From the NCBI GenBank assembly GCA_026770705.1, contig JANJGN010000385.1, positions 186,001-250,000 on the forward strand: DNA of 64,000 nucleotides. The letters are read 5' to 3'. This document shows, one piece after another, positions 1 to 64,000 of this stretch; positions within the stretch are counted from its first letter, which is position 1; every line of letters starts with the position of its first letter. A program made the translations under genes and the position numbers. This DNA comes from Isurus oxyrinchus (Eukaryota). Under the pieces are notes generated by a model. That model was not told where the DNA came from and made no database searches. It saw nothing but the letters and a program-made list of their open reading frames with translations.

Positions 1-287
1 CTAGCTCAAGGGATGAGGGAAGTGGAGTGACATGAGATTTTGGATGCTCTGAGGTGGTGAAAGGTGCTATACAAATGCAAATCCTTCATTGTTTTTCTTC
101 CTTAAAGCCTTGTAACTCTCTGCAGAGCACCTATCATCCCACCGTGAATCAAATTAGTCAGTGAAGACATTGTCTAAAAGGAGTTCTGATCTCTTGAGAG
201 CTGTCGGACAAGAGGTGAGGTCTCATTAACTCCTTTCTCTTTCAGAGTTTGAGATTGAGAAGTGAATGTAATATCTGGGAGTAGACA

Positions 288-327
288 ATGATCGGGAAAT
301 CTTACTTCCTCCTGTCACTTCTCCAAG
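288..327 (+). CDS. Siglec-like gene A, leader exon (MIGKSYFLLSLLQ, phase 1)
   Basis: Acceptor ttcag ends at 245. ATG at 288, hydrophobic LLSLLQ, donor AG|gtaat at 328. Phase 1 joins the V exon in frame. Confidence 0.85.
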
Positions 328-1494
328 GTAATATGATCGTCAGCTTGGACAGATTTATGGTAAAGGGTCTTTGTAAAGATCATTCTTATTGAGCTGTGAT
401 TGGGAACTAATTCAGCAGTGAGCCAGTGTATAAACTCACACCAAGTCCCATTCACCCATCACCCCTGTGCTCACTGATATACACTGACTCCCTGTCTGAC
501 AGCAGAATTGGAGAAGAATAGTGATCTCAGAGCGTTGTAGGGGCTGGAGACGGTTACACAATTAGGCAGGATTGTAGCAGCTAGAGCAGAATCTTAAACT
601 TCAGGTGATGTCGGCTGTTGGTCAGTGATAGATGGGGAGTGATGGGTTGAGAAGTAAATCAGGGAAAGAACCTGGGGGATGAAATCTATCCAGGTGCTAG
701 GATTCTGATAGCAATATCCTGAAATTTGTGTCTTTTGCTGATTTTGGTCAGAATTTCCCATGAAGACAACACAGCAGCTCCTAGAATAGACAGGCTGTTC
801 AGTGTCACACTTCCTGTCCATTCACACCATGCCAGAAACTTTGATAAGGGAGCAAGATCACTGAAAGAGAGAAGGGAGGCAAAGCTGTCTGTGTATTCTG
901 AGTTATCATGATTGTCTCTGATCTGCTGCAGAGTTTAAATTTCACAGAATCTGAGCACTTTGCAGCTCAGAGAGAGACCATTGACTCACTGCCTGAAAGG
1001 GCGGTGGAAGCAGATTCAACAGGAACTTTCAGAAGGGGAACTGGATAAATACTTGAAGGGAAATTTGCAGGGATGTGTGAAAGGTGCTGGAGAGGAATTG
1101 GGAAAGAGCCAGCACATGCACGATGGGTCAAATGAGCTCCTCCTGTGCTGTATCATTCAACAATCAGAGAATTTTAGATCCTTATCAGCAAATCTTCAGA
1201 ATCCTGCTGAATCATGGATATTTCAGAAGGACAGTTAACAAGAGGTTTCTGGTATCAGCGTTTCATATGGGACCCAGTTCAGTTTGAACAAATAAACAAC
1301 GTCATCCTGAAAGTCATGAACCCACCACAGCGGCACCTCCGACACATGCAGAGCTCAGGCTAGAGGCGCTTTGTTAGTGTGTTTCACAGGGTCTGCTGGA
1401 GTAGGGTCAGTGCTGAGCTTGGGGACAAGTCAGTCTACAATGCTGCATCGGAATCAACAATACAACAATATGGGGTTTGGATCAGAAATAATCC

Positions 1495-1720
1495 CTTAGA
1501 CAATGAGGATCCAAAGAGATTCCTTAGACAATGAAGATCCAAAGAGATTCCTTAGACAATGAGGATCCAAAGAGATTCCTTAGACAATGAGGATCCAAAG
1601 AGATTCCTTAGACAATGAAGATCCAAAGAGATTCCTTAGACAATGAGGATCCAAAGAGATTCCTTAGACAATGAAGATCCAAAGAGATTCCTTAGACAAA
1701 GAGCATCCAAAGAGATTTCT
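1495..1720. repeat. 28-bp tandem repeat (cttagacaatgaggatccaaagagattc), ~8 copies
   Basis: Units start at 1495, 1523, 1551 and so on. No spacers. Confidence 0.95.
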
Positions 1721-2329
1721 TATTCCATTGGTTGTCTAATTGTGGTCCATGATTTTCCAAGGGGTCCTTGGCAGAATCAAATTATCGAGCAAGAGAGAGA
1801 AAAACACCGGAGAGAACGGGAAAGGTGGGTTGGGTTCATGACTTTCAAAGATGGTGTTGTTTATTTGTTCAAACTGAACTGGGCCCCACACAAAACGCTG
1901 ATACCAGAAACCTCTTGTTCCCTGTCCTTCTGAAATATCCGTGACTTCAGCAGGATTCTGAAGAGTTGCTGATGGAGGAACAGAAACCCAATTTTTTTTT
2001 TGGTGAAGTTCAGTCAGGAACCAATAACGTTTTGTTTCAAGTAGACGTTGTTTGAGATTCAAGACACTTGCTAAGAGAATAAGGCGACAAGATTCCATTT
2101 TTGCACAGACACCCTGGGGTCTGCCCTCGGCCCCCCCCAAAAATGACAAATTGTGCTGCGAGCCCCCCGCGCACGTGTGAACCTCCTGAGGTCTGTGAGG
2201 ACTCGGCGTTCCGGCTCTCTGCTCACGATGCACGAGGTCAGTCTGGATCTCAGGCCAAGGTGGGATGGAGGAACACAGGGAGAACGGATACAGATACATC
2301 ATTCACCAAAAGTTACACCACACATTAAC

Positions 2330-2890
2330 CAGGTCAGAAAAATAGCAGTCCAAACGCTAGACTTTATTCCGAAAGGGAGTGAATTGAAAAGCAGGGAAGT
2401 GATGGAAAACCTGTATTGAACCTTGGTCAGTCTACATTGACCGTGCTGCCTGCAGTTCTGGTCACCGTGTTATAAAAAGGATATAGAGACACTGGAGAGG
2501 GCACAGAGAAGATTGACAATGATGATCCCAGAAATGTGGGGGTAAACATATGAGGACAGGACTGACGGGCTGGGTCTCTCTTCCCTAGAAGAGACAAGGC
2601 TGAGGGGATGACCTAATCCAGGTGTTTAAAACTGAGAAAGGTTTCGATGGAGTGGATACAGAGAGAGTGTTTCCTCTTGTTGGGAGAGGAGACGAGAACT
2701 AGGGGCCCTCAATATGAGATCATCACTGATAAACCCAATGGGGAATTCCGGAGAAACGTCTTTACCCAGAGAGTGGGGAGAATGTGGAACTCGCTCCCAC
2801 AGGGAGTGGCTGGGGTGAATAGTATTGATGTATTTAAGACGGAACCTGGATTAACACATGAGGGAGAAAGGAACATAGGGGTATGATGGT
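2330..2890 (+). mobile_element. CR1-type LINE 3' fragment
   Basis: Degenerate ORF2 C-terminus (..FRRNVFTQRVGRMWNSLP..). Confidence 0.8.
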
Positions 2891-3431
2891 AGGTTTAGAG
2901 GAAAGTTTTTAGTTGACTGGGTAGACAGAGAATATTTCCCCTTGTGGGGAGGAGAATAACTAGAGGCCGAGTGATTGGTGATTCCTTAAACATTGAAGAG
3001 AGAATGAACACCAATCAGATTGAATCAGATTAGCCAATCAGCTGTGTTGAAGAGCAGACAGGAACGTTAGGCTAATTAGTGATTCATGACGGTGATAATG
3101 GGGGGAGTTCTGAGGACTCCTAATCCATTGTCCTGTCTTGTAAATCAGCACTGAATGGATCTCAATTGGTGTGTGTTGTAGACACTGTGTTGGGTGGAAG
3201 ACTGGCTTCACTAAACAGGGTCCTGAGGACCATGAGCCAATGTAGAATGAACTTGTCCACTCCTGTGTCCAGGATTCTCTACCATCCATTGTGAAACCTT
3301 GGGGAGTTCCTTGTGTGTCCTGTAGATGGTCCACACTGCAGCCACTGTGCCCCAGTGATGGAGGGGGTGGATATCGAGTCTAGTGGATCTACAAACTATC
3401 CAGGGTTAAATATTGATATTTCTCTCCCCAG

Positions 3432-3800
3432 TTGGACTGTCACAAAAGTGGAAAGGTGACACTCCACGAGAGGTGTCAGCGCAGGAAGGTTCCTGTGTAC
3501 AGATTCCACGTCATTACAGTTATCCAGCAAAATTTGAAAACCAACCGCGAGGTGGAGTCTGGTTTAATAACGAGAAAGAGATTCCCTGGGCTCCCATTGC
3601 CTTTCACTCCAAGGATCACAGACACGAGTTACCACGGTTCCACCATCGGACCCGGCTGTCTGGAGACCTGAAAGATGGCGACTGTTCCCTGATTATAAAC
3701 AACATCAGACGGGAAGATGAAGGACCTTATTTTTTCAGAATAGAATTTGACAATGGTCCGAGCCATAACTATTACCCTGTAACCCAGCTTCACGTTTCTG
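3432..3800 (+). CDS. Siglec-like gene A, V-set Ig exon
   Basis: ccccag| ... TG|gtaagt, 369 nt, phase 1-1. Encodes VGLSQKWKGDTPREVSAQEGSCVQIP..GVWF..RTRLSGDLKDGDCSLIINNIRREDEGPYFFRIE. Siglec hallmarks: EGSCV, DCSL, and YFFR with the essential Arg (3737-3739). Confidence 0.93.
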
Positions 3801-4200
3801 GTAAGTGCTGTGTTATAATTACTCAACAATTCACATTCAACACTCAATGGGAAATAACACAAACTGTGACGTTTACACATTAACACAAAACACAGCTTAT
3901 TATAACACACTGTCTGATTCTCAATAACCTGGTGATAGCTTCCAGTTCTGTCCTAAAGCAACCTCTAATACTCACTTTAATATCAATGATGAAATGCATT
4001 GATTGTGTCCATTAATGTTATCAGGTTATCCATTCTCATCGATCTCTCTAATCCAGTTTAAAAGTCTTTCCTGATCATTGTAACCTCTCAGTTCTGATAT
4101 CATCCTTGTAAAAGTGCTTTCTCTTGTGGGGCTGTGATTTCTATTTGAACTGATGCTTCACGTTATATTTCTCTAAAATGATCCATTCTCTGTCTGTTAG

Positions 4201-4497
4201 ATTTCACAGATAAACCCATGATATTCCCTGCTGAAATTATTGCAGGAAATCGTGTGGATGTAAGCTGCACCTTCAACACAACGTGCAATGGAACAGCAGC
4301 ACCTGTCTTAACCTGGGACACTCCCACTGACGTACCTGGATCAGTCTCAAACACTGTAACTCAGCATGGTGTCACTCTGACCTATACTTCTGTTCTGACC
4401 CTGACCCCATCACTCAAACACCATGGACACACTCTCAGCTGCAGAGTGAGATATCCATCTGTTTCAGCGGAGCGGACCATTGTACTAACTGTGCAAG
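4201..4497 (+). CDS. Siglec-like gene A, C2-set Ig exon 1 (domain 2)
   Basis: tgttag| ... AG|gtaagt, 297 nt. DFTDKP..VSCTFNTTCNG..PVLTW..SVLTLTPSLKHHGHTLSCRV. The extra Cys is typical of Siglec domain 2. Confidence 0.93.
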
Positions 4498-4509
4498 GTA
4501 AGTATGGAC

Positions 4510-5915
4510 ATCCAGTGTCTGGTGAGATAGTTGATACATTGGTTTTCATCTTCCAAAACTCCCTAGATTGAGGGAAGGTCCCATTAGATTGGAAGATAGG
4601 AAATGTAGCTCCATTATTCAAAAAGAGAGGGAGACAGAAATTGGGCAACTATAGGTTTAACATCTGTCATAGGGAAAATGTTAGAAGCTATTATTAAAGA
4701 CGTTATAGCAGGGCACTCCAATAAGCTCAATGTCATCAGGCATAGTCAACATTGTTTTGTGACAGGGAAATTGCATTTAGCCAACTTATTGGATTTCTTT
4801 GAGGAAGTAACATGTGAATAAAGGGGAACTGGTGGATGTACTGTACCTATACATCCAGGAGGCATTGGATAAAGTGCCACATCACAGGTTATTGTGGATA
4901 ATAAAAGCTCATTATGTAGAGGCTAACATTTCGGCATGGTTAGAAGATTGGCTAGCTAGCAGGAAGCAGCGAGTAGGCATAAATGGGTCTTTTTCAGGTT
5001 GGCAGAATGTGAGGATTGATGTGCCACAGGGGTCAGTGCTGGGACCACAACAGTTATCAATTTCTGTAAATCATTTTGATGAAGGGATTGTTGGGATGGT
5101 AACTAAATTTGCTGATGATACAGGGATATGAAATGGTCCACTTTGACAGGAGAAATGAAAGAGAAGCATGTTATCTAAGTGGTGAGAGATTGCATTGTTC
5201 TGAAGTGCAGAGGGATCTGGGTGTTCCAGTGCATGAATCATAAAAGGCCAATATCCAGGTTCAGCAAATAACTAGGAAAGCTAATAAAACGTTATCATTG
5301 ATTGTGAGGGGGAATTGAATACAAAAGTAGGGAGGCTACACTTCAGTTGTACAGGGAACTGCTGAGACCACATTAGGAGTACTGTGTACAGTACTGGTCT
5401 CCTTATTTAAGGAAGGATGTAAATGCGTTGGAAGCAGTTCAGAGAAGGTTTACCAGACCAATACCTGGAATGGGTGGGTTTGTCTGATGAGGAAAGGCTG
5501 GACAGACTAGGATTGGATCTGCTGGAGTTGAGAAGAGTAAGAGGCGACTTGATTGAAACATGTAAGATCCTGAGGGGTCTTGACAGGGTGGGTGTGGAGA
5601 GGGAGTTTCCTCTTATGGAAGAATCTAGAACTAGGGGTGACTGATTAAAAATAACGGGACGTACATTTAAGAGAGAGATGAGATGAAATTTTTTTTCTAT
5701 CAGGGTTTGTAAGTCTTTGGAACTCTCTTCCTGAAATGATGGGAGAAACAGGGTCTTCAGATATTTTTAAAGCAGAGCAGCACAGATCCTTGTTCAGCAA
5801 GGGGGTGAGAGGTTATCGGAGGTGGATGGGATGCAGATTTCAGGTTAATATCAGATCAGCCAAGATCTTATTAAATGATGGACCAGCCTCAAGGGGCTGA
5901 ATGGCCTACTCCTGC
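4510..5915 (+). mobile_element. CR1-type LINE, decayed reverse-transcriptase region and 3' end
   Basis: ALDKVPH, PQGSVLGP, KFADDT and RRVRGDLIE motifs, interrupted by stops and frameshifts. Confidence 0.9.
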
Positions 5916-6019
5916 TCCTTGTTTACCTATTCTACATCAGCTGTGATCGTCCTGACTTTGCACAGCAAGATCCCACAAACTGCTCTCTGTTTAGCAACAG
6001 ATCACCTATCTGATAAAAA

Positions 6020-7080
6020 TTCACCTCTGACAGTGCAGCACTCTCTCAGAACTGACACTCCAACAGTTCAGCACCACCTCTCCACTGACCCTCTGACAAT
6101 GTAGCGCTCCCTCAGTACTGACCCTCCAACAGTTCAGCACCATCTCTCTACTGACCCTCTGACAATGCATCACTCCCTCAGTACTGACCACCTGACAGTG
6201 CAGTGCTCCCGCAGCACTGACCCACCGACAATGCTGCAATCCCTAGGTACTGACCCTCCGACAGTGCAGCACTCCCTCAGTACTGAGAGTCAGTACTGCG
6301 GGAGTGCTGCACTGTCGGACGGTCAGTACTGAGGGAGTGCTGCACTGTCAGAGGGCAGTACTGAGAGAGTGCCACACTGTCAGAGTGTCAGTACTGAGGG
6401 AGTGCTGCACTGTCAGAGGGTCAGTACTGAGGGAGTGCTGCACTTCGGAGGGTGAATACTGAGGGAGTGCTGCACTGTCAGAGGGTCATTACTGAGGGAT
6501 TGCTGCAATGTCAGAGGGTCATTACTGAGGGAGTGCTGCACTGTCGGAGGGTCAGTGTTGAGGGAGTGCTGCACTGTCGGAGGGTGAATACTGAGGGAGT
6601 GCTGCACTGTCGGAGGGTGAATACTGAGGGAGTGCTGCACTGTCATCGGGTCAGTACTGAGGGAGTGCTGAACTTTCAGAGGGTCAGTACTGAGGGGGTG
6701 CTGCACTGTTGGAGGGTGAGTACTGAGGTGGTGCTGCACCATTGGGGGTTCAGTACTGACGGAGTGCTGCACTGTCACCGGGTCAGTACTGAGGGAGTGC
6801 TGCACTGTCAGAGTGTCAGTACTGAGGGCTGCTGCACTGTCAGAGGGTCAGTACTGAGGGAGTGCTACACTGTCGGAGGGTGAGTACTGAGGGAGTGCTG
6901 CACTGTCACCGGGTCAGTACTGATGGAGTGCTGTACTGTCGGAGGGTCAGTACTGATGGAGTGCTGTACTGTCGGAGGGTCAGTACAGGGGGAGTTCTGC
7001 ACTGTCGGAGGGTGAGTACCGAGGGGGTGCTGCACTTTTGGGGGGTCAGTATTGAGGGAGTGCTGCACCATTGGGGGGGT
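6020..7080. repeat. 30-bp minisatellite (actgaccctccgacagtgcagcactccctcagt family), orientation switch at ~6290
   Basis: Directly visible tandem units. The same family recurs near 14320, 20975, 28030, 30460, 36580, 38720, 46680, 50390, 52760, 61830 and 63835. Confidence 0.95.
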
Positions 7081-7729
7081 CTTTGCCGAGTGAGTGCTGC
7101 TCTGTCTGAGAATCATCACTTGTATCAAAACGTTTTTAACTTTACTGTTGTTCCCACTTCAGCTGCAACTGCTCCACATCCCCATGTGTTAACTGGAGCA
7201 TGTCAGCCTGGAGTTACGTGGAATTGCAGAGCAGAATCTGCTCTCACACATTGAAGCTGGCAATCGCTAAGTGTCCCTCAGTGATGATGTTTTCTGATGG
7301 AATGAAACTTGGCAAAGCCGTGGGTAGTGATAAGGAGAGATTGGGCATGAGAGGGGCATGATCAGGGTGAGGTGGGCAGACACATGGCTGATGCAGTTCA
7401 GCGCAGTGTCGTGTGAAGTGACGCACTTTGTCAGGATGAATACAGACAGATATTGGACAGTAATGATTTGGACAGGTGTAGGTGAGCAGAGACCTGGGCG
7501 TCTCTCTGCACTCATTCTGAAAGATTAAAGGACAACTTGTTGAGGTGATGAAGAAAGAAAATGTCTTCCTTGTGTTAACAGACTGAGGAACTGAGTTAAA
7601 AGCAAAGAGATCATGCGGGAACTTTATAAATCACTGGTTAGAACTCAGCTGGAATATTGTTCAGAACGCTGGGCCTCCACACTTCAGGAAAGATGTAAGA
7701 GCTTCAGACAGGGTGTCCAAGAGGACAAA

Positions 7730-8080
7730 ACAGTAAAAACTGGGACATAAGAGTCCTGCTCCAAACTGGTCTTGTATAGCTTAACGTATAACACCAGTAA
7801 AACTGGGAAATAAGAGTACTGCTCCAAACTGGTCTTGTATAGCTTAACATATAACACCAGTAAAACTGGGAAATAAGAGTCCTGGTCCAAACTGGTCTTG
7901 TATAGCTTAATATAGAACACCAGTAAAACTGGGAAATAAGAGTCCTGGTCCAAACTGGTCTTGCATAGCTTAATATAGAACAACAGTAAAACTGGGAAAT
8001 AAGATTACTGGTCCAAACTGGTCTTGTATAGAATAATATAGAACACCAGTAAAACTGCGAGATAAGAGTACTGATCTGAA
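7730..8080. repeat. 63-bp tandem repeat, ~5.5 copies
   Basis: Unit anchor at 7741, 7804, 7867, 7930, 7993 and 8056. Confidence 0.9.
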
Positions 8081-8096
8081 CTGATTTTTTGCTTCT

Positions 8097-8560
8097 GGGT
8101 GGGGAGGAGATTGAGCAGAATGGGTCCAGGGATGAGGGATTTTAGCTACAAGGTTGGGTTGGAGAAGCTGGGGTTGTTCTCCTTGGAACAAAGGAGATTG
8201 AGGGGGGATCTGATCGAGGTGTACAAGATGATGATGGGTTTAGATACGATAGACAAAGAGAAGCTATTGCCATTAGCTGATGGTACAAGGACTGGGGGAC
8301 ACAGATTGAAGGTTTTGTGCAGAGGGAGTGATGTGAGGAGGAACTTTTTTATAGAGTGAGTGGTAATGAGCTGGAACTCGCTGCCTACGAGGATGGTGGA
8401 AGTGGAGACGATGAACGATTTCAAAAGGAAATTGGACGGACACTTGGAAATAAACTTGCAGGGATACGAGGACAGAGCGGGGGGAATGGGACTGAGTGGA
8501 TTGCTCTACAGAGAAACAGCATGAACTGGATGGGCCAATGGCCTCCTTCTGTGTTCTGAC
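8097..8560 (+). mobile_element. Young CR1-type LINE 3' end
   Basis: LEKLGLFSLEQRRLRGDLIEVYKMM. Nearly identical to the reverse copy at ~19670-20150. Confidence 0.88.
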
Positions 8561-8644
8561 TGTCTGTGACCCTATTGAAAAATCAGAGGACAAATCCAAA
8601 TTGTTTTCTGCTTGTCAGTTAACATCTGGAACTTTCTATTCCAG

Positions 8645-8932
8645 TTGCTCCAGATAAGCCAGTTATTGTGCTCCTGAAGGATTTACAGGAGGGGACTCCT
8701 GCACATATCATCTGTAAATGCCTCTACACCTGCCCTGATAACCACCCCAATCTAACCTGGAGTGAATTGCTGACTTCCTCGGTCAGCACCATCACAGAGA
8801 ACGGTGGTGATGTTTCCGCTCCACTGACCTTTAACCCTTCGTTCAAGCATCATGGACGAACTCTCTGCTGTACGTGTGACTACTCTCAAACCAGCCATCG
8901 AGTGGTCAACTCAGTTACTCTGAGTGTAAAGT
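8645..8932 (+). CDS. Siglec-like gene A, C2-set Ig exon 2 (domain 3)
   Basis: ttccag| ... T|gtaagt, 288 nt, phase 1-1. VAPDKPVI..EGTPAHIICKCLYTCPDNHPNLTW..LTFNPSFKHHGRTLCCTC..VTLSVK. Confidence 0.88.
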
Positions 8933-9440
8933 GTAAGTATTGGTTAGAACATCCTGCTTGTGATGGAGGGGGAGTCAGTCTCCTACTAAATCAGGCATTG
9001 GAGAAGGTGCAAGTGGGATTGACAAGGATGATTCCAGAACTGAGAGGTTATAACTATCAGGAAAGACTGAACAAGCTGGGCTTCTTTTCTCTAGAAAAGA
9101 GAAAGCTGAGGGGGTGACCTGATCGAGGTCCTTAAAATGGTGAAAGGGTTTCGATAGGGTAGATGTGGAGAAGATGTCTCCACTTGTCGGAGTGACGAAG
9201 AGTTAGGGGCCATCAATATAAGATCATCACTAATAAAATGGTGCACACTGCAAACAATGTGCGTTCATGGTGGAGGGAGTGAATGTTGAAGATGGTGGGT
9301 GGGATGCCAATCAATCGGGCTGCGTTGTCCTGGATGGTGTCGAGCTTCTTGAGTGTTGTTGGAGCTGCACTCATCCCGGCAACTGGAGAGAATTCCATCA
9401 CACTCAGTGTTTAATGTGTTGATAATTTTGTATTTGAAAG

Positions 9441-9698
9441 ATTCTCCTCACAACACGTCTGTCAGGCTGACACTGGAAAAAGGAAAGGTGATTTCTCTAA
9501 GTTGTTCCAGTGACGAGAATCCAGCAGTCCACAATTTCACCTGGTTTAAGATCTCCCAAGGAAAGGTGACGAATCTGGCGCTCGCTGGTCAAACTATTAC
9601 AGTTCCTTCTGGATTCGATGAGGAAATCTCCTACTACTGTGAAGCAACAAGTATCCTGGGCAGTTCCCAGTCTCTGCCCATTAGAATTCCCACTGAAT
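9441..9698 (+). CDS. Siglec-like gene A, C2-set Ig exon 3 (domain 4)
   Basis: tttgaaag| ... T|gtgagt, 258 nt. YSPHNTSV..ISLSCSSDENPAVHNFTWFK..YYCEATSILGSSQS, a CD22/sialoadhesin-type C2 motif. Confidence 0.88.
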
Positions 9699-10203
9699 GT
9701 GAGTAATTTCAATCCTGACTTTTAAACAATTCCACATCTTGTCCAAACTCCGAGGTGAACCAAATCTCCCCTTGGGTGTTGCTGAAAACATGCTGTCGAA
9801 GGTTTCAGTCTCGTCAGGACAGAGTCACGAGAAAACCCAATCTCAAAGGGAACAGCCATTTCTGATGCGGGGGAAGAGGGCGTGCTGATTGGCTGGCAAG
9901 TCGACATTTCTCCACAGTTTGTTCACAATTCTCAGTGATGGTCACCATGAAACTACCAGATTGTTGTAAAAACCCTTCAGTACTGTCCCTCCAACAGTGC
10001 AGATCTCCCTCGCTACTGACTCTCTGATAGTGTAGCACCCTCTCAGTACTGACCTTCTGACATTGCAGGACTCCCTCAGTACTGAACTGAAGTGTCTGCC
10101 TGAATTAAGTTCTTTGTGGTGAAGGAACCTACATTGATATCACACCTTTCACATTCTCAGGGTCTCTCAAAGTGTTTCACAGTCAATGTAAGTAACTGAT
10201 CAG

Positions 10204-10485
10204 ACACACCACAGAATCTCTCAATTAATTCTCTTGATATAATTAACGCTTCATCGATCAATATAATTGAGGGGAATTCTGCAGTGATAATCTGCTCTGT
10301 CGAGAGCTTCCCAGCTTCTAACCTGACGTGGCGACATCTTAATGTCCCAATGAACAGAACAAGTTCCAACAATGAGCTGTGGTTGGTGATTCCTCACGTT
10401 ACATCCAGGGACACGGGACACTATCAGTGTGCGGCAGAGAAGGAACATGGAGCAGTGGAGGGATTTATAACCATCTCTGTGGAAC
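10204..10485 (+). CDS. Siglec-like gene A, membrane-proximal C2-set Ig exon 4 (domain 5)
   Basis: 282 nt, the same length as the paralogous exon 49135-49416. YTPQNL..EGNSAVIICSVESFPASNLTW..DTGHYQCAAEKEHG..ISVE, donor C|gtgagt. The acceptor (ctgatcag) is weak. Confidence 0.85.
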
Positions 10486-10524
10486 GTGAGTTACACAGAA
10501 TTGAACATTCTTGTGTTATTAGCT

Positions 10525-11560
10525 CATGGGATGTGGGCATTGTTGACAAGACCAGAAATTATTGCCCATCTGTAACTGCCCCTTGAGAAGGTGGTGGTGA
10601 GCTGCCTTCTTTAACCACTGCAGTCCATGTGGTGTAGGCACACCCACAGTGCTGTTAGGGAGGGAGTTCCAGGATTTTGTCCCAGTGATGGTGAAGGAAC
10701 GGCCGATATAGTTCCAAGTCACAGGGCAGACCACCACCTCAAGTTCACCTCCAAATCACACACCACACTGACTTGGAACTGTCTTGGTGGAAGAGGTTAA
10801 GAGTTTGGAAGGTGCTGTCGAAGGAGCCTTGGTGAGTTGCTGCAGTGCATCTTGTAGATGGTGCACACTGCTGCCATTGTGTGCCAGTGGTGGAGGATAT
10901 GAATGTTTATGCTGGTGGATGGGCTGTCGATCAAACAAGCTGCTCCTGGATGGTGTTGAGGTTCTTGAGTGTTGTTGGAGCTGCGCTCATCCAGCCAAGT
11001 GGAGATTATTCCATCACACTCCTGACTTGTGCCTTGTCAATGGTGGACAGGCTTTGGGTGGTCAGGAGTTGAATTACTCACCACAGAGTTCCCAGCCTCT
11101 GACCCGCTCTTGTAGCCACATTATTTCCTGTTGCTGGGTTGTTGCCAGGGCCAATAGCCTTTGCTGTATCCAGTATCATCAGCTGATTCCTGATGTCACG
11201 TGGAGTCAATCGAATTGTCTGAAAGCTGACATCTGTGATGCTGGGACCCTCTGGAGGAGGCCGAGAAGGAGCATCCATTCAGCACTTCTGGCTGAACATG
11301 GTTGCCAATGCTTCAGCCTTGTCGTTTGCACTGATGTGCTGAGCTCCCCCATCATTAAGGATGGGGATATTTGTGGAGCATCCTCCTCCGGTTAGATCAT
11401 TAATTGTCCATCACCATTCATGACTGGATGTGGCAGGACTGCAGAGCTTAGATCTGACCTGTTGGTTGTGGGATCGCTTTGCTCTGTCTATAGCATGTTG
11501 TTTCCGCTGTTTGGCGTGTATGTAGTCCTGTGTGTCACCTCAGCAGCTTGGCACCTCTGT
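10525..11560 (-). mobile_element. CR1/L2-type LINE fragments
   Basis: Same family as 23030-24990 and 43730-45780, with shared nucleotide blocks in the ORF2 C-terminal region. Confidence 0.75.
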
Positions 11561-11749
11561 TATATGTGAATCCTCCTTATAGAAACCTGCATGTACATGG
11601 ATATTATCAATAAATATTACATAGATAAATGTTATTTGTATAGACCTTTCATGCATAGACAATATCACTTCACAAGTTCAGAATTACTACATGTACATAG
11701 GGAACCATTCTCAAACTGTACCGGAGTCATTCATTGGCTGATTTTACAG

Positions 11750-11846
11750 GGCGAGATTCCAATGAATGGAAAGCAGGATTGCTTGGAGCTGGAATCTGTT
11801 TGAGTGTTGGACTGAGTGGATTCTTCATCTTCAAGTGTGTGAGAAA
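11750..11846 (+). CDS. Siglec-like gene A, transmembrane exon (uncharged core)
   Basis: ttttacag| ... AA|gtaagt, 97 nt, phase 1-2. RRDSNEWKAGLLGAGICLSVGLSGFFIFKCVR. Homologous to the gene D TM exon. Confidence 0.85.
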
Positions 11847-12649
11847 GTAAGTGTGAAGGTTTAATTGGTTGTTTTCGAAAATGTTTTCTTCAAACTTCTC
11901 TCCTTATAGAAAGAACTTTCATTTCTATAGCACCTTTCACAACCCAGAACCCTTCACAGCCCCTGAAGAGTTTTGATGTTCACCTACTGTTTAACATCTC
12001 ATCCAACACTCAATGTTTCACAACTCAGACCTGTAACAGGCAGTGTTGACCCGGACCATAAGATACCTTGTGACCTACTGAGGATGTGAAAGGTGCTATA
12101 TAAATGAAAACCTTTCTTTTGTTAGTGAATGCAATCTCTTTCCTTTTTCCATGTTTCATTCACTCTCTCTTATCTCCACTAATGTTGGCCTTCTCATTCT
12201 CTCTCTCTCTCATTCACTCTCTCTCCAATCTCCACTAACGCTCTATTTCTCATTCTCTCTCTCATTCACTCTATCTCTTATCTCCACTAATGCTCTCCTT
12301 CTCATTCTCGCTCTCATTCACTCTCTCTCCTATCTCCACTAATGCTCTCCATCTCATTCTCTCTCTCGTCCTCTTACACAATGTTCAGTATCTCACATTT
12401 TTAAGGAGCGCTGAGCAACATCTGCTCCTTCAGAAGATCCACCTCAACACCTGGAGTGAGCAGTGAATTGAAACTCGCTCACCAACTGCTCAGCTTTACA
12501 CAGGAATCACGTCACAGAGTCAGGACACAAAGGGTTAACAGTTTGTTTACAACACAACACTAAGGCCCTACGTTTCAGTGAAAGGGTTTTCACAATTGTT
12601 CCCCAATTCCTGATTTTACTCACAGAGAAACATCAACCCTTTCTCATTA

Positions 12650-12750
12650 AATACACAGAGGGAGCAGCACAGGAAGAGGTCATTCAGCCCAAGCAGAGCG
12701 TGTGGGCAGTTCCTCCCCAGGCGAGTAGTCGGACAGGTCCTGGGTAAGTA
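12650..12750 (+). promoter_or_regulatory. Putative promoter and non-coding exon 1 of Siglec copy B
   Basis: ETS/PU.1-like cagttcctc at 12707-12715 and a strong donor TGG|gtaagt at 12744, upstream of the leader exon. Duplicated at 14795-14895. Confidence 0.5.
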
Positions 12751-14012
12751 ACGGAACGATTGGAATTCACTTCCACGACCAACACCATCCTTTGTTGATG
12801 TTGTGACTTTATAAAGACAGATTCCAATAACTGATGCCTTTGAAAGATTTCTACTGATTATTGAGATCTGGGTGTGAGGCTCAAGTCTGTTGTACAGAAC
12901 ATTTTTCTAGCTCAAGGGATGAGGGAAGAGCAGGGACATGAGCTTTGGGGTGTCCTGAGGTGGTGAAAGGCGATAAAGAAATGCAAGTCCTTCATTGTTT
13001 TACTTTCTTAAAGCCTTGTAACTCTCTGCAGAGCACATATCATCCCACAGAGAATGAAATTAGTCTGTGAAGACATTGTCTAAAAGCAGTTCTGATCTCT
13101 CGAGAGGTGTCGGACAAGAGGTGAGGTCTCGTTAACTCATTTCTCTTTCACAGCTTGAGAACCAATGAAATACCTGGGAGTGGGCAATGATCAGGAAATC
13201 TTACTTCCTCCTGTCACTTCTCCAAGGTAATATCATTGTCAGCTCGGACAGATTTATGGCTAATCATCTTTGTAAAACATAATTCTTATTGAGCTCTGAT
13301 TGGGAACAGATTCAGCAGTGAGCCAGTGTACAATCTCACACCAAGTCCCATTCACCCATCACCCCTGTGCTCACTGATATACACTGACTCCCTGTCTGAC
13401 AGCAGAATTGGTGGAGAGCAGAGGACTTTGAGGTTTGCATGGTTGGAGGAGAAAGTGATTGGAGAAGAGGAATGGAGGGAATGGAAATTGAGGATGAGAA
13501 TCTTAAACTCGAGGCTCTGCTGGACTGGGAGCCAGTGCAGGTCAGCGAGTGGCGGAAGGCGTGAGGTGTTGAGTTGAGAAACAGTGATAAATACTGGGGG
13601 ATGAAGTCTATCCTGATGCTTGGACTCCGATAGCAAAGGAATGAAATTTGTGTCTTTTGCTGATTTTAGTCAGAATTTCCCATGAAGACAACACAGCAGC
13701 TCCTAGAATAGACAGGCTGTTCAGTGTCACACTTCCTGTCCATTCTCACCTTGCTAGATACTTCAATAAGGGAGCAAGATAACTGAAAGAGAGAAGGAAG
13801 GTAAAACTGTCTTTGTGTAAAGGTGTCAATATTCAGTTTGTATATTTGTCTTTCTCTCGACACATGCAGAGCTCAGGCTAGAGGCGCTTTGTTAGTGTGT
13901 TTCACAGGGTCTGCTGGAGTAGGGTCAGTGCTGAGCTTGGGGACAAGTCAGTCTACAATGCTGCATCGGAATCAACAATACAACAATATGGGGTTTGGAT
14001 CAGAAATAATCC

Positions 14013-14165
14013 CTTAGACAATGAGGATCCAAAGAGATTCATTAAACAATGAGGATCCAAAGAGATTCCTTAGACAATGAGGATCCAAAAAGATTCCTTA
14101 GACATGAGGATCCAAAAAGATTCCTTAGACAATGAGGATCCAAAGAGATTCCTTTGACAATGAAC
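14013..14165. repeat. 28-bp tandem repeat, ~5.5 copies (paralog of 1495-1720)
   Basis: Same unit, fewer copies. Confidence 0.9.
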
Positions 14166-14794
14166 ATACAAAGTGCACCAATGATAGTGAATCAGATTAG
14201 CCAATCAGCTGTGTTGAAGAGCAGACAGGAATGTTAGGCTAATTAGTGATTCATGACGGTGACAATGGGGGGAGTTCTGACGGCTCCTAATCCATTGTCC
14301 TGTCTTGTAAATCAGCACCTTAATACTGACCCTCCAACAGTGCAGCACTCCCTCAGTACTGATCCTCCAACAATGCAGCACTCCCTGATTAATGTCCCTC
14401 TGACAGTGCAGCACTCCCTCAGTACTGACCCTGAAACAGTGGAGATCTCCCTCAGTACTGACCTTACAATAGTGCAACACTCGCTCAGTAATGACCATCC
14501 GACAGTGCAGCACTTGCTCAGTACTGACACTGGGGAGTTTCAGTCTACTCTGTGGGGCAGACGTCCCCTGAATCGGGTCTTGAATCCCACAACATTCTGA
14601 CCCCCTGAATTTGGCTGTGAAACCCACTGACCCACAGGAGAAACTCCTGGTCAATGACTGTCCACCTGTGAGCAGAAATATCACCACAGGGTCAGGACAC
14701 AAAGTTCACCAACATCTCAAAACATGAGCTGCTCTGTCACTTTGATCCAACTTCCTCATTTTGTCTCACAGAGACACATCAACCCTTTCTCACT

Positions 14795-14895
14795 AAATAC
14801 ACAGAGGGGGCAGCACAGGAAGAGGTCATTCAGCCCAAGCAGAGCGTGTGGGCAGTTCCTCCCCAGGCGAGCAGTCGGACAGGTCCTGGGTAAGT
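14795..14895 (+). promoter_or_regulatory. Putative promoter and non-coding exon 1 of Siglec copy C
   Basis: cagttcctc at 14853-14861 and donor gtaagt at 14890. Confidence 0.5.
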
Positions 14896-15339
14896 AACGG
14901 AACGATTGGAATTCACTTCCACGACCAACACCGTCCTTTGTTGATGTTGTGACTTTATAAAGACAGATTCCAATGATTGATGCCTTTGAAAGATTTCTAC
15001 TGGTTATTGACATCTGGATGTGAGTCTCAGGTCTGTTGTACAGAACATCTTTCTAGCTCAAGGGATGAGGGAAGTGCAGAGACATGAGCTTTGGGGCATC
15101 CTGAGGAGGTGAAAGGTGCTATAGAAATGCAAATCCTTCATTGATTTTCTTTCTTAAAGTCTTGTAACTCTCTGCAGAGCACCTATCATCCCACAGAGAA
15201 TCAAATTCTTCTGTGAAGATATTGTCTAAAAGCTGTTCTGATCTCTTGAAAGCTGTCGGACAATAGGTGAAGTCTCATTAACTCCTTTCTCTTTCACAGC
15301 TTGAGAGTGAGAAGTGGATGGACTATCTGGGAGTGGACA

Positions 15340-15379
15340 ATGATCGGGAAATCTTACTTCCTCCTGTCACTTCTCCAAG
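15340..15379 (+). CDS. Siglec copy C, leader exon (MIGKSYFLLSLLQ)
   Basis: Coding sequence identical to 288-327, donor gtaat at 15380. Confidence 0.7.
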
Positions 15380-16070
15380 GTAATATCATCGTCAGTATGG
15401 ACAGATTTATGTTTAACAGTTTTTGTAAAAGATCATTCTTATCTCTTTATCTCTGTAACGTCCTGCAACTCAACCAAACAACTTCCCAGATCTCTGTGTT
15501 ACTCCAATTCCGGCCTCTTGACCATCCCCCGATTCCCATCACTCCAATAGTGGCGGCCGTGCCTTCAGCTGCCTGGGGCCTGAGCTCTGGAATTCACTCC
15601 CTAAACCTCGGCGATGGAGGAGATCAGAGGGTTTCATTTTACTGAGAATCACCACGACCACATCACAGCTGCAGTCAGAATAGACAGAGAGTCCAGCCCT
15701 CACACTTCCTGCACAGTTTCACCATAGCAACCACAATAAGGAAGTAAAATAACTGAAAGTTAAACCGAAGCCAAACCAGTCGGTGTAGAGAGATGAGATG
15801 TTTACACAGTTTCCCTGTGTATCTTGTAGACACTGTGTTGGGTGGAAGACTGGCTTCAGTAAACAGAGTCCTGAGGACCATGAGCCAATGTAGAATGAAC
15901 TTGTCCACTCCTGTGTCCAGGATTCTCTTCCATCCATTGTGAAACCTTGGGGAGTTCCTTGTGTGTCCTGTAGATGGTCCTCACTGCAGCCACTGTGCCC
16001 CAGTGATGGAGGGGGTGGATATCGAGTCTAGTGGATTGACAAACCATCCAGAGTTAAATATTGATATTTA

Positions 16071-16101
16071 TATTACCCTGTAACCCGGCTTCACGGTTCT
16101 G
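16071..16101 (+). pseudogene. Siglec copy C, 3' remnant of deleted V-set exon
   Basis: Sequence matching ~3415-3421 (gatattt) is joined to sequence matching 3770-3800 (tattaccctg...). About 350 bp, including the acceptor, is missing. Confidence 0.92.
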
Positions 16102-16564
16102 GTAAGTGCTGCGTTATAATTACTCAACAATTCACATCCAACACTCAATGGGAAATAACACTAACTGTGACGTTTACATATTAACACAAAACACAGCTTA
16201 TTATAACACACTGTCTGATTCTCAATAACCTGGTGATCGCTTCCAGTTCAGTCCAAAAGCAACCTCTAATACTCACTTTAATATCAATGATGAAAAGCAT
16301 TAACTGTATTATCAGGTTATCCATTCCCATCAATCTCTCCTGTCCTGTTTAAAAGTCTGACGTATCGATAAAAGAAAGATGTGCATTTCTGCAGCGCAAT
16401 TTACCACCTCAGGAGGATCCAAATCCCTTCACAGCCAATGAAATTATTCCTGAATTGTAGTCACAGATGTTAAACACAGCAGGCAGTTTGTGCACAGCAA
16501 GATCCAACAAACCACAAGGTGATAAATCACCCAGATCACTGAGGAAATGAGAAGCCAGTGAACT

Positions 16565-16710
16565 CAAACCTCTGGTCTGATGAAGAGTCATACGGACTCG
16601 AAACGTTAACCCTGTCTTCCTCTCCACTGATACTGTCAGACCTGCTGAGTCTTTCCAGCAATTTTTGTTTTGGTTTCAGATTTCCAGCATCCGCAGTATT
16701 CTGCTTTTAA
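16565..16710 (+). mobile_element. Short Penelope-like repeat with hammerhead-type motif
   Basis: CTGATGA-A-GAGTC-atacg-GACTC-GAAAC-GTT at 16577-16607. Related copies at ~21535, 28560 and 54606. Confidence 0.55.
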
Positions 16711-16960
16711 CTCCAATCTCTGGTCTGAGCCTCTTCTCTCATCCAGTGTTCTCAATTCACATGTCTCGGAGTGAACGTGTATTAAGCTGAGAGACAGAAA
16801 CACTACTGCCAAAGAGCAAGAAAATCTTTCCTGATCATTGTAACCTCTCAGTTCTGATATCATCCTTGTAAAAGTGCTTTCTCTTGTGGGACTGTGGTTT
16901 CTCTTTGAACTGATGCTTCACATTATATTTCTCTAAAAGGATCCATTCTCTGTCTGTTAG

Positions 16961-17257
16961 ATTTCACAGATAAACCCACGATATTCCCTGCTGAAATTAT
17001 TGCAGGAAAGCGTGTGGATGTAAGCTGCACCTTCAACACAACGTGCAATGGAACAGCAGCACCTGTCTTAACCTGGGACACTCCCACTGACGTACCTGGA
17101 TCAGTCTCAAACACTGTAACTCAGCATGGTGTCACTCTGACCTATACTTCTGTTCTGACCCTGATCCCATCACTCAAACACCATGGACACACTCTCAGCT
17201 GCAGAGTGAGATATCCATCTTTTTCATCGGAGCGGACCCTCGTACTAACTGTGCAAG
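16961..17257 (+). CDS. Siglec copy C, intact C2-set exon (paralog of 4201-4497)
   Basis: 297 nt, open frame, tgttag| and AG|gtaatt both intact. Confidence 0.75.
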
Positions 17258-17580
17258 GTAATTACAGACACCCTTCATTCTACATCAGCACTCCCTCAGC
17301 GCTGACCCTCTGACAGTGCAGCCCGTTCTCAGTGTCCACATTCTCATGCCTCTCAAAGTGCTTCAAAGTCGATAGAAGTTAATTGATCTTTATTTGATTA
17401 TTGCTGAATGAAGAGACAAGCTGTCTAAACTTTACATCTCGCACACACCATTCTCCATGGCAACACCTCCACCTATCAGAGACCACTTGCCAACCAATCA
17501 GCACTCTCTTCCCATTAAGTATAAATTGTTGTTCACTTTCTGTTGGTAATCCTGTGAACGGGCTTCTTGATTCCTGCCCT

Positions 17581-17733
17581 GACATCTTAATGTCCCAATG
17601 AACAGAACAACTTCCAACAATGAGCTGTGGTTAGTGATTCCTCACATTACATCCAGGGACACTGGAGACTATCAGTGTGTGGCAGAGAATGAACATGGAG
17701 CAGTGGAGGGATTCATAACCATCACTGTGGAAC
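17581..17733 (+). pseudogene. Siglec copy C, 5'-truncated membrane-proximal Ig exon
   Basis: Matches 10333-10485. The 5' part and acceptor are replaced by repeat sequence. Confidence 0.9.
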
Positions 17734-19411
17734 GTGAGTGTACACAGACTTCAACATCTCTCGCAGATTCGAACACGACACAAACACCCTCAAACATACA
17801 CATCTAAGTAGACACATGCAGACACACATATATGACCACACAGAAAGACACACTCACACACAAACACACTAACACACACTCCCCTGTGGGCTACCTGACC
17901 TCCCTCAGTACTGCCCTGGAGAGTTGGCCTGAATTCTGGGATTTGTGTTCCCATTCATATTTATGCAAGAATATGGAAATTACAAAGTCTATTACAGACA
18001 GTCAGATGCATAGAGACACTCACAGATACTCTCTGCCTCTCCAACTCTCTCTCTCCCTTTAAGAAGCTTCCTGAAAGCTCACCCTTCGAACAATCACCGG
18101 TCCCAAATCCTCCTTATCTGATTTGTGTGATTTTCTTTGTGTATTTGAGAGTAAGAGAGAGGTGGAGAGGTTTAGGAGGAGAATTCCTGTTGGTGAAAAG
18201 CTTACATCATGTTCTCACCTTTCCAGTGCCCATATTTTACATGATGTCCAATGTCCTTGTTCATAATGGGAATTGCCTATGTAAACATCACGCTGTAGTT
18301 ACAGTCTCCTACCAGTGGTGGCATTGTAGCACTTAATCCTTGTGTTTCCCAGCTTTTCAAGCAACTCCACTTCCCAGTTTGCTCCACAAGCTGTGAGTTC
18401 ATTGGAATTCAATTATTTCTCAAACGGTAGATTTGATGTCATTTTATTGAAAACTTCCTCAGTGCCTCCCTGAAGGGTTGACACTCTCTGGGAAGCAGGA
18501 ATAGGCTGGATGTTGGGGAGTTCATCTTTTCCCAAAGAGTAGTGATCCTCGGGAATGTGCTGTCAGTGGGTGTGGTGGTTGCTGATTCTCTGTCGCCTTC
18601 AAGAGGGATCTGGAGTCATTACTGACTGGGGGAGAGATCATGGAAACGGAGAATGATACAGCACAGGAGGAGGCCATTCAGTCCATTGTGCCTGTGCCAG
18701 GTCTTTCAATGTTCTATCCAATCAGATCCAATAACCACCACTCCAATTTGCCACCATCTTCCTCCTTTAAGTATTTATCCAATTTCCCTTTTGAAAGTTC
18801 CTATTGAATCTGCTTCCACCGCCCTTTCAGGCAGCACCTTCCAGATCACAACAACTCGCTCTGTCAAAACAAATTCTCCTCATCTCCCCCTCCGGTTCGT
18901 CAATCTGTGTCCCTCTGGTTACCGAGCCTCCTGCCCCTTAAGTACATTGATACTGTTCACCTCAACCACTCCCTGTGGGAGCGAGTTCCACATTCTCCCC
19001 TCTCTCTGGGTAAAGATTGGAACTGTTTATTAAGTGAGGCCTGTAAGTCCGTGGGGGAGTCCATCTCGATCCTGCCCGATTCGTACACGCGTCCGAGATG
19101 GATTTCCACCCTGCACTAAACGTTTCCAGAATTTTCTACAGCACAATCCTGTACACAACGATTGGGAGAAACATTGGACAGGGAGTCCAACAGCACAATG
19201 ATCCATTCTCACCAATGTTCCACGCTAAGGGGAAAGTTCCGATTGTCCACTCTTAGAGTGTTTACAATGAAAACATTCATTCCACATTGAATCCCAGTGG
19301 ATGGGTCAATATTACAGCAAATGTTGCAGTGATATGAAGCTTGATTGTTCAGCCAGAGTGAGAGATTGAAAGCGGAGAGTCAGTGATGATTTCTTTCTGT
19401 GTGTTCTCTAG

Positions 19412-19551
19412 ACAGTGGAGGAGAGATTCTGCACGTGATCCTGATCCTGGGAATACGAGCTGTGATATTCCTTGTGGCTGTGGTTATCACTATCGCTGGA
19501 GTCTGTGTCTGGGAGAGACAAACAGTGAAAGCAAGTCGACAGACTGTTTGA
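19412..19551 (+). CDS. Activating-type TM exon with intramembrane Arg and short Tyr-free tail
   Basis: ttctctag|, phase 1: xSGGEILHVILILGIRAVIFLVAVVITIAGVCVWERQTVKASRQTV*. Arg codon at 19456-19458. Confidence 0.8.
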
Positions 19552-19669
19552 AGCTTTGTACAGCAACAATCTGGTCAGTCAGTGCGGACAAATAACGTGT
19601 GATGTTGGGTTAAGTTGTAATGAAACTGGTCAGTGTCCTGGTTAGAATCACCTTCGTATCAGAGAGGCA

Positions 19670-20260
19670 TTCCAGCACAGTGGGAGCCCATTCAGCCCAT
19701 TGAGTCCATGCTGTCTCTCTGTAGAGCAATACAGTCAGTCCCATTTCCCCCGCTCTATCCCCGTATCCCTGCAAGTTTATTTCCCCTCAAGTGTCCAACC
19801 AATTTCCTTTTGAAATCGTTCGTCTCCGCTTCCACCATCCTCGTAGGCAGCGAGTTCCAGCTCATTACCACTCGCTGTGTAAAAAAGTTACTCCTCACAT
19901 CCCCCCTCTGCCCAAAACCTTCAATCTGTGTCCCCCAGTCCTTGTCCCATCAGCTAATGGCAACAGCTTCTCTTTGTCTGCCTTATCTAAACCCATCATC
20001 ATCTTGTACACCTCGATCAGATCCCCCCTCAATCTCCTTTGCTCCAAGGAGAACAACCCCAGCTTCTCCAACCCAACCTTGTAGCTAAAATCCCTCATCC
20101 CTGGACCCATTCTGCTCAATCTCCTCCCCACCCTCTCAAGGACCCTCACTTCCTTCCCAAATTGAGGAGACCAGAACTGGACACAATACTCTAGTTGTCA
20201 CCTAAACAGAGCTTTATAAATGTTCAGCATAACCTCCCTGTGTTTGTACTCAATCCCTCG
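19670..20260 (-). mobile_element. Young CR1-type LINE 3' end
   Basis: Reverse-complement match to 8097-8560. Confidence 0.88.
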
Positions 20261-20289
20261 ATTTATGAAAAGCTTATTCTTTCCATCAG

Positions 20290-20655
20290 CACAAACAGCA
20301 ATTTCCAAGCGGACTCCCATCAGCAGACAGAGTGCAATGAAACATCGGCATGCCTGCTTCTTAATGTACGGAGAGAAACCTGGAACGAGAGATTCTCCTT
20401 CTTCTCCTCAGCAAGCTGAAACTTTTCCTTATACCTGGTGCTCCCCAGTCCTGCTGTGTGGACACATCATAACCACGGCATTGTCTGGCTGTGTGCAGCC
20501 AACATGGTCGAATAGGAATGAACAGAAATGTGACATTGCTAAACTCTGTTCTCTGATTGGAATGTGCTTTCTGAATGCTGCACCTTTTTCATGCTGCAAT
20601 AGATTGTAAGAAGCATTTGGGTTATGAATAAAATTACATTGATTAACACAAGTGA
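20290..20655 (+). other. Probable terminal exon / 3'UTR of the activating-type Siglec
   Basis: Acceptor ttccatcag ends at 20289. 20485-20655 is homologous to the gene D 3'UTR (45780-45950, -). AATAAA at 20627-20632. Confidence 0.6.
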
Positions 20656-20974
20656 TTAAAATGCTCAGGCTGTTCTGTAGATATTTAAAGATTAAAATTC
20701 TTGTTTTGCTGCAAAATACTTGGCTCAAAGACATTACTTCATATTGTCATGTTTTCCAATCAGATGAATTCCTCTGTCCATCTTTATAATAGAAATTTCC
20801 AATGTAAACATGTCACATTGTAGCTGCACACACTTGCCAGTGGCTGGTGTGATATCAAAGCTGTCTTGCTGCAGAGAAACAGCGAGAAATATTCCTGTTG
20901 TGTGCATGAACTTCATGTTAGCATGAGACACAGGCATCAGATACAATTTTGTGCAATTTGTACAATGTTCTTTA

Positions 20975-21530
20975 GACAGCGGAGCACTCCCTCAGTACTG
21001 ACCCTCCAACAGTGCTGCACTCCCTCAGTTCAGACCCTCCTACAGTGCAGCACTCCCTCAGATCAGACCCTCCGACAATGCAGCACTCCCTCAGTTCAAA
21101 CCCTCCGACAGTGCAGCACTCCCTCAGTTCAGACCCTCCGACTTTGCAGCACTCCCTCAGTTCAAACCCTCAGACAGTGCAGCACTCCCTCAGTTCAGAA
21201 CCTCCGACAGTGCAGCACTCTCTCAGTTCAGACCCTCCGACAGTGCAGCACTCCCTCATTTCAGACCCTCCGACAGTGCAGCACTCCCTCAGTTCAGGCC
21301 TCCGACAGTGCAGCACTCCTTCAGTTCAGACCCTCCGACAGTGCAGTACTCCCTCAGTTCAAACCATCCGACAGTGCAGCACTCCCTCAGTTCAAACCCT
21401 CCGACAGTGCAGCTCTCCCTCAGTTCAGAGCCTCCGACAGTGCAGCACTCCCTCAGTTCAGACCCTCCGACAGTGCAGCACTCCCTCAGTACTGAACCTC
21501 CGACAGTGCCGCACTACCTCAGTACTTCTC
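20975..21530. repeat. 30-bp minisatellite, variant unit (cagttcagaccctccgacagtgcagcactccct)
   Basis: About 18 tandem units. Confidence 0.93.
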
Positions 21531-23029
21531 TGCCGATGCTGCCAGACCTGCTGAGTTTTTCCAGGTATTTCTGTTTCTGTTTCTGTTTTGGATTTCCAGC
21601 ATCTGCAGTTGTTTTGATTTTAGTCCTGGGCAGTTCCTCAGCAAGGATTCGGGCCACAAAACATTGCGAGTGCTGTGGATCTGCGCCACGATTTAGAGAG
21701 CTGTGCTTGGCACGCCTATTCTAGTCCCAGTCCAGTGTGGTGGGGAGAGTCTGGCAGTCCTGGGTTGGTGGTGCCCAGCATGGTGTGCAGGACGTGGTCA
21801 GTCCCTCACACACGTCTGTCCTGGGGGTGGGTGGCTTGATACTAGGCCGCAGGTGGCACAATCCCAGTCAGGGGAGGCATTTGCAGCCGGTCAATGGGGA
21901 ACAGGTAATATAGAGGGTAGGGGTGGGGGTGGGAATCGAGGGGGGCCGGTGGTCTCTGTAAGTCACAGTATAATGGGCCTCTAGTTGGAGAGAGGTCAGG
22001 TCTACATGGGGCATTGGGATGTCAACATCAGACAGTCTAGGGAGGAGGACTGGGATGTCAACCCCGAACACAATAAGATCAAGGATTAGAGAGGAAGGGA
22101 GGAGACTGATTGGAAGGAGGGGAATGTGCACATTATGCTCCTCCAGCACGATGGGAGGGACTGTGATGGTTACGGGGGTGGGGGGGGGTGAAGTGGGAGG
22201 GGATAGACGCTTACCTGGTGGTATTGCCTCAGCCTCACCCTTTTTCAAGCTGATCCAATGTCGCAGTTGAAGAATAAGCTACAAAACAAATTGGCAGGGG
22301 AGGTCTCCCAGGGCCTGTGGGAGACATCACCCACTGCATCTTTGGCCTGTTTGAAGGGGCACCCGAACAATTCCGGCTTTTCCAAATGATGAGGAAGACA
22401 CAGCTGCACCCCGAGTCCCCTACTGGGGATCCAGAAGGTTGCAATAGCGCTGCGAGGGACTCATGGGCTCCACAGTGACTCCCTAATTAGCGACTGGAAG
22501 GTTTATGTTCATTTATCTTTATTATCCGTTCATATTGAGCAATGGAGCTCCTGATCTGACACCTTTCTGTACCTCATCCAATGCTTCTGTTATCAGGACT
22601 TCCACATCGATGTGAAAGAGCCATGATGATAGCAGACAGTCGCACAATGGGAATGGCACTAGGCCAGTGATCCAGAGGCCCAGGTGAATGCTTTGGAGGT
22701 ACGGGTTCAAATCCCACCACGGCAGCTGGAGGAATTTAGATTCGATTAATCAATAAATTTAATTGATTGATACATTTTTTTCTTATTCATTTCAGGGATG
22801 TTGGTGTCGCTGACTAGGCCAGTATTTGTTGCCCATCCCCATTTGCCTTTGAGAACATATGGATATCTGAGTTAGGATCAGGAGTAGGTCACTCAGTCCC
22901 TCGAACCTGCTCCGCCATTCAGTAAGATCATGGCTGATCAGATTGTCACCTCAACCTCACATTCCTGCCTACCCCCAATGACCTTTCACCCCATTGTTAA
23001 TCAAGAATCTATCTAGCTCTGTGGAAGGG

Positions 23030-24990
23030 GAGCCAATCAATCGGGCTGCTTTGTCCTGGATGGTGTCAAGCTTCTTGAGTGTTGTTGGAGCTGCACTCAT
23101 CCAGGCATGTGGAGAGTATTCCATCACACTCCTGACTTGTGCGTTGTAGATGGTGGACAGGATTTGGGGAGTCAGGAGGTGAGTTACTGTCTGCAGGGTT
23201 CCCAGCCTCTGACCTGCTCTTGCAGCCACAGTGTTTATATGGCTGGTCCAGTTCAGTTTCTGCTCAATGGTAACTCCCAGGATGTTGATATTGGGGGATT
23301 CAGTGATGGTAATGCCATTGAATGCCAAGGGGCGATGGTTATGAATGGTCTGTGGGATATTCTGGTACAAAATGTCAACACTCGGACTCCAGATGCAATA
23401 TTCAAGTGGTTTCTTTATTAGGCATGTGGGGAGCAAACGCTGGGCAGTCCAGGCGCTTCTCCACCGAGGTTCAAATGAGCACAGTTTATATATTTTTTAC
23501 TCTCAGTTACAAGGTAATGGTATTAGTTAGACAAAGGCCACAGCACAATGACCCTCCGGTGGGCTGATAATTGTGTTCTTGTACAGTAATTACAGGGCAG
23601 AGACTGGCTATTGTCCTTTTGAGACAGCAAAGAATCTATGTTTGTTCGATACAAAAGGTTTCCGGAGGCTGACTGGATGTGGTTCAAGGCCATCGGACGG
23701 TGTGAAATAACCTTCCCCAATTCTTGATTGAGTCACCCTGTGTCCTTGTGTGTGTGTCTCCCATTTCCTCATTGCAAATTTCCAGCTGAGCCCTTTGTAC
23801 AGGTTTTTAGCTTTCACGTAAGGATGTGATTGTCTGTGTACGCTTTGTCACCCTAGCTGCTGGTCCTGGCTGGCTCTTTAAAATAAATCCAAATTTTCTG
23901 CGCCTTCAGTTAGATTCTCTCTTGTTGGAGCTGGTCATTGCCTGGCACTTGTGTGGCATGAATGTTACTTGTCACCTGTCAGCCCAAGCCTGGATGTTGT
24001 CCAGGTCTTGCTGCATTTGGACATAACTTGCTTCAGTATCTGAGGAGCCATGAATGATGCTGAACATTGTGCAAACATCAGCAAACATCCCCACTTCTGA
24101 CCTTATGATGGAAGGAAGGTCATTGATGAAGCAGTTGAAGATGTTTGAGCCTAGGACACTACCCTGAGTAACTCCTGCAGTGATGTCCTGGAACTGAGAT
24201 GATTGACCCCCAATAATCACAACCATCGTCCTTTGTGCTGGGTATGACTCCAAGCAGCGGAGAGTTTTCCCCCGATTCCCATTGACTCCAGTTTTGCTCG
24301 GGCTCCTTGTTTTGCCACACTCAGTCAAATGCTGCCTTGATGTCAAGGACAGTCACTCTCACCTCACCTCTGGAGTTCAGCTCATTTGTGCATGTTTGAA
24401 CCAAGGCTGTAATGAGGCCAGGAGCTGAATGATCCTGGTGGAACACAAACTGAGCGTCAGTGAGCAGGTTCTTGCTAAGCAGGTGCTGCTTGCAAGCGCT
24501 GTTGATGACCCCTTCCATCACTTTAGTAATGATCAAGAATAGACTGCTGGGGAATTGGCTGGGTTGGATTTGTCCTGCTTTTTGTGTACAGGACGTACCC
24601 CATAGCCGGGTAGTTGCCAGTGTTGCAGCTGTACTAGAAAATTCCAGAAAAGCTTGGCTAGGGGCGCAGCAAGTTCTGGAACACAAGTCTTCAGTACTAT
24701 TGCCAGAATATTGTCAGGGCCTGGAGCCTTTGCAATATCCAGTGCCTTCAGCCCTTCCTTGATATCACGTGGAATTAATCGAATTGGCTAAAGATTGGCA
24801 TCTCTGATGCTGGGGACCTCAGGAGGAGGCCGAGATGGATCACCCACTCAGCACTTCTGGCTGAAGATCGTTGCGCATGCTTCAGTCTTGTCTTTTGAAC
24901 TGGCGTGCTGGGCTCCTCCATCATTGAGGATGGGGATATTTGTGGAGCCTCCTCCTCCAGTGAGTTGTTTAATTGTCCACGACTGGATGT
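23030..24990 (-). mobile_element. CR1/L2-type LINE ORF2 fragment, interrupted by a solo LTR
   Basis: DIKAAFD, QGSVLG, GMFAD and RSVMEYSPHAW motifs in broken frames. Confidence 0.88.
23342..23908 (-). mobile_element. Solo LTR, 567 bp
   Basis: TGAA...TTCA termini with a perfect 4-bp TSD GTTA (23338-23341 / 23909-23912) splitting a LINE. Minus-strand TATA at ~23490 and AATAAA at 23414-23419. Confidence 0.85.
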
Positions 24991-26629
24991 GACATCTGGA
25001 ATGCGAAGCTAGTCTCAGTAATGGTGACCATGAAACTAAGGCCAATTGTTACAAAAACCCATCTGGGTCACTAATGCCCTTTGGGGAAGGAAACCTGCCG
25101 TCCTTACCCATTCTGGCCTACGTGTGACTCCTGACCCACAGCAATGTGGTTGACTCTTAACTGGCCCCTGAAATGGCCGAGCAAGCTACTGAGTTATATC
25201 AAAACCCGCCACAGACCAGTCAAACCAGGTGAACTGCAGCACTTCGAAAAGGCAGCTCAGCACCCCCTTCTCCAGGGCTCAGTCAGGAACAGGTAACAAA
25301 CGCTGTCCACATCCCGTGAAAGAATTTTGGTAAAAAGGTAGCCGTGTATCACCACCCACGGCCAGCGCCAACCCCCCCACCCCTACCTGATTGCACCAGT
25401 TTCAGATTACACCAGGTCAATGAACGGATAGAAACTCAAACCAATGAGATGAGCACAGAGCAGGATCAAGCCAGAGAGAGTTGGTGGGAAGAATTGGGAA
25501 AGCAACAAAAAAGGCAGAGCGGACACTAACACTATAACAAAGTAAAGACCAGAGGAGGAAGGAAGCAAGTGTGAAGAGGAATTGAGAGCAGAGCTGGTAG
25601 GCTGCTTGTCGAAGCCAAGGAACCTCCATAGGGCACATCCACAGTGCTGTTGGGGAGGGTGATACATGATTTTGACCCAGGATCATCAAGTGTTACACTG
25701 GCAGAGCCTTTAAAGTAAAGGAACCTTTACTACCCGTGCACCCCCCCGCCCTACAAAGCTGTTGACCTGCTGAGTCCACATGTACAGGCAACCTCCAGAC
25801 AGTTGGCTACAGAGGCCATTGCAGCTGCTGAATATGACTTCCAGTTTCAAACCCTTCATGAATGCAAGGATGGAGAATTCAGCAGGAATATTCCTGCACA
25901 TCCTGTGGCAGATCCTGTAAATAAAAGGGACCTTCACTCACTCCCCAAAGCTGCTGACCTGCTGATTCACATCTACAGGCAACCTCCAAATAGTCAACTA
26001 GAGAAGACAACGCAGCTGCTGAATGTGACTCCTAGTTTTAAACCCTTCACTCTGGAAAGAAGGAATCCAGTGCAATGGCCTCAGTATGATTCTTCACAGA
26101 AACTGATTTTAAATCTCATCTCTAAGTATTATTTTTCCTTTGCTTACATTTTAATCCCTGCACCTGATGGCTTTATCGCTTCAACTTAAATAACTTTCAG
26201 CAGGAGCCAGGTTCAAATTGAATGGACAAGCTGGCTTGGGAGGCCAAAAGGCCTACTCCTGCTTCTGTTTATTTATGTTGGTGTTGTTATGTAGTGGAAC
26301 TAGAGAGGTTATAGCAGTTATGAGAACATTAAGCAAACAGCAGCAAGAATTGAACACCTACGTTGTGGTTTATGAAAAGGTTTTCAACCTGGTCAACTGG
26401 TAAAATCTGTTGAAAGTGGGCTATCATGGCGTGTGCCCTTTGGGAGATATTTGTAACAACGTTCTCGATGTCGGAACAGCTTGCATTGAACAAAGCTGAT
26501 CTTTACCCAGAACTTCAGAGGAAGGGGGGACAATTGTTCCCTGGTGTGGGGGGCATGGTGGGGGGGAGGGTGAGGGAGAGACAAGTAGCCTGAAATACCA
26601 AGCCAGACACTTTGTGAAGACACAAGTTG

Positions 26630-26635
26630 TTTATT
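26630..26635 (-). terminator. Candidate polyadenylation signal of hepcidin copy 1
   Basis: First canonical AATAAA I found on the - strand downstream of the stop codon (~840 nt away). Confidence 0.35.
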
Positions 26636-27470
26636 CATTTTTTTTCACAAATCATAATCTTTACAATTAAAGTCCCGACAAGATGATGGTGAATCATGAA
26701 CACATTGTCGGGGTGAATCTGTGCCCGGGAGCATAAAGCAGCAAAATCAGGAGCCCGCTTTACATCTCTCTGAATTTTAACTATCATTAACCCCAGTAAC
26801 ATCCATTCAAATGACTTAGTCATAAGATTCCTCACACATTCACTTGCACACTCACACACCCACACCCACACAGACACACTGACACACTCACTCATTCACA
26901 TTGACACACACTGACACAGTCACACACACCCACACAGACACACTGACACACTCACTCATTCACATTGACACACACTGACACAGTCACACACACACACACA
27001 CACACACGCTGACACAATCACACACATTCACATTGACACGCACTGACAGTCACACATACACACACACACGCTGACACAATCACACACATTCACATTGACA
27101 CACACATATTGACAGTCACACACACACACACACACACACGCTCATAAAGACAGACACAAACACAGTCACGTGAGGTGAATAGTGTCGATGTATTTAAGGG
27201 GAAGCTGGATAAACACATGAGGGAGAAATGAATAGAAGGATATGGTGATGGGGTGAGATGGAGAAGGGGTGGGCGGAGACTCGTGTGGAGCAGAAACTCC
27301 AGCATGGAACAGATGGGCCGAATGGCTCCTTTCCCTGCTGTAGAACGCAGGTAAAGTTTCAGTTGGAATTAATGAACAGGGCCTGTGTGAAATAGATTGC
27401 TAAGCAGTAGATAAGGAGGGGAGAGGCTGTGGCATGGTGCAGGATGACCTTGCGTGAATGAGGCCAGGGT

Positions 27471-27587
27471 CTAATATCTACAGCAGAGACCACAAGTCTC
27501 ATTTGGTTCTCTCCAATTACAGCAGTTACAGCAGAATATGCAGAGCTGCTGTCTGTCCATTCTCTTCTGGCGCTGCAGCAAGGAGCC
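27471..27587 (-). CDS. hamp: Hepcidin copy 1, exon 3 (furin site + mature peptide)
   Basis: cttttccag|, phase 0: GSLLQRQKR/MDRQQLCIFCCNCCNWREPNETCGLCCRY*. RxKR site and the 8-Cys pattern C-xx-CC-x-CC-(x8)-C-xx-CC. Confidence 0.93.
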   Translation of the reverse strand, partial: GSLLQRQKRMDRQQLCIFCCNCCNWREPNETCGLCCRY

Positions 27588-28559
27588 CTGGAAAAGCAGG
27601 AAGACAATAGGTGAGAACATTCCGGAAAGAAAGAAGGCATCATTTCAATCAGGCGCGTCATTGGAAGGAGGATGGCGCATTTCTATAGCGCCTTTCCCCT
27701 CCTCAGGATGGCCCAAAGTGTTCCACAGCTGAAGGAAGGACTTTTTCTGAAGTGAGCTCACCGCTGTAATGTAGGAAACGCAGCAGGCAATTCACGCACA
27801 GCAAGATCCCACAAACAGAAATGTGATAATGGCCCCGATTTTCAGTTTTTTACCAATGTCAGTTGAGGGATAAATGTTTGCCCCAGGAAAGCAGACATAA
27901 CTGCATCCCATCCACCCCCCACCACCCCCTCCACACATACCCCCAACTCCTGACGCACTTCATTTAAATTGTGGCCATGGAATCCTCTACATCCATCTGA
28001 GAGGGCAGATGTTGTCTCAGTTTAACATCTCATCTGAAAGACAGCGCATTCAACAGTGCAGCACCCCCTCAGTACTGACCCTCCGACTGTGCAGCACTCC
28101 CTCAGTACTGACCGTCTGACAATGCAGCACCCCCTCAGTACTGACCCTCCGACTGTGCAGTCCCCCGCCGGTACTGACCCTCTGATAATGCAGCACTCCA
28201 AGACTGACTGTCTGACAATGCAGCACCCCCTCAGTACTGACCCTCCGACTCTCCTGCCCCCCCGCTGGTACTGACCCTCCGACAGCTCGGTAATTTCTCA
28301 ATTATGCCTGGTGGTCCTTTTAACTCAGAGCTGAGAGTTGCAGAGAATCGAGCAGACATCCTGAACTGACACTTGCAGTGCAAGTACTGGGAGCGCGCTG
28401 GTCATTATCATGCTGCTGTCTGTGGGATCTTACTGTGCGCCAATGGCTGATTCTTTTCCCACAGTACATCAGTGACCTCACATGAAAGAAAAAAAGCACT
28501 TGATTGTCTGCGAAACAGTTTGGGACGTCCTGATGTGTTGGAAGGCGCTAGAGAAATGC

Positions 28560-28710
28560 AAGAGTTGACGTTTCGAGTCCTCATGACCCTTCTGAGGACT
28601 CGAAACGTCAACTCTTTTCTTCTCCGCCGATGCTGCCAGACCTGCTGAGTTTTTTCAGGTAATTCTGTTTTTGTTTTGGCTTTCCAGCATCTGCAGTTTT
28701 CTTTGTTTTT
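28560..28710. mobile_element. Penelope-like short repeat with inverted 5' piece (24-bp perfect hairpin)
   Basis: 28560-28583 is the exact reverse complement of 28593-28616. The family body gatgctgccagacctgctgag follows. Confidence 0.7.
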
Positions 28711-29983
28711 ATAGAGAAATGCAAGTCCTCTTTGTCTTTCACTCGATCCTCTAAGGTGTCTGTTGATTAACCAGCCTCTCGGTGTTTGATGTAGGCCTGG
28801 TTATAAACAGGTAGAAGGATCAAATATCAAAAATGCTTTGGCTGACAGTCAAACCGATTGTGCATTCGGAGAGATTAGATACGGTCTGCACACAATGACT
28901 CCAGTCTCTGGCACTGACTGCCGCCTGGGGTCTCCCTTCCACATAACACTCACAACTTGCAATTACACAGCGCCTCTGACATTGCAAAATGTCCCAGCCC
29001 ACATTACCGGAGCGTAAATCAGAGAGAAGTCTAACACTGAGTCACATATGGAGATATTAGGGATAGGTGACCAAAAGCTTGGTCAAAGATGTCAGTTTTT
29101 AAGGAGCGTCTTAAAGGAGAGAGAGAGAGAGAGGCAGAGAGGTTAAGGGAGGGTATTCCGGAGCTCAGGGCCCCAGGCAGCTGAAGGCACGGCCACCAAT
29201 GGTGGAGCGATGGGAATCAGGGGGACCCGGGAGATGCAGTAATGTCAGAGATTTTGGAGGAACATCGGGACCGGAGGAGGTGTTCTCCTGCTCCATATCT
29301 CTCTCTCTCTTCCTCTCTTCCACTCCTCCTCTCCCTGTCTCTCTCTCTCCTACTCTTCCGCTCAATTGCCCTCTCTCCCAATCTTTCTCTCCTCTCTCCC
29401 TTTTCCTGTCTCTCTCCCTCTCTCTCCCCTGTCTCCTTCTCCCACTCTGTATCTCTCCCTCTCTCTCACACTATTTTTGTAACTTTCGCTCACTCTGTAA
29501 CTCTCCCTTTCCTGTTAATTTCTCTCTCTTGGACAATCACTCTTCCCTTTTCACTTTCCCTCACTCTGCATCTCTTTAATTTCTCCCTCTGTCACTCTCT
29601 CCCACCTATTTTCTTTCCCTTTCACCCCTCCCCGTCCCACTCTCTGTCTCTCTCTTCCAATCCCTCCCTCCCCCATTCCATCCCTCTCTCCGACTCTCGA
29701 CTCCCAGCCTCTCTTTAACCCACTCCCAGGCTGGATCAGTCTCCCTCTCACTATTCCCGGCGTGGGTTACATTTAAAATTCCTGTGGGGATATGTTCACT
29801 TCCTTGGAATTGCCTCTTCCCAGCTTTGCAAAAAAAGTGGGGGCGGGGGGGGTTCGATTTCAAACATGCCTCCTGAGTATAACCGAGACAGACTGCCACT
29901 GAAATCAGCTTGAAATCAGAAAACTTTCTGTGGAAGAAACGAGCAGGGAGAAACCTTAAAATAAGGAATGAATTTCCACCTAC

Positions 29984-30040
29984 CGTGTCCGGGGAATCCA
30001 CAGATTTCTCAATCGTCGAAGAACCTAAAGCAGTGTCAAC
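29984..30040 (-). CDS. hamp: Hepcidin copy 1, exon 2 (propeptide VDTALGSSTIEKSVDSPDT)
   Basis: ttctttttgcag| ... ACG|gtaggt, 57 nt, open only in phase 0. Size and phase fit HAMP exon 2. Confidence 0.85.
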
Positions 30041-30804
30041 CTGCAAAAAGAAAGAATTTATCAGGGAGAAAGTGAGAGGAGGATTGAGGGAGAGGGAGAG
30101 AGAGAGAGAGAGGTACAGGAGAGAGAGGGGGAGGAGGACAGACTTGCATTTCTCTAACGCCTTTCACCACATCCCAAAGCATTTCACAGCCACTGAAGGA
30201 TGTTTTTGAAGTGCACTCACACTGTAGGAAATGTGGCAGCTGATTTGTGCACAGCAAGATCCCACAAATAGCAATGTGATCATGGCCTAGATCATCTGTT
30301 TTTGGTGATGTTGGGTGAGGGATAAATATTGGTCCCAGGACACCGGGGAGAACACCCCCTGCTCTTCCTCCAAATAGTGGCTGTGGGATCTTTCACACCC
30401 GCCCGAGAGGGCAGACGGGGGACTCAGTTTAATGTCTCATTCAACATTGTTGTGCTCCCTCAGTACTAACCCTTTGACACTGCAGCACTCCCTCAGTACT
30501 AACCCTTCGATAGTGCTGCACTCCCACAGTATTGTCCCTCCGTCAGTGCAGCGCTACCTCAGTACTGACCCTCCGACAGTGCAACACTTCCACAGTACTG
30601 ACCCTGTAACAATGCAGCACTTCCTCAGTACTGACCTCCGACAGTATAGCACTCACTCAGTACTGTCCCTCCAATAGTGCAACACTTCCACACTACTGAC
30701 CCTCTGACAGTCCAGCACTCCCTCAGCACGGAGTGTTGACCGATGTTATGGGACTGAATTCCCTGGAGTGAGACTCAGACCAGAGATTTAGGTAGGGTTG
30801 TTCC

Positions 30805-31645
30805 GGCTGGAGGAGGTTACAGAGATAGGGAGGGTTGTAGAGGCTGTAGGAGGTAACAGAGATAGGGAGGGTTCTAGAGGCTGTAGGAGGTGACAGAGAT
30901 AGGGAAGGTTGTAGGGGCTGTAGGAGGTTACAGAGATAGGGAGGTGAGTAGGGGCTGTAGGAGGTTAAAGAGATGGGGGGGTTGTGGGGGCTGGAGGAGG
31001 TTACAGAGGTAGGGAGGGTTGTAGAGGCTGGAGGAGGTTACCAAAATAGATACTGTTGTAGGGGCCACAGTAGGTTACAGAGATAGGGAGAGTTATAGTG
31101 TGGAGAGGACGTTATAGAGTTCATGAGCATTGTAGGGGCTGGAGGAGGTTACAGTGATTCTGAGGGTCGTGGGGCCTGGAGGAGGTTACAGAGATAGGAA
31201 GGGTTGTAGGGCCTGGAGGAGGTTACAGAGATAGGGAGGGTTGTAGGGTCTGGAGCAGGTTACAGAGATAGGGAGGGTTGTAGGGTCTAGAGGAGGTTAC
31301 AGTGATCATGAGGGTTGTGGGGCCTGGGGGAGGTTACAGAGATAGGTAGGGTTGTAGGGGCTGGAGGAGGTTACAGAGATAGGGAGGTTTATAGGGGCTG
31401 GAGGAGGTTACAGAGATAGGGAGGGTTGTAGGGGCTGGAGGAGGTTACGGAGATAGGGACAGTTGTAGGGGCTGGAGGAAGTTACAGAGATAGGGATTGG
31501 TGTAGGGGCTGGAGGAGGTTACAGATATAGGGAGGGTTGTAGCGGCTGGAGGAGGTTACAGAGATAGGGAGGGGTGTAGGGGCTGGAGGAGGTTACAGAG
31601 ATAGGGAGGGTTGTAAGGCCTGGTGGAGGTTACAGAGATAGGGAG
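30805..31645. repeat. 37-bp VNTR (ggaggaggttacagagatagggagggttgtaggggct) in hepcidin intron 1, ~23 copies
   Basis: Period 37 (for example 31141, 31178). Confidence 0.93.
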
Positions 31646-31846
31646 TGGCTGAGGAGGGATTGAAAACAAGAATGAGAATTTCAGGGGAAACGACAGAAGG
31701 AAATGATGTTAAATTCATAGAGGGCGACAATATTAAAGGCACGAACATAATAATATCAAACTGCGGAAGTGACCAGTCTATCTGGGTGGTAGACGTAGAC
31801 TCATGTGCAAGAAACACCTCACCCAGAGGGACATCTCTTAGCTTAC

Positions 31847-31924
31847 CCTCGACAAGGAGAAGAAGTGACTCAGCTGCAGGGAGAGCAGCAAAGTCAGAGT
31901 GAACAAGACAAGTCGCCATTTCAT
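31847..31924 (-). CDS. hamp: Hepcidin copy 1, exon 1 (signal peptide MKWRLVLFTLTLLLSLQLSHFFSLSR)
   Basis: ATG ~85 nt below the TATA box, basic n-region and hydrophobic h-region, AGG|gtaagc in phase 0. Confidence 0.88.
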
Positions 31925-32008
31925 CTGGGAGCTTCCCATCTCTGCCTGTCTCTTCTGATCTTCTGGCTCTGCTTTGATGCTTTGGTTTGTAACTAGAGGA
32001 GCTTCCTG

Positions 32009-32225
32009 CTCTTATACCTGAAACACTTGAAGGGGACAGCCGCGGGTGGGTAGCTGTGTGGTATCACACCCATTTCTGGATATTGCAGTGTCGATGTTCC
32101 CTGTCCCACTGGCCTGGGACCAGCAGTAAGGTCACTGGGACATTGACTGTCTGGCGCCGAGAACTATCAGTCCCTCCGCAACGCCCTTCACCTTGTGCAA
32201 ATATGTGTTCATATTGACGCAACAC
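32009..32225 (-). promoter_or_regulatory. Hepcidin copy 1 proximal promoter
   Basis: TATAAGAG at 32009-32016. GGCGCC at 32153-32158 abutting AGAC/GTCT. C/EBP-like TTGCACAA and TTGCGTCAA upstream. Confidence 0.75.
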
Positions 32226-32599
32226 AACATAGCAAAAACAGAGGGGCTGGTTCTTATGTCGGCAAATCAGGTGAACCGCATGCCCCCTAACCCATTACTC
32301 CTCTCATTGCTACACTTACTATTTTACAAATTGTGTGCGTTGCTTTTATTTTGGACAAGGGGCCTTGAGGGGGAACTGATTTACGCTGAGGTTTAAGGGT
32401 TAACAGCCATGTCATGTGTTGATCGGTCAGTGTTTACCATGTGGAGACTGTCTGTCACCAGCTTTGTTCATGGTTTATCCAGGAACATTGAAGGGCATGA
32501 ACGTTCTTGCTTTGTATGGAACAAGTTACCAACTGGGTTCAGTCATCGACTCAGACTCACATCAACATAAACTGGCTTCTGACAGGTAAGTTTCTATTA

Positions 32600-33215
32600 C
32601 ATGAGGGTAGGAGGAGGCCATTTGGCCCCTCGAGCCTGCTCCACCATTCAATGAGATCATGGCTGATCTGCAAACTAGCCCCATATGGCTTTGTCCCATC
32701 TCCTTTAATACCTTTGGATAACAAAAATCTATCAGTCTCACAGGTTTAAAATGAACAACTTGATCGTGCATCAGTTCCTGTTTGGGGAAGACCGTTCCAA
32801 ATTTCTCCCACACTTTGTGCTTCCTAATTTAATTCCTTTTTAGGCTCTGACCCCGAGTCCCAGACTCCCCCCAACCAGGGGAAATGGTTTCTCTTTATCG
32901 CCCCTGATCTGTTCCCCTTAATATCATGCGAGCTTTCATCAAATCTCCTGCTTAACATTCTAACTTCCAGGGAATACAAGCCGAGTTTGTGTTTAATCTC
33001 TCCTTGTGATTTAACCCTTGGTGTCCTGGTCTCATTCTGGTAAATCGACACTGCTCTCCCTCCGAGGTCAATATATCCTTCCTAAGGTGTGGAGCCCAGA
33101 ATGTCTCACAGTGACTCCAGGTGTGGTCTAGCCAGGGCTTTATGTAGACTGAAGCATGACCTCTGCCCCCTTATATTCTAATCCGTGAGATAGAAAGGGC
33201 AGAGTTCCAGAATTG
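32600..33215 (-). mobile_element. CR1-type LINE 3' fragment (mirrored at ~59780-60395)
   Basis: KLGLYSLEVRMLSRR and GLEYKGAEVMLQ remnants. Confidence 0.75.
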
Positions 33216-35019
33216 TTGTGTTTATTCGACAACAGAATAACAGAGGAAGGTTTCCTCTCTGCCCTCTTCAGCCCCACTGGGAAGGTCAGGATGAGAAGGT
33301 TGGGCTGGGTCCCCTGTACTGGACACTCGCTGAATCTTCCAATGATAGTTCTGGGCTGGATTTCAAAACGCATAGACAAGGATTCAGTGTTCCATCACAT
33401 TCTGCCTTTGTCTCTTTTCCTCTCGTTCTCTTTCTCTACCATCCTGTCTCTCTATCTATCTATCTTTCTCCTCATTCTCTCCTGCTTCATCTCTATCACT
33501 TTCTTTCTACTTCTTTGTGTGTCTCTGTCTGTCTCTCTCTCTCTCACTCTTTCTTTCCTTGTCCTTATCTCTTTCAGTGTCTCCCTCTTTCTCTCTCTCT
33601 CTCTCTCTCTAAATGTGACCCTCTCTAACAGTTTGGCCCAGTACTCTTATTTCCCTGTTTTACTGGTGTTCCATTTGAAGGTGTACAAGACCAGATCAGA
33701 CCAGAATGTTTATTTTCCAGTGTTTACTTTGTTTTTTTCATTCTGGGTGTCTCTCGACTCTGTCTGTCCCTCTCTGTCCTTTTATTTCATTCTTTCATGT
33801 GATGTGGACATCACTGCCTAGGCCAGCATTTATTGCCCAACCCTAATTGCCCTTGTTCAGAGGCCACTTTTTAAAAGTCAACCACATTGCTGTGGGTCTG
33901 GAGTCACATGTAGGCCAGACCAGGTAAGGACAGCAGATTTCCCTCCCTAAAGGTCATTTGTGACCCAAATACAAGAATCAGCAATGGTTTCCTGGTCATC
34001 ATCGGACTTTTAATTCCAGGTTTTTATTGAATTGAAATTCCACCAACTGCTGTGGTGAGATTCTAACCAGGGTCCCAGGACCATTACACTGGGTCTCTGG
34101 ATTACTGGTCCAGTGAAAATACCATCAGGCCAACACCTCCCCACTCTTCCCTTCCTCCATCTTTCACACTTGTTCTCTCTCTCTCTCACTCTCCTTCTCT
34201 CTTCTCCCTCTCTCAGTCTCTGTCTGTCTCTCAATCTCTCTATCGCTCTCTATCTTCTGGAGGCTCTCTCTCTGACTGTCTCCCTACCTATATCTGTAAC
34301 CTCCTCTCTCTCTCCCTTTCCTCCAGCCCCTACAACCCTCCCTAAGGCAGCCTCCACCTGCCTCTACAATCCTCCCCATCTCTGTAACCACCTTCAACCC
34401 CTACACCCCTCCCTATATCTGTAACCACCTCCAACCCCCACAATCCTCCCCATCTCTGTAACCACCTTCAACCCCTACACCCCTCCCTATACCTGTAACC
34501 TCCTCCAGCCCCTGTAACCCTCCCTATCTCTTGAAGGGTTCTCAAAATTCCCACATTTTCCATATCATCAACAAGGATATTACTTTTGCACCTTTAAACT
34601 GCTGAGTTAAGTGGAAAACCCTGCAGACAGGAGGCTGGGCCCATGAAGGCCTGGGGCTGCACATGTCCGGGCTTATTGAGAGCAGTGTGGAATGTTTGGC
34701 CTGAAACCAGACAACGAGAGGAGACAGAATACGCATTCTTCCCTTTAATACAATCAACCCAGAGAAAGACTTCACTTCACACGCAACTGAAGCCCATCTA
34801 AATCTTGCATCAATAATCGCTCCTAACTTCTGAGGCCGGCAATTTAATTATGCGAACCCATCAATACTCCACACATACAATGGCTTTCAGTTCAAAACTA
34901 GTTACTGGGCAGGAAGACAATGATAAACATCATGCGAGCCCATTAACAACAACGAGACATCAATCACCTGGGGAAGCCCACCAAAGACAAACAAAGAACG
35001 AACCTTGATTTGATTAGAA

Positions 35020-36500
35020 CTCTCTCTATCACACTCTTCTGCTCTATCTCTCTCTCTCACACACACACACATTCTCTCTCTAACACTCACAATCTCTCTC
35101 TATCACACTCTTCTGCTCTATCTCTCTCTCTCACACACACACATTCTCTCTCTAACACTCACAATCTTTCTCTATCACACTCTTCTGCTCTCTCTCTCTC
35201 TCTCTCTCACACACACATTCTCTCTCTAACACTCACAATCTCTCTCTATCACACTCTTCTGCTCTATCTCTCTCTCTCTCTCACACACACATTCTCTCTC
35301 TAACACTCACAATCTCTCTCTATCACACTCTTCTGCTCTATCTCTCTCTCACACACACACACATTCTCTCTCTAACACTCACAATCTCTCTCTATCACAC
35401 TCTTCTGCTCTATCTCTCTCTCACACACACAGACATTCTCTCTCTAACACTCACAATCTCTCTCTATCGCACTCTTCTGCTCTATCTCTCTCTCTCACAC
35501 ACACACATTCTCTCTCTAACACTCACAATCTCTCTCTATCGCACTCTTCTGCTCTATCTCTTTCTCTCACACACACACATTCTCTCTCTAACACTCACAA
35601 TCTCTCTCTATCACACTCCTCTGCTCTATCTCTCTCTCACACACACACACATTCTCTCTCTAACACTCACAATCTCTCTCTATCACACTCCTCTACTCTA
35701 TCTCTCTCTCTCTCTCACACACACATTCTCTCTCTAACACTCACAATCTCTCTCTATCGCACTCTTCTGCTCTATCTCTCTCTCTCACACACACACATTC
35801 TCTCTCTAACACTCACAATCTCTCTCTATCACACTCTTCTGCTCTCTCTCTCTCTCTCTCACACACATTCTCTCTCTAACACTGACAATCTCTCTCTATC
35901 GCACTCTTCTGCTCTCTCTCTCTCTCACACACACACATTCTCTCTCAAACACTCACAATCTCTCTCTATCACACTCTTCTGCTCTATCTCTCTCTCTCTC
36001 ACACACACATTCTCTCTCTGACACTGACAATCTCTCTCTATCGCACTCTTCTGCTCTCTCTCTCTCTCTCACATACACATTCTCTCTGTCTCCCTCCCTC
36101 AAATACATTCTCTCTCTCTCTCAGACACAAACACTCTCTCACACACTCGCACACTTTCCCTAAAACTAACACAATCTCTCTTTCTGTCAAGCACACACTC
36201 TCTCTCACACACACACACTCTCTCTCTCAGACACACACATTCTCTCTCTCTCAAACATTTAACATTTCTCTTCATCTCGATCTTCTGCTGTCTCTCTCTT
36301 TCTCTCCCTCGCACACACACACACACTCTCTGTCACAAACACACGCTCTCTCCCACACACTCTCTCTCACACACTCTCACATGCACACTCTCTCCCTCAT
36401 ATACAAACACTCGCCCTCACACATGCACACTCTCTATCTCTTTTTCTCTCTCACACAGTCTCTCTGTCTCTCTCTCTCTCTCAGACACTCTCTCTCTCTC
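35020..36500. repeat. Compound (CT)/(CA) ~63-bp tandem repeat (mirrored at ~53060-54150)
   Basis: Unit tctctctctaacactcacaatctctctctatcacactcttctgctcta(tc)n(ac)n. Confidence 0.9.
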
Positions 36501-37813
36501 TGATACAGAATGTTTTAAGACCTGCTCATGATTTCAGCTCAAAACCCAGGTAGATTCTCCCCAGTGAGGGAGTGGTGAGGGAGTGCTGCACTGTCAGAGG
36601 ATCAGTACTGAGGGCGTGCTGCACTGTCAGAGGGTATGTACTGAGGGAGTGCTGCACTGTCGGAGGATCAGTACTGAACACAATGTCCATTCAGAACAGC
36701 TCGGTCCCCGATCAGAGAAACAGCCTCAGACAGAACCAACTGACGCTGGAATCCATACAATTCATCAACGTGTTGGGAGTTAGTTTGATGTCGGAGATGG
36801 AGTGTTACTGGGAAGGAGGGAACCCGTCAGGATGAACAGCTCGATGTATGACAAGGAAAGGATGAGCTAAGAGGGGTTGGCCACGGACAGACGGAGCATG
36901 TGAAGACTCAACAAGCTAATGGCAGGTGAAGAGCTGGAAAGGTGTCTTTTCAACACAAGGTTTAGACACAGAACTCGATGTTTGATCGGGTATTTCAAAC
37001 CAGAGAAACTCTTTACAGGGTGAATGGACCTTGTCAATAATCCATCCAGCCAACCTCGCCTGGAGATTAGTCCAATATTAGACACTAAACCGAGTCCCCC
37101 GTCTGCCCTCTCGGGCGGGTGTGAAAGATCCCACAGCCACTATTTGGAGGAAGAGCAGGGGGGAGATCTCCCCGGTGTCCTGGCACCAATATTTATCCCT
37201 CAACCAACATCACCAAAAACAGGTGATCACATTGCTGTTTGTGGGAGCTTGCTGTGCGCTAATTGGCTGCTGCGTTTCCTACATTACAACAGTAACCACA
37301 CTTCGAAAAAAGGGTTCACTCAACTGTAAAGTGTTCTGGGACATCCAGAGACCATGCTGTACAGAAGAGATTTGACAGGAGCAGCAAGTGTTTTACTTAC
37401 AGGAGAATGAGTCCCCAGGGTTGTAGAGTCAATCCTGTCAGATGAATGTCTAACTGGAGACACTTCAGGGAGCTGATCTAATTCTGGAAATGTTCAGTTT
37501 AGCAGGATCGGAGGAGAGATGATCTTCCTCTCCTGACTGCATCGGACACGAGGTGAACTGGCTCTGGGAGGAGGGTCAGTGTTAACCCAGTTTTTCTGTG
37601 TTTGAGGGAGATGTGAAACTGGGGATGTCACGTGGTTTTTTGGTGTGGTAACTCCATGTCTTTATTTGGTGCAGCACTCATTTAGTTCATGTCGTTGTTT
37701 CAATGCTACAAAACCACAACGCATTCTGGACTATTTCTGCCTGACCTGCTGTCAGATACACAGTCTGACAGGGAGGCGGAAAAGTGGTCCCTAGCAACGT
37801 GTGTAACTGTGAA

Positions 37814-40800
37814 NNNNNNNNNNNNNNNNNNNNNNNNNNNNNNNNNNNNNNNNNNNNNNNNNNNNNNNNNNNNNNNNNNNNNNNNNNNNNNNNNNNNNNN
37901 NNNNNNNNNNNNNNNNNNNNNNNNNNNNNNNNNNNNNNNNNNNNNNNNNNNNNNNNNNNNNNNNNNNNNNNNNNNNNNNNNNNNNNNNNNNNNNNNNNNN
38001 NCACTCTTTTGCACAAACACTCTTTCACGCACACACATGCACACACACACGCACACAAACGCACAAACTCACTCACACACAAACCCTCACACACACACAG
38101 ACACAAACATTAGCACACACACACACACACTCACACATGCACACATACTCTCAAACACACACTGTTTTGCACAAACACTTTCTCTTTCACACACACACAT
38201 ACACACACACTCTCTCTCTCACACACATGTTCTCTCTCACTCCCTGTCTCAAACACACAATCTCCCCCTCCCTCAAACACTCACACCATCTCTTTCTCGC
38301 ACACTCCCTCTCTCAAACACACACACCCTCTTTCTCAAACACACACACACACACGATCTCACACACACACTCTCACATACACAAACACTCTCTCACAGAC
38401 ACACACTCTGTTTTGCACACACACTATCTCACACGCACATTCTCTCTATCTTTCTCTCTCACACATAAATTCTTTCTCACTCTCACAGACGTTCTCTTTC
38501 TCTCACACACACTCTCTCTCTCACACACAAGCTACCTCCCTCTCTCATGCACACACACTCTACCTCTCTTTTGCTCTCTCACACATACACACTCTCAGTC
38601 TCTCACACATACATTGTCTCTCTCTCTCACATAAACGCACTCTCTCTCTCTGAGATGGAAGGTTGGGATTTTGAGACCGTCTCAAGGTTTCAGCTTAAAA
38701 TGCGGACGGACTCTTCCCAGTGAGGGAGTGCTGCACTGTCAGAGGGTCAGTACTGAGAGAGTGCTGCACTGTTGGAGGGTTAGCACTGAGGGAGTGCTGC
38801 ACTTCCAGAGGGTCGGTACTGAGGGAGAGCTGCACTCCCAGAGGGTCAGTGCTGAGGGAGTGCTGCACTCCCAGAGGGTCAATACTGAAGGAGTGCTGCA
38901 CTCTCAAAGGGTCAATGCTGAGGGAGTGCTGCACTGTCAGAGGGTGGGCACTGAGGGAATGCTGCTCTGTCAGACCTGCCATATTTCAGATGACATTTGA
39001 AATTAGCAACATGCCTCATGTATAATTATATATCATCAGCTCAAAATAAATAGATTATTCCTGTACGTTTCACTTTACTGTAAATTGTTTGCAGTTTCAT
39101 TTCCTTAGAAACCAGGCTTGTGTGATCACTATTTTTAAATAACGTTAATAATAAAGATGCAACAATCCACACGCACACATGTACACACACACACACATTC
39201 ACTCACAAGGGTACATAGACAGACACACACTCACNNNNNNNNNNNNNNNNNNNNNNNNNNNNNNNNNNNNNNNNNNNNNNNNNNNNNNNNNNNNNNNNNN
39301 NNNNNNNNNNNNNNNNNNNNNNNNNNNNNNNNNNNNNNNNNNNNNNNNNNNNNNNNNNNNNNNNNNNNNNNNNNNNNTTAGAGTCCAATAAAAATTTAAA
39401 AGAATATATGATTAATACAATTGCTTGTCTTTGAGGTGTAGATTGTTGACGTTTGCAGCTGTTCAAGGTTAATTGGTTTCCTGTGGCATCCTGGTGGTGA
39501 TTTGATTCAGATTTGCACTTTGTTGAAGATGCGCTGTTAGCTTCAGAAAGAGAGAGAGAGAGAGAGAGAATTTCTGCTCTTTTCCAGCAGTGTTTTTGAG
39601 TGACTGCCATCTTTCTTTTTCCTCCTACTTTCTCTTATATCTGCTTGACAGAACCTGTTGTTAAACTCCTGTCTGTATATTCCCAAAGGGAATTCGATCA
39701 GCATGTCTTGCAATCATTGTCGTAGACCAAGTAATCCCTTTTTTGATCTTTGCATCTCTGAAACATTTGATGCATTTCAAGATATAAATCAACAGGAGAT
39801 GGAGGCATTTCATCCTCCACAAGAGGTTTTGAATGACTGATGAATATCTGCATGGTGAGCAGTTCCCATTAGCTTGATAGACCTACAGTGATCAGAGTCC
39901 AGCGCTTTGCATTTTTAATGGAGCCCCTGTTTCAGGTGGACCCTGACACACCTCAGTGAGAACTTTCATGCAACATGTCTGTAGTGCAATTCATTTGAAG
40001 CTTTCCAGAGAAGTGATCAAGTTTGCAGTATCAGCAATCAGGTGACTCGTGACAGCCATTTTTGATCAATGCCTAATCTTGTACTTTTGAAAAACAGGTC
40101 TCCTTTAAACAGTTCAATACATTTTTGGCTCGTTGGTTAAGTTGAAGGAAGCTCTGTTATGACATAACAGATGGTAAATGCTGAGCTGTTCAAATCCTGG
40201 AGGGAAACTTGAAACAACTGTCACAACTAATTTCCAACTTGTATGTTTTGAGATGTGGGCTTTGAATTCAGTAGTAATGAGATTAAGATGTTTAAGAGGT
40301 AATTATGGTTGGTTGAAAAAAAGGGTTTAAAATATATTTTCCCCCAAATGCAATTTCCAAAGCAAGTCTCTTTGATTGTTAAGAATGAACCAATTAAACC
40401 ACGTTTGGTGGAGTCAAAGAAAGAGTAAGTTTATTAGTTACCTAACTGGAGGAAAAATAATNNNNNNNNNNNNNNNNNNNNNNNNNNNNNNNNNNNNNNN
40501 NNNNNNNNNNNNNNNNNNNNNNNNNNNNNNNNNNNNNNNNNNNNNNNNNNNNNNNNNNNNNNNNNNNNNNNNNNNNNNNNNNNNNNNNNNNNNNNNNNNN
40601 NNNNNNNNNNNNNNNNNNNNNNNNNNNNNNNNNNNNNNNNNNNNNNNNNNNNNNNNNNNNNNNNNNNNNNNNNNNNNNNNNNNNNNNNNNNNNNNNNNNN
40701 NNNNNNNNNNNNNNNNNNNNNNNNNNNNNNNNNNNNNNNNNNNNNNNNNNNNNNNNNNNNNNNNNNNATAATTATAGAGTCCAATAAAAAATTAAAAGAG

Positions 40801-41965
40801 TCGTTTGCTTGTACTACAGCGTAGGCTGTGAAGTTTGAAGCTGTTTTAAATTAGTTGGTTTTCTGTAGATTCCTGTATTTTATCTGGCTCAGACTTGCAC
40901 ATTGTTGAAGACATTCTGTTAGCTTCAGACAGAGAGAGAGAGAGAGGGAGAAATCATTTCTGCTCTTTTCCAGCAGTGTTTGTGGAAGACTGCCATATTT
41001 CTTTTTCCCCTCCTTTCTCTGAAATCTGCTTGGCAGAACCATTTGTTAAACTCCTGTCTGTATATCCCTGAAGTCAATTCGATCAGCTTGTTTTTCATTC
41101 ATTGTTATAGACCAAGTATTCCCATTTTTTTATCTTTGCATCTCTGAAACCTTTGATGCATTTCAAGATATAAATCAACAGGAGACGGGGGTATTGTATC
41201 CTCCACAGGGGGTTTTGAATGGTTGATGATTATCCGCTTGGTGAGCAGTTCCCAATGTTTTGATTGAACTACAGCTGATCAAAGTCCAGCACTTTACATT
41301 TTAATGCCTTCCTTTTAAGAGTGTCTCTATTTGAAGTGGACCCTGACACACCCCAGGCGTGAACTTCCATGCAACAGGTCTGCAGTGCAATTCATTTGAA
41401 CCTTTCCAGAGAAGTGATCAACTTCACAGTATCAGCAATCAGGTGACTTGTGTCAGCCATTTTTGATCTGTGTACAATCTTGTATTTCTTTGAAAAACAG
41501 GTCGCTTTTAGACAGTTCAATATGTCTTTGGTCTGTTAGTTAAGTTGTAGGAAGCTCTTAATCGCAGTTTGTTGTCATTGGGATATTGTCTTTGTGTGTG
41601 TGTTTGTGTGTGTGAGTGAGTGTGTGAGTGAATGTGTGTGTGTGAGTGAATGTGTGTGTGTGTGTGAATGTGTGTGTTTGTGTCTGTCTGNNNNNNNNNN
41701 NNNNNNNNNNNNNNNNNNNNNNNNNNNNNNNNNNNNNNNNNNNNNNNNNNNNNNNNNNNNNNNNNNNNNNNNNNNNNNNNNNNNNNNNNNNNNNNNNNNN
41801 NNNNNNNNNNNNNNNNNNNNNNNNNNNNNNNNNNNNNNNNNNNNNNNNNNNNNNNNNNNNNNNNNNNNNNNNNNNNNNNNNNNNNNNNNNNNNNNNNNNN
41901 NNNNNNNNNNNNNNNNNNNNNNNNNNNNNNNNNNNNNNNNNNNNNNNNNNNNNNNNNNNNNNNNN
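37814..41965. other. Four assembly gaps: 37814-38001, 39235-39377, 40462-40767, 41691-41965
   Basis: Runs of N. Confidence 0.99.
39378..41570. repeat. Two diverged direct copies of a ~0.8-1 kb non-coding element (39378-40200 and 40768-41570), possibly LTR-derived
   Basis: Colinear blocks, for example tttcaagatataaatcaacaggaga near 39775 and at 41161, with many substitutions. Confidence 0.75.
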
Positions 41966-42079
41966 GTATGTCTGTGTGTGTCTGTGTGTGTCTGTGTGTG
42001 CCTGTGTGTGTCTGTATGTGTGTGTGTCTTTGTGTGTGTTTGTGAGAGAGAGAGTGAGTGATTCACAGAGTGAAACCTC

Positions 42080-42230
42080 CCTGAGTGTGGCCGGTGTGTT
42101 TAACATTTAAGCCACACAGACAGGATGTGGTTAAAAGGTGAAACCACAAGGAGTGAGTGTGTATCCCAATGACTGTCTCTCTGTGGGTTTCCTGTGGGTT
42201 TCTGTGAACTGCCTGTGGTTTTAAAAAAAA
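42080..42230. promoter_or_regulatory. Candidate haematopoietic enhancer (ETS:RUNX composite + RUNX cluster)
   Basis: ACAGGATGTGGT at 42120-42131, AACCACA at 42142-42148, TTCCTG at ~42189, TGTGGTT at 42214-42220. Confidence 0.5.
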
Positions 42231-42759
42231 TCTTCCAACCCCACATGCACGGCATCAAATAAGGAATTGGAAGCTGCAGCTCAGAGAGTAACTAGTCCCC
42301 CGAGAATTCACAGCCCCTCAAACACAGATTAACAGCATTAATCCTGACCGTCAGCCCACTCACTCATTGCCTCTTGTCTCAGACACTAGAAAGTGGAAGT
42401 TAAGGCCGGATTTTCACTCCCGGGTCGGGGGACACAGAGACGGCAGGAAAAAAGAACAAAATATGTCTCGAGCACACAGAGCTCCAAGGGAAGGGTCGTG
42501 CTGCAGCTAAGGTGTGAGACATGGCACATTCCCCGGATGCAGCATTGAGGCTTGTATGTCTACACAGCTGATGTAGGTGCACATGGAACACATGTGAATG
42601 AGCACTGTGATGCACACACACCCTGGAGAGTAATATCCCTCCATGCACTACATATCAGGCTAACATCAACTCATGTTGTCATTGCTGACTCACAGGGTTG
42701 AAGAAGGTCACAGAGACGGCTGCGTCTGGTGTTGGGCCAGCCTCCCTGAGACTCACCGT

Positions 42760-43290
42760 CCTAACATTTGATTGGATCACGTCCGATCTGTATCTTAACC
42801 CCATCCACCCGCCTCGGTTCTGTAACCCTTAACCCCCGACCCAACAACAATCTCCCAATCTCAGTTTTGAAATTTACAATTGACCCCTCCCAGTCTCGAC
42901 AGCTTTTTCTGGGGGAGAGGGTTCCAGATTTCCACCCCCGCTTTTGTGTGAAGAAGTGCTTCCTGACATCACCCCCTGAACGGCCTGGCTCCAATGTTAA
43001 TGTTCTGCCCCCTTGTTCTGAACCCTCCTCACCTCAACCCCATCAGAGGAAATAGTTTCTCTCTATTGCCCGTAACAAAGCCTTTAATCATCTTAAACCC
43101 CTCGATTAGATCACCCCTTAATCTTCGAGACTCGAGGGAACACAAGCCTGGTCTGTGCAACCTGTCCTCGGGATTTAACCCTTTCAGCCCCGGGATCGTT
43201 CTGGTGACTCTGCACAGCACCCCCTCCAAGGACAATATATCCTTCCTAAAATGCTGGACCCAGAACTGAACCCAGTGACACCAGATTGGA
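42760..43290 (-). mobile_element. CR1-type LINE 3' end
   Basis: SLESRRLRGDLIEGFKMIKG and VRKHFFTQ. Confidence 0.85.
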
Positions 43291-43729
43291 TGTGAGGGGA
43301 CCTTAATAAAACTGTGCCAGACACTTCAAAAATCTCTTCAATTCAACCTTGTAAAGACAGTAGGAAAAATCCCACGGGGCCATAGTATCTTAGCAACATC
43401 GTAAACTTGGCCAAAAGAATCCCCCGGTCACTCCTGAGTGTTACTTATATTGTAAACACAACGTTTCCAGCTCCTCCAGTCTCTGAGAAGCAAAACTAGG
43501 ACACTAAAGCACCACCACTGGTAGGAGGCTGTAATTACAGTGTGACATGTTTACATGGGAATGTTCCATTACCAATGACACAGGAATTTAAATAATCAGA
43601 AGGGCATGTGACAACAGGAAGTGGTGCCTTGAAGAATGGAATTATTCACTAGAGTACGTATTTAATTTGATAAATATGTACAGAAATGTCAGGGCATTTT
43701 AATTGCTTCTTTTTTGTATTCATTCACTG

Positions 43730-45780
43730 ACACTGGCTAGGCCAGAATTTATTGCCCATCCCTAATTGTCCTTGAGAATATGGGGGTGAGCTGCCTTCTT
43801 GAGCTGCTACAGTCCCTGTGATGTATGTACACCCACAGAACTGTTTGGGAGGGTGTTGCAGGATTCTGACCCAGCGACAGTGAAGGAACGGTGATATATT
43901 TCCAAGTCAGGATGGTGAGTGACTTGGAGGGGAACTTCCAGGTGGTGGTGTTCCCATGTGTCTGCTGCCCTTGTCCTTCTAGATGGTAGTGGTCATGTGT
44001 TTGGAAGGTGCTGTCTAAGGAGGCTTGGTGACTCCCTGCATTGCATCTTGTAGATGGTACACACACTGCTGCCACTGTGCGTCAGTTGTAGAGGGAGAGA
44101 ATGTTTGTGGATGGGGCGCAAATCCAGCGGGGCTGCTTTGTCCTGGACGGTGTCGAGCTTCTTGAGTGTTGTTGGAGCTGCACTCATCTAGGAAAGTGGA
44201 GAATATTCCATCACTTCTGACCTGTGCCTTGAGGTTGGTGGACAGGCTTTGGGGAGTCAGGAGGTGAGTTACTCACCACAGGATTCCCAGGCTCTGGCCT
44301 ACTCTTATAGTCACAGTGTTTATATGGCTAGTCCAGTTCAGTTTCTAGTCATTGGTAACCCCCAGAGTGTTGATAGTGTGGGATTCAGCAATGGTGATGC
44401 TATTGGACATTAAGGGGAGATGGATATATTCTCTCTGGTTGGAAATGGTCATTGCCTGGCACTTGTGTGGCATGAATGTTACTTGCCACTTGTCAGGCCA
44501 AGCCTGGATATTGTCCAGGTCTTGCTGCATTTGGACATGGACTGCTTCAGCATCTGATGAGTCATGAATGATGTTGAACGTTGTGCAATCATCAGCGACC
44601 TTCCATAATTCTGACCATCTGATAGAATGAATGTCATTGATGAAGCAGCTGAAGATGGTTGGGCCTAGGACACTACACTGAGCAACTCCTGCAGTGATGT
44701 CCTGGAACTGAGATGACTGACCTCCAACAACCACAACCACCTTCCTTTGTACTTGGTATGAATCCAACGAGTGGAGAGTTTTCCCTGTGACATGACATGG
44801 CAGATGATGTGTGCTTGGTGCTCCAAATCCACAAGGGAAAATTGGTCACGCTATCACAATAGTTTTGCAATTTGTATTTATTACAAGAAGCGTGCACTGA
44901 ATTCAGGAGTAATGAGTTGACCACAACCTTTAGAGATTTTAAAAATTCAATTAAGATATTTATTAACAAAATAAAAGATTTCAAGCACAGACATAATACC
45001 ACAGTTAGTTACAGCTAAAATATATTCTCAAATTCCTAATTAACCTGACTCCCAGTTACATACCCCTTTTAAGGCAACAGTCCAAAATAAGATTTTAGAT
45101 TAAAAACAAATCCAGCGAGTTAACACAGCACACACTTGACATTGGAATTCTAAATGGGTTTCTCCAACTTTATTTACTGAACATAACAGACTTATGCACA
45201 AATGCCTGGAGGCTTCTTCAAGCCTGTTTCACAACTCCTGTTAGATCTTACATGGCCCCCAACATAGCCTTTCATTCTCCTTTATACATGTTTCTCTCTC
45301 TTTGATGTGTAAATTCTTTGGAACTGTACCTTTCCCATAATATAAACTTTCATGTTGCCAATATTGTCAATGAAGTTTAGGTAAAATTAAAAAAAAACTC
45401 CTTAGCTTTGCTTATTGGGCTTGTCCTAAACAGACCAACATCCCTTTGAAATCTAAACAACCCCTTCACACCTTACATGCTAAGGCAGCCTCCATGTGTT
45501 CTCATTAGCATTTCAAGTACATTTCTACATCTAGCTTCTTTTGATAATCTCAAACTTGCAGTCTACCTGTCTCCAGATGTAATTAAACTACACAGACAGA
45601 CCCATCTACACTCACACCCATAAACCTAGTTTACAACAAACCAGGAAAATATTAAGCAAATTATTATACTTTCGCACCACCCCTGATTCCCATTGACTCC
45701 AGTTTTACTCGGGATCCTAGATGCCACACTCGGTCAAATGCAGCCTTGATGTCAAAGGCAGTCACTGTCACCTCACCTTG
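43730..45780 (-). mobile_element. CR1/L2-type LINE fragment interrupted by an ~0.9 kb insertion
   Basis: QCSVLGPTIFSCFIND, ADDCT and MQQDLDNIQAW. Confidence 0.85.
44786..45679 (-). mobile_element. Probable solo LTR, ~894 bp
   Basis: TG...CA termini, inserted in the C-run of the LINE motif agagttttccc|cctgattccc (uninterrupted version near 24261). Imperfect tccc/cccc TSD. Confidence 0.65.
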
Positions 45781-45970
45781 TATTAACAGATGTAAAATTA
45801 TACATAATTCATAAACTTCTCACAATCTTTTACAGCATGGAAAAAGGTGCAGCATTCAGAAAGCTCAGTTAAAACCAATAAAAAAAAGTTCAGCAACATC
45901 ATATTTGTGTTCATTACTATTTGGCCATGTTGGCTGCACACACCCCACAGCCCCGCTCCCTGTTTCACAC

Positions 45971-46219
45971 TCAGTTTTTCTGGAACCTGATCTGTGCGTC
46001 TTCCGTGTCCTCGCTCCTGTGCACAGTCCTGTCACCGCCGGGCAGCTTTGAAAAGTTGATGTTGGCGTAGAAAAGCTCGTCGGGTTTGTCGGGGTTCCCA
46101 TGTCCAACATCGCCTCCCACTGGACCTTCAGAGAGACCCCGGGGAGCTGGGGTCTCCCCCTCGCTAGTTGTGTTTCTGGTTGTGTTCCGGGGCTCAGTAA
46201 TCAGCACGTTCTGTTTACC
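45971..46219 (-). CDS. Siglec-like gene D, terminal cytoplasmic exon with ITIM
   Basis: ctctgtag|, phase 0: GKQNVLITEP...DELFYANINFSK...EDTEDAQIRFQKN*. ITIM LFYANI at 46058-46075. Confidence 0.88.
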   Translation of the reverse strand, partial: GKQNVLITEPRNTTRNTTSEGETPAPRGLSEGPVGGDVGHGNPDKPDELFYANINFSKLPGGDRTVHRSEDTEDAQIRFQKN

Positions 46220-47267
46220 CTACAGAGAAATAGAAACAGAAGACATCCTCACATCACTTACTGGCACTGATAGGGTTAAGTTATTCTGCAGCCTCGTTAC
46301 TGTCAGTCATGTCTCAGTGTGTTTAACCCTCTTTTTCACTCTCTTTCTCTGTCTCCTTTTTTTCAATCTCTTTCTCTGTCTCTCTTTCTCTCTCTCTCTC
46401 TTGCTTTCTCTCTCTATTTATCATGTAATCTCTCTCGCTATCGCAGACCTGAGTCTTGAAGTCCGATGTTACCATCCCAATCATGAGATTTGTGCCCCAT
46501 TATTCACAAACACAGACACACAAAGAACCTCACGCCAATGAAGGAATTTTATTGAAGGGCGACACTGCTACAGTGTTGGAAATGTGGCCATGGGACCAGA
46601 TAAGAGGGTAAACATGGTCAGCATTATACAACTATTCTGAAAGAGGCACCTCGAACACTGCCATGTTCTCTCAGTGCTCTCTGCTGACAGTGCAGCACTC
46701 CCTCGGAACTGCCCCTTCAAGAGGGCAGCACCCCTTGAAAATGGACTCTTTGACAGTGCAGCACTCACTCAGTACTGTCCTCAGTACTGACCATCCGACA
46801 GTGCAGCACTCCCTCAGTACTGACCCTCCGACAGTGCAGCACTCCCTCAGTACTGACCGTCCGACAGTCCAGCACTCCCTCAGTACTGACCCTATGACAG
46901 CGCAGCACTCCCTCAGTACTGACCCTCTGACAGTCTAGCTCTCCCTCAGTACAGACCCTCTGACAGTGCAACACTCCCTCAGTACTGACCTTCTGACACT
47001 CCAGCACTCCCTCAGCACAGACCCTAGGACAGTGCAGCACTCCCTCACTACTGACATCAGGTGCCTTGTCATTATTGCATTCAGGTTTCTGGTCAAAGAG
47101 CGAGTGATGGAGGGAAGAGGGGGAGGGAGCGAGAGACAATGCTACCTACTGAGCCATATCTGACTCCACAGGTAGATATCTGTGGGTAACCTGGCTGGGA
47201 ATCTGGGACATGTGTTGTCTACACACTGAGATTGAAGCTTTGGAGTGAGTGTAAACAGCTCCTGTAC

Positions 47268-47349
47268 CTGGTGCTTCACAGAGAGTGGACTGGGGGTCAA
47301 TGAAATGTCTCTGGTCCCTGAAACTTTCTCCTCCATCGCTGTCTTTCTC
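47268..47349 (-). CDS. Siglec-like gene D, cytoplasmic exon 1
   Basis: ttattgcag| ... CAG|gtacag, 82 nt, phase 2-0. KRKTAMEEKVSGTRDISLTPSPLSVKHQ links the TM and ITIM exons in frame. Confidence 0.8.
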
Positions 47350-48227
47350 CTGCAATAACACAATATCACACTGTGGTTATCATATAGCAGAGAGTCAGTG
47401 CAGCACAGACACAGAGCCCAGTGTAACCTTACACCAACGACTGGACTGTCTCTAGTTCCAATAAGGGATATCAGCGTGACATCACTATAATGGAAGTGTG
47501 TCATGTGATCCAATCTTAGTTTGACTTTTGCTTTGAGCAGAACACACACTCACAGCTCTGATGCCTTCAATCTTTCTCCATATGTATAACTGTTCTCGTG
47601 CCGAGTCTTGATAAACAAATCATTAACATTCTCACCCAATCCCTGTGAGCGATTGGTGCTTTGTTTCTTGTACAATAAATAAGCCTAAGGTATAATATCA
47701 TTATAATGACACGCCATATCTTTGACCCCCCCTCCACCCCTGCTCTTCCCCCCATAGCCCTTCAAATGTTCCCCCTTCAAGTATTTATCCAATTCCCCTT
47801 TTGAAAGATCCTATTAAATCTGCTTCCAGCGCCCTTTCAGGCAGCACCTTCCAGATCACAGCGACTGATTATTATTCATCTGGATAACGGGCAATGAAAA
47901 ACACTGTCTGGATCGTAAGGGACAAAAGAGACCAGTTACGGAGAGGCATCTAGCGCTTAACACAAGGGAAACAATCACCGACTTAAGGAAAGAACATTGA
48001 AGCAAATGTTTATCCCGGAGTAATCGTGCAGAGTGAGGAATCTCTGGGTCTCGTGATTGTTTACCTGGATACAGGACAATGAAAGGTTCTCTCCGGATCA
48101 GAGTGGACACAGGGATCAGTTACGGAGAGGGACCTGGTGCTGATCCCAAGGGAAACAATCACCGACTTCAGGAAAGAACATTGAAGCAAATGTTTATATT
48201 AAAATCAAGTTAAATCTTCAGACTTAC

Positions 48228-48324
48228 TTTCTCACACAGATGAAGATGAAGATTCCAGCCAGGAAAACACTCAACATGATCCCAGCCGTGAACAATCCTA
48301 CTGTCCATTTACTGGAGTCTCTAC
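48228..48324 (-). CDS. Siglec-like gene D, transmembrane exon (uncharged)
   Basis: 97 nt, CRDSSKWTVGLFTAGIMLSVFLAGIFIFICVR, donor AA|gtaagt. Confidence 0.88.
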
Positions 48325-49134
48325 CTGTAAAAACAGCCATTAATTACTGCACTACAGGTTTACAATGATGCTCCGATGTATCTCGAGAAGCGATACACTC
48401 ACTCAGTGTTTAAATACTCATTCTCGGGCAATGCTGACATTTATTGTCCATCCCTAGTTTCCCCTTGAGAAGGTGGTGGGGGGTCTTCCTCCTGAACCAC
48501 TGGTTTGTCCCAAACTGGGAGACCAGTTCAGAGGGCAGGTAAGAGTTAACCATGTTGGTGTCTGAGACTGGAGTCACATCCACATCGAGACATGCTTCCC
48601 TCCCTCAAGGGTATGTAGTCTCTACACATGTAACAACCAACCTCACTGAAATAATCGACTATCAGGTCATTATCACACGGTGGTTTGCGGGATCTTGCTG
48701 TGCACAAATCAGTACCTGTGTTTCCTACATTTCAACAGTGAGCTCACTTCGATAATGCTTCACTGGCTGTTGAATGTTTAGTAATTTCTAAGCAATTTAT
48801 GAATACAGGTATTGCATTTCAACATGTAACATTTATATATAATATTTATCAATTAAAGAATGAGAAGTTCAGCAATTAAAAGGGTTGTTCAGGACAGTTA
48901 GAGAGAGAAAGGTCGTCAAGTACGGAGATTGGAAACGAAGACCTGACAGCCTTGTCCTCACAACCGTTGAAGGAGAAACTGAGAGCAAAAACAGAAAGGG
49001 AGAGGAAAAATTGGATGTGTGGATAACGTGGACTGAGCGAGGATTGAAGAAAACTGGATTAAAAACAACACGATCCCAATGGCTCCACGGAGACCACGGA
49101 GACAACAAACAAACAAATGTATCTCCACACTCAC

Positions 49135-49416
49135 ATTCCACAGTGATGGTTATGAACCCCTCCACTGCTCCATGTTCATTCTCTGCCACACACTGATAGT
49201 CTCCAGTGTCCCTGGATGTAACGTGAGGAATCACCAACCACAGCTCATTGTTGGAACTTGTTCTGTTCATTGGGACATTAAGATGTCGCCACGTCAGGTT
49301 AGAAGCTGGGAAGCTCTTGACAGAGCAGATTATCACTGCAGAATTCCACTCAATTATATTGATTGATGAAGCGTAAATCATATTAAGCGAAGTAAATGAG
49401 AGATCCTGTGGTGCAT
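49135..49416 (-). CDS. Siglec-like gene D, membrane-proximal C2-set Ig exon (no upstream exons found in window)
   Basis: ttttag| ... T|gtgagt, 282 nt, ~93% identical to 10204-10485. Confidence 0.85.
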
Positions 49417-52400
49417 CTAAAAACAAATCAAGTGTTTAATGTGAGCAAACCTATTGCACAGCAAGACTCCATGCATCATCTCTCTGTATCTGATGTCTGA
49501 ATGCATTTCCAGGTAACTTCCCTCAGGATAACGTCTTATGCCACATTTTTAATGGACACTGCCTATGTAAACTGTCACACTGCAGTTGCATTCTCCCACC
49601 AGTAGAGGTGTTGTCCATCTAGAATGAAAGAAGCTTGCTTTCATATCCTCAGGATTTTGCAAAGGGCTGGACAGGCAATGAATTGTATTTGATTGATGGA
49701 GCACTGAGGGGGAAATCTACAATTCTCTGTTCAGGAGGTTGCTCATCCAGTTCAGGGTCTTGTTGATCTGGAGTTTACCTTCCTTCAACACAGAATCGGA
49801 GCTGACACCGAGACTCCAGTGCAGCCCTGAGAGAGAAGAGGGACCTCACGCGTGTTTATGTGTATGTGTTTGTGTTTCTACATATGTGAGTATGTTTGTG
49901 TGAGTATGCATGCATGTGTCTGTGTGTGCATGTGTGTATGTGTTTGCGCAAATGTGCGTGTGTCTTTGTGTATATTTCTGTGCATAAGTGAATGTGTGTA
50001 CATGTGTATGTGTATGTGTGTGCACGTGTGAGTGTGTGTGTGTGAGTTGAGTGTGTGTATGTTTCTGTGTAGGTTTTTGCACGTGTATGACTGTGTGTAA
50101 ATGTGCATGTATGTGCCTACACATGAGTGTGTGTGTGTGTGTGTGTGTGTACATGTGTGCATGTGGATTATCGCATCTTTATTATTAACGTTATTTAAAA
50201 ATAGTGATCACACAAGCCTGGCTTCTAAGGAGATGAAACTGCAAACAATTTACAGTAAAGTGAAATGTACAGGAATAATCTATTTATTTTGAGTTGATGA
50301 TATATAATTATACATGAGGCATGTTGCTAATTTCAAACATCATCTGAAATATGGCAGGTCTGACAGAGCAGCATTCCGTCAGTGTCCACCCTCTGACAGT
50401 GCAGCACTCCCTCAGCATTGACGCTTTGAGAGTGCAGCACTCCTTCAGTATTGACCCTCTGGAAGTGCAGCACTCCCTCAGTGCTAACCCTCCAACAGTG
50501 CAGCACTCCCTCAGTACTGACCTTCTGACAGTGCAGCACTCCCTAAGTACTGACCCTCTGACAGTTCAGCACTGCCTCAGTACTGACCCTTTGATAGAGC
50601 AGGGTTTCCCTCAGTACTGACCTCCTGACAGTGCAGCACTCCCTCAATATCGACCCTCCAACAGTGCAGCACTCCCTCAGCACTCCCTCACTGGGGAGAG
50701 TCCATCTGGGTTTTGAGCTGAAACCTTGAGACGGTTTGAAAACCCCAACCTGCTGTCTTGGAGAGAGAGAGAGAGAGTGAGTGCGTGTGTGAGAAAGAGA
50801 GACAATGTGTGTGTGAGAGAGTGACAGTGCGTATGTGTGCGAGAGAGAAGGATAGAGAGAAAGAGAAAATGTGTGAGAGAGCAAAAGAGAGGTAGAGTGT
50901 GTACGCATGAGAGAGTGAGGTAGCTGAATTGTGTGAGAGAGAGAGTGTGTGTGAGAGAAAGGGAATGTCTGTGTTAGAGAGAGAGCTTATGTGTGAGAGA
51001 GAAAGAAAGAGAGAGAATCTGTGGGTGTTAGATAGTGTGTGTGTGAAAGAGAGAGTGTGTATGTGAGAGAGCGTGTGCGTGAGAGCGTGTGTGTGTGTGT
51101 GTTTGAGAGAGAGGGTGTATGTGTTTGAGAGAAGGAGTGTGCGAGAGAGGGTGTGTGTATTTGAGAGGGAGTGTGTGTGTTTAAAAGAATGAACAAGGGA
51201 AAATGTGTGTACGTGTGTGTGTGTGTCTGCGTGTGCATTCTGACTGAGCCGAGCTTACAGTTTCACACGTTGCTAGGGACCACTTTTCCGCCTCTCTGTC
51301 AGACTGTGTGTATCTGACAGCAGGTCAGGCAGGAATAGTCCAGAATGCGCTGTGGTTTTGTAGCATTGAAACAACGACATGAACTAAATGAGTGCTGCAC
51401 CAAATAAAGACATGGAGTGACCACACCAAAAAACCACGTGACTTCCCCAGTTTCACATCTCCCTCAAACACAGAAAAACTGGGTTAACACTGACCTTCCT
51501 CCCAGAGCCAGTTCACCTCGTGTCCGATGCAGTCAGGAGAGGAAGATCATCTCTCCTCCGATCCTGGTAAACTGAACATTTCCAGAATTAGATCAGCTCC
51601 CTGAAGTGTCTCCAGTTAGACATTCATCTGACAGGATTGACTCTACAACCCTGGGGACTCATTCTCCTGTAAGTAAAACACTTGCTGCTCCTGTCAAATC
51701 TCTTCTGTACAGCATGGTCTCTGGATGTCCCAGAACATTTTACAGTTGAGTACACCCTTTTTTCGAAGTGTGGTTACTGTTGTAATGTAGGAAACGCAGC
51801 AGCCAATTAGCGCACAGCAAGCTCCCACAAACAGCAATGTGATCATCTGTTTTTGGTGATGTTGGTTGAGGGATAAATATTGGTGCCAGGACACCGGGGA
51901 GATCTCCCCCCTGCTCTTCCTCCAAATAGTGGCTGTGGGATCTTTCACACCCGCCCGAGAGGGCAGACGGGGGACTCAGTTTAGTGTCTAATATTGGACT
52001 AATCTCCAGGCGAGGTTGGCTGGATGGATTATTGACAAGGTCCATTCACCCTGTAAAGAGTTTCTCTGGTTTGAAATACCCGATCAAACATCGAGTTCTG
52101 TGTCTAAACCTTGTGTTGAAAAGACACCTTTCCAGCTCTTCACCTGCCATTAGCTTGTTGAGTCTTCACACGCTCCGTCTGTCCGTGACCAACCCCTCTT
52201 AGCTCATCCTTTCCTTGTCGTACATCGAGCTGTTCATCCTGACGGGTTCCATCCTTCCCAGTAACACTCCATCTCCAACATCAAACTAACTCCCAACACG
52301 TTGATGAATTGTATGGATTCCAGCGTCAGTTGGTTCTGTCTGAGGCTGTTTCTCTGATCGGGGACCGAGCTGTTCTGAATAGACATTGTGTTCAGCAGTT

Positions 52401-53654
52401 CTTATTGCAGATCAGGCTGTTCAACCAATGCTGCTGTTCACTGAGGTGACTCCGATTCTACATTCACACATTAATGATCTCATGTCCAGCAGCAAACATC
52501 TGAATGAAGCCAGGTTCAAGAAAAATCCCAGCTGCTTGATCCGACAGTTATCTGTTCAGGCATGGCCCCTTGTTCCAAATAACAAACATTATTTAAAAAT
52601 AGTCATCACATGAGCCTGGTTAACAAGGAAATGAAACCATGAACAATTTGCAGTGAAGTGAAACGTACAGGACTAATCTATTTAGATTGAGCTGATGATA
52701 TAGAATGTTACACGAGGCATGTTGCTAATTTCAAACATCATCTGAATTACGACAGTTCTGACAGTGCAGCACTCCCTCAGTACTGACCCTCTGACAGTGC
52801 AGCACTCCCTCACTACTGACCCTCTGACAGTGCAGCACTCCCTCAGTACTGACCCTCTGACAGTGCAGCACTCCCTCACTACTGACCCTCTGACAGCGCA
52901 GCACTACCTCAGTACTGACCCTCTGACAGTGCAGCACTCCCTCAGTACTGACCCTCTGACAGTGCAGCACACCCTCAGTACTCCCTCACTGGGGAGAATC
53001 TGCCTGGGTTTTGAGCAGAAATCATGTGCACGTCTTAAAACCACATCCTTCCGTATTAGAGAGAGTGTGTCTGAGAGAGAGAGAGGGCGAGAGAGACAGA
53101 GAGAGTCTGTGAGAGAGAAAAAGAGTTAGAAACAGTGTGTACATGTGTGAGGGAGAGTGTGTGTGTGTGTGAGGGAGCGATTGTGCGTATCAGAGAGAGT
53201 GTATGTGTGTGTGAGGGAGGATGTGTGTGTGAGGGAGAGTGTGTGTGTGTGAGAGAGATTCTGTGTGTGTGAGGGAGAGATTGTGCGTATCAGAGAGAGT
53301 GTGTGTGTGTGTGAGGGAGGATGTGTGTGTGAGGGAGGATGTGTGTGTGAGGGAGAGTGTGTGTGTGTGAGAGAGATTCTGTGTGTGTGAGGGAGAGTGT
53401 GTGTGTGTGTGAGAGATTCTGTGTGTGTGAGGGAGAGAGTGCATGAGAGTGAGAAAGAGGGAGACAGCAGAAGAGAAAGATAGAGAGAGATGGTAAATGT
53501 TTGAGAGAGAGAGAATGAGAGTGTCTGAGAGAGAGAGAGAATGTATGTGTGTGAGAGAGAGAGAATGTGTGTGTGTGAGAGAGAGAATGTGTGTGTGTGA
53601 GAGAGATAGAGCAGAAGAGTGTGATAGAGAGAGATTGTGAGTGTTAGAGAGAGA

Positions 53655-53685
<31 letters not shown>

Positions 53686-54083
53686 CAGAAGAGTGTGATA
53701 GAGAGAGATTGTGAGTGTTAGAGAGAGAATGTGTGTGTGAGAGAGAGAGAGATAGAGCAGAAGAGTGTGATAGAGAGAGATTGTGAGTGCTGACAGAGAG
53801 AATGTGTGTGTGTGAGAGAGAGAGAGAGCAGAAGAGTGTGATAGAGAGAGATTGTGAGTGTTAGAGAGAGAATGTGTGTGTGAGAGAGAGAGAGATAGAG
53901 CAGAAGAGTGTGATAGAGAGAGATTGTGAGTGTTAGAGAGAGAATGTGTGTGTGTGTGAGAGAGAGATAGAGCAGAAGAGTGTGATAGAGAGAGATTGTG
54001 AGTGTTAGAGAGAGAATGTGTGTGTGAGAGAGAGAGAGAGCAGAAGAGTGCGATAGAGAGACATTGTGAGTGTTAGAGAGAGA

Positions 54084-54118
<35 letters not shown>

Positions 54119-54415
54119 CAGAAGAGTGTGATAGAGACAGATTGTGAGGGCTAAACTCACTAAGAGAAAAAGCTGGACACCCAGCACAGGGAGTGAGGGA
54201 ACAATGAATTTTTGCCGTGTTTGGTGAATCGGTTTGCGATGTCCCTTCTCAATCTCTCCTTCCTTGTCTTGACATTAGATAATTCCCTGGGGCTGTTTAA
54301 TTCCCTGAAAGGTGCCATTTAAACACAAGTTGTTGTTGTTTGAGGAAGAAACACTGGGGACAATTTCTGAAAAAGTCTCTGTCTTTGTCATTTCCATTTA
54401 GATGAGGAACTGAAG

Positions 54416-54461
54416 ATGGGAGAGGTCGGTCTGATACTGATCGTCATCAGCTTGCTGCAAG
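54416..54461 (+). pseudogene. Siglec/MAG-like gene E, leader exon (MGEVGLILIVISLLQ)
   Basis: Acceptor ends at 54401, ATG at 54416, SLLQ-G|gt in phase 1 as in the other leaders. Confidence 0.8.
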
Positions 54462-54789
54462 GTACAAATTCATTACTGATCGGAACTCAGGGAATTGGAT
54501 TCTTTCCTGGAGTGAGGAAGTGAACATTTAATTTTAGAGAACAGGGTTAGTGATCACACAGAGAGTGAGTGAATAGCGAGTCAGAGAATATAGCAAAAGA
54601 AAAAGCCTCATACAGACTCGAAACACCAACTCTGTTTCTCTCTCCACAGATGCTGTCAGACCTGCTGAGTTTTTCCAGCATTTTCTGTTTGTGCATCAGA
54701 GAGCTTGTTTCAATAGGAATGACAGTGCATTTATATAGCACCTTTAATGCAGTAAAACATCCTTACTGCTTCACAGGATTCCCCCACAA

Positions 54790-55250
54790 GGGGTAACATC
54801 CCCTCAGCATCGACCCTGTCAAACCCCCCACCACCTCAGAATCTTATATGTTTCAATAAGATCACCTCTCATTCTTCTAAACTCCAATGGATACAGGGCC
54901 CAACCTGCTCAACATTTCCTCATAAGACAAACCCCCTTCATCCCAGGAATCAGCCCAGTGATCCTCCTCTGAACTGCCTCCAATGCAGAGTCTATCCCTC
55001 CCTAAGTAAGGAGACCAGAACTGTACACACTGCTCCTGATACAATCTCACCAACGCCCTGTACAGTTGTAGCAAGACTCCCCTCCTTTTATACTCCATCC
55101 CTTTGCAATAAAGGCCAACATTCCACTTGCCTTCCTCATTCCGTGCTGTTCCTGAATGCTGACTTTCTGTGATTCATGTACAAGGACACCCAGATCCCTC
55201 TGTGTCGCATTCTGTAGATTCTCTCCATTGAAGTAATATTCTGCTTTTTG
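54790..55250 (-). mobile_element. CR1-type LINE fragment
   Basis: MEYKRRGVLLQLYRALVRLYQEQCVQFWSPYL. Confidence 0.85.
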
Positions 55251-55281
55251 ATGTCCTGTCCCCTCCCTTGTTGCCTTTCAG

Positions 55282-55583
55282 GAGTGACGTCAGAGGAATG
55301 GTCTATGAAGGCGCTGCCTCAGAGGGCCATCAGCAGCTCTTGTGTGGTTATTCCGTGTAGCTTTGACTTTCCTTCCCACTCTTACACAGCACTGCATGGA
55401 GCTTGGTATAAATATTGGTATAGATGGAAATATACCATCACATACACCAAAGATCCCAATTATGGGATGGCCACATTCGTGGGACGTGCTAAAATAATCG
55501 GCGACTTGGAAGGGAAGAATTGTTTGGTGAGGATTGACAGTCTCAGAGCTGAAGACAGTGACGTGTATTACACCCAATTCTAA
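55282..55583 (+). pseudogene. Siglec/MAG-like gene E, truncated V-set exon
   Basis: SSCVVIPCSFDFP..LHGAWY..FVGRAKIIGDLEGKNCLVRIDSLRAEDSDVYY, then TQF*. Homology is lost after 55571. Confidence 0.9.
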
Positions 55584-55970
55584 ATCTTTTCACCAATTAG
55601 TCGTCCTCATGAAGATGTATTTTCAGCTGAAGCCGTGGGTAATAATGCAGAGGTTTAAGTTTAACTCCAGAGTAAGGGCCCAGGGAGAGTCCATCGCAAC
55701 CTATACAGTGAAGTGGAAGCAGGTGACTGAGCACTGGGACCTCGGAGACACACTCAATGACATGTTGCGGGGCCGATTGGTTTGTGTCGTTCACCCCAAC
55801 GCCATTCAGAGCCGTTTACTCGCAGAAGCCGACATCGATTTGAAGCGCACCATGGAAATAGCGCCAGGCATGGAAAGTGCTGGGAGAGACTGGCGGGATT
55901 TACAGGATGTACAACATGGCGCCAGTCCTCAGCTGGGACAGGAACCAACCACCGGGCGTGAGGCTCAAAC

Positions 55971-56003
<33 letters not shown>

Positions 56004-56680
56004 CCGCCAAGCGAGAGACAGTCTCTGCCGCTCCAGAAACTAAAAGGCTTCGTGGGAGTATTTCAGCAGCAACTCCGAAGTTGGCCTGTTCTCGATGTGG
56101 GGGGCATTGAGCACGTACTGGACACCTGCAGGTTCAAGGGGGCAGAATGCCATCACTGCCACAAGAAAGGGGCGGGTAATAAAGCAATGCAGGGTGAAAT
56201 CGAGACAGCCCATCAGACAGTGCACCAACATGATGGAAGTGAATAATATCACAGAGCCTGAAGCTGCTGATACCGATGTCTATTCCCTGTCCAATGTCAC
56301 AGTGGTAAAAACTGAACCTATAACCATCACAACCCAAGTGAATGGGCAGCCACTAGTAATGGGGCAGATACGGGAGCCTCAGACACAGTGGTGGAAGAGC
56401 CCACATTTAAACAGCTAAATGAAGGAACCCAGACGCTGAATTTAGAGCCAACAATGGATCAGCTGAAGACACACACTGGAGAATCCATACAGGGAAAGGA
56501 CCTCATCCCAGTACCTGTGTCCTACAGGCAGCAGACAGCCCAGCTTCCAGTGATCATAGTGACAGGTGAGGGCCCTAGTCTTCTGGGCCGAGACTGGTTC
56601 CAGAAAACCAAGCTCAGCTGCTCTGAAATGTTTCACTGGAGGAGTTGCTGAGTTGCTAAGGGAATATGAGAGTGTATCTC
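55572..56680 (+). mobile_element. Ty3/Gypsy LTR-retrotransposon gag-protease remnant
   Basis: QRFKFNSRVRAQGESI..DMLRGRLVC..IQSRLLAE (gag), CRFKGAECHHCHKKG (Zn knuckle), DTGAS and LLGRDW (retropepsin), with frameshifts. Confidence 0.9.
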
Positions 56681-56939
56681 GGGAATGAGTTTGAAGAATT
56701 GAAGCATCCTCACAGGCTGCAAGTGTCCCTCAGGTCAGAGTTGGTTCCACTGGAAAATCCTGAAGAGAAAGAAAGCGAATTCTGTGCCGCTCTGAGCAAA
56801 CTGAAGAAACAGTTGGCAGGGAAGACCCAACCATGTCCAATGTTCCAGGAGGAAGGCAAGAGATACAAGGAAGAGACTGAAGAGCTGAAGATTCAGCTGA
56901 ATGAAACCAAAGAGGCAGTTACAGTATCACAACAAGTTT

Positions 56940-57180
56940 ACAGTGCAGAAGGAGGCCATTCAGCCCGTCGAGCCTGTTACACAGGAACAGTAGCAAGCCC
57001 ATTCAGCCACTGATGTCTCTTACACAGGAACGGAAGGAGGCCCATTTAGCTCCTCAAGACTGTTACACAGAAACAGGAGGAGGCCATTCTGCCACTTATG
57101 TCCGTTATACAGGAACAGGAGGAGGCCCATTCAGCCACTGATGCCCGTTACACAGGAACAGGAGGAGGCCATTCAGCCCC
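56940..57180. repeat. ~40-bp tandem repeat (ttacacaggaacaggaggaggccattcagcc), ~6 copies
   Basis: Visible tandem units. Confidence 0.8.
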
Positions 57181-60100
57181 TTGTAGGGTGTGGTGGTGTG
57201 TGTCAGCTTCACCTGCGACTTCTGAGCCGTCTGAATCACTCCCACTCCCTGGGTTCTAGACCTTGGACTTATTCGGGGCTTGTCACAAAGTGCAGCGGAC
57301 AACTGGTTTTGGTGCAAGACAAAAACTGAGTTTATTGAAGTCACAAATGAACTTCTAACATTAGGATGACACTGAGATTATACAGACTTACAAAGTACAC
57401 TGAGTTAAGAATAGGGAACACATGGCATAACGAGGGAGAATCACGCTACTAATGCCCTTACCCTTGTCCCACCGCCCATCCCTAACTAAATTGCACTAGG
57501 AGAGGTCAGGGGTCACGCTCACCAACCCAGGGTTCCTTGACAGGTGGAAATCCAGCCAGGTAAGCCGGTTGCAGTTTTGGGGGACGCTCTTAGTGTCCTC
57601 TGGGGCCTGTCATCCCCACGTGGTCCTGGTCTGTGGAATCTGTGAAGGGTCTTCAGTTGGGTGGAGGGCGCGGTTGTGGGTGGTCGATCTTCATGGACGG
57701 CAGCGGTTGTGGCCTTGTTGTCTTCGGTTGAGCCTGCCACCCCGTGCCCCTCACCGTGATGTTGCCTGTGGGCCTGCAAACCTCCAGATCTCCTTGCTTA
57801 AACTCTGTTGCAACCGCTCCCAACTGCTCACTGCCCTGTGTCAGCTTTCAACACTGCAACCCTTCTGCTGGCTGGTTTCTCTCCCAACTGACTGCCTAGT
57901 TATACTGCCTTTCGAGTTTCTTATCGCAATCCAAATCAAGGTTCGTTCTTTGTTTGTCTTTGGTGGGCTTCCCCAGGTGATTGATGTCTCGTTGTTGTTA
58001 ATGGGCTCGCATGATGTTTATCATTGTCTTCCTGCCCAGTAACTAGTTTTGAACTGAAAGCCATTGTATGTGTGGAGTATTGATGGCTTCGCATAATTAA
58101 ATTGCCGGCCTCAGAAGTTAGGAGCGATTATTGATGCAAGATTTAGATGGGCTTCAGTTGCGTGTGAAGTGAAGTCTTTCTCTGGGTTGATTGTATTAAA
58201 GGGAAGAATGCGTATTCTGTCTCCTCTCGTTGTCTGGTTTCAGGCCAAACATTCCACACTGCTCTCAATAAGCCCGGACATGTGCAGCCCCAGGCCTTCA
58301 TGGGCCCAGCCTCCTGTCTGCAGGGTTTTCCACTTAACTCAGCAGTTTAAAGGTGCAAAAGTGATATCCTTGTTGATGATATGGAAAATGTGGGAATTTT
58401 GAGAACCCTTCAAGAGATAGGGAGGGTTACAGGGGCTGGAGGAGGTTACAGGTATAGGGAGGGGTGTAGGGGTTGAAGGTGGTTACAGAGATGGGGAGGG
58501 CTGTAGGGGTTGAAGGTGGTTACAGAGATGGGGAGGGTTGTGGGGGTTGGAGGAGGTTACAGATATAGGGAGGGGTGTAGGGGTTGAAGGTGGTTACAGA
58601 GATGGGGAGGATTGTAGAGGCAGGTGGAGGCTGCCTTAGGGAGGGTTGTAGGTGCTGGAGGAAAGGGAGAGAGAGAGGAGGTTACAGATATAGGGAGGGA
58701 GACAGTCAGAGAGAGAGCCTCCAGAAGATAGAGAGCGATAGAGAGATTGAGAGACAGACAGAGACTGAGAGAGGGAGAAGAGAGAAGGAGAGTGAGAGAG
58801 AGAGAGAACAAGTGTGAAAGATGGTGGAAGGGAAGAGTGGGGAGGTGTTGGCCTGATGGTATTTTCGCTGGACCAGTAATCCAGAGACCCAGTGTAATGC
58901 TCCTGGGACCCTGGTTAGAATCCCACCACAGCAGTTGGTGGAATTTGAACTCAATAAATACCTGGAATTAAAAGTCCGATGATGACCAGGAAACCATTGC
59001 TGATTCTTGTATTTGGGTCACAAATGCCCTTTAGGGAGGGAAATCTGCTGTCCTTATCTGGTCTGGCCTACATGTGACTCCAGACCCACAGCAATGTGGT
59101 TCACTTTTAAAAAGTGGCCTCTGAACAAGGGCAATTAGGGTTGGGCAATAAATGCTGGCCTGGGCAGTGATGTCCACATCACATGAAAGAATGAAATAAA
59201 AGGACAGAAGAGGGACAGACAGAGTCGAGAGACACCCAGAATGAAAAAAACACAGTAAACACAGGAAAATAAACATTCTGGTCTGATCTGGTCTTGTATA
59301 CCTTCAAATGGAACACCAGTAAAACAGGGAAATAAGAGTACTGGGCCAAACTGTTAGAGAGGGTCACATTTAGAGAGAGAGAGAGAGAGAGAGAAAGAGG
59401 GAGACACTGAAAGAGATAAGGACAAGGAAAGAAAGAGTGAGAGAGAGAGACAGACAGAGACACACAAAGAAGTAGAAAGAAAGTGATAGAGATGAAGCAG
59501 GAGAGAATGAGGAGAGAGATAGATAGATAGAGAGAGAGGATGGTAGAGAAAGAGAACGAGAGGAAAAGAGACAAAGGCAGAATGTGATGGAACACTGAAT
59601 CCTTGTCTATGCGTTTTGAAATCCAGCCCAGAACTATCATTGGAAGATTCAGCGAGTGTCCAGTACAGGGGACCCAGCCCAACCTTCTCATCCTGACCTT
59701 CCCAGTGGGGCTGAAGAGGGCAGAGAGGAAACCTTCCTCTGTTATTCTGTTGTCGAATAAACACAACAATTCTGGAACTCTGCCCTTTCTATCTCACGGA
59801 TTAGAATATAAGGGGGCAGAGGTCATGCTTCAGTCTACATAAAGCCCTGGCTAGACCACACCTGGAGTCACTGTGAGACATTCTGGGCCCCACACCTTAG
59901 GAAGGATATATTGACCTCGGAGGGAGAGCAGTGTCAGTTTACCAGAATGAGACCGGGACTCCAAGGGTTAAATCACAAGGAGAGATTAAACACAAACTCG
60001 GCTTGTATTCCCTGGAAGTTAGAATGTTAAGCAGGAGATTTGATGAAAGTTTGCATGAAACTAAGGGGAACAGATTGGGGGCAATAAAGGGAAACCATTT

Positions 60101-60774
60101 CCCCTGGTTGGGGGGAGTCTGGGACTCGGGGTCAGAGCCTAAAAAGGAGAGGCTGACCTTTCAGGAGTGAAATTAGGAAGCACAAAGGGTGGGAGAAATT
60201 TGGAACGGTCTTCCCCAAACTGAAACTGATGCACGATCAAGTTGTTCATTTTAAACCTGTGAGACTGATAGATTTTTGTTATCCAAAGGTATTAAAGGAG
60301 ATGGGACAAAGCCATATGGGGCTAGTTTGCAGATCAGCCATGATCTCATTGAATGGTGGAGCAGGCTCGAGGGGCCAAATGGCCTCCTCCTACCCTCATG
60401 TAATAGAAACTTACCTGTCAGAAGCCAGTTTATGTTGATGTGAGTCTGAGTCGATGACTGAACCCAGTTGGTAACTTGTTCCATACAAAGCAAGAACGTT
60501 CATGCCCTTCAATGTTCCTGGATAAACCATGAACAAAGCTGGTGCCAGACAGTCTCCACATGGTAAACACTGACCGATCAACACATGACATGGCTGTTAA
60601 CCCTTAAACCTCAGCGTAAATCAGTTCCCCCTCGAGGCCCCTTGTCCAAAATAAAAGCAACGCACACAATTTGTAAAATAGTAAGTGTAGCAATGAGAGG
60701 AGTAAGGGGTTAGGGGGCATGCGGTTCACCTGATTTGCCGACATAAGAACCAGCCCCTCTGTTTTTGCTATGTT

Positions 60775-60991
60775 GTGTTGCGTCAATATGAACACATATT
60801 TGCACAAGGTGAAGGGCGTTGCGGAGGGACTGATAGTTCTCGGCGCCAGACAGTCAATGTCCCAGTGACCTTACTGCTGGTCCCAGGCCAGTGGGACAGG
60901 GAACATCGACACTGCAATATCCAGAAATGGGTGTGATACCACACAGCTACCCACCCGCGGCTGTCCCCTTCAAGTGTTTCAGGTATAAGAG
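60775..60991 (+). promoter_or_regulatory. Hepcidin copy 2 proximal promoter
   Basis: TTGCACAA at 60800-60807, GGCGCC at 60842-60847 followed by AGAC, TATAAGAG at 60984-60991. Confidence 0.75.
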
Positions 60992-61075
60992 CAGGAAGCT
61001 CCTCTAGTTACAAACCAAAGCATCAAAGCAGAGCCAGAAGATCAGAAGAGACAGGCAGAGATGGGAAGCTCCCAG

Positions 61076-61153
61076 ATGAAATGGCGACTTGTCTTGTTCA
61101 CTCTGACTTTGCTGCTCTCCCTGCAGCTGAGTCACTTCTTCTCCTTGTCGAGG
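61076..61153 (+). CDS. hamp: Hepcidin copy 2, exon 1 (signal peptide)
   Basis: Coding sequence identical to 31847-31924, donor AGG|gtaagc. Confidence 0.85.
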
Positions 61154-61349
61154 GTAAGCTAAGAGATGTCCCTCTGGGTGAGGTGTTTCTTGCACATGAC
61201 TCTACGTCTACCACCCAGATAGACTGGTCTCTTCCGCAGTTTGATATTATTATGTTCGTGCCTTTAATATTGTCGCCCTCTATGAATTTAACATCATTTC
61301 CTTCTGTCGTTTCCCCTGAAATTCTCATTCTTGTTTTCAATCCCTCCTC

Positions 61350-61815
61350 AGCCACTCCCTATCTCTGTAACCTCCACCAGGCCTTACAAACCTCCCTATC
61401 TCTGTAACCTCCTCCAGCCACTACAACTGTCCCTATCTCTGTTACCTCCTCCAGCCCCTACAACACTCCCTATCTCCGTAACCTCCTCCAGCCCCTACAA
61501 CCCTCCCTATCTCTGTAACCTCCTCCAGCCCCTATAAACCTCCCTATCTCTGTAACCTCCTCCAGCCCCTACAACCCTACCTATCTCTGTAACCTCCCCC
61601 AGGCCCCACAACCCTCATGATCACTGTAACCTCCTCTAGACCCTACAACCCTCCCTATCTCTGTAACCTGCTCCAGACCCTACAACTCTCCCTATCTCTG
61701 TAACCTCCTCCAGACCCTACAACCCTCCCTATCTCTGTAACCTCCTCCAGGCCCCACGACCCTCAGAATCACTGTAACCTCCTCCAGCCCCTACAATGCT
61801 CATGAACTCTATAAC
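61350..61815. repeat. 37-bp VNTR in hepcidin copy 2 intron 1, ~12 copies
   Basis: Shorter mirror of 30805-31645. Confidence 0.9.
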
Positions 61816-62519
61816 ATCGGTCAACACTCCGTGCTGAGGGAGTGCTGCACTGTCAGAGGGTCAGTAGTGTGGAAGTGTTGCACTATTGGAGGAACAGTAC
61901 TGAGTGAGTGCTATACTGTCGGAGGTCAGTACTGAGGAAGTGCTGCATTTTTACAGGGTCAGTACTGTGGAAGTGTTGCACTGTCGGAGGGTCAGTACTG
62001 AGGGAGCGCTGCACTGACGGAGGGATAATACTGTGGGAGTGCAGCACTATCGAGGGGTTAGTACCGAGGGAGTGCTGCAGTGTCAAAGGGTTAGTACTGA
62101 GGGAGCACAACAATGTTGAATGAGACATTAAACTGAGTCCCCCGTCTGCCCTCTCGGGCGGGTGTGAAAGATCCCACAGCCACTATTTGGAGGAAGAGCA
62201 GGGGGTGTTCTCCCCGGTGTCCTGGGACCAATATTTATCCCTCACCCAACATCACCAAAAACAGGTGATCTAGGCCATGATCACATTGCTATTTGTGGGA
62301 TCTTGCTGTGCACAAATCAGCTGCCACATTTCCTACAGTGTGAGTGCACTTCAAAAACATCCTTCAGTGGCTGTGAAATGCTTTGGGATGTGGTGAAAGG
62401 CGTTAGAGAAATGCAAGTCTGTCCTCCTCCCCCTCTCTCTCCTGTACCTCTCTCTCTCTCTCTCCCTCTCCCTCAATCCTCCTCTCACTTTCTCCCTGAT
62501 AAATTCTTTCTTTTTGCAG

Positions 62520-62576
62520 GTTGACACTGCTTTAGGTTCTTCGATGATTGAGAAATCTGTGGATTCCCCGGACACG
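62520..62576 (+). CDS. hamp: Hepcidin copy 2, exon 2 (VDTALGSSMIEKSVDSPDT); exon 3 expected just past the window end
   Basis: One substitution versus copy 1 (ACG>ATG, T>M). Splice sites intact. Confidence 0.82.
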
Positions 62577-64000
62577 GTAGGTGGAAATTCATTCCTTATT
62601 TTAAGGTTTCTCCCTGCTCGTTTCTTCCACAGAAAGTTTTCTGATTTCAAGCTGATTTCAGTGGCAGTCTGTCTCGGTTATACTCAGGAGGCATGTTTGA
62701 AATCGAACCCCCCCCGCCCCCATTTTTTGCAAAGCTGGGAAGAGACAATTCCAAGGAAGTGAACATATCCCCACAGGAATTTTAAATGTAACCCACGCCG
62801 GGAATAGTGAGAGGGAGACTGATCCAGCCTGGGAGTGGGTTAAAGAGAGGCTGGGAGTCGAGAGTCGAAGAGAGGGATGGAATGGGGGAGGGAGGGATTG
62901 GAAGAGAGAGACAGAGAGTGGGACGGGGAGGGGTGAAAGGGAAAGAACATAGGTGGGAGAGAGTGACAGAGGGAGAAATTAAAGAGATGCAGAGTGAGGG
63001 AAAGTGAAAAGAGAAGAGAGATTGTCCAAGAGAGAGAAATTAACAGGAAAGGGAGAGTTACAGAGTGAGCGAAAGGTACAAAAATAGTGTGAGAGAGAGG
63101 GAGAGATACAGAGTGGGAGAATGAGACAGGGGAGAGAGAGAGGGGGAGAGACAGGAAAGGGGAGAGAGGAGAGAAAGATTGGGAGAGAGGGCAATTGAGA
63201 GGAAGAGTAGGAGAGAGAGAGACAGGGAGAGGAGGAGTGGATGAGAGGAAGAGAGAGAGAGATATGGAGCAGGAGAACACCTCCTCCGGTCCCGATGTTC
63301 CTCCAAAATCTCTGACATTACTGCATCTCCCGGGTCCCCCTGATTCCCATCGCTCCACCATTGGTGGCCGTGCCTTCAGCTGCCTGGGGCCCTGAGCTCC
63401 GGAATACCCTCCCTTAACCTCTCTGCCTCTCTCTCTTTCTCTCTCTCTCTCCTTTAAGACGTTCCTTAAAAACTGACATCTTTGACCAAGCTTTTGGTCA
63501 CCTATCCCTAATATCTCCATATGTGACTCAGTGTTAGACTTCTCTCTGATTTACGCTCCGGTAATGTGGGCTGGGACATTTTGCAATGTCAGAGGCGCTG
63601 TGTAAATGCAAGTTGTGAGTGTTATGTGGAAGGGAGACCCCAGGCGGCAGTCAGTGCCAGAGACTGGAGTCAATGTGTGCAGACCGTATCTAATCTCTCC
63701 GAATGCACAATCGGTTTGACTGTCAGCCAAAGCACTTTTGATATTTGATCCTTCTACCTGTTTATAACCAGGCCTACATCATACACCGAGAGGCTGGTTA
63801 ACCACCAGGCGTAATTGAGAAATTACCGAGCTGTCGGAGGGTCAGTATTGAGGGTGTGCTGCACTGTCAGAGGGTCAGTACTGAGGGAGTGCTGCACTGT
63901 CAGAGTGTCAGTACTGAGGGAGTGCTGCACTGTCAGAGGGTCAGTACTGAGGGTGTGCTGCACTGTCAGAGGGTCAGTACTGAGGGTGTGCTGCACTGTT

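Follow-up and report, generated by a model that had tools for sequence, protein, structure and literature searches.

A probably rearranged part of a shark Siglec-like multigene family with partly broken receptor gene copies

Does a single stretch of the Isurus oxyrinchus genome encode a working pair of activating and inhibitory Siglec-like receptors? This was the original prediction, which was based on the recurrence of one immunoglobulin (Ig) exon beside different signaling modules. The window, by which we mean the whole stretch analyzed here, comprises 64,000 nt (GCA_026770705.1, contig JANJGN010000385.1, positions 186,001–250,000 of the forward strand). It contains several incomplete Siglec-type receptor gene copies: A and C on the plus strand, D on the minus strand, and a lone V exon, E, on the plus strand. 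The proposed paired system holds at the level of the gene family, where a Siglec-type V domain, an Arg-containing transmembrane (TM) exon spliced to an Ig exon, conservation of this Arg, and tails with an ITIM and a TEYxxI motif are all found, but it is not supported within the window. The window is probably a rearranged part of a large shark Siglec-like multigene family, holding partly broken copies that we infer to be non-functional. Exon mapping over the whole window gave AG/GT sites and consistent phases, and a comprehensive tblastn survey based on 15 relatives from sharks showed no Ig, TM or tail exons other than those mapped.

Genes of this family appear to be assembled from phase-1 exon modules: a leader, a Siglec V-set domain, a first C2-set domain (C2-1), a repeatable stalk Ig exon and a TM/tail cassette. 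The cassette would be one of several alternatives per gene, two of which are relevant in the window. One consists of a neutral TM followed by an ITIM and a TEYxxI-type motif, and would recruit SHP phosphatases by analogy with mammalian Siglecs. The other would consist of just one exon, in which a TM with a buried Arg is followed by a Tyr-free tail of 12 residues and then a stop; this is the usual build of receptors coupled to a separate ITAM adaptor chain. Automatic annotation shows a Siglec-like family in at least six shark species, and we found no paper on such a family in sharks. Teleost work describes CD33-related inhibitory Siglecs as absent from fish (PMC7226832), and a 2019 review of cartilaginous fish immunity makes no mention of Siglecs (PMC6795676).

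Gene A would encode five Ig domains and a neutral TM, with a tail shortened by a stop codon. A leader (signal peptide) exon copy lies upstream of it at 249–327 (plus strand), 94% identical to the leader exon of gene C at 15301–15379. The V-set exon (3432–3800, plus strand; AG/GT sites, phase 1-1) scores above the Pfam cut-offs for both V-set and Ig_CD22. Its best solved relatives are Siglec-5, Siglec-8, CD33, Siglec-10 and Siglec-7, with the FFR(V/I)E motif aligned: in gene A, YFFRIE lines up with YFFRVE in Siglec-5 (E 2e-14) and also with Siglec-8, and the best 18 solved matches are all Siglecs. The F-strand Arg of this motif, the conserved residue through which Siglecs bind sialic acid, is present in gene A only, as the V exon is deleted in C and absent for D in the window. 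Of the B–E intrasheet disulfide of Siglecs, the domain keeps the B-strand Cys (GSCVQIP) and the E-strand Cys (GDCSLII), and the second (interdomain) Cys of CxxxPC is an Arg here (CGT, 3509–3511) where shark relatives have Cys.

The V domain of gene A is followed on the plus strand by C2-1 (4201–4497; Pfam C2-set_2, open, phase 1-1, 80% identical to shark gene model P0011) and by two open, phase 1-1 C2 exons of the 'MAG-like' P0073 subfamily. The first of these (8645–8932) is 63% identical to P0073 residues 129–230, and the second (9441–9698; Pfam Ig_3/Ig_2) is 63–67% identical to P0073. The last, stalk Ig exon (10204–10485; 282 nt, Pfam Ig_3/I-set, open, phase 1-1) precedes a neutral TM exon (11750–11846) that ends in phase 2 and is 72–78% identical to the TM of P0073 and P0069. 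The original prediction was correct about this neutral TM, but found no tail after it. A candidate first cytoplasmic exon (12659–12742, plus strand; 56% identical to the tails of P0069 and P0073 by tblastn, with E values of 2e-4 to 2e-3) does lie in phase with the TM exon, and a TAG at 12726–12728 would leave a Tyr-free tail of about 24 residues.

The recurrence of the stalk exon is real. The exon of gene A and that of gene D (49135–49416) are 93.7% identical over 285 nt (D side 49413–49129). The D copy lies on the minus strand, a point on which the original prediction was silent. The third copy, in gene C (17581–17733, plus strand), does match the stalk exon, but only its 3′ half (153 nt): it has no acceptor, an in-frame TGA lies directly upstream, and the relic is skipped in RNA. 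Divergence between A and D is 6.5% in the stalk exon and 25% in the TM exon, the TM exons being homologous (74% identity over 212 nt including flanks). This far greater likeness of the stalk exon compared to adjacent exons probably arose via exon duplication or gene conversion. The stalk domain is also repeated four to nine times in the single shark gene models P0001, P0002 and P0003, with nine copies in P0001. As the module is amplified within single gene models, stalk similarity says nothing about shared ligands. For the stalk exon the dN/dS ratio is 0.76, and the TM exon has a value of about 0.9; both come from small counts, are near neutral and are compatible with decaying copies. Ratios near 1 are also expected for immune receptors under diversifying selection.

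Gene C, the copy with the Arg-TM exon, has lost part of its ectodomain. Its leader exon (15301–15379, plus strand; ATG at 15340, MIGKSYFLLSLLQ, phase 1, with an RNA joint into 15301) is identical to the N-termini of P0011, P0055 and P0153. Compared to A (3422–3769), the V acceptor and 348 nt are missing between 16069 and 16071, and what is left, by alignment to A, is the final 31 nt with the donor (16070–16100, plus strand). The C2-1 exon (16961–17257, plus strand) is intact, being 96% identical to that of A and 98% identical at the amino acid level to P0153. The Arg-TM exon (19412–19573, plus strand) has the sequence originally read from it (ILHVILILGI-R-...); its acceptor at 19412 is a good one, and the stop lies at 19549–19551. 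The Arg (codon 19456–19458) is the 11th of about 29 hydrophobic residues and is followed by a 12-residue, Tyr-free tail that stops in the same exon, so that C carries the feature of activating Siglecs. The exon is not terminal: it runs to a donor after 19573, and RNA continues into a 3′ untranslated exon (starting at 20290 and followed as far as 20652, plus strand), where the consensus after 19573 matches 20290–20319 exactly. The distal part of this exon (20487–20652) is 78.7% identical to the 3′ untranslated region of D (45945–45777). Upstream of the leader lies an open copy (14805–14888, plus strand) of the candidate cytoplasmic exon of A, 98% identical to 12648–12742. In RNA, it is spliced to the C leader as a 5′UTR-type exon (joints 14888/14889 to 15299/15301, GT..AG, in runs X1, X4 and X5), and further RNA joints into 14803–14805 come from 15377 and 17734. 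Gene C can be read as an Arg-TM gene from which the V exon and one half of the stalk exon have been lost, so that its sole possible product would be a leader, one C2 domain and the Arg-TM.

Splicing of the Arg-TM exon to an Ig exon, the lack of which would have counted against the original prediction, is seen in RNA, although the partner differs from the one originally proposed. Contigs of four RNA runs (X1, X2, X4 and X5, representing three samples from three studies) contain a GT..AG joint from the end of C2-1 (17255–17257) to the Arg-TM exon (19410–19412). The stalk exon, proposed to lead into the Arg-TM in C, is not used: the relic lacks its 5′ half and acceptor and follows a TGA, and RNA skips it in favor of C2-1. 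Contigs were accepted at 95% identity or above, in a family with many near-identical paralogs, and the spliced contigs may stem from intact paralogs, not from copy C. Those with a V-exon start after the leader clearly derive from paralogs. Contigs covering the relic depart from it at 17581, and at 17633 and 17646 they have the G that is also found in A and D; they therefore do not come from the C copy.

In other sharks, the Arg-TM exon occurs in complete receptors. As the original prediction required of paralogs, the Arg is conserved: it is invariant, within ILILGIRA(V/G)IF, in P0003 (Chiloscyllium punctatum) and in P0008 and P0152 (both Scyliorhinus torazame). The RefSeq models P0003 (XP_072409577.1, 'Siglec 13') and P0008 (XP_072326180.1, 'Siglec 12') have the leader, V, C2-1 and stalk types found here and the same Arg-TM exon at 51–78% identity (tblastn), with conservation of both the Arg and the 12-residue tail. 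The Arg-TM exon of C is 78% identical to the C-terminus of P0008, and both tails end in SRQTV-stop. Unlike copy C, which has no V exon and skips its stalk relic, these models are complete, with a V domain and two to four stalk domains, the same stalk Ig domain standing directly before the Arg-TM. P0152 has the C2-1 to Arg-TM junction of C. In the great white shark (Carcharodon carcharias), P0153 ('Siglec 12, partial') is V-less like C, with its leader joined directly to a C2-1 that is 98% identical to that of C, but it runs into the intact 5′ half of the stalk exon, precisely the part lost in C, where its contig ends. The leader to C2-1 join of P0153 suggests that the V-less form may be a maintained product instead of decay.

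Tails with an ITIM and a TEYxxI motif are found in the shark models P0011, P0055, P0075 and P0044, and the related cassette in the window belongs to gene D. As originally described, the D stalk exon leads to a neutral TM and an ITIM tail, and all exons are intact, in frame and flanked by AG/GT sites. On the minus strand, these are the TM exon (48228–48324, 72% identical to the P0011 TM), a first cytoplasmic exon (47268–47349, RKTAMEEKVSG...) in phase with it, and a tail exon (45971–46219) with the canonical ITIM LFYANI at 46075–46058 and a stop at 45973–45971. Its distal tyrosine motif is degenerate (TEDAQI, 46006–45989), with GAC where relatives have a Tyr codon. The TM, cytoplasmic and tail exons match P0011 (XP_059497404.1, Stegostoma tigrinum 'Siglec 10') and P0002 (XP_041037176.1, Carcharodon carcharias 'hemicentin-1-like') at 51–84%, the tail being 84% identical to that of P0002 and 59% to that of P0011. 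P0011 has both ILYANI and TEYALI, whereas the V-less P0002, built of stalk repeats, has the opposite defect to D (LLCANI, TEYAQI). By tblastn and sequence comparison, no leader, V or C2-1 exon for D lies on the minus strand at 49416–64000, within the 14.6 kb upstream. Gene D would be an inhibitory-type gene of which the 3′ part (stalk Ig, TM and ITIM tail) is present, with none of its 5′ exons in the vicinity. Its intact exons could be driven from exons beyond the window.

Could these truncations be artefacts of assembly, with collapsed or mis-joined paralogs or misoriented pieces hiding genes that are in reality complete? The sequence between 37814 and 41965 is interrupted by four N gaps, which adjoin CA/TG microsatellites and AT-rich repeats, and the region holds an inverted duplication of 9–12 kb that includes the D fragment, so some truncations could indeed be assembly errors. 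The left arm of the duplication runs precisely up to the first gap, where identity is 98%, and the P0153 contig breaks off within the stalk exon, three residues away from the breakpoint in C. Owing to the gaps, it is uncertain how D is linked and oriented with respect to A and C. However, the gaps are at least 4 kb from every exon discussed here, so that no reading frame crosses them, and both the V deletion and the relic breakpoint lie in gap-free sequence. RNA or DNA contigs also cover 17274–17512, across the unusual junction region, and the duplication arms differ by 2–6% with indels, beyond a normal haplotype difference. We regard artefact as a very unlikely explanation for the truncations.

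It is likewise unlikely, though less so, that the window does hold a working pair, with C as a maintained V-less, single-C2 Arg-TM receptor and D as a complete inhibitory gene with far or external 5′ exons. The leader, C2-1 and Arg-TM exons of C are all open and in one frame, an X4 contig agrees with its C2-1 exon at every one of 224 nt, P0153 likewise joins its leader to C2-1, and the four exons of D are intact with canonical splice sites. Yet C, without a V-set domain, cannot be a lectin paired by ligand, and none of the RNA joints listed connects its leader to C2-1. D could reach 5′ exons only by splicing over more than 14.6 kb and past a copy of a hepcidin gene, whereas introns of the family in the window are at most 4.2 kb; the second tyrosine motif of D is also lost. 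Moreover, the Arg-TM copy C (no V, C2-1 only) does not contain the shared stalk exon and has no exon in common with the ITIM copy D (stalk exon only); the near-identical exon is common to A and D, both with a neutral TM. Near-identical ectodomains with opposite signaling ends occur only across the family, in models of other sharks. A further suggestion, tentative and to our minds doubtful, is that the V-less product (leader, one C2 and Arg-TM) is a maintained, DNA-encoded form of lamnid sharks, represented by copy C and P0153. It would be a non-lectin coupling to an ITAM adaptor, for example as a signaling partner or competitor of full-length Siglec-like receptors, in a family that swaps signaling ends via single phase-1 exons and keeps one stalk exon alike by conversion.

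The Arg-TM cassette might also not be activating at all, with its Arg serving assembly with another partner, retention or shedding, or with sharks lacking a suitable ITAM adaptor. To our knowledge, a buried TM Arg with a short Tyr-free tail marks out adaptor-coupled receptors in every other group of jawed vertebrates. One buried Arg and a Tyr-free tail of 9–17 residues are strictly conserved across three shark orders, although the Arg-TM exon of some relatives has an extra His or Asp near the outer TM end. A 2014 survey did not identify any FcR-gamma homologue in shark genomes (PMC4016189), but it relied on fragmentary genomes. We consider a non-activating role quite unlikely, and activating-type and inhibitory-type forms both appear to occur in the shark family, a reading of signaling polarity and adaptor use taken from sequence.

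The shark family resembles the mammalian Siglec-5/-14 and Siglec-11/-16 pairs in having a V-set with an F-strand Arg, a form with an ITIM and a distal TEY-type motif, a basic-TM, short-tailed counterpart and a fast-evolving single cluster. In the mammalian pairs, the near-identical part is the N-terminal, ligand-binding V and C2 region, kept alike by gene conversion. In the window, by contrast, it is the membrane-proximal stalk exon, found in two copies with a neutral TM; the Arg-TM copy lacks a V domain, and adaptor coupling is putative. Copy C may also be compared with CD33m, a V-less splice isoform of human CD33 that results from exon skipping and retains the ITIM tail. Both are Siglec products beginning with C2, without sialic acid binding, but in C the V domain is absent from the DNA itself and an Arg-TM replaces the ITIM tail. 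KIR, LILR/PIR, PILR, SIRP and teleost NITR (PMC3533184) are likewise clustered and fast-evolving, with ITIM forms, charged-TM short-tailed forms and many fragments or pseudogenes; they differ in their ectodomain families, none of which has a Siglec V-set.

A shark family with a Siglec-5/CD33-like V domain, ITIM and TEY tails, and Arg-TM forms would mean that this on/off design is far older than the mammalian CD33-related cluster, or that it arose twice. It would also make it possible to ask which ITAM adaptor was used by early jawed vertebrates. The window adds little to the claim about the family, as most of its copies are broken. What it does offer is a picture of cluster turnover: exon deletions, a headless 3′ fragment within an inverted duplication, the reuse of a tail exon as a 5′ exon, and a stalk exon kept alike between subfamilies. 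The remaining copy, gene E, consists of an isolated V-set exon of the P0073 subfamily (55275–55571, plus strand; 64% identical to P0073 residues 14–112), which scores below the Pfam V-set cut-off and breaks off in the F strand (...VYYTQF, then a stop).

Siglec-like genes of sharks form a modular family, in which the Ig exons are all of phase 1-1 and the signalling ends lie on separate exons. The original prediction saw in the window a pair of activating and inhibitory receptors with a near-identical membrane-proximal Ig domain. Such a clean pair is not what the window holds, because of its four gene copies (A, C, D and E), the one with an Arg-bearing transmembrane (TM) exon, C, has no lectin (V) domain and makes no use of the shared exon, D with its ITIM tail is headless, and A and D, which do share the exon, both have a neutral TM. 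Furthermore, mammalian Siglec pairs are defined by their ligand-binding part, whereas the exon common to A and D is a stalk module. The window is a degraded example of the shark family, and a tblastn search of it with 15 shark relatives gave 14 exon places and none beyond these.

The 282-nt stalk Ig exon of A (10204-10485, plus strand) is 93.7% identical to that of D (49416-49135, minus strand) over 285 nt, acceptor and donor included. Each copy is open in phase 1, encodes a 93-residue Ig domain and passes the Pfam thresholds for Ig_3 and I-set; a scan of the exons against NCBIfam, a prokaryote-oriented library, gave no match. Although the same last Ig exon had been reported three times, this holds only for these two copies on opposite strands: the third, at 17581-17733 in C, is a relic consisting of the 3′ 153 nt and the donor. 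On the 5′ side of 17581 the sequence is unrelated, without an AG acceptor and with a TGA codon immediately before the match. Across its 153 nt, the relic shows 4 differences from D and 9 from A, D being the nearer of the two. Between A and D, the stalk exons show 6.5% difference and the adjoining TM exons 25%, which points to a recent duplication or conversion of the stalk exon between subfamilies. Values of dN/dS lie near 1 (0.76 for the stalk exon and about 0.9 for the TM exon), and the first C2-set exon (C2-1) has 6 nonsynonymous changes against 1 synonymous change. These values fit relaxed constraint; diversifying selection would be the other possibility, the changes being few.

Gene C lies on the plus strand and consists of a leader (15301-15379), the last 31 nt of a V exon (16070-16100; the equivalent of 3422-3769 in A is deleted), an intact C2-1 (16961-17257; 96% identical to that of A), the stalk relic (17581-17733), the Arg-TM exon (19412-19573) and a further exon from 20290. 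Splicing was followed over 13750-19700 in four RNA runs (X1, X2, X4 and X5; 3 samples, 3 studies), searched as assembled contigs and taken at ≥95% identity in a family rich in close paralogs. A GT..AG joint from C2-1 to the Arg-TM exon (17255-17257 to 19410-19412) is present in all four runs and is in frame (…LTVQ-D-SGGEILHV…). The stretch 19412-19551 is thus spliced to an Ig exon, as the original prediction needed, but its partner is the first C2 exon and not the shared last Ig exon that had been placed before it in C; the relic is skipped. The Arg-TM exon reaches a donor after 19573, beyond which the loose contig end matches 20290-20319 exactly. Since the stop codon (19549-19551) lies 22 nt ahead of this last noted junction, we infer that the message would escape nonsense-mediated decay.

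The splice from C2-1 to the Arg-TM exon holds for the exon type, and its source is copy C or a close paralog. Paralog contigs join the leader end at 15379 to the start of a V exon one base different from that of A, and join the V-exon end at 16100 to 16960 with no more than 24-29 nt of V sequence; over the relic, they part from the window at 17581 and have G, as A and D do, at 17633 and 17646. One X4 contig equals the C2-1 exon of C with 0 mismatches over 224 nt, where A differs at 7 of 294 positions. Among the joints listed, which comprise all but six of the RNA joints, none leads from the leader to C2-1. In two runs, contigs labelled 'organism B' have an extra T after 19554 and four other differences in the Arg-TM exon, while the 'organism A' runs equal the window. 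The extra T falls downstream of the stop codon, and the variant suggests that these contigs derive from a paralog or from a sister species.

Upstream of the leader, exon 14805-14888 (plus strand) is spliced in RNA to the leader exon in the manner of a 5′UTR exon, and its homologue in the shark models P0069 and P0073 is their first cytoplasmic exon. It is the open copy of a tail-like exon whose other copy, 12659-12742, lies in the right phase behind the TM of A and contains a TAG. It seems that what began as a tail exon came to serve as a 5′ exon, or that the change went the other way. Some joints run backwards into the 14805 exon, from the leader (15377 to 14803; X1 and X2) or the stalk exon (17734 to 14805; X5), which suggests transcripts through tandem leader cassettes or TM-skipping paralog forms.

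That the last exon of C is a decayed ITIM exon, which would derive the activating form from an inhibitory one, is unsupported. Its first 197 nt (20290-20486) align to the coding tail of D with a local score of 17, no better than shuffles (mean 16.6; 218 of 500 as good). Homology between C and D in this exon is confined to the 3′UTR part (20487-20652 versus 45945-45777; 78.7% identical), the preceding sequence being unrelated, and may represent a 3′UTR module shared within the family.

Gene A, on the plus strand, has a leader copy (249-327), a Siglec V exon (3432-3800), C2-1 (4201-4497), two C2 exons that belong to a different subfamily (8645-8932 and 9441-9698; 63-67% to the 'MAG-like' P0073), the stalk exon and a neutral TM exon (11750-11846) that ends in phase 2. 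In a search of solved structures with its V exon, the best 18 matches were all Siglecs, with Siglec-5 at the top (2e-14), followed by Siglec-8, CD33, Siglec-10, Siglec-7, MAG, sialoadhesin and Siglec-15. Its YFFRIE aligns on YFFRVE, the site of the sialic-acid-binding arginine, and the B-strand and E-strand cysteines are kept. However, the second Cys of CxxxPC, which forms the Siglec interdomain disulfide and is Cys in all close shark relatives, is replaced by Arg (CGT, 3509-3511). The neutral TM had been predicted correctly, and a tail, not found at first, can be proposed for A: the candidate cytoplasmic exon at 12659-12742 matches the TM exon in acceptor and phase, and is cut short by the TAG at 12726-12728, so that the tail would be about 24 residues long and tyrosine-free. 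The lost interdomain Cys and the early stop suggest that A is also decaying. Its long intron holds a reverse-transcriptase fragment (4811-5128). A 460-bp element, 92% identical between its two copies, adjoins a C2 exon of A (8097-8553) and lies in opposite orientation after the TM exon of C (20133-19676).

Gene D, on the minus strand, agrees with its prediction as a neutral TM with an ITIM tail: the stalk exon is followed by the TM exon (48324-48228), a cytoplasmic exon (47349-47268) and a tail exon (46219-45974) with LFYANI and TEDAQI and then a stop, with every splice site canonical and every frame open. No leader, V or C2-1 exon was found on the minus strand of 49416-64000, either with the 15 shark relatives (tblastn) or by comparison within the window. 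D and the gap region lie between the arms of an inverted duplication (28760-37810, plus, versus 63808-51257, minus; 94-98% identity), which probably severed D from its 5′ exons; the left arm stops exactly at the first assembly gap. The linkage and orientation of D (45.8-49.4 kb) relative to A and C are uncertain across the four runs of N (37814-38001, 39235-39377, 40462-40767 and 41691-41965), which have CA/TG microsatellites and AT-rich repeats alongside. These runs are at least 4 kb from every exon of the A, C and D set, and no reading frame spans a gap. Copy E comprises no more than a V exon of P0073 type (55275-55571, plus), truncated in the F strand (…VYYTQF, then stop). The V exon (55275-55580) is followed by ORFs (55531-56648) with a zinc-knuckle-like CHHCHKKG, in which Pfam gave a weak gag-aspartyl-protease match below cut-off and nothing else (55.5-56.6 kb); this sequence is probably a retroelement insertion.

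A HMMER scan with the stalk exon gave 87 proteins below E 1e-30. Its close relatives are RefSeq and GenBank models of Carcharodon, Cetorhinus, Stegostoma, Chiloscyllium, Scyliorhinus and Mustelus, named Siglec 8/10/12/13, hemicentin-1-like or MAG-like. In these other sharks, the same stalk domain is followed in some models by an ITIM-type end and in others by an Arg-TM end. P0003 (Chiloscyllium, XP_072409577.1) and P0008 (Scyliorhinus, XP_072326180.1) have a V domain, stalk repeats and the same Arg-TM exon right behind the stalk domain, while P0152 (Scyliorhinus, 'PIGR-like') goes straight from C2-1 to the Arg-TM, like C. These three and the window have the core ILILGIRA(V/G)IF with its Arg unchanged, and P0008 also shares the SRQTV-stop end. 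A word-index search with the P0008 C-terminus, which is no census, gave at least 2 matches for Arg-TM proteins. P0011 (XP_059497404.1), P0055, P0075 and P0044 have a D-type TM with (I/L)LYANx and TEYA(Q/L/E)(I/L) motifs; P0069, P0073 and P0118 have an A-type or other TM and YxN-rich tails. P0153 (great white, partial) leads from leader straight to a C2-1 98% identical to that of C and then to the stalk exon, of which it has the 5′ half intact. Within single gene models, the stalk exon stands in tandem 4 to 9 times (P0001, P0002 and P0003, of zebra, great white and bamboo shark), with nine repeats in P0001 and four in P0002 (XP_041037176.1), which lacks a V domain and has a D-type tail with the ITIM Tyr changed to Cys. 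Some of these models are annotated 'hemicentin-1-like'.

By analogy with KIR, LILR and Siglec-14/15/16, the buried Arg of the exon that is spliced in RNA would pair with the Asp of a dimeric ITAM adaptor, resulting in activation, and phosphorylated LFYANI would recruit SHP-1/2. The position of the Arg, about one third of the way along the TM span, is more like that in DAP12-coupled than in FcR-gamma-coupled receptors, though this is no more than a likeness; in 2014, a survey did not find FcR-gamma in sharks (PMC4016189). Our literature searches (shark Siglecs, DAP12/FcR-gamma, paired receptors) turned up no paper on Siglec pairs of sharks or on this shark family. Teleost work describes CD33-related Siglecs as missing from fish (PMC7226832), and a 2019 review of cartilaginous fish immunity leaves Siglecs unmentioned (PMC6795676). 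Both the ITIM-type and the Arg-TM forms are already visible in the automatic annotation of several sharks.

Across the cluster, a 33-bp tandem repeat (unit TGAGGGAGTGCTGCACTGTCAGAGGGTCAGTAC), open in several frames, occurs on both strands at ten sites: 6024-7110, 14318-14531, 20975-21526, 28053-28285, 30455-30732, 38721-38974, 46684-47055, 50359-50689, 52757-52987 and 61828-62105. Its contig depth in the RNA runs is very high.

What the first reader, a model, noticed from the sequence alone, without database searches (positions are those of the whole stretch)
27471..31924. Hidden three-exon hepcidin gene with an atypical mature peptide
Seen: three phase-0 exons (78, 57 and 117 nt) with canonical splice sites join into an 83-aa prepropeptide, MKWRLVLFTLTLLLSLQLSHFFSLSR-VDTALGSSTIEKSVDSPDT-GSLLQRQKR/MDRQQLCIFCCNCCNWREPNETCGLCCRY. 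The ORF track does not show this protein. Established: signal/pro/mature organisation, three exons, a furin site and 8 Cys define hepcidin. Ferroportin-regulating hepcidins start DTHFP or QSHL and have a ~4-residue hairpin loop. Unusual here: there is no N-terminal His motif, the loop is 8 residues (NWREPNET) and carries an N-glycosylation sequon (NET), and net charge is ~0 (3 Arg vs 1 Asp + 2 Glu). Inference: a divergent, possibly glycosylated hepcidin that fits neither the iron-hormone type nor the cationic antimicrobial type. I cannot confirm from here whether it has been described.
Basis: partly seen in the sequence, partly recalled or inferred. Interest (0 to 1): 0.92.

Follow-up and report, generated by a model that had tools for sequence, protein, structure and literature searches.

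The report
Atypical shark hepcidin gene copy
This is a real, correctly spliced and transcribed shark gene for a hepcidin-type peptide; it has lost the histidine-containing start and the positive charge of every other known shark or ray hepcidin, so it is probably a diversified side copy and not the iron hormone.

Summary
The three minus-strand exons exist as described. Exon 3 passes Pfam's Hepcidin threshold. Contigs of a public run join the exons at exactly the predicted junctions. Three corrections apply.

1. A conserved, better-placed ATG 15 nt upstream (31939) makes the precursor 88 aa, not 83.
2. The 8-residue loop is normal for the lineage: 6 of 9 NCBI-annotated shark and ray hepcidins have it. 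Mobula has a sequon at the same place.
3. This is not the animal's only hepcidin. The same run holds a contig reading ...QKR-M-SHLSICMYCC, the canonical type.

What is unusual is the N-terminus MDRQQL and the net charge of 0. The nine relatives all have a histidine there and charges of +1 to +6. Against basking-shark hepcidin, the signal and pro parts are 52/59 identical but the mature peptide only 12/29. Canonical genes of two shark orders show the reverse pattern (38/59 and 26/29).

No protein with this mature peptide turned up in two very large protein collections or in the papers searched. The scan has already reported this gene type many times on other DNA of this genome. It is a multi-copy family among Siglec genes, and this window holds a second, partial copy in a palindrome. 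Function is untested.

The parts
32149..32158 (-). BMP-responsive-element-like GGCGCCAGAC, about 160 nt upstream of the likely transcript start
   Evidence: 2 matches in the window, one at each hepcidin promoter copy, against 0.02 expected. GGCGCC occurs only 3 times in 64 kb. Its function is inferred from the human HAMP promoter and was not tested.
32011..32016 (-). TATAAG box
   Evidence: read from the sequence. In one search, X1 depth rises sharply downstream of about 31990.
31847..31990 (-). Exon 1: 5'UTR (start approximate) plus coding 31939-31847 (31 codons, MGSSQMKWRLVLFTLTLLLSLQLSHFFSLSR), followed by a GT donor
   Evidence: 29/31 identical to Cetorhinus hepcidin P0004. Junction contigs.
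30041..31846 (-). Intron 1, holding a 37-nt minisatellite (about 30721-31722)
   Evidence: joint 30040|31847, GT..AG. family D2.
29984..30040 (-). Exon 2, 19 codons of propeptide (VDTALGSSTIEKSVDSPDT)
   Evidence: 16/19 identical to P0004.
27588..29983 (-). Intron 2. It contains an optional 154-nt exon (28642-28795) inside a repeat, with in-frame stops
   Evidence: main joint 27587|29984, and minor joints 27586->28641 and 28795->29983. One search shows the stops.
27180..27587 (-). Exon 3: coding 27587-27471 (end of the propeptide GSLLQRQKR, the 29-aa mature peptide, TAG), then about 290 nt of 3'UTR (end approximate)
   Evidence: Pfam Hepcidin, 32.1 bits; exon-level depth down to about 27200.
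27474..27560 (-). Mature peptide MDRQQLCIFCCNCCNWREPNETCGLCCRY: 8 Cys, 8-residue loop, NET sequon
   Evidence: the AF2 model is a hairpin, strands 15-20 and 32-37 of the exon-3 peptide, at low confidence.
61061..62576 (+). Second, partial hepcidin copy in the other palindrome arm: exon 1 at 61061-61153 (identical), exon 2 at 62520-62576 (one Thr>Met change). Its exon 3 would lie beyond the window end
   Evidence: 98.6% identity to the first copy over 3,666 aligned bases.

Best explanation
This is one intact copy of an amplified, lineage-specific paralogue of the shark hepcidin (HAMP) gene. It lies in the Siglec/CD22-linked hepcidin cluster.

The gene is transcribed from a TATA promoter and spliced from three phase-0 exons into an 88-aa secretory precursor. 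The precursor is presumably cut after RQKR by a furin-type convertase. That releases a 29-residue, four-disulfide beta-hairpin peptide.

The peptide keeps the hepcidin cysteine frame, the CIFCC core and the long loop typical of elasmobranchs. It has replaced the conserved N-terminal M-S-H-L-S segment and lost all net positive charge. In hormone-type hepcidins that end is buried in ferroportin.

A canonical MSHLSIC-type hepcidin is present in the same sequencing run. The most likely reading is therefore a diversified, secreted side-branch peptide, functionally analogous to teleost Hamp2 (defence- or inflammation-linked, or another non-hormonal role), and not the ferroportin-regulating iron hormone.

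Shown here: gene structure, splicing, family membership, divergence pattern, copy multiplicity. Inferred: convertase cleavage, disulfide fold, loss of ferroportin activity, biological role.
For: - Family: Pfam Hepcidin at 32.1 bits against a cut-off of 27.
- Splicing: exact GT..AG junction contigs in run X1. Exon bins have word depth 1.5e5-7.8e5, against about 700-3,000 in unique intron bins.
- Sequence of the transcript: no base differences are listed within exon-3 coding for X1 (table 3), so the RNA encodes this peptide.
- Outlier among relatives: all nine annotated elasmobranch hepcidins carry His in an M-[ST]-H-type N-terminus and charge +1 to +6. This one has His 0 and charge 0.
- Divergence pattern: against Cetorhinus, prepro is 52/59 identical but mature only 12/29 (Fisher p = 8e-6). 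Canonical Cetorhinus against Scyliorhinus is 38/59 and 26/29. All 8 Cys, the furin-site arginines and the G after Cys6 are kept.
- Canonical type in the same run: at the X1 loose end at 27558, the match stops right after the ATG of the mature peptide. The next 30 letters read SHLSICMYCC in frame (table 7; hand translation).
- Tolerance of the loop: the hepcidin loop is extracellular and variable, while the N- and C-termini are buried in ferroportin (PMC8235187).
- Precedent: sea bass Hamp1 (QSHLSL...) regulates ferroportin and Hamp2 does not (PMC5665920).
- Context: a Siglec-type V-set/Ig_CD22 exon lies nearby. Copies are multiple.
Against: - No functional test of any kind was possible.
- Net charge 0 argues against a classical cationic membrane-active antimicrobial peptide.
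- The CIF core after the first Cys is identical to human hepcidin. The promoter keeps a BMP-element-like GGCGCCAGAC. An iron-linked role therefore remains possible.
- Transcripts cannot be assigned to this copy. The two copies in the window differ by only 1.4%. One junction contig of higher depth carries a one-base variant that neither copy in the window has.
- The tissue of run X1 is unknown. The run is labelled RNA only as a guess. The tool warns that contig depth is a poor measure of expression.
- Contigs at intron-like depth also cover 250 nt of promoter (record 8).
Confidence: 0.6

Rival explanations
1. The peptide still acts on ferroportin, as the animal's dominant iron hormone with a re-tooled N-terminus, or as a weak agonist or competitive antagonist of the canonical hepcidin.
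For: - C7-I8-F9 and the CC-x-CC core are identical to human hepcidin.
- There are six residues before the first Cys, as in human and teleost hormones.
- The long loop would be extracellular and tolerated (PMC8235187).
- A BMP-element-like motif and a TATA box lie in the promoter.
- Word depth on the exons is very high.
Against: - His3 and the hydrophobic position 4 are replaced by Arg and Gln. These are conserved from teleost QSHLSL through elasmobranch MSHLSI to human DTHFPI.
- A canonical-type transcript exists in the same run (table 7).
- By general knowledge, N-terminally truncated human hepcidin-20 is inactive on ferroportin.
Confidence: 0.2
2. It is a functionless by-product of segmental duplication: a young duplicate that is transcribed because it inherited a strong promoter, while its peptide is drifting without selected function.
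For: - It lies in a 98.6%-identical palindrome in a repeat-rich, rearranging Siglec cluster.
- Earlier notes of this scan report sibling copies with broken splice sites or frames, and chimeric hepcidin-Siglec transcripts (unverified here).
- The neutral charge fits neither known activity.
Against: - The reading frame, all four splice sites, the furin site and all 8 Cys are intact.
- Change is concentrated in the non-Cys mature positions (4/21 retained), while the prepro part is 88% retained. Uniform decay would not give that pattern.
- The same peptide is reported from several copies.
Confidence: 0.12
3. It is an ancient second elasmobranch hepcidin lineage, not a recent lamniform-level derivative. 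Its 5' half was homogenised with the canonical gene by gene conversion.
For: - CCNCC and CGLCCR are shared with rays (Mobula, Hypanus) and teleosts, whereas the shark canonical genes have CCGCC and CG[YF]CCK.
- Its closest mature peptide is Mobula, at 16/29.
- The 30 nt before the mature ATG are identical between the two types in run X1. The next 13 nt then match at only 3 positions (hand comparison).
Against: - No such type appears among the nine annotated elasmobranch proteins, or in 5.8 billion clustered proteins.
- The peptide is too short for a reliable tree.
- This rival concerns origin, not function, and is compatible with the best explanation.
Confidence: 0.25

Closest known systems
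Canonical elasmobranch hepcidins as annotated by NCBI (Cetorhinus maximus LOC144671611 isoform X2; Scyliorhinus canicula hepcidin-2-like; Mustelus asterias, Heptranchias perlo, Mobula hypostoma and Hypanus sabinus hepcidin-1)
   Same: - 88-aa precursor starting MGSSQMK.
- The same exon boundaries. The Cetorhinus isoforms diverge exactly after residue 50, which is the end of exon 2.
- An LLR-x-[KR]-R furin site.
- A 29-aa mature peptide starting with Met, with the same 8-Cys frame and an 8-residue loop ending in Thr-Cys-Gly.
   Different: The N-terminus is MDRQQL in place of M-S-H-L-S-[IV]. There is no His. The loop is acidic to neutral (NWREPNET) in place of Lys/Arg-rich. Net charge is 0 against +4 to +6. 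Only 11-16 of 29 mature residues are shared.
Teleost Hamp2-type hepcidins (e.g. sea bass Hamp2, PMC5665920)
   Same: A multi-copy, lineage-specific duplicate. The prepro region is conserved and the mature peptide is divergent. The QSHL-type N-terminus is lost. A hormone-type copy coexists with it.
   Different: The origin is very probably independent, because its prepro region is closest to the shark canonical gene. Teleost Hamp2 peptides are described as antimicrobial and are usually cationic, whereas this one is neutral. No activity data exist for it.
Human hepcidin-25 (HAMP; PDB 1M4F, 2KEF, 3H0T, 6WBV)
   Same: Three-exon gene next to Siglec genes (MAG and CD22 in human; general knowledge). 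Furin-processed precursor. 8 Cys. Identical C-I-F-C-C core. Predicted beta-hairpin.
   Different: The loop has 8 residues against 4. It has no DTHFP or ATCUN (X-X-His) N-terminus. Charge is neutral. It is multi-copy.

Membership tests
Hepcidin family (Pfam PF06446) | Sequence match to the family model above the curated threshold | tested here: met
   the exon-3 peptide scores 32.1 bits against a cut-off of 27, E 1.4e-7, profile positions 24-52 of 53.
Hepcidin family (Pfam PF06446) | Eight cysteines in the frame C-x2-CC-x-CC-xn-C-x2-CC | tested here: met
   regex over six frames; all 8 Cys columns invariant across 10 sequences.
Hepcidin family (Pfam PF06446) | Three-exon gene with the mature peptide in exon 3, spliced as predicted | tested here: met
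   (canonical GT/AG sites). (junction contigs 27587|29984 and 30040|31847).
Hepcidin family (Pfam PF06446) | Signal peptide, propeptide and an R-x-[KR]-R convertase site directly before the mature peptide | tested here: met
   RQKR lies before Met1 of the mature peptide, and R56 and R59 are invariant. The signal peptide was judged by eye and by 94% identity to the annotated Cetorhinus precursor. No signal-peptide predictor was available.
Hepcidin family (Pfam PF06446) | Disulfide-stapled beta-hairpin fold | tested here: inconclusive
   AF2 gives two strands (15-20, 32-37), but mean pLDDT is only 62.5; the only three Foldseek matches among 350,542 chains are hepcidins (1S6W, 3H0T, 4QAE), at non-significant E values of 2.5-4.7.
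Hepcidin family (Pfam PF06446) | Linkage to Siglec (MAG/CD22-type) genes, as for HAMP in mammals | tested here: met
   a V-set plus Ig_CD22 exon at 3413-3883 and an Ig exon at 48869-49426. The mammalian arrangement is from general knowledge.
Iron-hormone hepcidin (HAMP/Hamp1 type, ferroportin ligand) | Conserved N-terminal segment with His at position 3 and a hydrophobic residue at position 4 (DTHFPI, QSHLSL, MSHLSI) | tested here: not met
   MDRQQL, no His. All nine annotated elasmobranch relatives have it.
Iron-hormone hepcidin (HAMP/Hamp1 type, ferroportin ligand) | Binds ferroportin and triggers its occlusion or internalisation | not testable with these tools
Iron-hormone hepcidin (HAMP/Hamp1 type, ferroportin ligand) | BMP/SMAD-responsive promoter | tested here: inconclusive
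   GGCGCCAGAC lies about 160 nt upstream of the TATA-defined start. It is rare in the window, but its responsiveness is untested.
Antimicrobial-type hepcidin (teleost Hamp2-like) | Net cationic mature peptide | tested here: not met
   charge 0 (3 Arg against 1 Asp and 2 Glu).
Antimicrobial-type hepcidin (teleost Hamp2-like) | Lineage-specific multi-copy duplicate, with a conserved prepro region and a fast-changing mature peptide, beside a hormone-type copy | tested here: met
   (52/59 against 12/29). (second copy in the window). One search, table 7 (canonical-type contig in the same run). (many copies noted elsewhere in this genome; unverified notes).
Antimicrobial-type hepcidin (teleost Hamp2-like) | Antimicrobial activity | not testable with these tools
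   This needs MIC assays with folded peptide.

The most novel reading that the evidence does not exclude
Cartilaginous fishes run two hepcidin-ferroportin pairings. The canonical MSHLS-type peptide acts on the ferroportin that has the C326-equivalent thiol. This neutral, His-less, abundantly transcribed type acts on the second ferroportin paralogue that lacks that cysteine, or antagonises the first one. The second paralogue is noted for some cartilaginous fish in PMC8235187. That would be a second, previously unseen arm of vertebrate iron control.
Probability: 0.06. Interest if true: 0.8.

Novelty: new variant of a known kind. Interest (0 to 1): 0.45.

Why it matters
Hepcidin is the master iron hormone of vertebrates, and cartilaginous fishes are the earliest lineage known to have it. 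In the library searched, shark hepcidins appear only as automatic annotations; no paper there describes them.

This locus shows that a shark has, beside a canonical peptide, an amplified and transcribed copy. In that copy, exactly the ferroportin-facing N-terminus and the charged loop have been rewritten, while the scaffold is kept.

That parallels the teleost Hamp1/Hamp2 split, but seems to have arisen independently and ended in a neutral peptide. It offers a natural experiment on which parts of hepcidin are needed for ferroportin control. It also offers a candidate new activity for the hepcidin scaffold.

The correction that the 8-residue loop is the normal elasmobranch state is useful for anyone who models the hepcidin-ferroportin interaction in early vertebrates.

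Tried and rejected
- **Joined model not used.** Every search used single exons by reference. Length-filtered searches therefore could not use the window's own full precursor. I went through annotated relatives (P0002, P0004) and a profile with the exons as separate rows (A1).
- **Representative search.** Exon 3 against 1.84 billion representatives gave only 2 hits. P0001 is a spurious repeat protein. P0002 is Heptranchias hepcidin-1.
- **No relative's DNA.** No DNA of the Cetorhinus gene could be fetched, so no dN/dS or gene-conversion test was possible.
- **PDB sequence search.** Only human hepcidin came up, at E 0.86.
- **Foldseek.** Nothing significant.
- **Runs X5, X7 and X8, organism B.** They matched essentially only the repeats in the introns. 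One low-depth X5 junction contig (depth 24) and one 92%-identical exon-2/intron-2 contig are the only hints from a second organism. There is therefore no solid independent expression evidence.
- **Literature.** No paper in the held library describes shark hepcidin peptides or holds the motifs NWREPNET, MDRQQLC, MSHLSIC or MSHLSVC.
- **Rejected: the 8-residue loop is atypical.** It is lineage-normal.
- **Rejected: this is the animal's only hepcidin.** A canonical-type contig is in the same run.
- **Rejected: pseudogene.** Frame, splice sites, Cys and furin site are all intact.
- **Not attempted.** A ferroportin complex prediction, because no admissible ferroportin sequence was available. Any look at the N runs at 37814-41965, which were left untouched.
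Full report
**1. What is in the sequence**

- Exon 1 ends at 31847, followed by GTAAGC.
- Exon 2 is 30040-29984. A pyrimidine tract and AG precede it, and GTAGGT follows it.
- Exon 3 starts at 27587 after TTTTCCAG and ends with TAG at 27471.

One correction concerns the start codon.
- An in-frame ATG lies 15 nt upstream, at 31939.
- It has G at -3 and G at +4.
- The resulting start, MGSSQMK, is the start of the annotated shark hepcidin precursors.
- The precursor is therefore most likely 88 aa (31 + 19 + 38 codons), with all introns in phase 0.

Every search was made exon by exon, by reference, and the joined step was left out.

**2. More than chance, and which family**

The 38-residue exon-3 peptide alone scores 32.1 bits against Pfam Hepcidin (PF06446, cut-off 27, E 1.4e-7). 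A six-frame scan finds the hepcidin Cys motif only once in the 64-kb window.

The only PDB sequence match is human hepcidin. It is weak (E 0.86), but the C-I-F-C-C core is identical.

An AlphaFold model built on ten sequences is of low confidence (pLDDT 62.5). It gives a two-stranded hairpin with the long loop between the strands. The only three Foldseek rows among 350,542 chains are hepcidin structures, none of them significant.

**3. Transcription and splicing**

I laid four runs on 26900-32300.

Run X1 is from organism A. It is labelled RNA only as a guess. Its contigs skip 27588-29983 (9 contigs, plus 1 with a one-base variant) and 30041-31846 (11 contigs, plus 1 variant). The skipped ends are GT..AG on the gene strand.

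Word depth in the exon bins is 1.5e5 to 7.8e5. In unique intron bins it is roughly 700-3,000. No difference from the window is listed within the exon-3 coding part, so this RNA encodes this peptide.

Several caveats apply.
- The tool warns that contig depth is a poor measure of expression.
- The tissue is unknown.
- Contigs at intron-like depth also cover 250 nt of promoter (record 8).
- Transcripts cannot be assigned to this copy. One junction contig of higher depth differs by one base at 29985. By my reading this changes the last codon of exon 2 from Thr to Met, and neither copy in this window has it.
- A minor 3'UTR variant (27274) also shows that more than one copy or allele is transcribed.

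Minor joints define an optional 154-nt exon (28642-28795) inside a repeat. It carries in-frame stops.

Runs X5, X7 and X8 (organism B) matched almost only repeats.

**4. A second hepcidin type in the same run**

Table 7 lists one X1 contig whose match to the window stops at 27558. That is exactly the last base of the ATG codon that begins the mature peptide.

I took the reverse complement of the 30 loose letters shown and translated it by hand. In frame it reads S-H-L-S-I-C-M-Y-C-C. The same run therefore holds ...QKR-M-SHLSICMYCC, the canonical elasmobranch type.

The 30 nt before the break are identical between the two types. Of the next 13 nt only 3 agree, and then 15 of 17 agree across the Cys core. 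The difference is sharply localised to the four N-terminal codons. The loop of that contig was not shown.

**5. Comparison with known shark and ray hepcidins**

Searches through annotated relatives gave nine NCBI-annotated elasmobranch hepcidins.

| Species | Id | Mature peptide | Loop length |
|---|---|---|---|
| Cetorhinus | P0004 | MSHLSVCVYCCGCCNKKGTKKTCGYCCKL | 8 |
| Scyliorhinus | P0005 | | 8 |
| Scyliorhinus | P0006 | | 4 |
| Mustelus | P0009 | | 8 |
| Heptranchias | P0003 | starts WTHVPI... | 8 |
| Stegostoma | P0010 | | 4 |
| Heterodontus | P0011 | | 4 |
| Mobula | P0012 | | 8 |
| Hypanus | P0013 | | 8 |

- Six of the nine have an 8-residue loop. The long loop is therefore the usual elasmobranch state, not a peculiarity of this gene.
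- Mobula has an N-R-T sequon at the same position as NET here.
- All nine have a histidine in an M-[ST]-H-type N-terminus and net charge +1 to +6. The window peptide has no His and charge 0. This is what is unusual about it.

**6. Pattern of divergence**

| Comparison | Signal + pro | Mature peptide |
|---|---|---|
| Window gene vs Cetorhinus P0004 | 52/59 identical | 12/29 identical (4/21 outside the cysteines) |
| Cetorhinus vs Scyliorhinus, canonical genes | 38/59 identical | 26/29 identical |

The first contrast gives Fisher p = 8e-6. The canonical genes of two shark orders show the reverse pattern.

The gene thus shares very recent prepro ancestry with a lamniform canonical hepcidin. By inference, the host is a lamniform or a close relative. 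It is not Cetorhinus itself, because the canonical contig in X1 differs from P0004. Its mature peptide, by contrast, lies outside the whole shark-ray range.

Two origins fit these data.
- A recent duplication followed by a burst of change.
- An old paralogue whose 5' half was homogenised by gene conversion. CCNCC and CGLCCR are shared with rays.

I could not separate them, because no DNA of relatives could be fetched.

**7. Context**

The gene sits in one arm of a large palindrome. The arms run from about 28760-39206 and 50127-63808.

The other arm carries a second copy on the + strand.
- Its promoter differs at 1 of 330 aligned bases, and its exon 1 with the 5'UTR is identical.
- Exon 2 has one Thr>Met change.
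- Its intron-1 minisatellite is 440 nt shorter.
- Identity is 98.6% over 3,666 aligned bases.
- Its exon 3 would lie beyond the window end.

A Siglec-type V-set/Ig_CD22 exon (3413-3883) and a C2-type Ig exon (48869-49426) lie nearby. This matches the HAMP-MAG-CD22 neighbourhood of mammals (general knowledge).

The promoter has TATAAG at 32016-32011. It also has GGCGCCAGAC at 32158-32149, a BMP-element-like motif. That 10-mer occurs only at the two hepcidin promoters in the window, against 0.02 expected by chance.

**8. Earlier notes of this scan**

The scan has already reported this atypical hepcidin many times on other pieces of the same genome. They include intact copies, copies with a broken donor or frame, and hepcidin-Siglec chimeras.

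Those notes are unverified AI notes, and I used them only as leads. My own data agree on four points: the splicing, the copy multiplicity, the Siglec linkage and the existence of two types.

**9. Mechanism**

Most likely (about 0.6), the peptide is secreted and cut after RQKR to give a 29-residue, four-disulfide hairpin that no longer works as the ferroportin hormone.
- In the hepcidin-ferroportin structure the N- and C-termini are buried in ferroportin, while the variable loop is extracellular (PMC8235187).
- In sea bass only the QSHLSL-type Hamp1 regulates ferroportin; Hamp2 does not (PMC5665920).
- In this peptide the N-terminal motif is replaced. With it goes the X-X-His copper/nickel (ATCUN) site (general knowledge).
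- A canonical copy coexists with it.

The peptide works like a Hamp2-type side branch, but it fails the cationic criterion. It is very probably not orthologous to teleost Hamp2.

The rivals are residual ferroportin agonism or antagonism (0.2) and functionless drift (0.12).

A minimal second convertase site (R-M-D-R before Gln) could give a 26-residue form. The extreme C-terminal position of the NET sequon in a very short precursor makes glycosylation uncertain. Both points are inference.

**10. Novelty**

No protein with this mature peptide was found among 1.84 billion representatives or in 5.8 billion clustered proteins searched with a profile that carried this exon's own words. Both searches have limited reach for so short a peptide. 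The papers searched also hold nothing of it.

I class it as a new variant of a known kind, of moderate interest.

Noticed in passing
window 27558 (run X1, table 7): One contig of the same run matches the window up to the ATG that starts the mature peptide. It then reads SHLSICMYCC in frame (hand translation). This is a canonical MSHLS-type hepcidin mRNA that shares an identical pro-region end with the atypical type.
   Followed up: partly
window 28760-39206 and 50127-63808: A large palindrome with arms of roughly 10 kb, 92-99% identical. The centre holds four N runs (37814-41965), which were left untouched. Each arm carries a hepcidin promoter and exons 1-2.
   Followed up: partly
window 61061-62576 (+): A second hepcidin copy. 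Exon 1 is identical. Exon 2 has one Thr>Met change (SSMIEK). The sequence runs into a roughly 33-nt satellite at 63831-64000, and exon 3 is not within the window. It could be a full copy or one of the truncated or chimeric copies that earlier notes mention.
   Followed up: partly
window 28642-28795 (-): An optional 154-nt exon inside a dispersed repeat in intron 2. A minority of X1 contigs use it (joints 27586->28641 and 28795->29983). It has in-frame stops, so it would truncate the precursor after the propeptide.
   Followed up: partly
window 29985 (run X1, tables 5 and 5c): One exon 2-exon 3 junction contig of higher depth carries a one-base variant. By my reading it turns the last codon of exon 2 from Thr to Met. 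Neither copy in this window has it, so another copy or allele is also transcribed.
   Followed up: no
window 30721-31722 and 61352-61818: A 37-nt minisatellite in intron 1, about 440 nt shorter in the second copy. It accounts for the strong GC skew of 30001-32000.
   Followed up: no
window 34901-36000: A dense tandem array with mixed 20-30-nt spacing and GC skew -0.64. It is mirrored at about 53350-53790 in the other palindrome arm.
   Followed up: no
window 3413-3883 (+) and 48869-49426 (-): Siglec-type exons. One is a V-set domain that also matches the CD22-like first Ig domain. The other is a C2/I-set Ig domain. They place the hepcidin copies inside a Siglec receptor cluster.
   Followed up: partly
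P0007 and P0008 (Cetorhinus maximus LOC144671611 isoforms X3 and X1): NCBI models in the basking shark splice hepcidin exons 1-2 (first 50 residues identical to the hepcidin isoform) onto unrelated downstream exons. This parallels the chimeric hepcidin transcripts that earlier notes report for this genome.
   Followed up: no
window 32149-32158 and 60842-60851: GGCGCCAGAC, a BMP-responsive-element-like motif, occurs only at the two hepcidin promoters in the window (0.02 expected by chance). It is the subject of another note, s1-871353.
   Followed up: partly

Follow-up and report, generated by a model that had tools for sequence, protein, structure and literature searches.

A hepcidin pair with one non-canonical member, in the Siglec cluster of a lamniform shark, hints at two jobs for shark hepcidin

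Human hepcidin is encoded by three coding exons with phase-0 junctions, an organization that recurs in the left of the two shark copies described here. The bioactive patch of the hormone comprises His3, Phe4, Ile6 and Phe9 (PMC7915682). Duplication of the gene is in itself ordinary, being found in mouse, in teleosts and as an annotated pair in the shark Heptranchias. The teleost hepcidin type that lacks His3 does not regulate ferroportin (PMC8502971, PMC5665920); in sea bass, Hamp2 lacks His3 and has no effect on ferroportin (PMC8502971). In a described paired-gene system, SIGLEC11 and SIGLEC16 lie head-to-head ~9 kb apart, with 5′ parts homogenised by repeated, patchy gene conversion (PMC5701461) whose boundary is a microsatellite (PMC5701461). 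In the literature that we searched, the hepcidin of sharks has received almost no study.

We analysed 64,000 nucleotides of Isurus oxyrinchus DNA (GCA_026770705.1, contig JANJGN010000385.1, positions 186,001 to 250,000, forward strand; hereafter the window). The window, which comes from a lamniform shark, contains a large inverted repeat (Table 1), each arm of which carries a hepcidin promoter with exons 1 and 2, arranged head-to-head with start codons 29 kb apart. An earlier reading of the letters without database searches (the sequence-only reading) had described the promoter and both exons as preserved in the two arms, and our alignments agree: exon 1 is identical between the copies, exon 2 differs by one Thr/Met codon, and GT/AG splice sites are present in both. 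We favour, with moderate confidence, an old inverted hepcidin duplication with a converted 5′ half, a diverging exon 3 and split function.

Table 1. Positions in the window of the repeat arms, hepcidin parts, arm-specific blocks and Siglec genes.
Feature	Position	Strand	Remarks
Left arm	28053..39198		One N gap inside, 37814-38001
Spacer	39199..50134		Three N gaps, LINE pieces, 3′ half of a Siglec gene
Right arm	50135..64000		Window end reached inside 33-bp satellite in hepcidin intron 2
Candidate polyA signal AATAAA	26630..26635	-	835 bp past left stop codon; sole one in 1,070 bp scanned
Hepcidin left exon 3	27471..27587	-	RQKR furin-type site, then 29-aa mature peptide
Hepcidin left exon 2	29984..30040	-	19 codons, acidic propeptide; Thr vs Met in right copy
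Hepcidin left exon 1	31847..31924	-	26 codons, signal peptide, phase-0 GT donor; aligns to Heptranchias hepcidin signal region
Left promoter	32012..32158	-	TATAA at -92, GGCGCC at -234 from ATG
Right promoter	60842..60988	+	GGCGCC 60842-60847, TATAA about 60984-60988
Hepcidin right exon 1	61076..61153	+	Identical to left exon 1
Hepcidin right exon 2	62520..62576	+	Met variant
Left-only block	28316..28767		Imperfect microhomology at junction; read as deletion from right arm
Left-only block, intron 1	30746..31110		From arm alignment
Right-only block	52392..52756		Unique part of ~52392-52880; CTGA microhomology; read as deletion from left arm
Right-only composite block, 3.8 kb	54149..57931		Siglec 5′ fragment, LINE piece, Gypsy-like remnant
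Second Siglec type (sialoadhesin/MAG-like), signal and V-set exons	54416..55571	+	68% identity over 96 aa to Heptranchias P0033
Broken LTR-retrotransposon gag/protease remnant	55572..56648	+	PF13975 E 0.006, below curated cut-off
Siglec 3′ half	45971..49417	-	Ig exon 49136-49417, TM exon 48227-48322, cytoplasmic exon 47268-47351
Mosaic Siglec A	288..11847	+	Signal, V-set, C2, two Ig exons of second Siglec type, Ig, TM
Damaged Siglec B	12638..19548	+	Duplicated 5′ exons, C2, 5′-truncated Ig exon, TM exon

The left hepcidin has a complete open reading frame of 26+19+38 codons over three exons, with GT/AG sites and the RQKR motif; its signal peptide was placed by alignment to Heptranchias. The proposed hepcidin identity holds up, as left exon 3 matches Pfam PF06446 (E 1.4e-7; 32.1 bits against a curated cut-off of 27). 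The eight-cysteine order C-x2-CC-x-CC-xn-C-x2-CC occurs once in the six frames of the window. Matches of exon 3 in the PDB comprised three hepcidins only, at weak E-values (0.12-2.4), the ESM Atlas gave a hepcidin cluster (0.75, rank 2) that serves as a lead only, and an AlphaFold2 model of the hepcidin was helical and too poor for use (pLDDT 59, pTM 0.31). An exhaustive HMMER protein search returned three matches, the two Heptranchias hepcidins and a Branchiostoma protein (P0110), the latter repetitive and set aside as a chance match. Exon 3 found no match in word-index protein searches (28-90 aa and 91-2000 aa), which we count as weak negatives, and Rfam gave 0 matches. Neither type of protein search retrieved a lamniform hepcidin, so the gene may be missed by annotation in the closest relatives.

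Left exon 3 lies outside the portion of the repeat that is demonstrably mirrored in the window. It also lies outside the span given in the sequence-only reading, which had missed the non-canonical mature peptide. Right exon 3 is predicted at about 64.46-64.58 kb, ~0.5 kb past the window end; tblastn with three Heptranchias proteins found one exon-3 locus in the window and no hidden canonical exon 3. Upstream of the genes, we take GGCGCC in hepcidin promoters to be a BMP/Smad-type element, and no perfect STAT (TTCN3GAA) or E-box site occurs within 500 bp of the ATG.

The left mature peptide has 29 residues and eight cysteines, with an 8-residue loop that carries an N-E-T N-glycosylation sequon, and a net charge of 0 (K+R minus D+E). 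Arg3 and Gln4 stand in place of His3 and Phe4, so that the HAMP1-type N-terminus (His3 plus an aromatic or hydrophobic residue 4) is absent from the left copy; Leu6, Cys7 and Phe9 are retained, which gives it the hydrophobic residue 6, Cys7 and aromatic residue 9 of that type. With HAMP2-type peptides it shares the absence of a His3-type N-terminus and does not share a net cationic mature peptide. Judged from these residues, the left peptide is somewhat more likely inactive than active on ferroportin, and it would be a HAMP2-like immune peptide. The neutral charge speaks against simple membrane killing. Retention of Leu6, Cys7 and Phe9, together with GGCGCC, fits iron/BMP control.

Under the duplication that we favour, segmental duplication of the HAMP locus would have placed two head-to-head genes inside a rearranging Siglec cluster, and gene conversion would homogenise the 5′ half of the pair while exon 3 diverged. 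Both genes would be co-regulated through a common promoter, with furin as the processing enzyme. Lacking His3/Phe4, the left product would probably be a poor ferroportin down-regulator, and the right copy, predicted to carry a different and more canonical exon 3, would be the iron hormone. That the right exon 3 is clearly different and canonical has, in our estimate, slightly less than an even chance.

In Heptranchias perlo, two HAMP models (hepcidin-1, XP_067831448.1 / XP_067831450.1; hepcidin-like, XP_067831447.1) share a 15.7-Mb sequence with the Siglecs of that shark and differ at 1/59 pre-pro positions versus 8/29 mature positions (Fisher p 5e-4); one has the canonical H3-V4-P5-I6 and the other does not. 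A functionally plainer history, in which a lineage-specific duplication gave two equivalent divergent peptides (a matter of dosage) that still regulate a co-evolved lamniform ferroportin, the Heptranchias pair having arisen independently, is somewhat unlikely. It is consistent with satellite and repeat insertions common to both arms that are 97-99% identical along ~7 kb, with the retained GGCGCC promoter, Cys7 and Phe9, with a locus that duplicates often (direct Siglec repeats at the left, 0-9% divergent) and with the limited similarity of the window's peptide to either Heptranchias copy (47-50% identity), the non-canonical peptides of the two sharks not being clearly orthologous. Set against this are the loss of His3 and of a hydrophobic residue 4, the fall in similarity between the arms to 88% in the satellite immediately before exon 3, and the same asymmetric pattern in Heptranchias. 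This alternative concerns function and history, and overlaps with the favoured duplication on structure. We consider it unlikely, in turn, that a head-to-head pair has been kept in sharks since before the galeomorph-squalomorph split, with a conversion-shared 5′ half and an exon 3 encoding a ferroportin hormone in one gene and a non-ferroportin peptide in the other; on that reading the non-ferroportin peptide of lamniforms would be neutral and possibly N-glycosylated.

Masked self-BLAST and arm alignments show a collinear inverted repeat, with left 28053-39198 (11.1 kb) against right 64000-50135 (13.9 kb) around a spacer of 10,936 bp. The mirroring of ~28.0-39.2 kb at ~50.1-64.0 kb that had been proposed is thus borne out, save for 28030-28052, where it is not demonstrable because the window stops, at the end of the right arm, inside the 33-bp satellite. 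The N gaps lie at 37814-38001, 39235-39377, 40462-40767 and 41691-41965. Within the spacer, a matched stretch of ~0.8 kb occurs as two direct copies, ~80% identical (39379-40155 and 40775-41558). The arms share a (CA)n at 39198/50135 and take different courses after it. Past the (CA)n, what follows the right arm is intron sequence in Siglec models of Cetorhinus and Carcharodon (P0001, P0034); the inner junction of this arm interrupts a Siglec gene within an intron, at the (CA)n near 50130, and the 5′ half of the spacer Siglec is replaced there by the right arm.

Four large indels distinguish the arms, with deletions in both. Three had been listed before and are present; the fourth, the left-only block in intron 1, had been missed, and because of it hepcidin intron 1 measures 1806 bp on the left and 1366 bp on the right. 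We read the smaller right-only block as a deletion from the left arm because part of it is an older paralogue of 50187-50357 (84-85% identical). The left junction of the larger right-only block carries ~7 bp of filler, and no target-site duplication was seen at the right-only blocks. Insertion into one arm was rejected for these blocks in favour of deletion, given the composite content, the older paralogue and the microhomology or filler. We read the retrotransposon remnant as Gypsy-like.

Protein matches were found for 109 of 121 candidates, all named matches being chondrichthyan (best, 92% to Carcharodon), and a V-set with the YFFR Arg is followed by C2-set exons, as in a CD33-related-like shark Siglec cluster. 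Type-1 exons reach best identities of 89-100% per exon to Carcharodon or Cetorhinus models. Every Siglec gene seen in the window is broken. Siglec A has a Cys-to-Arg change in the B strand of its V-set, and no cytoplasmic exons were found for it. In Siglec B, the V-set is deleted to a 41-bp tail, the TM exon has an Arg in its membrane segment, and a signal exon at 13187 was read from sequence. The last exon of the spacer Siglec encodes an ITIM-like LFYANI, and its second motif carries a Tyr-to-Asp change. The arms contain a single Siglec piece, the truncated signal and V-set fragment of the right-only block (signal exon 54416-54461, read from sequence; V-set exon from 55283), whose V-set stops at ~55571, upstream of the sialic-acid-binding Arg position. 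The Siglec neighbourhood reported for hepcidin is therefore borne out by close homologues annotated as Siglecs, and the instability of the locus is supported as well. Co-amplification of hepcidin and Siglec genes is not, since no Siglec exon is common to both arms and the left arm has none at all.

Across eight blocks of unique sequence, 82 of 5,740 aligned bases differ between the arms (1.43%, Wilson CI 1.15-1.77%; 98.6% identity; 83/5,770 with one extra 30-bp block), and divergence is still 1.2% once the most divergent 500 bp are removed. The mismatches are clustered (dispersion 2.5, reached in 1/10,000 shuffles, p 1e-4), and a squared-run statistic for patchiness gave p 0.002. The longest identical run, 493 bp (31801-32293), spans exon 1 and the proximal promoter and is marginal on its own (p 0.05). 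Divergence is 0-2.8% in the core of the arms, compared with 4.5-19% for several of the inner pieces and 12% for the outermost satellite. Among the copies of the window and of Heptranchias, the pre-pro parts group by species, right exon 3 lying outside the window. Judging from the comparison of the two arms with each other, arm-to-arm conversion may hold promoter, signal and propeptide near-identical while the arm ends drift. Clustered mismatches are also expected from allelic mosaics or from selection on the promoter.

Immune clusters can carry deep allelic divergence, and one could suppose a single, non-canonical hepcidin locus whose two haplotypes were assembled as separate contigs and scaffolded back-to-back. 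The gaps between the arms and homology that ends no more than 36 bp before the gap at 39235 would fit this, and if the contigs were alleles, a neat map of one locus would result, the type-1 Siglecs all lying on the same strand. We nevertheless regard it as improbable, given substitutions at 1.43% of sites, the four large indels, inner pieces that differ by 4.5-19%, the different continuations after the common (CA)n and the two copies in Heptranchias. At the lamnid substitution rate in PMC9826928 (1.77e-10/yr; a synonymous rate, which may underestimate non-coding change), the arm divergence corresponds to ~40 My (33-50), so paralogues fit better than alleles. It equals roughly three quarters of the synonymous divergence between mako and white shark, and arms that were alleles would imply a long-term Ne of 0.38-0.83 million. 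On the other side, mako is the most heterozygous shark in PMC9826928. The duplication would accordingly be old, of the order of tens of My, and the two loci are probably real. The haplotype caveat of the sequence-only reading has become less likely in view of this divergence, of deletions that arose independently in each arm and of the two copies present in a second shark.

No gap-free sequence bridges the two arms, and their orientation therefore rests on scaffolding. The copies are probably inverted as assembled. The left tail resembles 41641-41674, inverted, so small contigs may be mis-oriented. That two real copies are direct tandem repeats, with contig 41966-64000 mis-oriented, is least probable of all: orientation does depend on scaffolding over three gaps, flipping would put the spacer Siglec on the strand of Siglecs A and B, and the Siglec duplicates at the left are direct repeats, but the gaps at 41691-41965 (flanked on both sides by (TG)n) and 40462-40767 (between same-direction repeat units, with a 5-bp overlap of flanks) are supported, the join at 39235-39377, whose flanks lack mutual support, is the only unsupported one, and the unequal gap sizes suggest pair-based estimates.

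If the copies were haplotypes, the hepcidin at this locus would be non-canonical, raising the question of iron control in lamniforms. As a pair, the complete, promoter-bearing hepcidin that lacks His3/Phe4 and the twin that shares its 5′ half offer a direct way to ask whether iron hormone and immune peptide parted more than once in jawed vertebrates. Were the pair older than the galeomorph-squalomorph split, a hamp1/hamp2-like division of labour would have been reached separately from teleosts, through a SIGLEC11/16-like paired-gene mechanism. The linkage of HAMP and Siglec genes is extended to cartilaginous fish.

Compared with known systems, the locus resembles that of Heptranchias in its two hepcidins on Siglec-bearing sequence, near-identical pre-pro parts, 29-aa mature peptide and 8-residue loop, and in an exon 3 that is 47-50% identical to either Heptranchias copy; the two peptides of that shark differ in carrying a positive net charge (+4, +2) and in having no sequon. 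The left copy shares with human hepcidin-25 (PDB 1m4f, PF06446) the eight cysteines in the same order, the Cys7 register, Phe9 and a furin-type site; it differs by His3 to Arg, Phe4 to Gln and Pro5 to Gln, by a loop 4 residues longer, by the N-E-T sequon and by its net charge of 0, and hepcidin is a single gene in humans. Like teleost hamp1/hamp2 (sea bass; PMC8502971, PMC5665920), the window has duplicated hepcidins with one type lacking His3, whereas its copies, from a cartilaginous fish, keep promoter and exons 1-2 almost unchanged, and the likeness is one of residues. In SIGLEC11/SIGLEC16, homogenisation affects the ligand-binding part and divergence the signalling end, whereas in the hepcidin pair, which encodes a secreted peptide, it is the active part that would diverge.

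After tandem repeats had been masked (13,141 bases, gaps counted in), self-BLAST of the window returned collinear inverted blocks running from 28760/63808 to 39167/50166. With satellites included, the arm alignment pairs 28053-39198 with 64000-50135 across a spacer of 10,936 bp, which bears out the sequence-only reading of mirrored arms around a spacer of about 11 kb. Across eight blocks of unique sequence, 82 of 5,740 bases are mismatched (1.43%). The arm-specific indels named in that reading were present, but its list was incomplete, the second left-only block having been overlooked. Because their junctions carry microhomology or short filler, and an older paralogue of 50187-50357 lies inside one right-only block, the arm-specific blocks appear to reflect deletions that occurred in both arms. 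A self-complementary 57-bp stretch (88%; 28560-28616) can be found within a left-only block, where two short repeats meet.

Hepcidin exons and arm-specific blocks within the window
Feature	Position	Strand	Remark
Left hepcidin exon 1	31847-31924	-	
Left hepcidin exon 2	29984-30040	-	
Left hepcidin exon 3	27471-27587	-	above PF06446 cut-off
Right hepcidin exon 1	61076-61153	+	identical to left exon 1
Right hepcidin exon 2	62520-62576	+	Thr to Met relative to left
Left-only block	28316-28767		
Left-only block	30746-31110		
Right-only block and satellite	52392-52756		
Right-only block	54149-57931		

The left hepcidin (HAMP) gene totals 83 codons with GT/AG splice sites; the Pfam scan took in the exon-3 frame and all 268 stop-to-stop frames of at least 65 aa in which no more than half was masked. 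Exons 1 and 2 of the two copies compare as originally described, and right exon 3 should lie at about 64.46 kb, outside the window. Both promoters contain TATAA at -92 and GGCGCC at -234; the latter, which we take to be a BMP/Smad element, occurs three times in the 64 kb, twice at these positions. The available text of PMC4726556 does not show this motif. Searches of the protein collection retrieved no Carcharodon or Cetorhinus hepcidin, though Siglec models of both were abundant, and hepcidin may be unannotated in these genomes.

We consider it probable that the arms represent two real hepcidin loci and, with somewhat less confidence, that the copies are inverted as assembled. At the lamnid rate of 1.77e-10 per site per year (PMC9826928), a synonymous rate, which leaves some room for the arms to be alleles of one locus assembled as two, their divergence corresponds to about 40 My (33-50; the mako-white shark split is 1.9%), and an allelic origin would call for an Ne of 0.38-0.83 million. 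No shark in the available text of PMC9826928 is more heterozygous than the mako, and old alleles can persist in immune clusters; the minimum Ne values given there (8,500 and 28,200) correspond to 0.03-0.05% and, as lower bounds, tilt toward two loci. Three gaps separate the arms, homology extends to 36 bp from the first, and a tidy map results if the arms are read as alleles. However, each arm has private deletions, the arm continuations diverge past a shared (CA)n, and in Heptranchias perlo a single 15.7-Mb sequence carries two HAMP models together with the Siglecs, so that the allelic explanation is improbable. Of the three joins in the spacer, only that at 39235-39377 lacks consistent flanks, and the left arm tail matches 41641-41674 in inverted orientation at 32 of 34 bases. 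At 39378-41558, two direct units (~80% identical) lie on either side of a run of 306 N, and the sequences bordering this gap share a 5-bp overlap; the units probably form an LTR-like tandem repeat, so the size assigned to the gap is open to doubt.

Mismatches between the arms are clustered (dispersion 2.5, reached in 1 of 10,000 shuffles). One 320-bp window holds 18 mismatches, equalled in none of 10,000 shuffles, and the longest identical run (493 bp, p 0.05) spans exon 1 and the promoter. Divergence is 0-2.8% in the core repeats, 6-17% in the 72-mer and CT/CA tract, and 12% in the satellite at intron 2's outer end, satellite figures varying with alignment and turnover. Inner unique pieces stand at 4.5-19%, whereas 36678-37810 is at 1.7%. 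This pattern fits gene conversion between the arms, and also an allelic mosaic or selection. The right inner unit at 50691-50761 is 19% from its left counterpart and resembles an older paralogous unit (36512-36570/52983-53041), possibly through conversion among internal duplicates.

The V-set exon at 3434-3799 was matched by 109 of 121 candidate proteins, every named match being a chondrichthyan Siglec-like model (best Carcharodon, 92%, and Cetorhinus, 88%), and the remaining type-1 Siglec exons match models from these genera at 89-100% identity. The window derives from a lamniform shark. Four damaged Siglec loci surround the hepcidin pair. Siglec A (288-11847) combines parts of two Siglec types and has lost a V-set cysteine, with no cytoplasmic exons found in the window; Siglec B (12638-19548) has lost almost its entire V-set exon; Siglec C, on the minus strand in the spacer, retains its 3' half only; and a right-only block contributes a signal exon plus a V-set that a Gypsy-like remnant cuts short. 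In the Cetorhinus and Carcharodon models P0001 and P0034, the sequence of 50127-49750 follows a Siglec Ig exon, and the right arm therefore meets a Siglec intron at the (CA)n. The proposed co-amplification of hepcidin and Siglec genes does not hold in the strict sense, because no Siglec exon in the window is common to both arms. In human, CD22 is presumably adjacent to HAMP. HAMP-MAG proximity is indirectly indicated in the available text of PMC4453067.

Domains 2-3 of the second Siglec type (8647-9697, +; 55-64% to Heptranchias/Pristiophorus sialoadhesin/MAG-like models) lie within Siglec A, 45 kb from the signal and V-set exons of this second type in the right arm (54416-55571, +), reflecting either exon shuffling or a scattered gene. 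A transmembrane exon at 19414-19548 (+; 93% to Carcharodon P0020) encodes a membrane-segment Arg and a very short tail, which suggests an activating-type Siglec beside ITIM-bearing ones and thus putative paired receptors in sharks. The final Siglec exon at 45974-46219 (-) has an ITIM-like motif, but compared with Carcharodon homologues Asp replaces the Tyr of its distal tyrosine motif. Siglec 5' regions are directly duplicated (1-4513 and 12603-17273; 0-9% divergence, including 154 bp without any difference and a 28-bp minisatellite), suggesting ongoing duplication or conversion. A 33-bp satellite array (6024-7110) flips orientation at ~6285, forming an imperfect ~0.5-kb palindrome; this satellite is present at more than 10 places in the window.

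The two-copy hepcidin state itself is not new, being present in the Heptranchias annotation, where HAMP accessions run consecutively with a Siglec accession; this order suggests that the genes adjoin. Between the two Heptranchias copies, 1 of 59 residues differs in the pre-pro part, as against 8 of 29 in the mature peptide (Fisher p 5e-4); the mature N-termini are H3-V4-P5-I6 and D3-E4-P5-H6. Because the window's copies share this 5' homogeneity (1 of 45 residues differing), we predict that right exon 3 differs from the left. Each Heptranchias copy matches the left peptide at 47-50% identity, so neither stands out as its orthologue. An ancient paired hepcidin in sharks is doubtful. Our searches of literature on hepcidin in cartilaginous fish, sharks and elasmobranchs, on hepcidin evolution and on shark Siglecs found no paper dealing with the structure of a hepcidin gene in sharks, which is weak evidence since few subscription papers were covered. 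In the available texts, hepcidin was detected in nurse-shark plasma (PMC9207270) and appears in a reference title (PMC3832898), while PMC6795676 makes a general statement on AMPs only.

The left mature peptide has 29 residues, eight Cys in a register matching human Cys7, an N-E-T sequon in its loop and a net charge of 0; the loop, like that of Heptranchias, exceeds the human one by four residues. The bioactive patch of hepcidin comprises His3, Phe4, Ile6 and Phe9 (PMC7915682, available text); the left peptide keeps Leu6 and Phe9, with Arg3, Gln4 and Gln5 at positions 3-5. In sea bass, Hamp1 changes ferroportin whereas Hamp2, which lacks His3, leaves it unchanged (PMC8502971; PMC5665920, available portions). 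Judged by its residues, the left product probably has no action on ferroportin.

The most likely mechanism is a duplication-inversion with a microsatellite breakpoint, which would have split a Siglec gene and left two HAMP genes head-to-head, followed by deletions and patchy conversion. The same promoter would drive both HAMP genes, and their products would diverge at the mature N-terminus, the left one probably being inactive on ferroportin. The nearest mechanistic parallel is SIGLEC11/16, a head-to-head pair separated by 9 kb in which patchy conversion has recurred, as described in the available text of PMC5701461.
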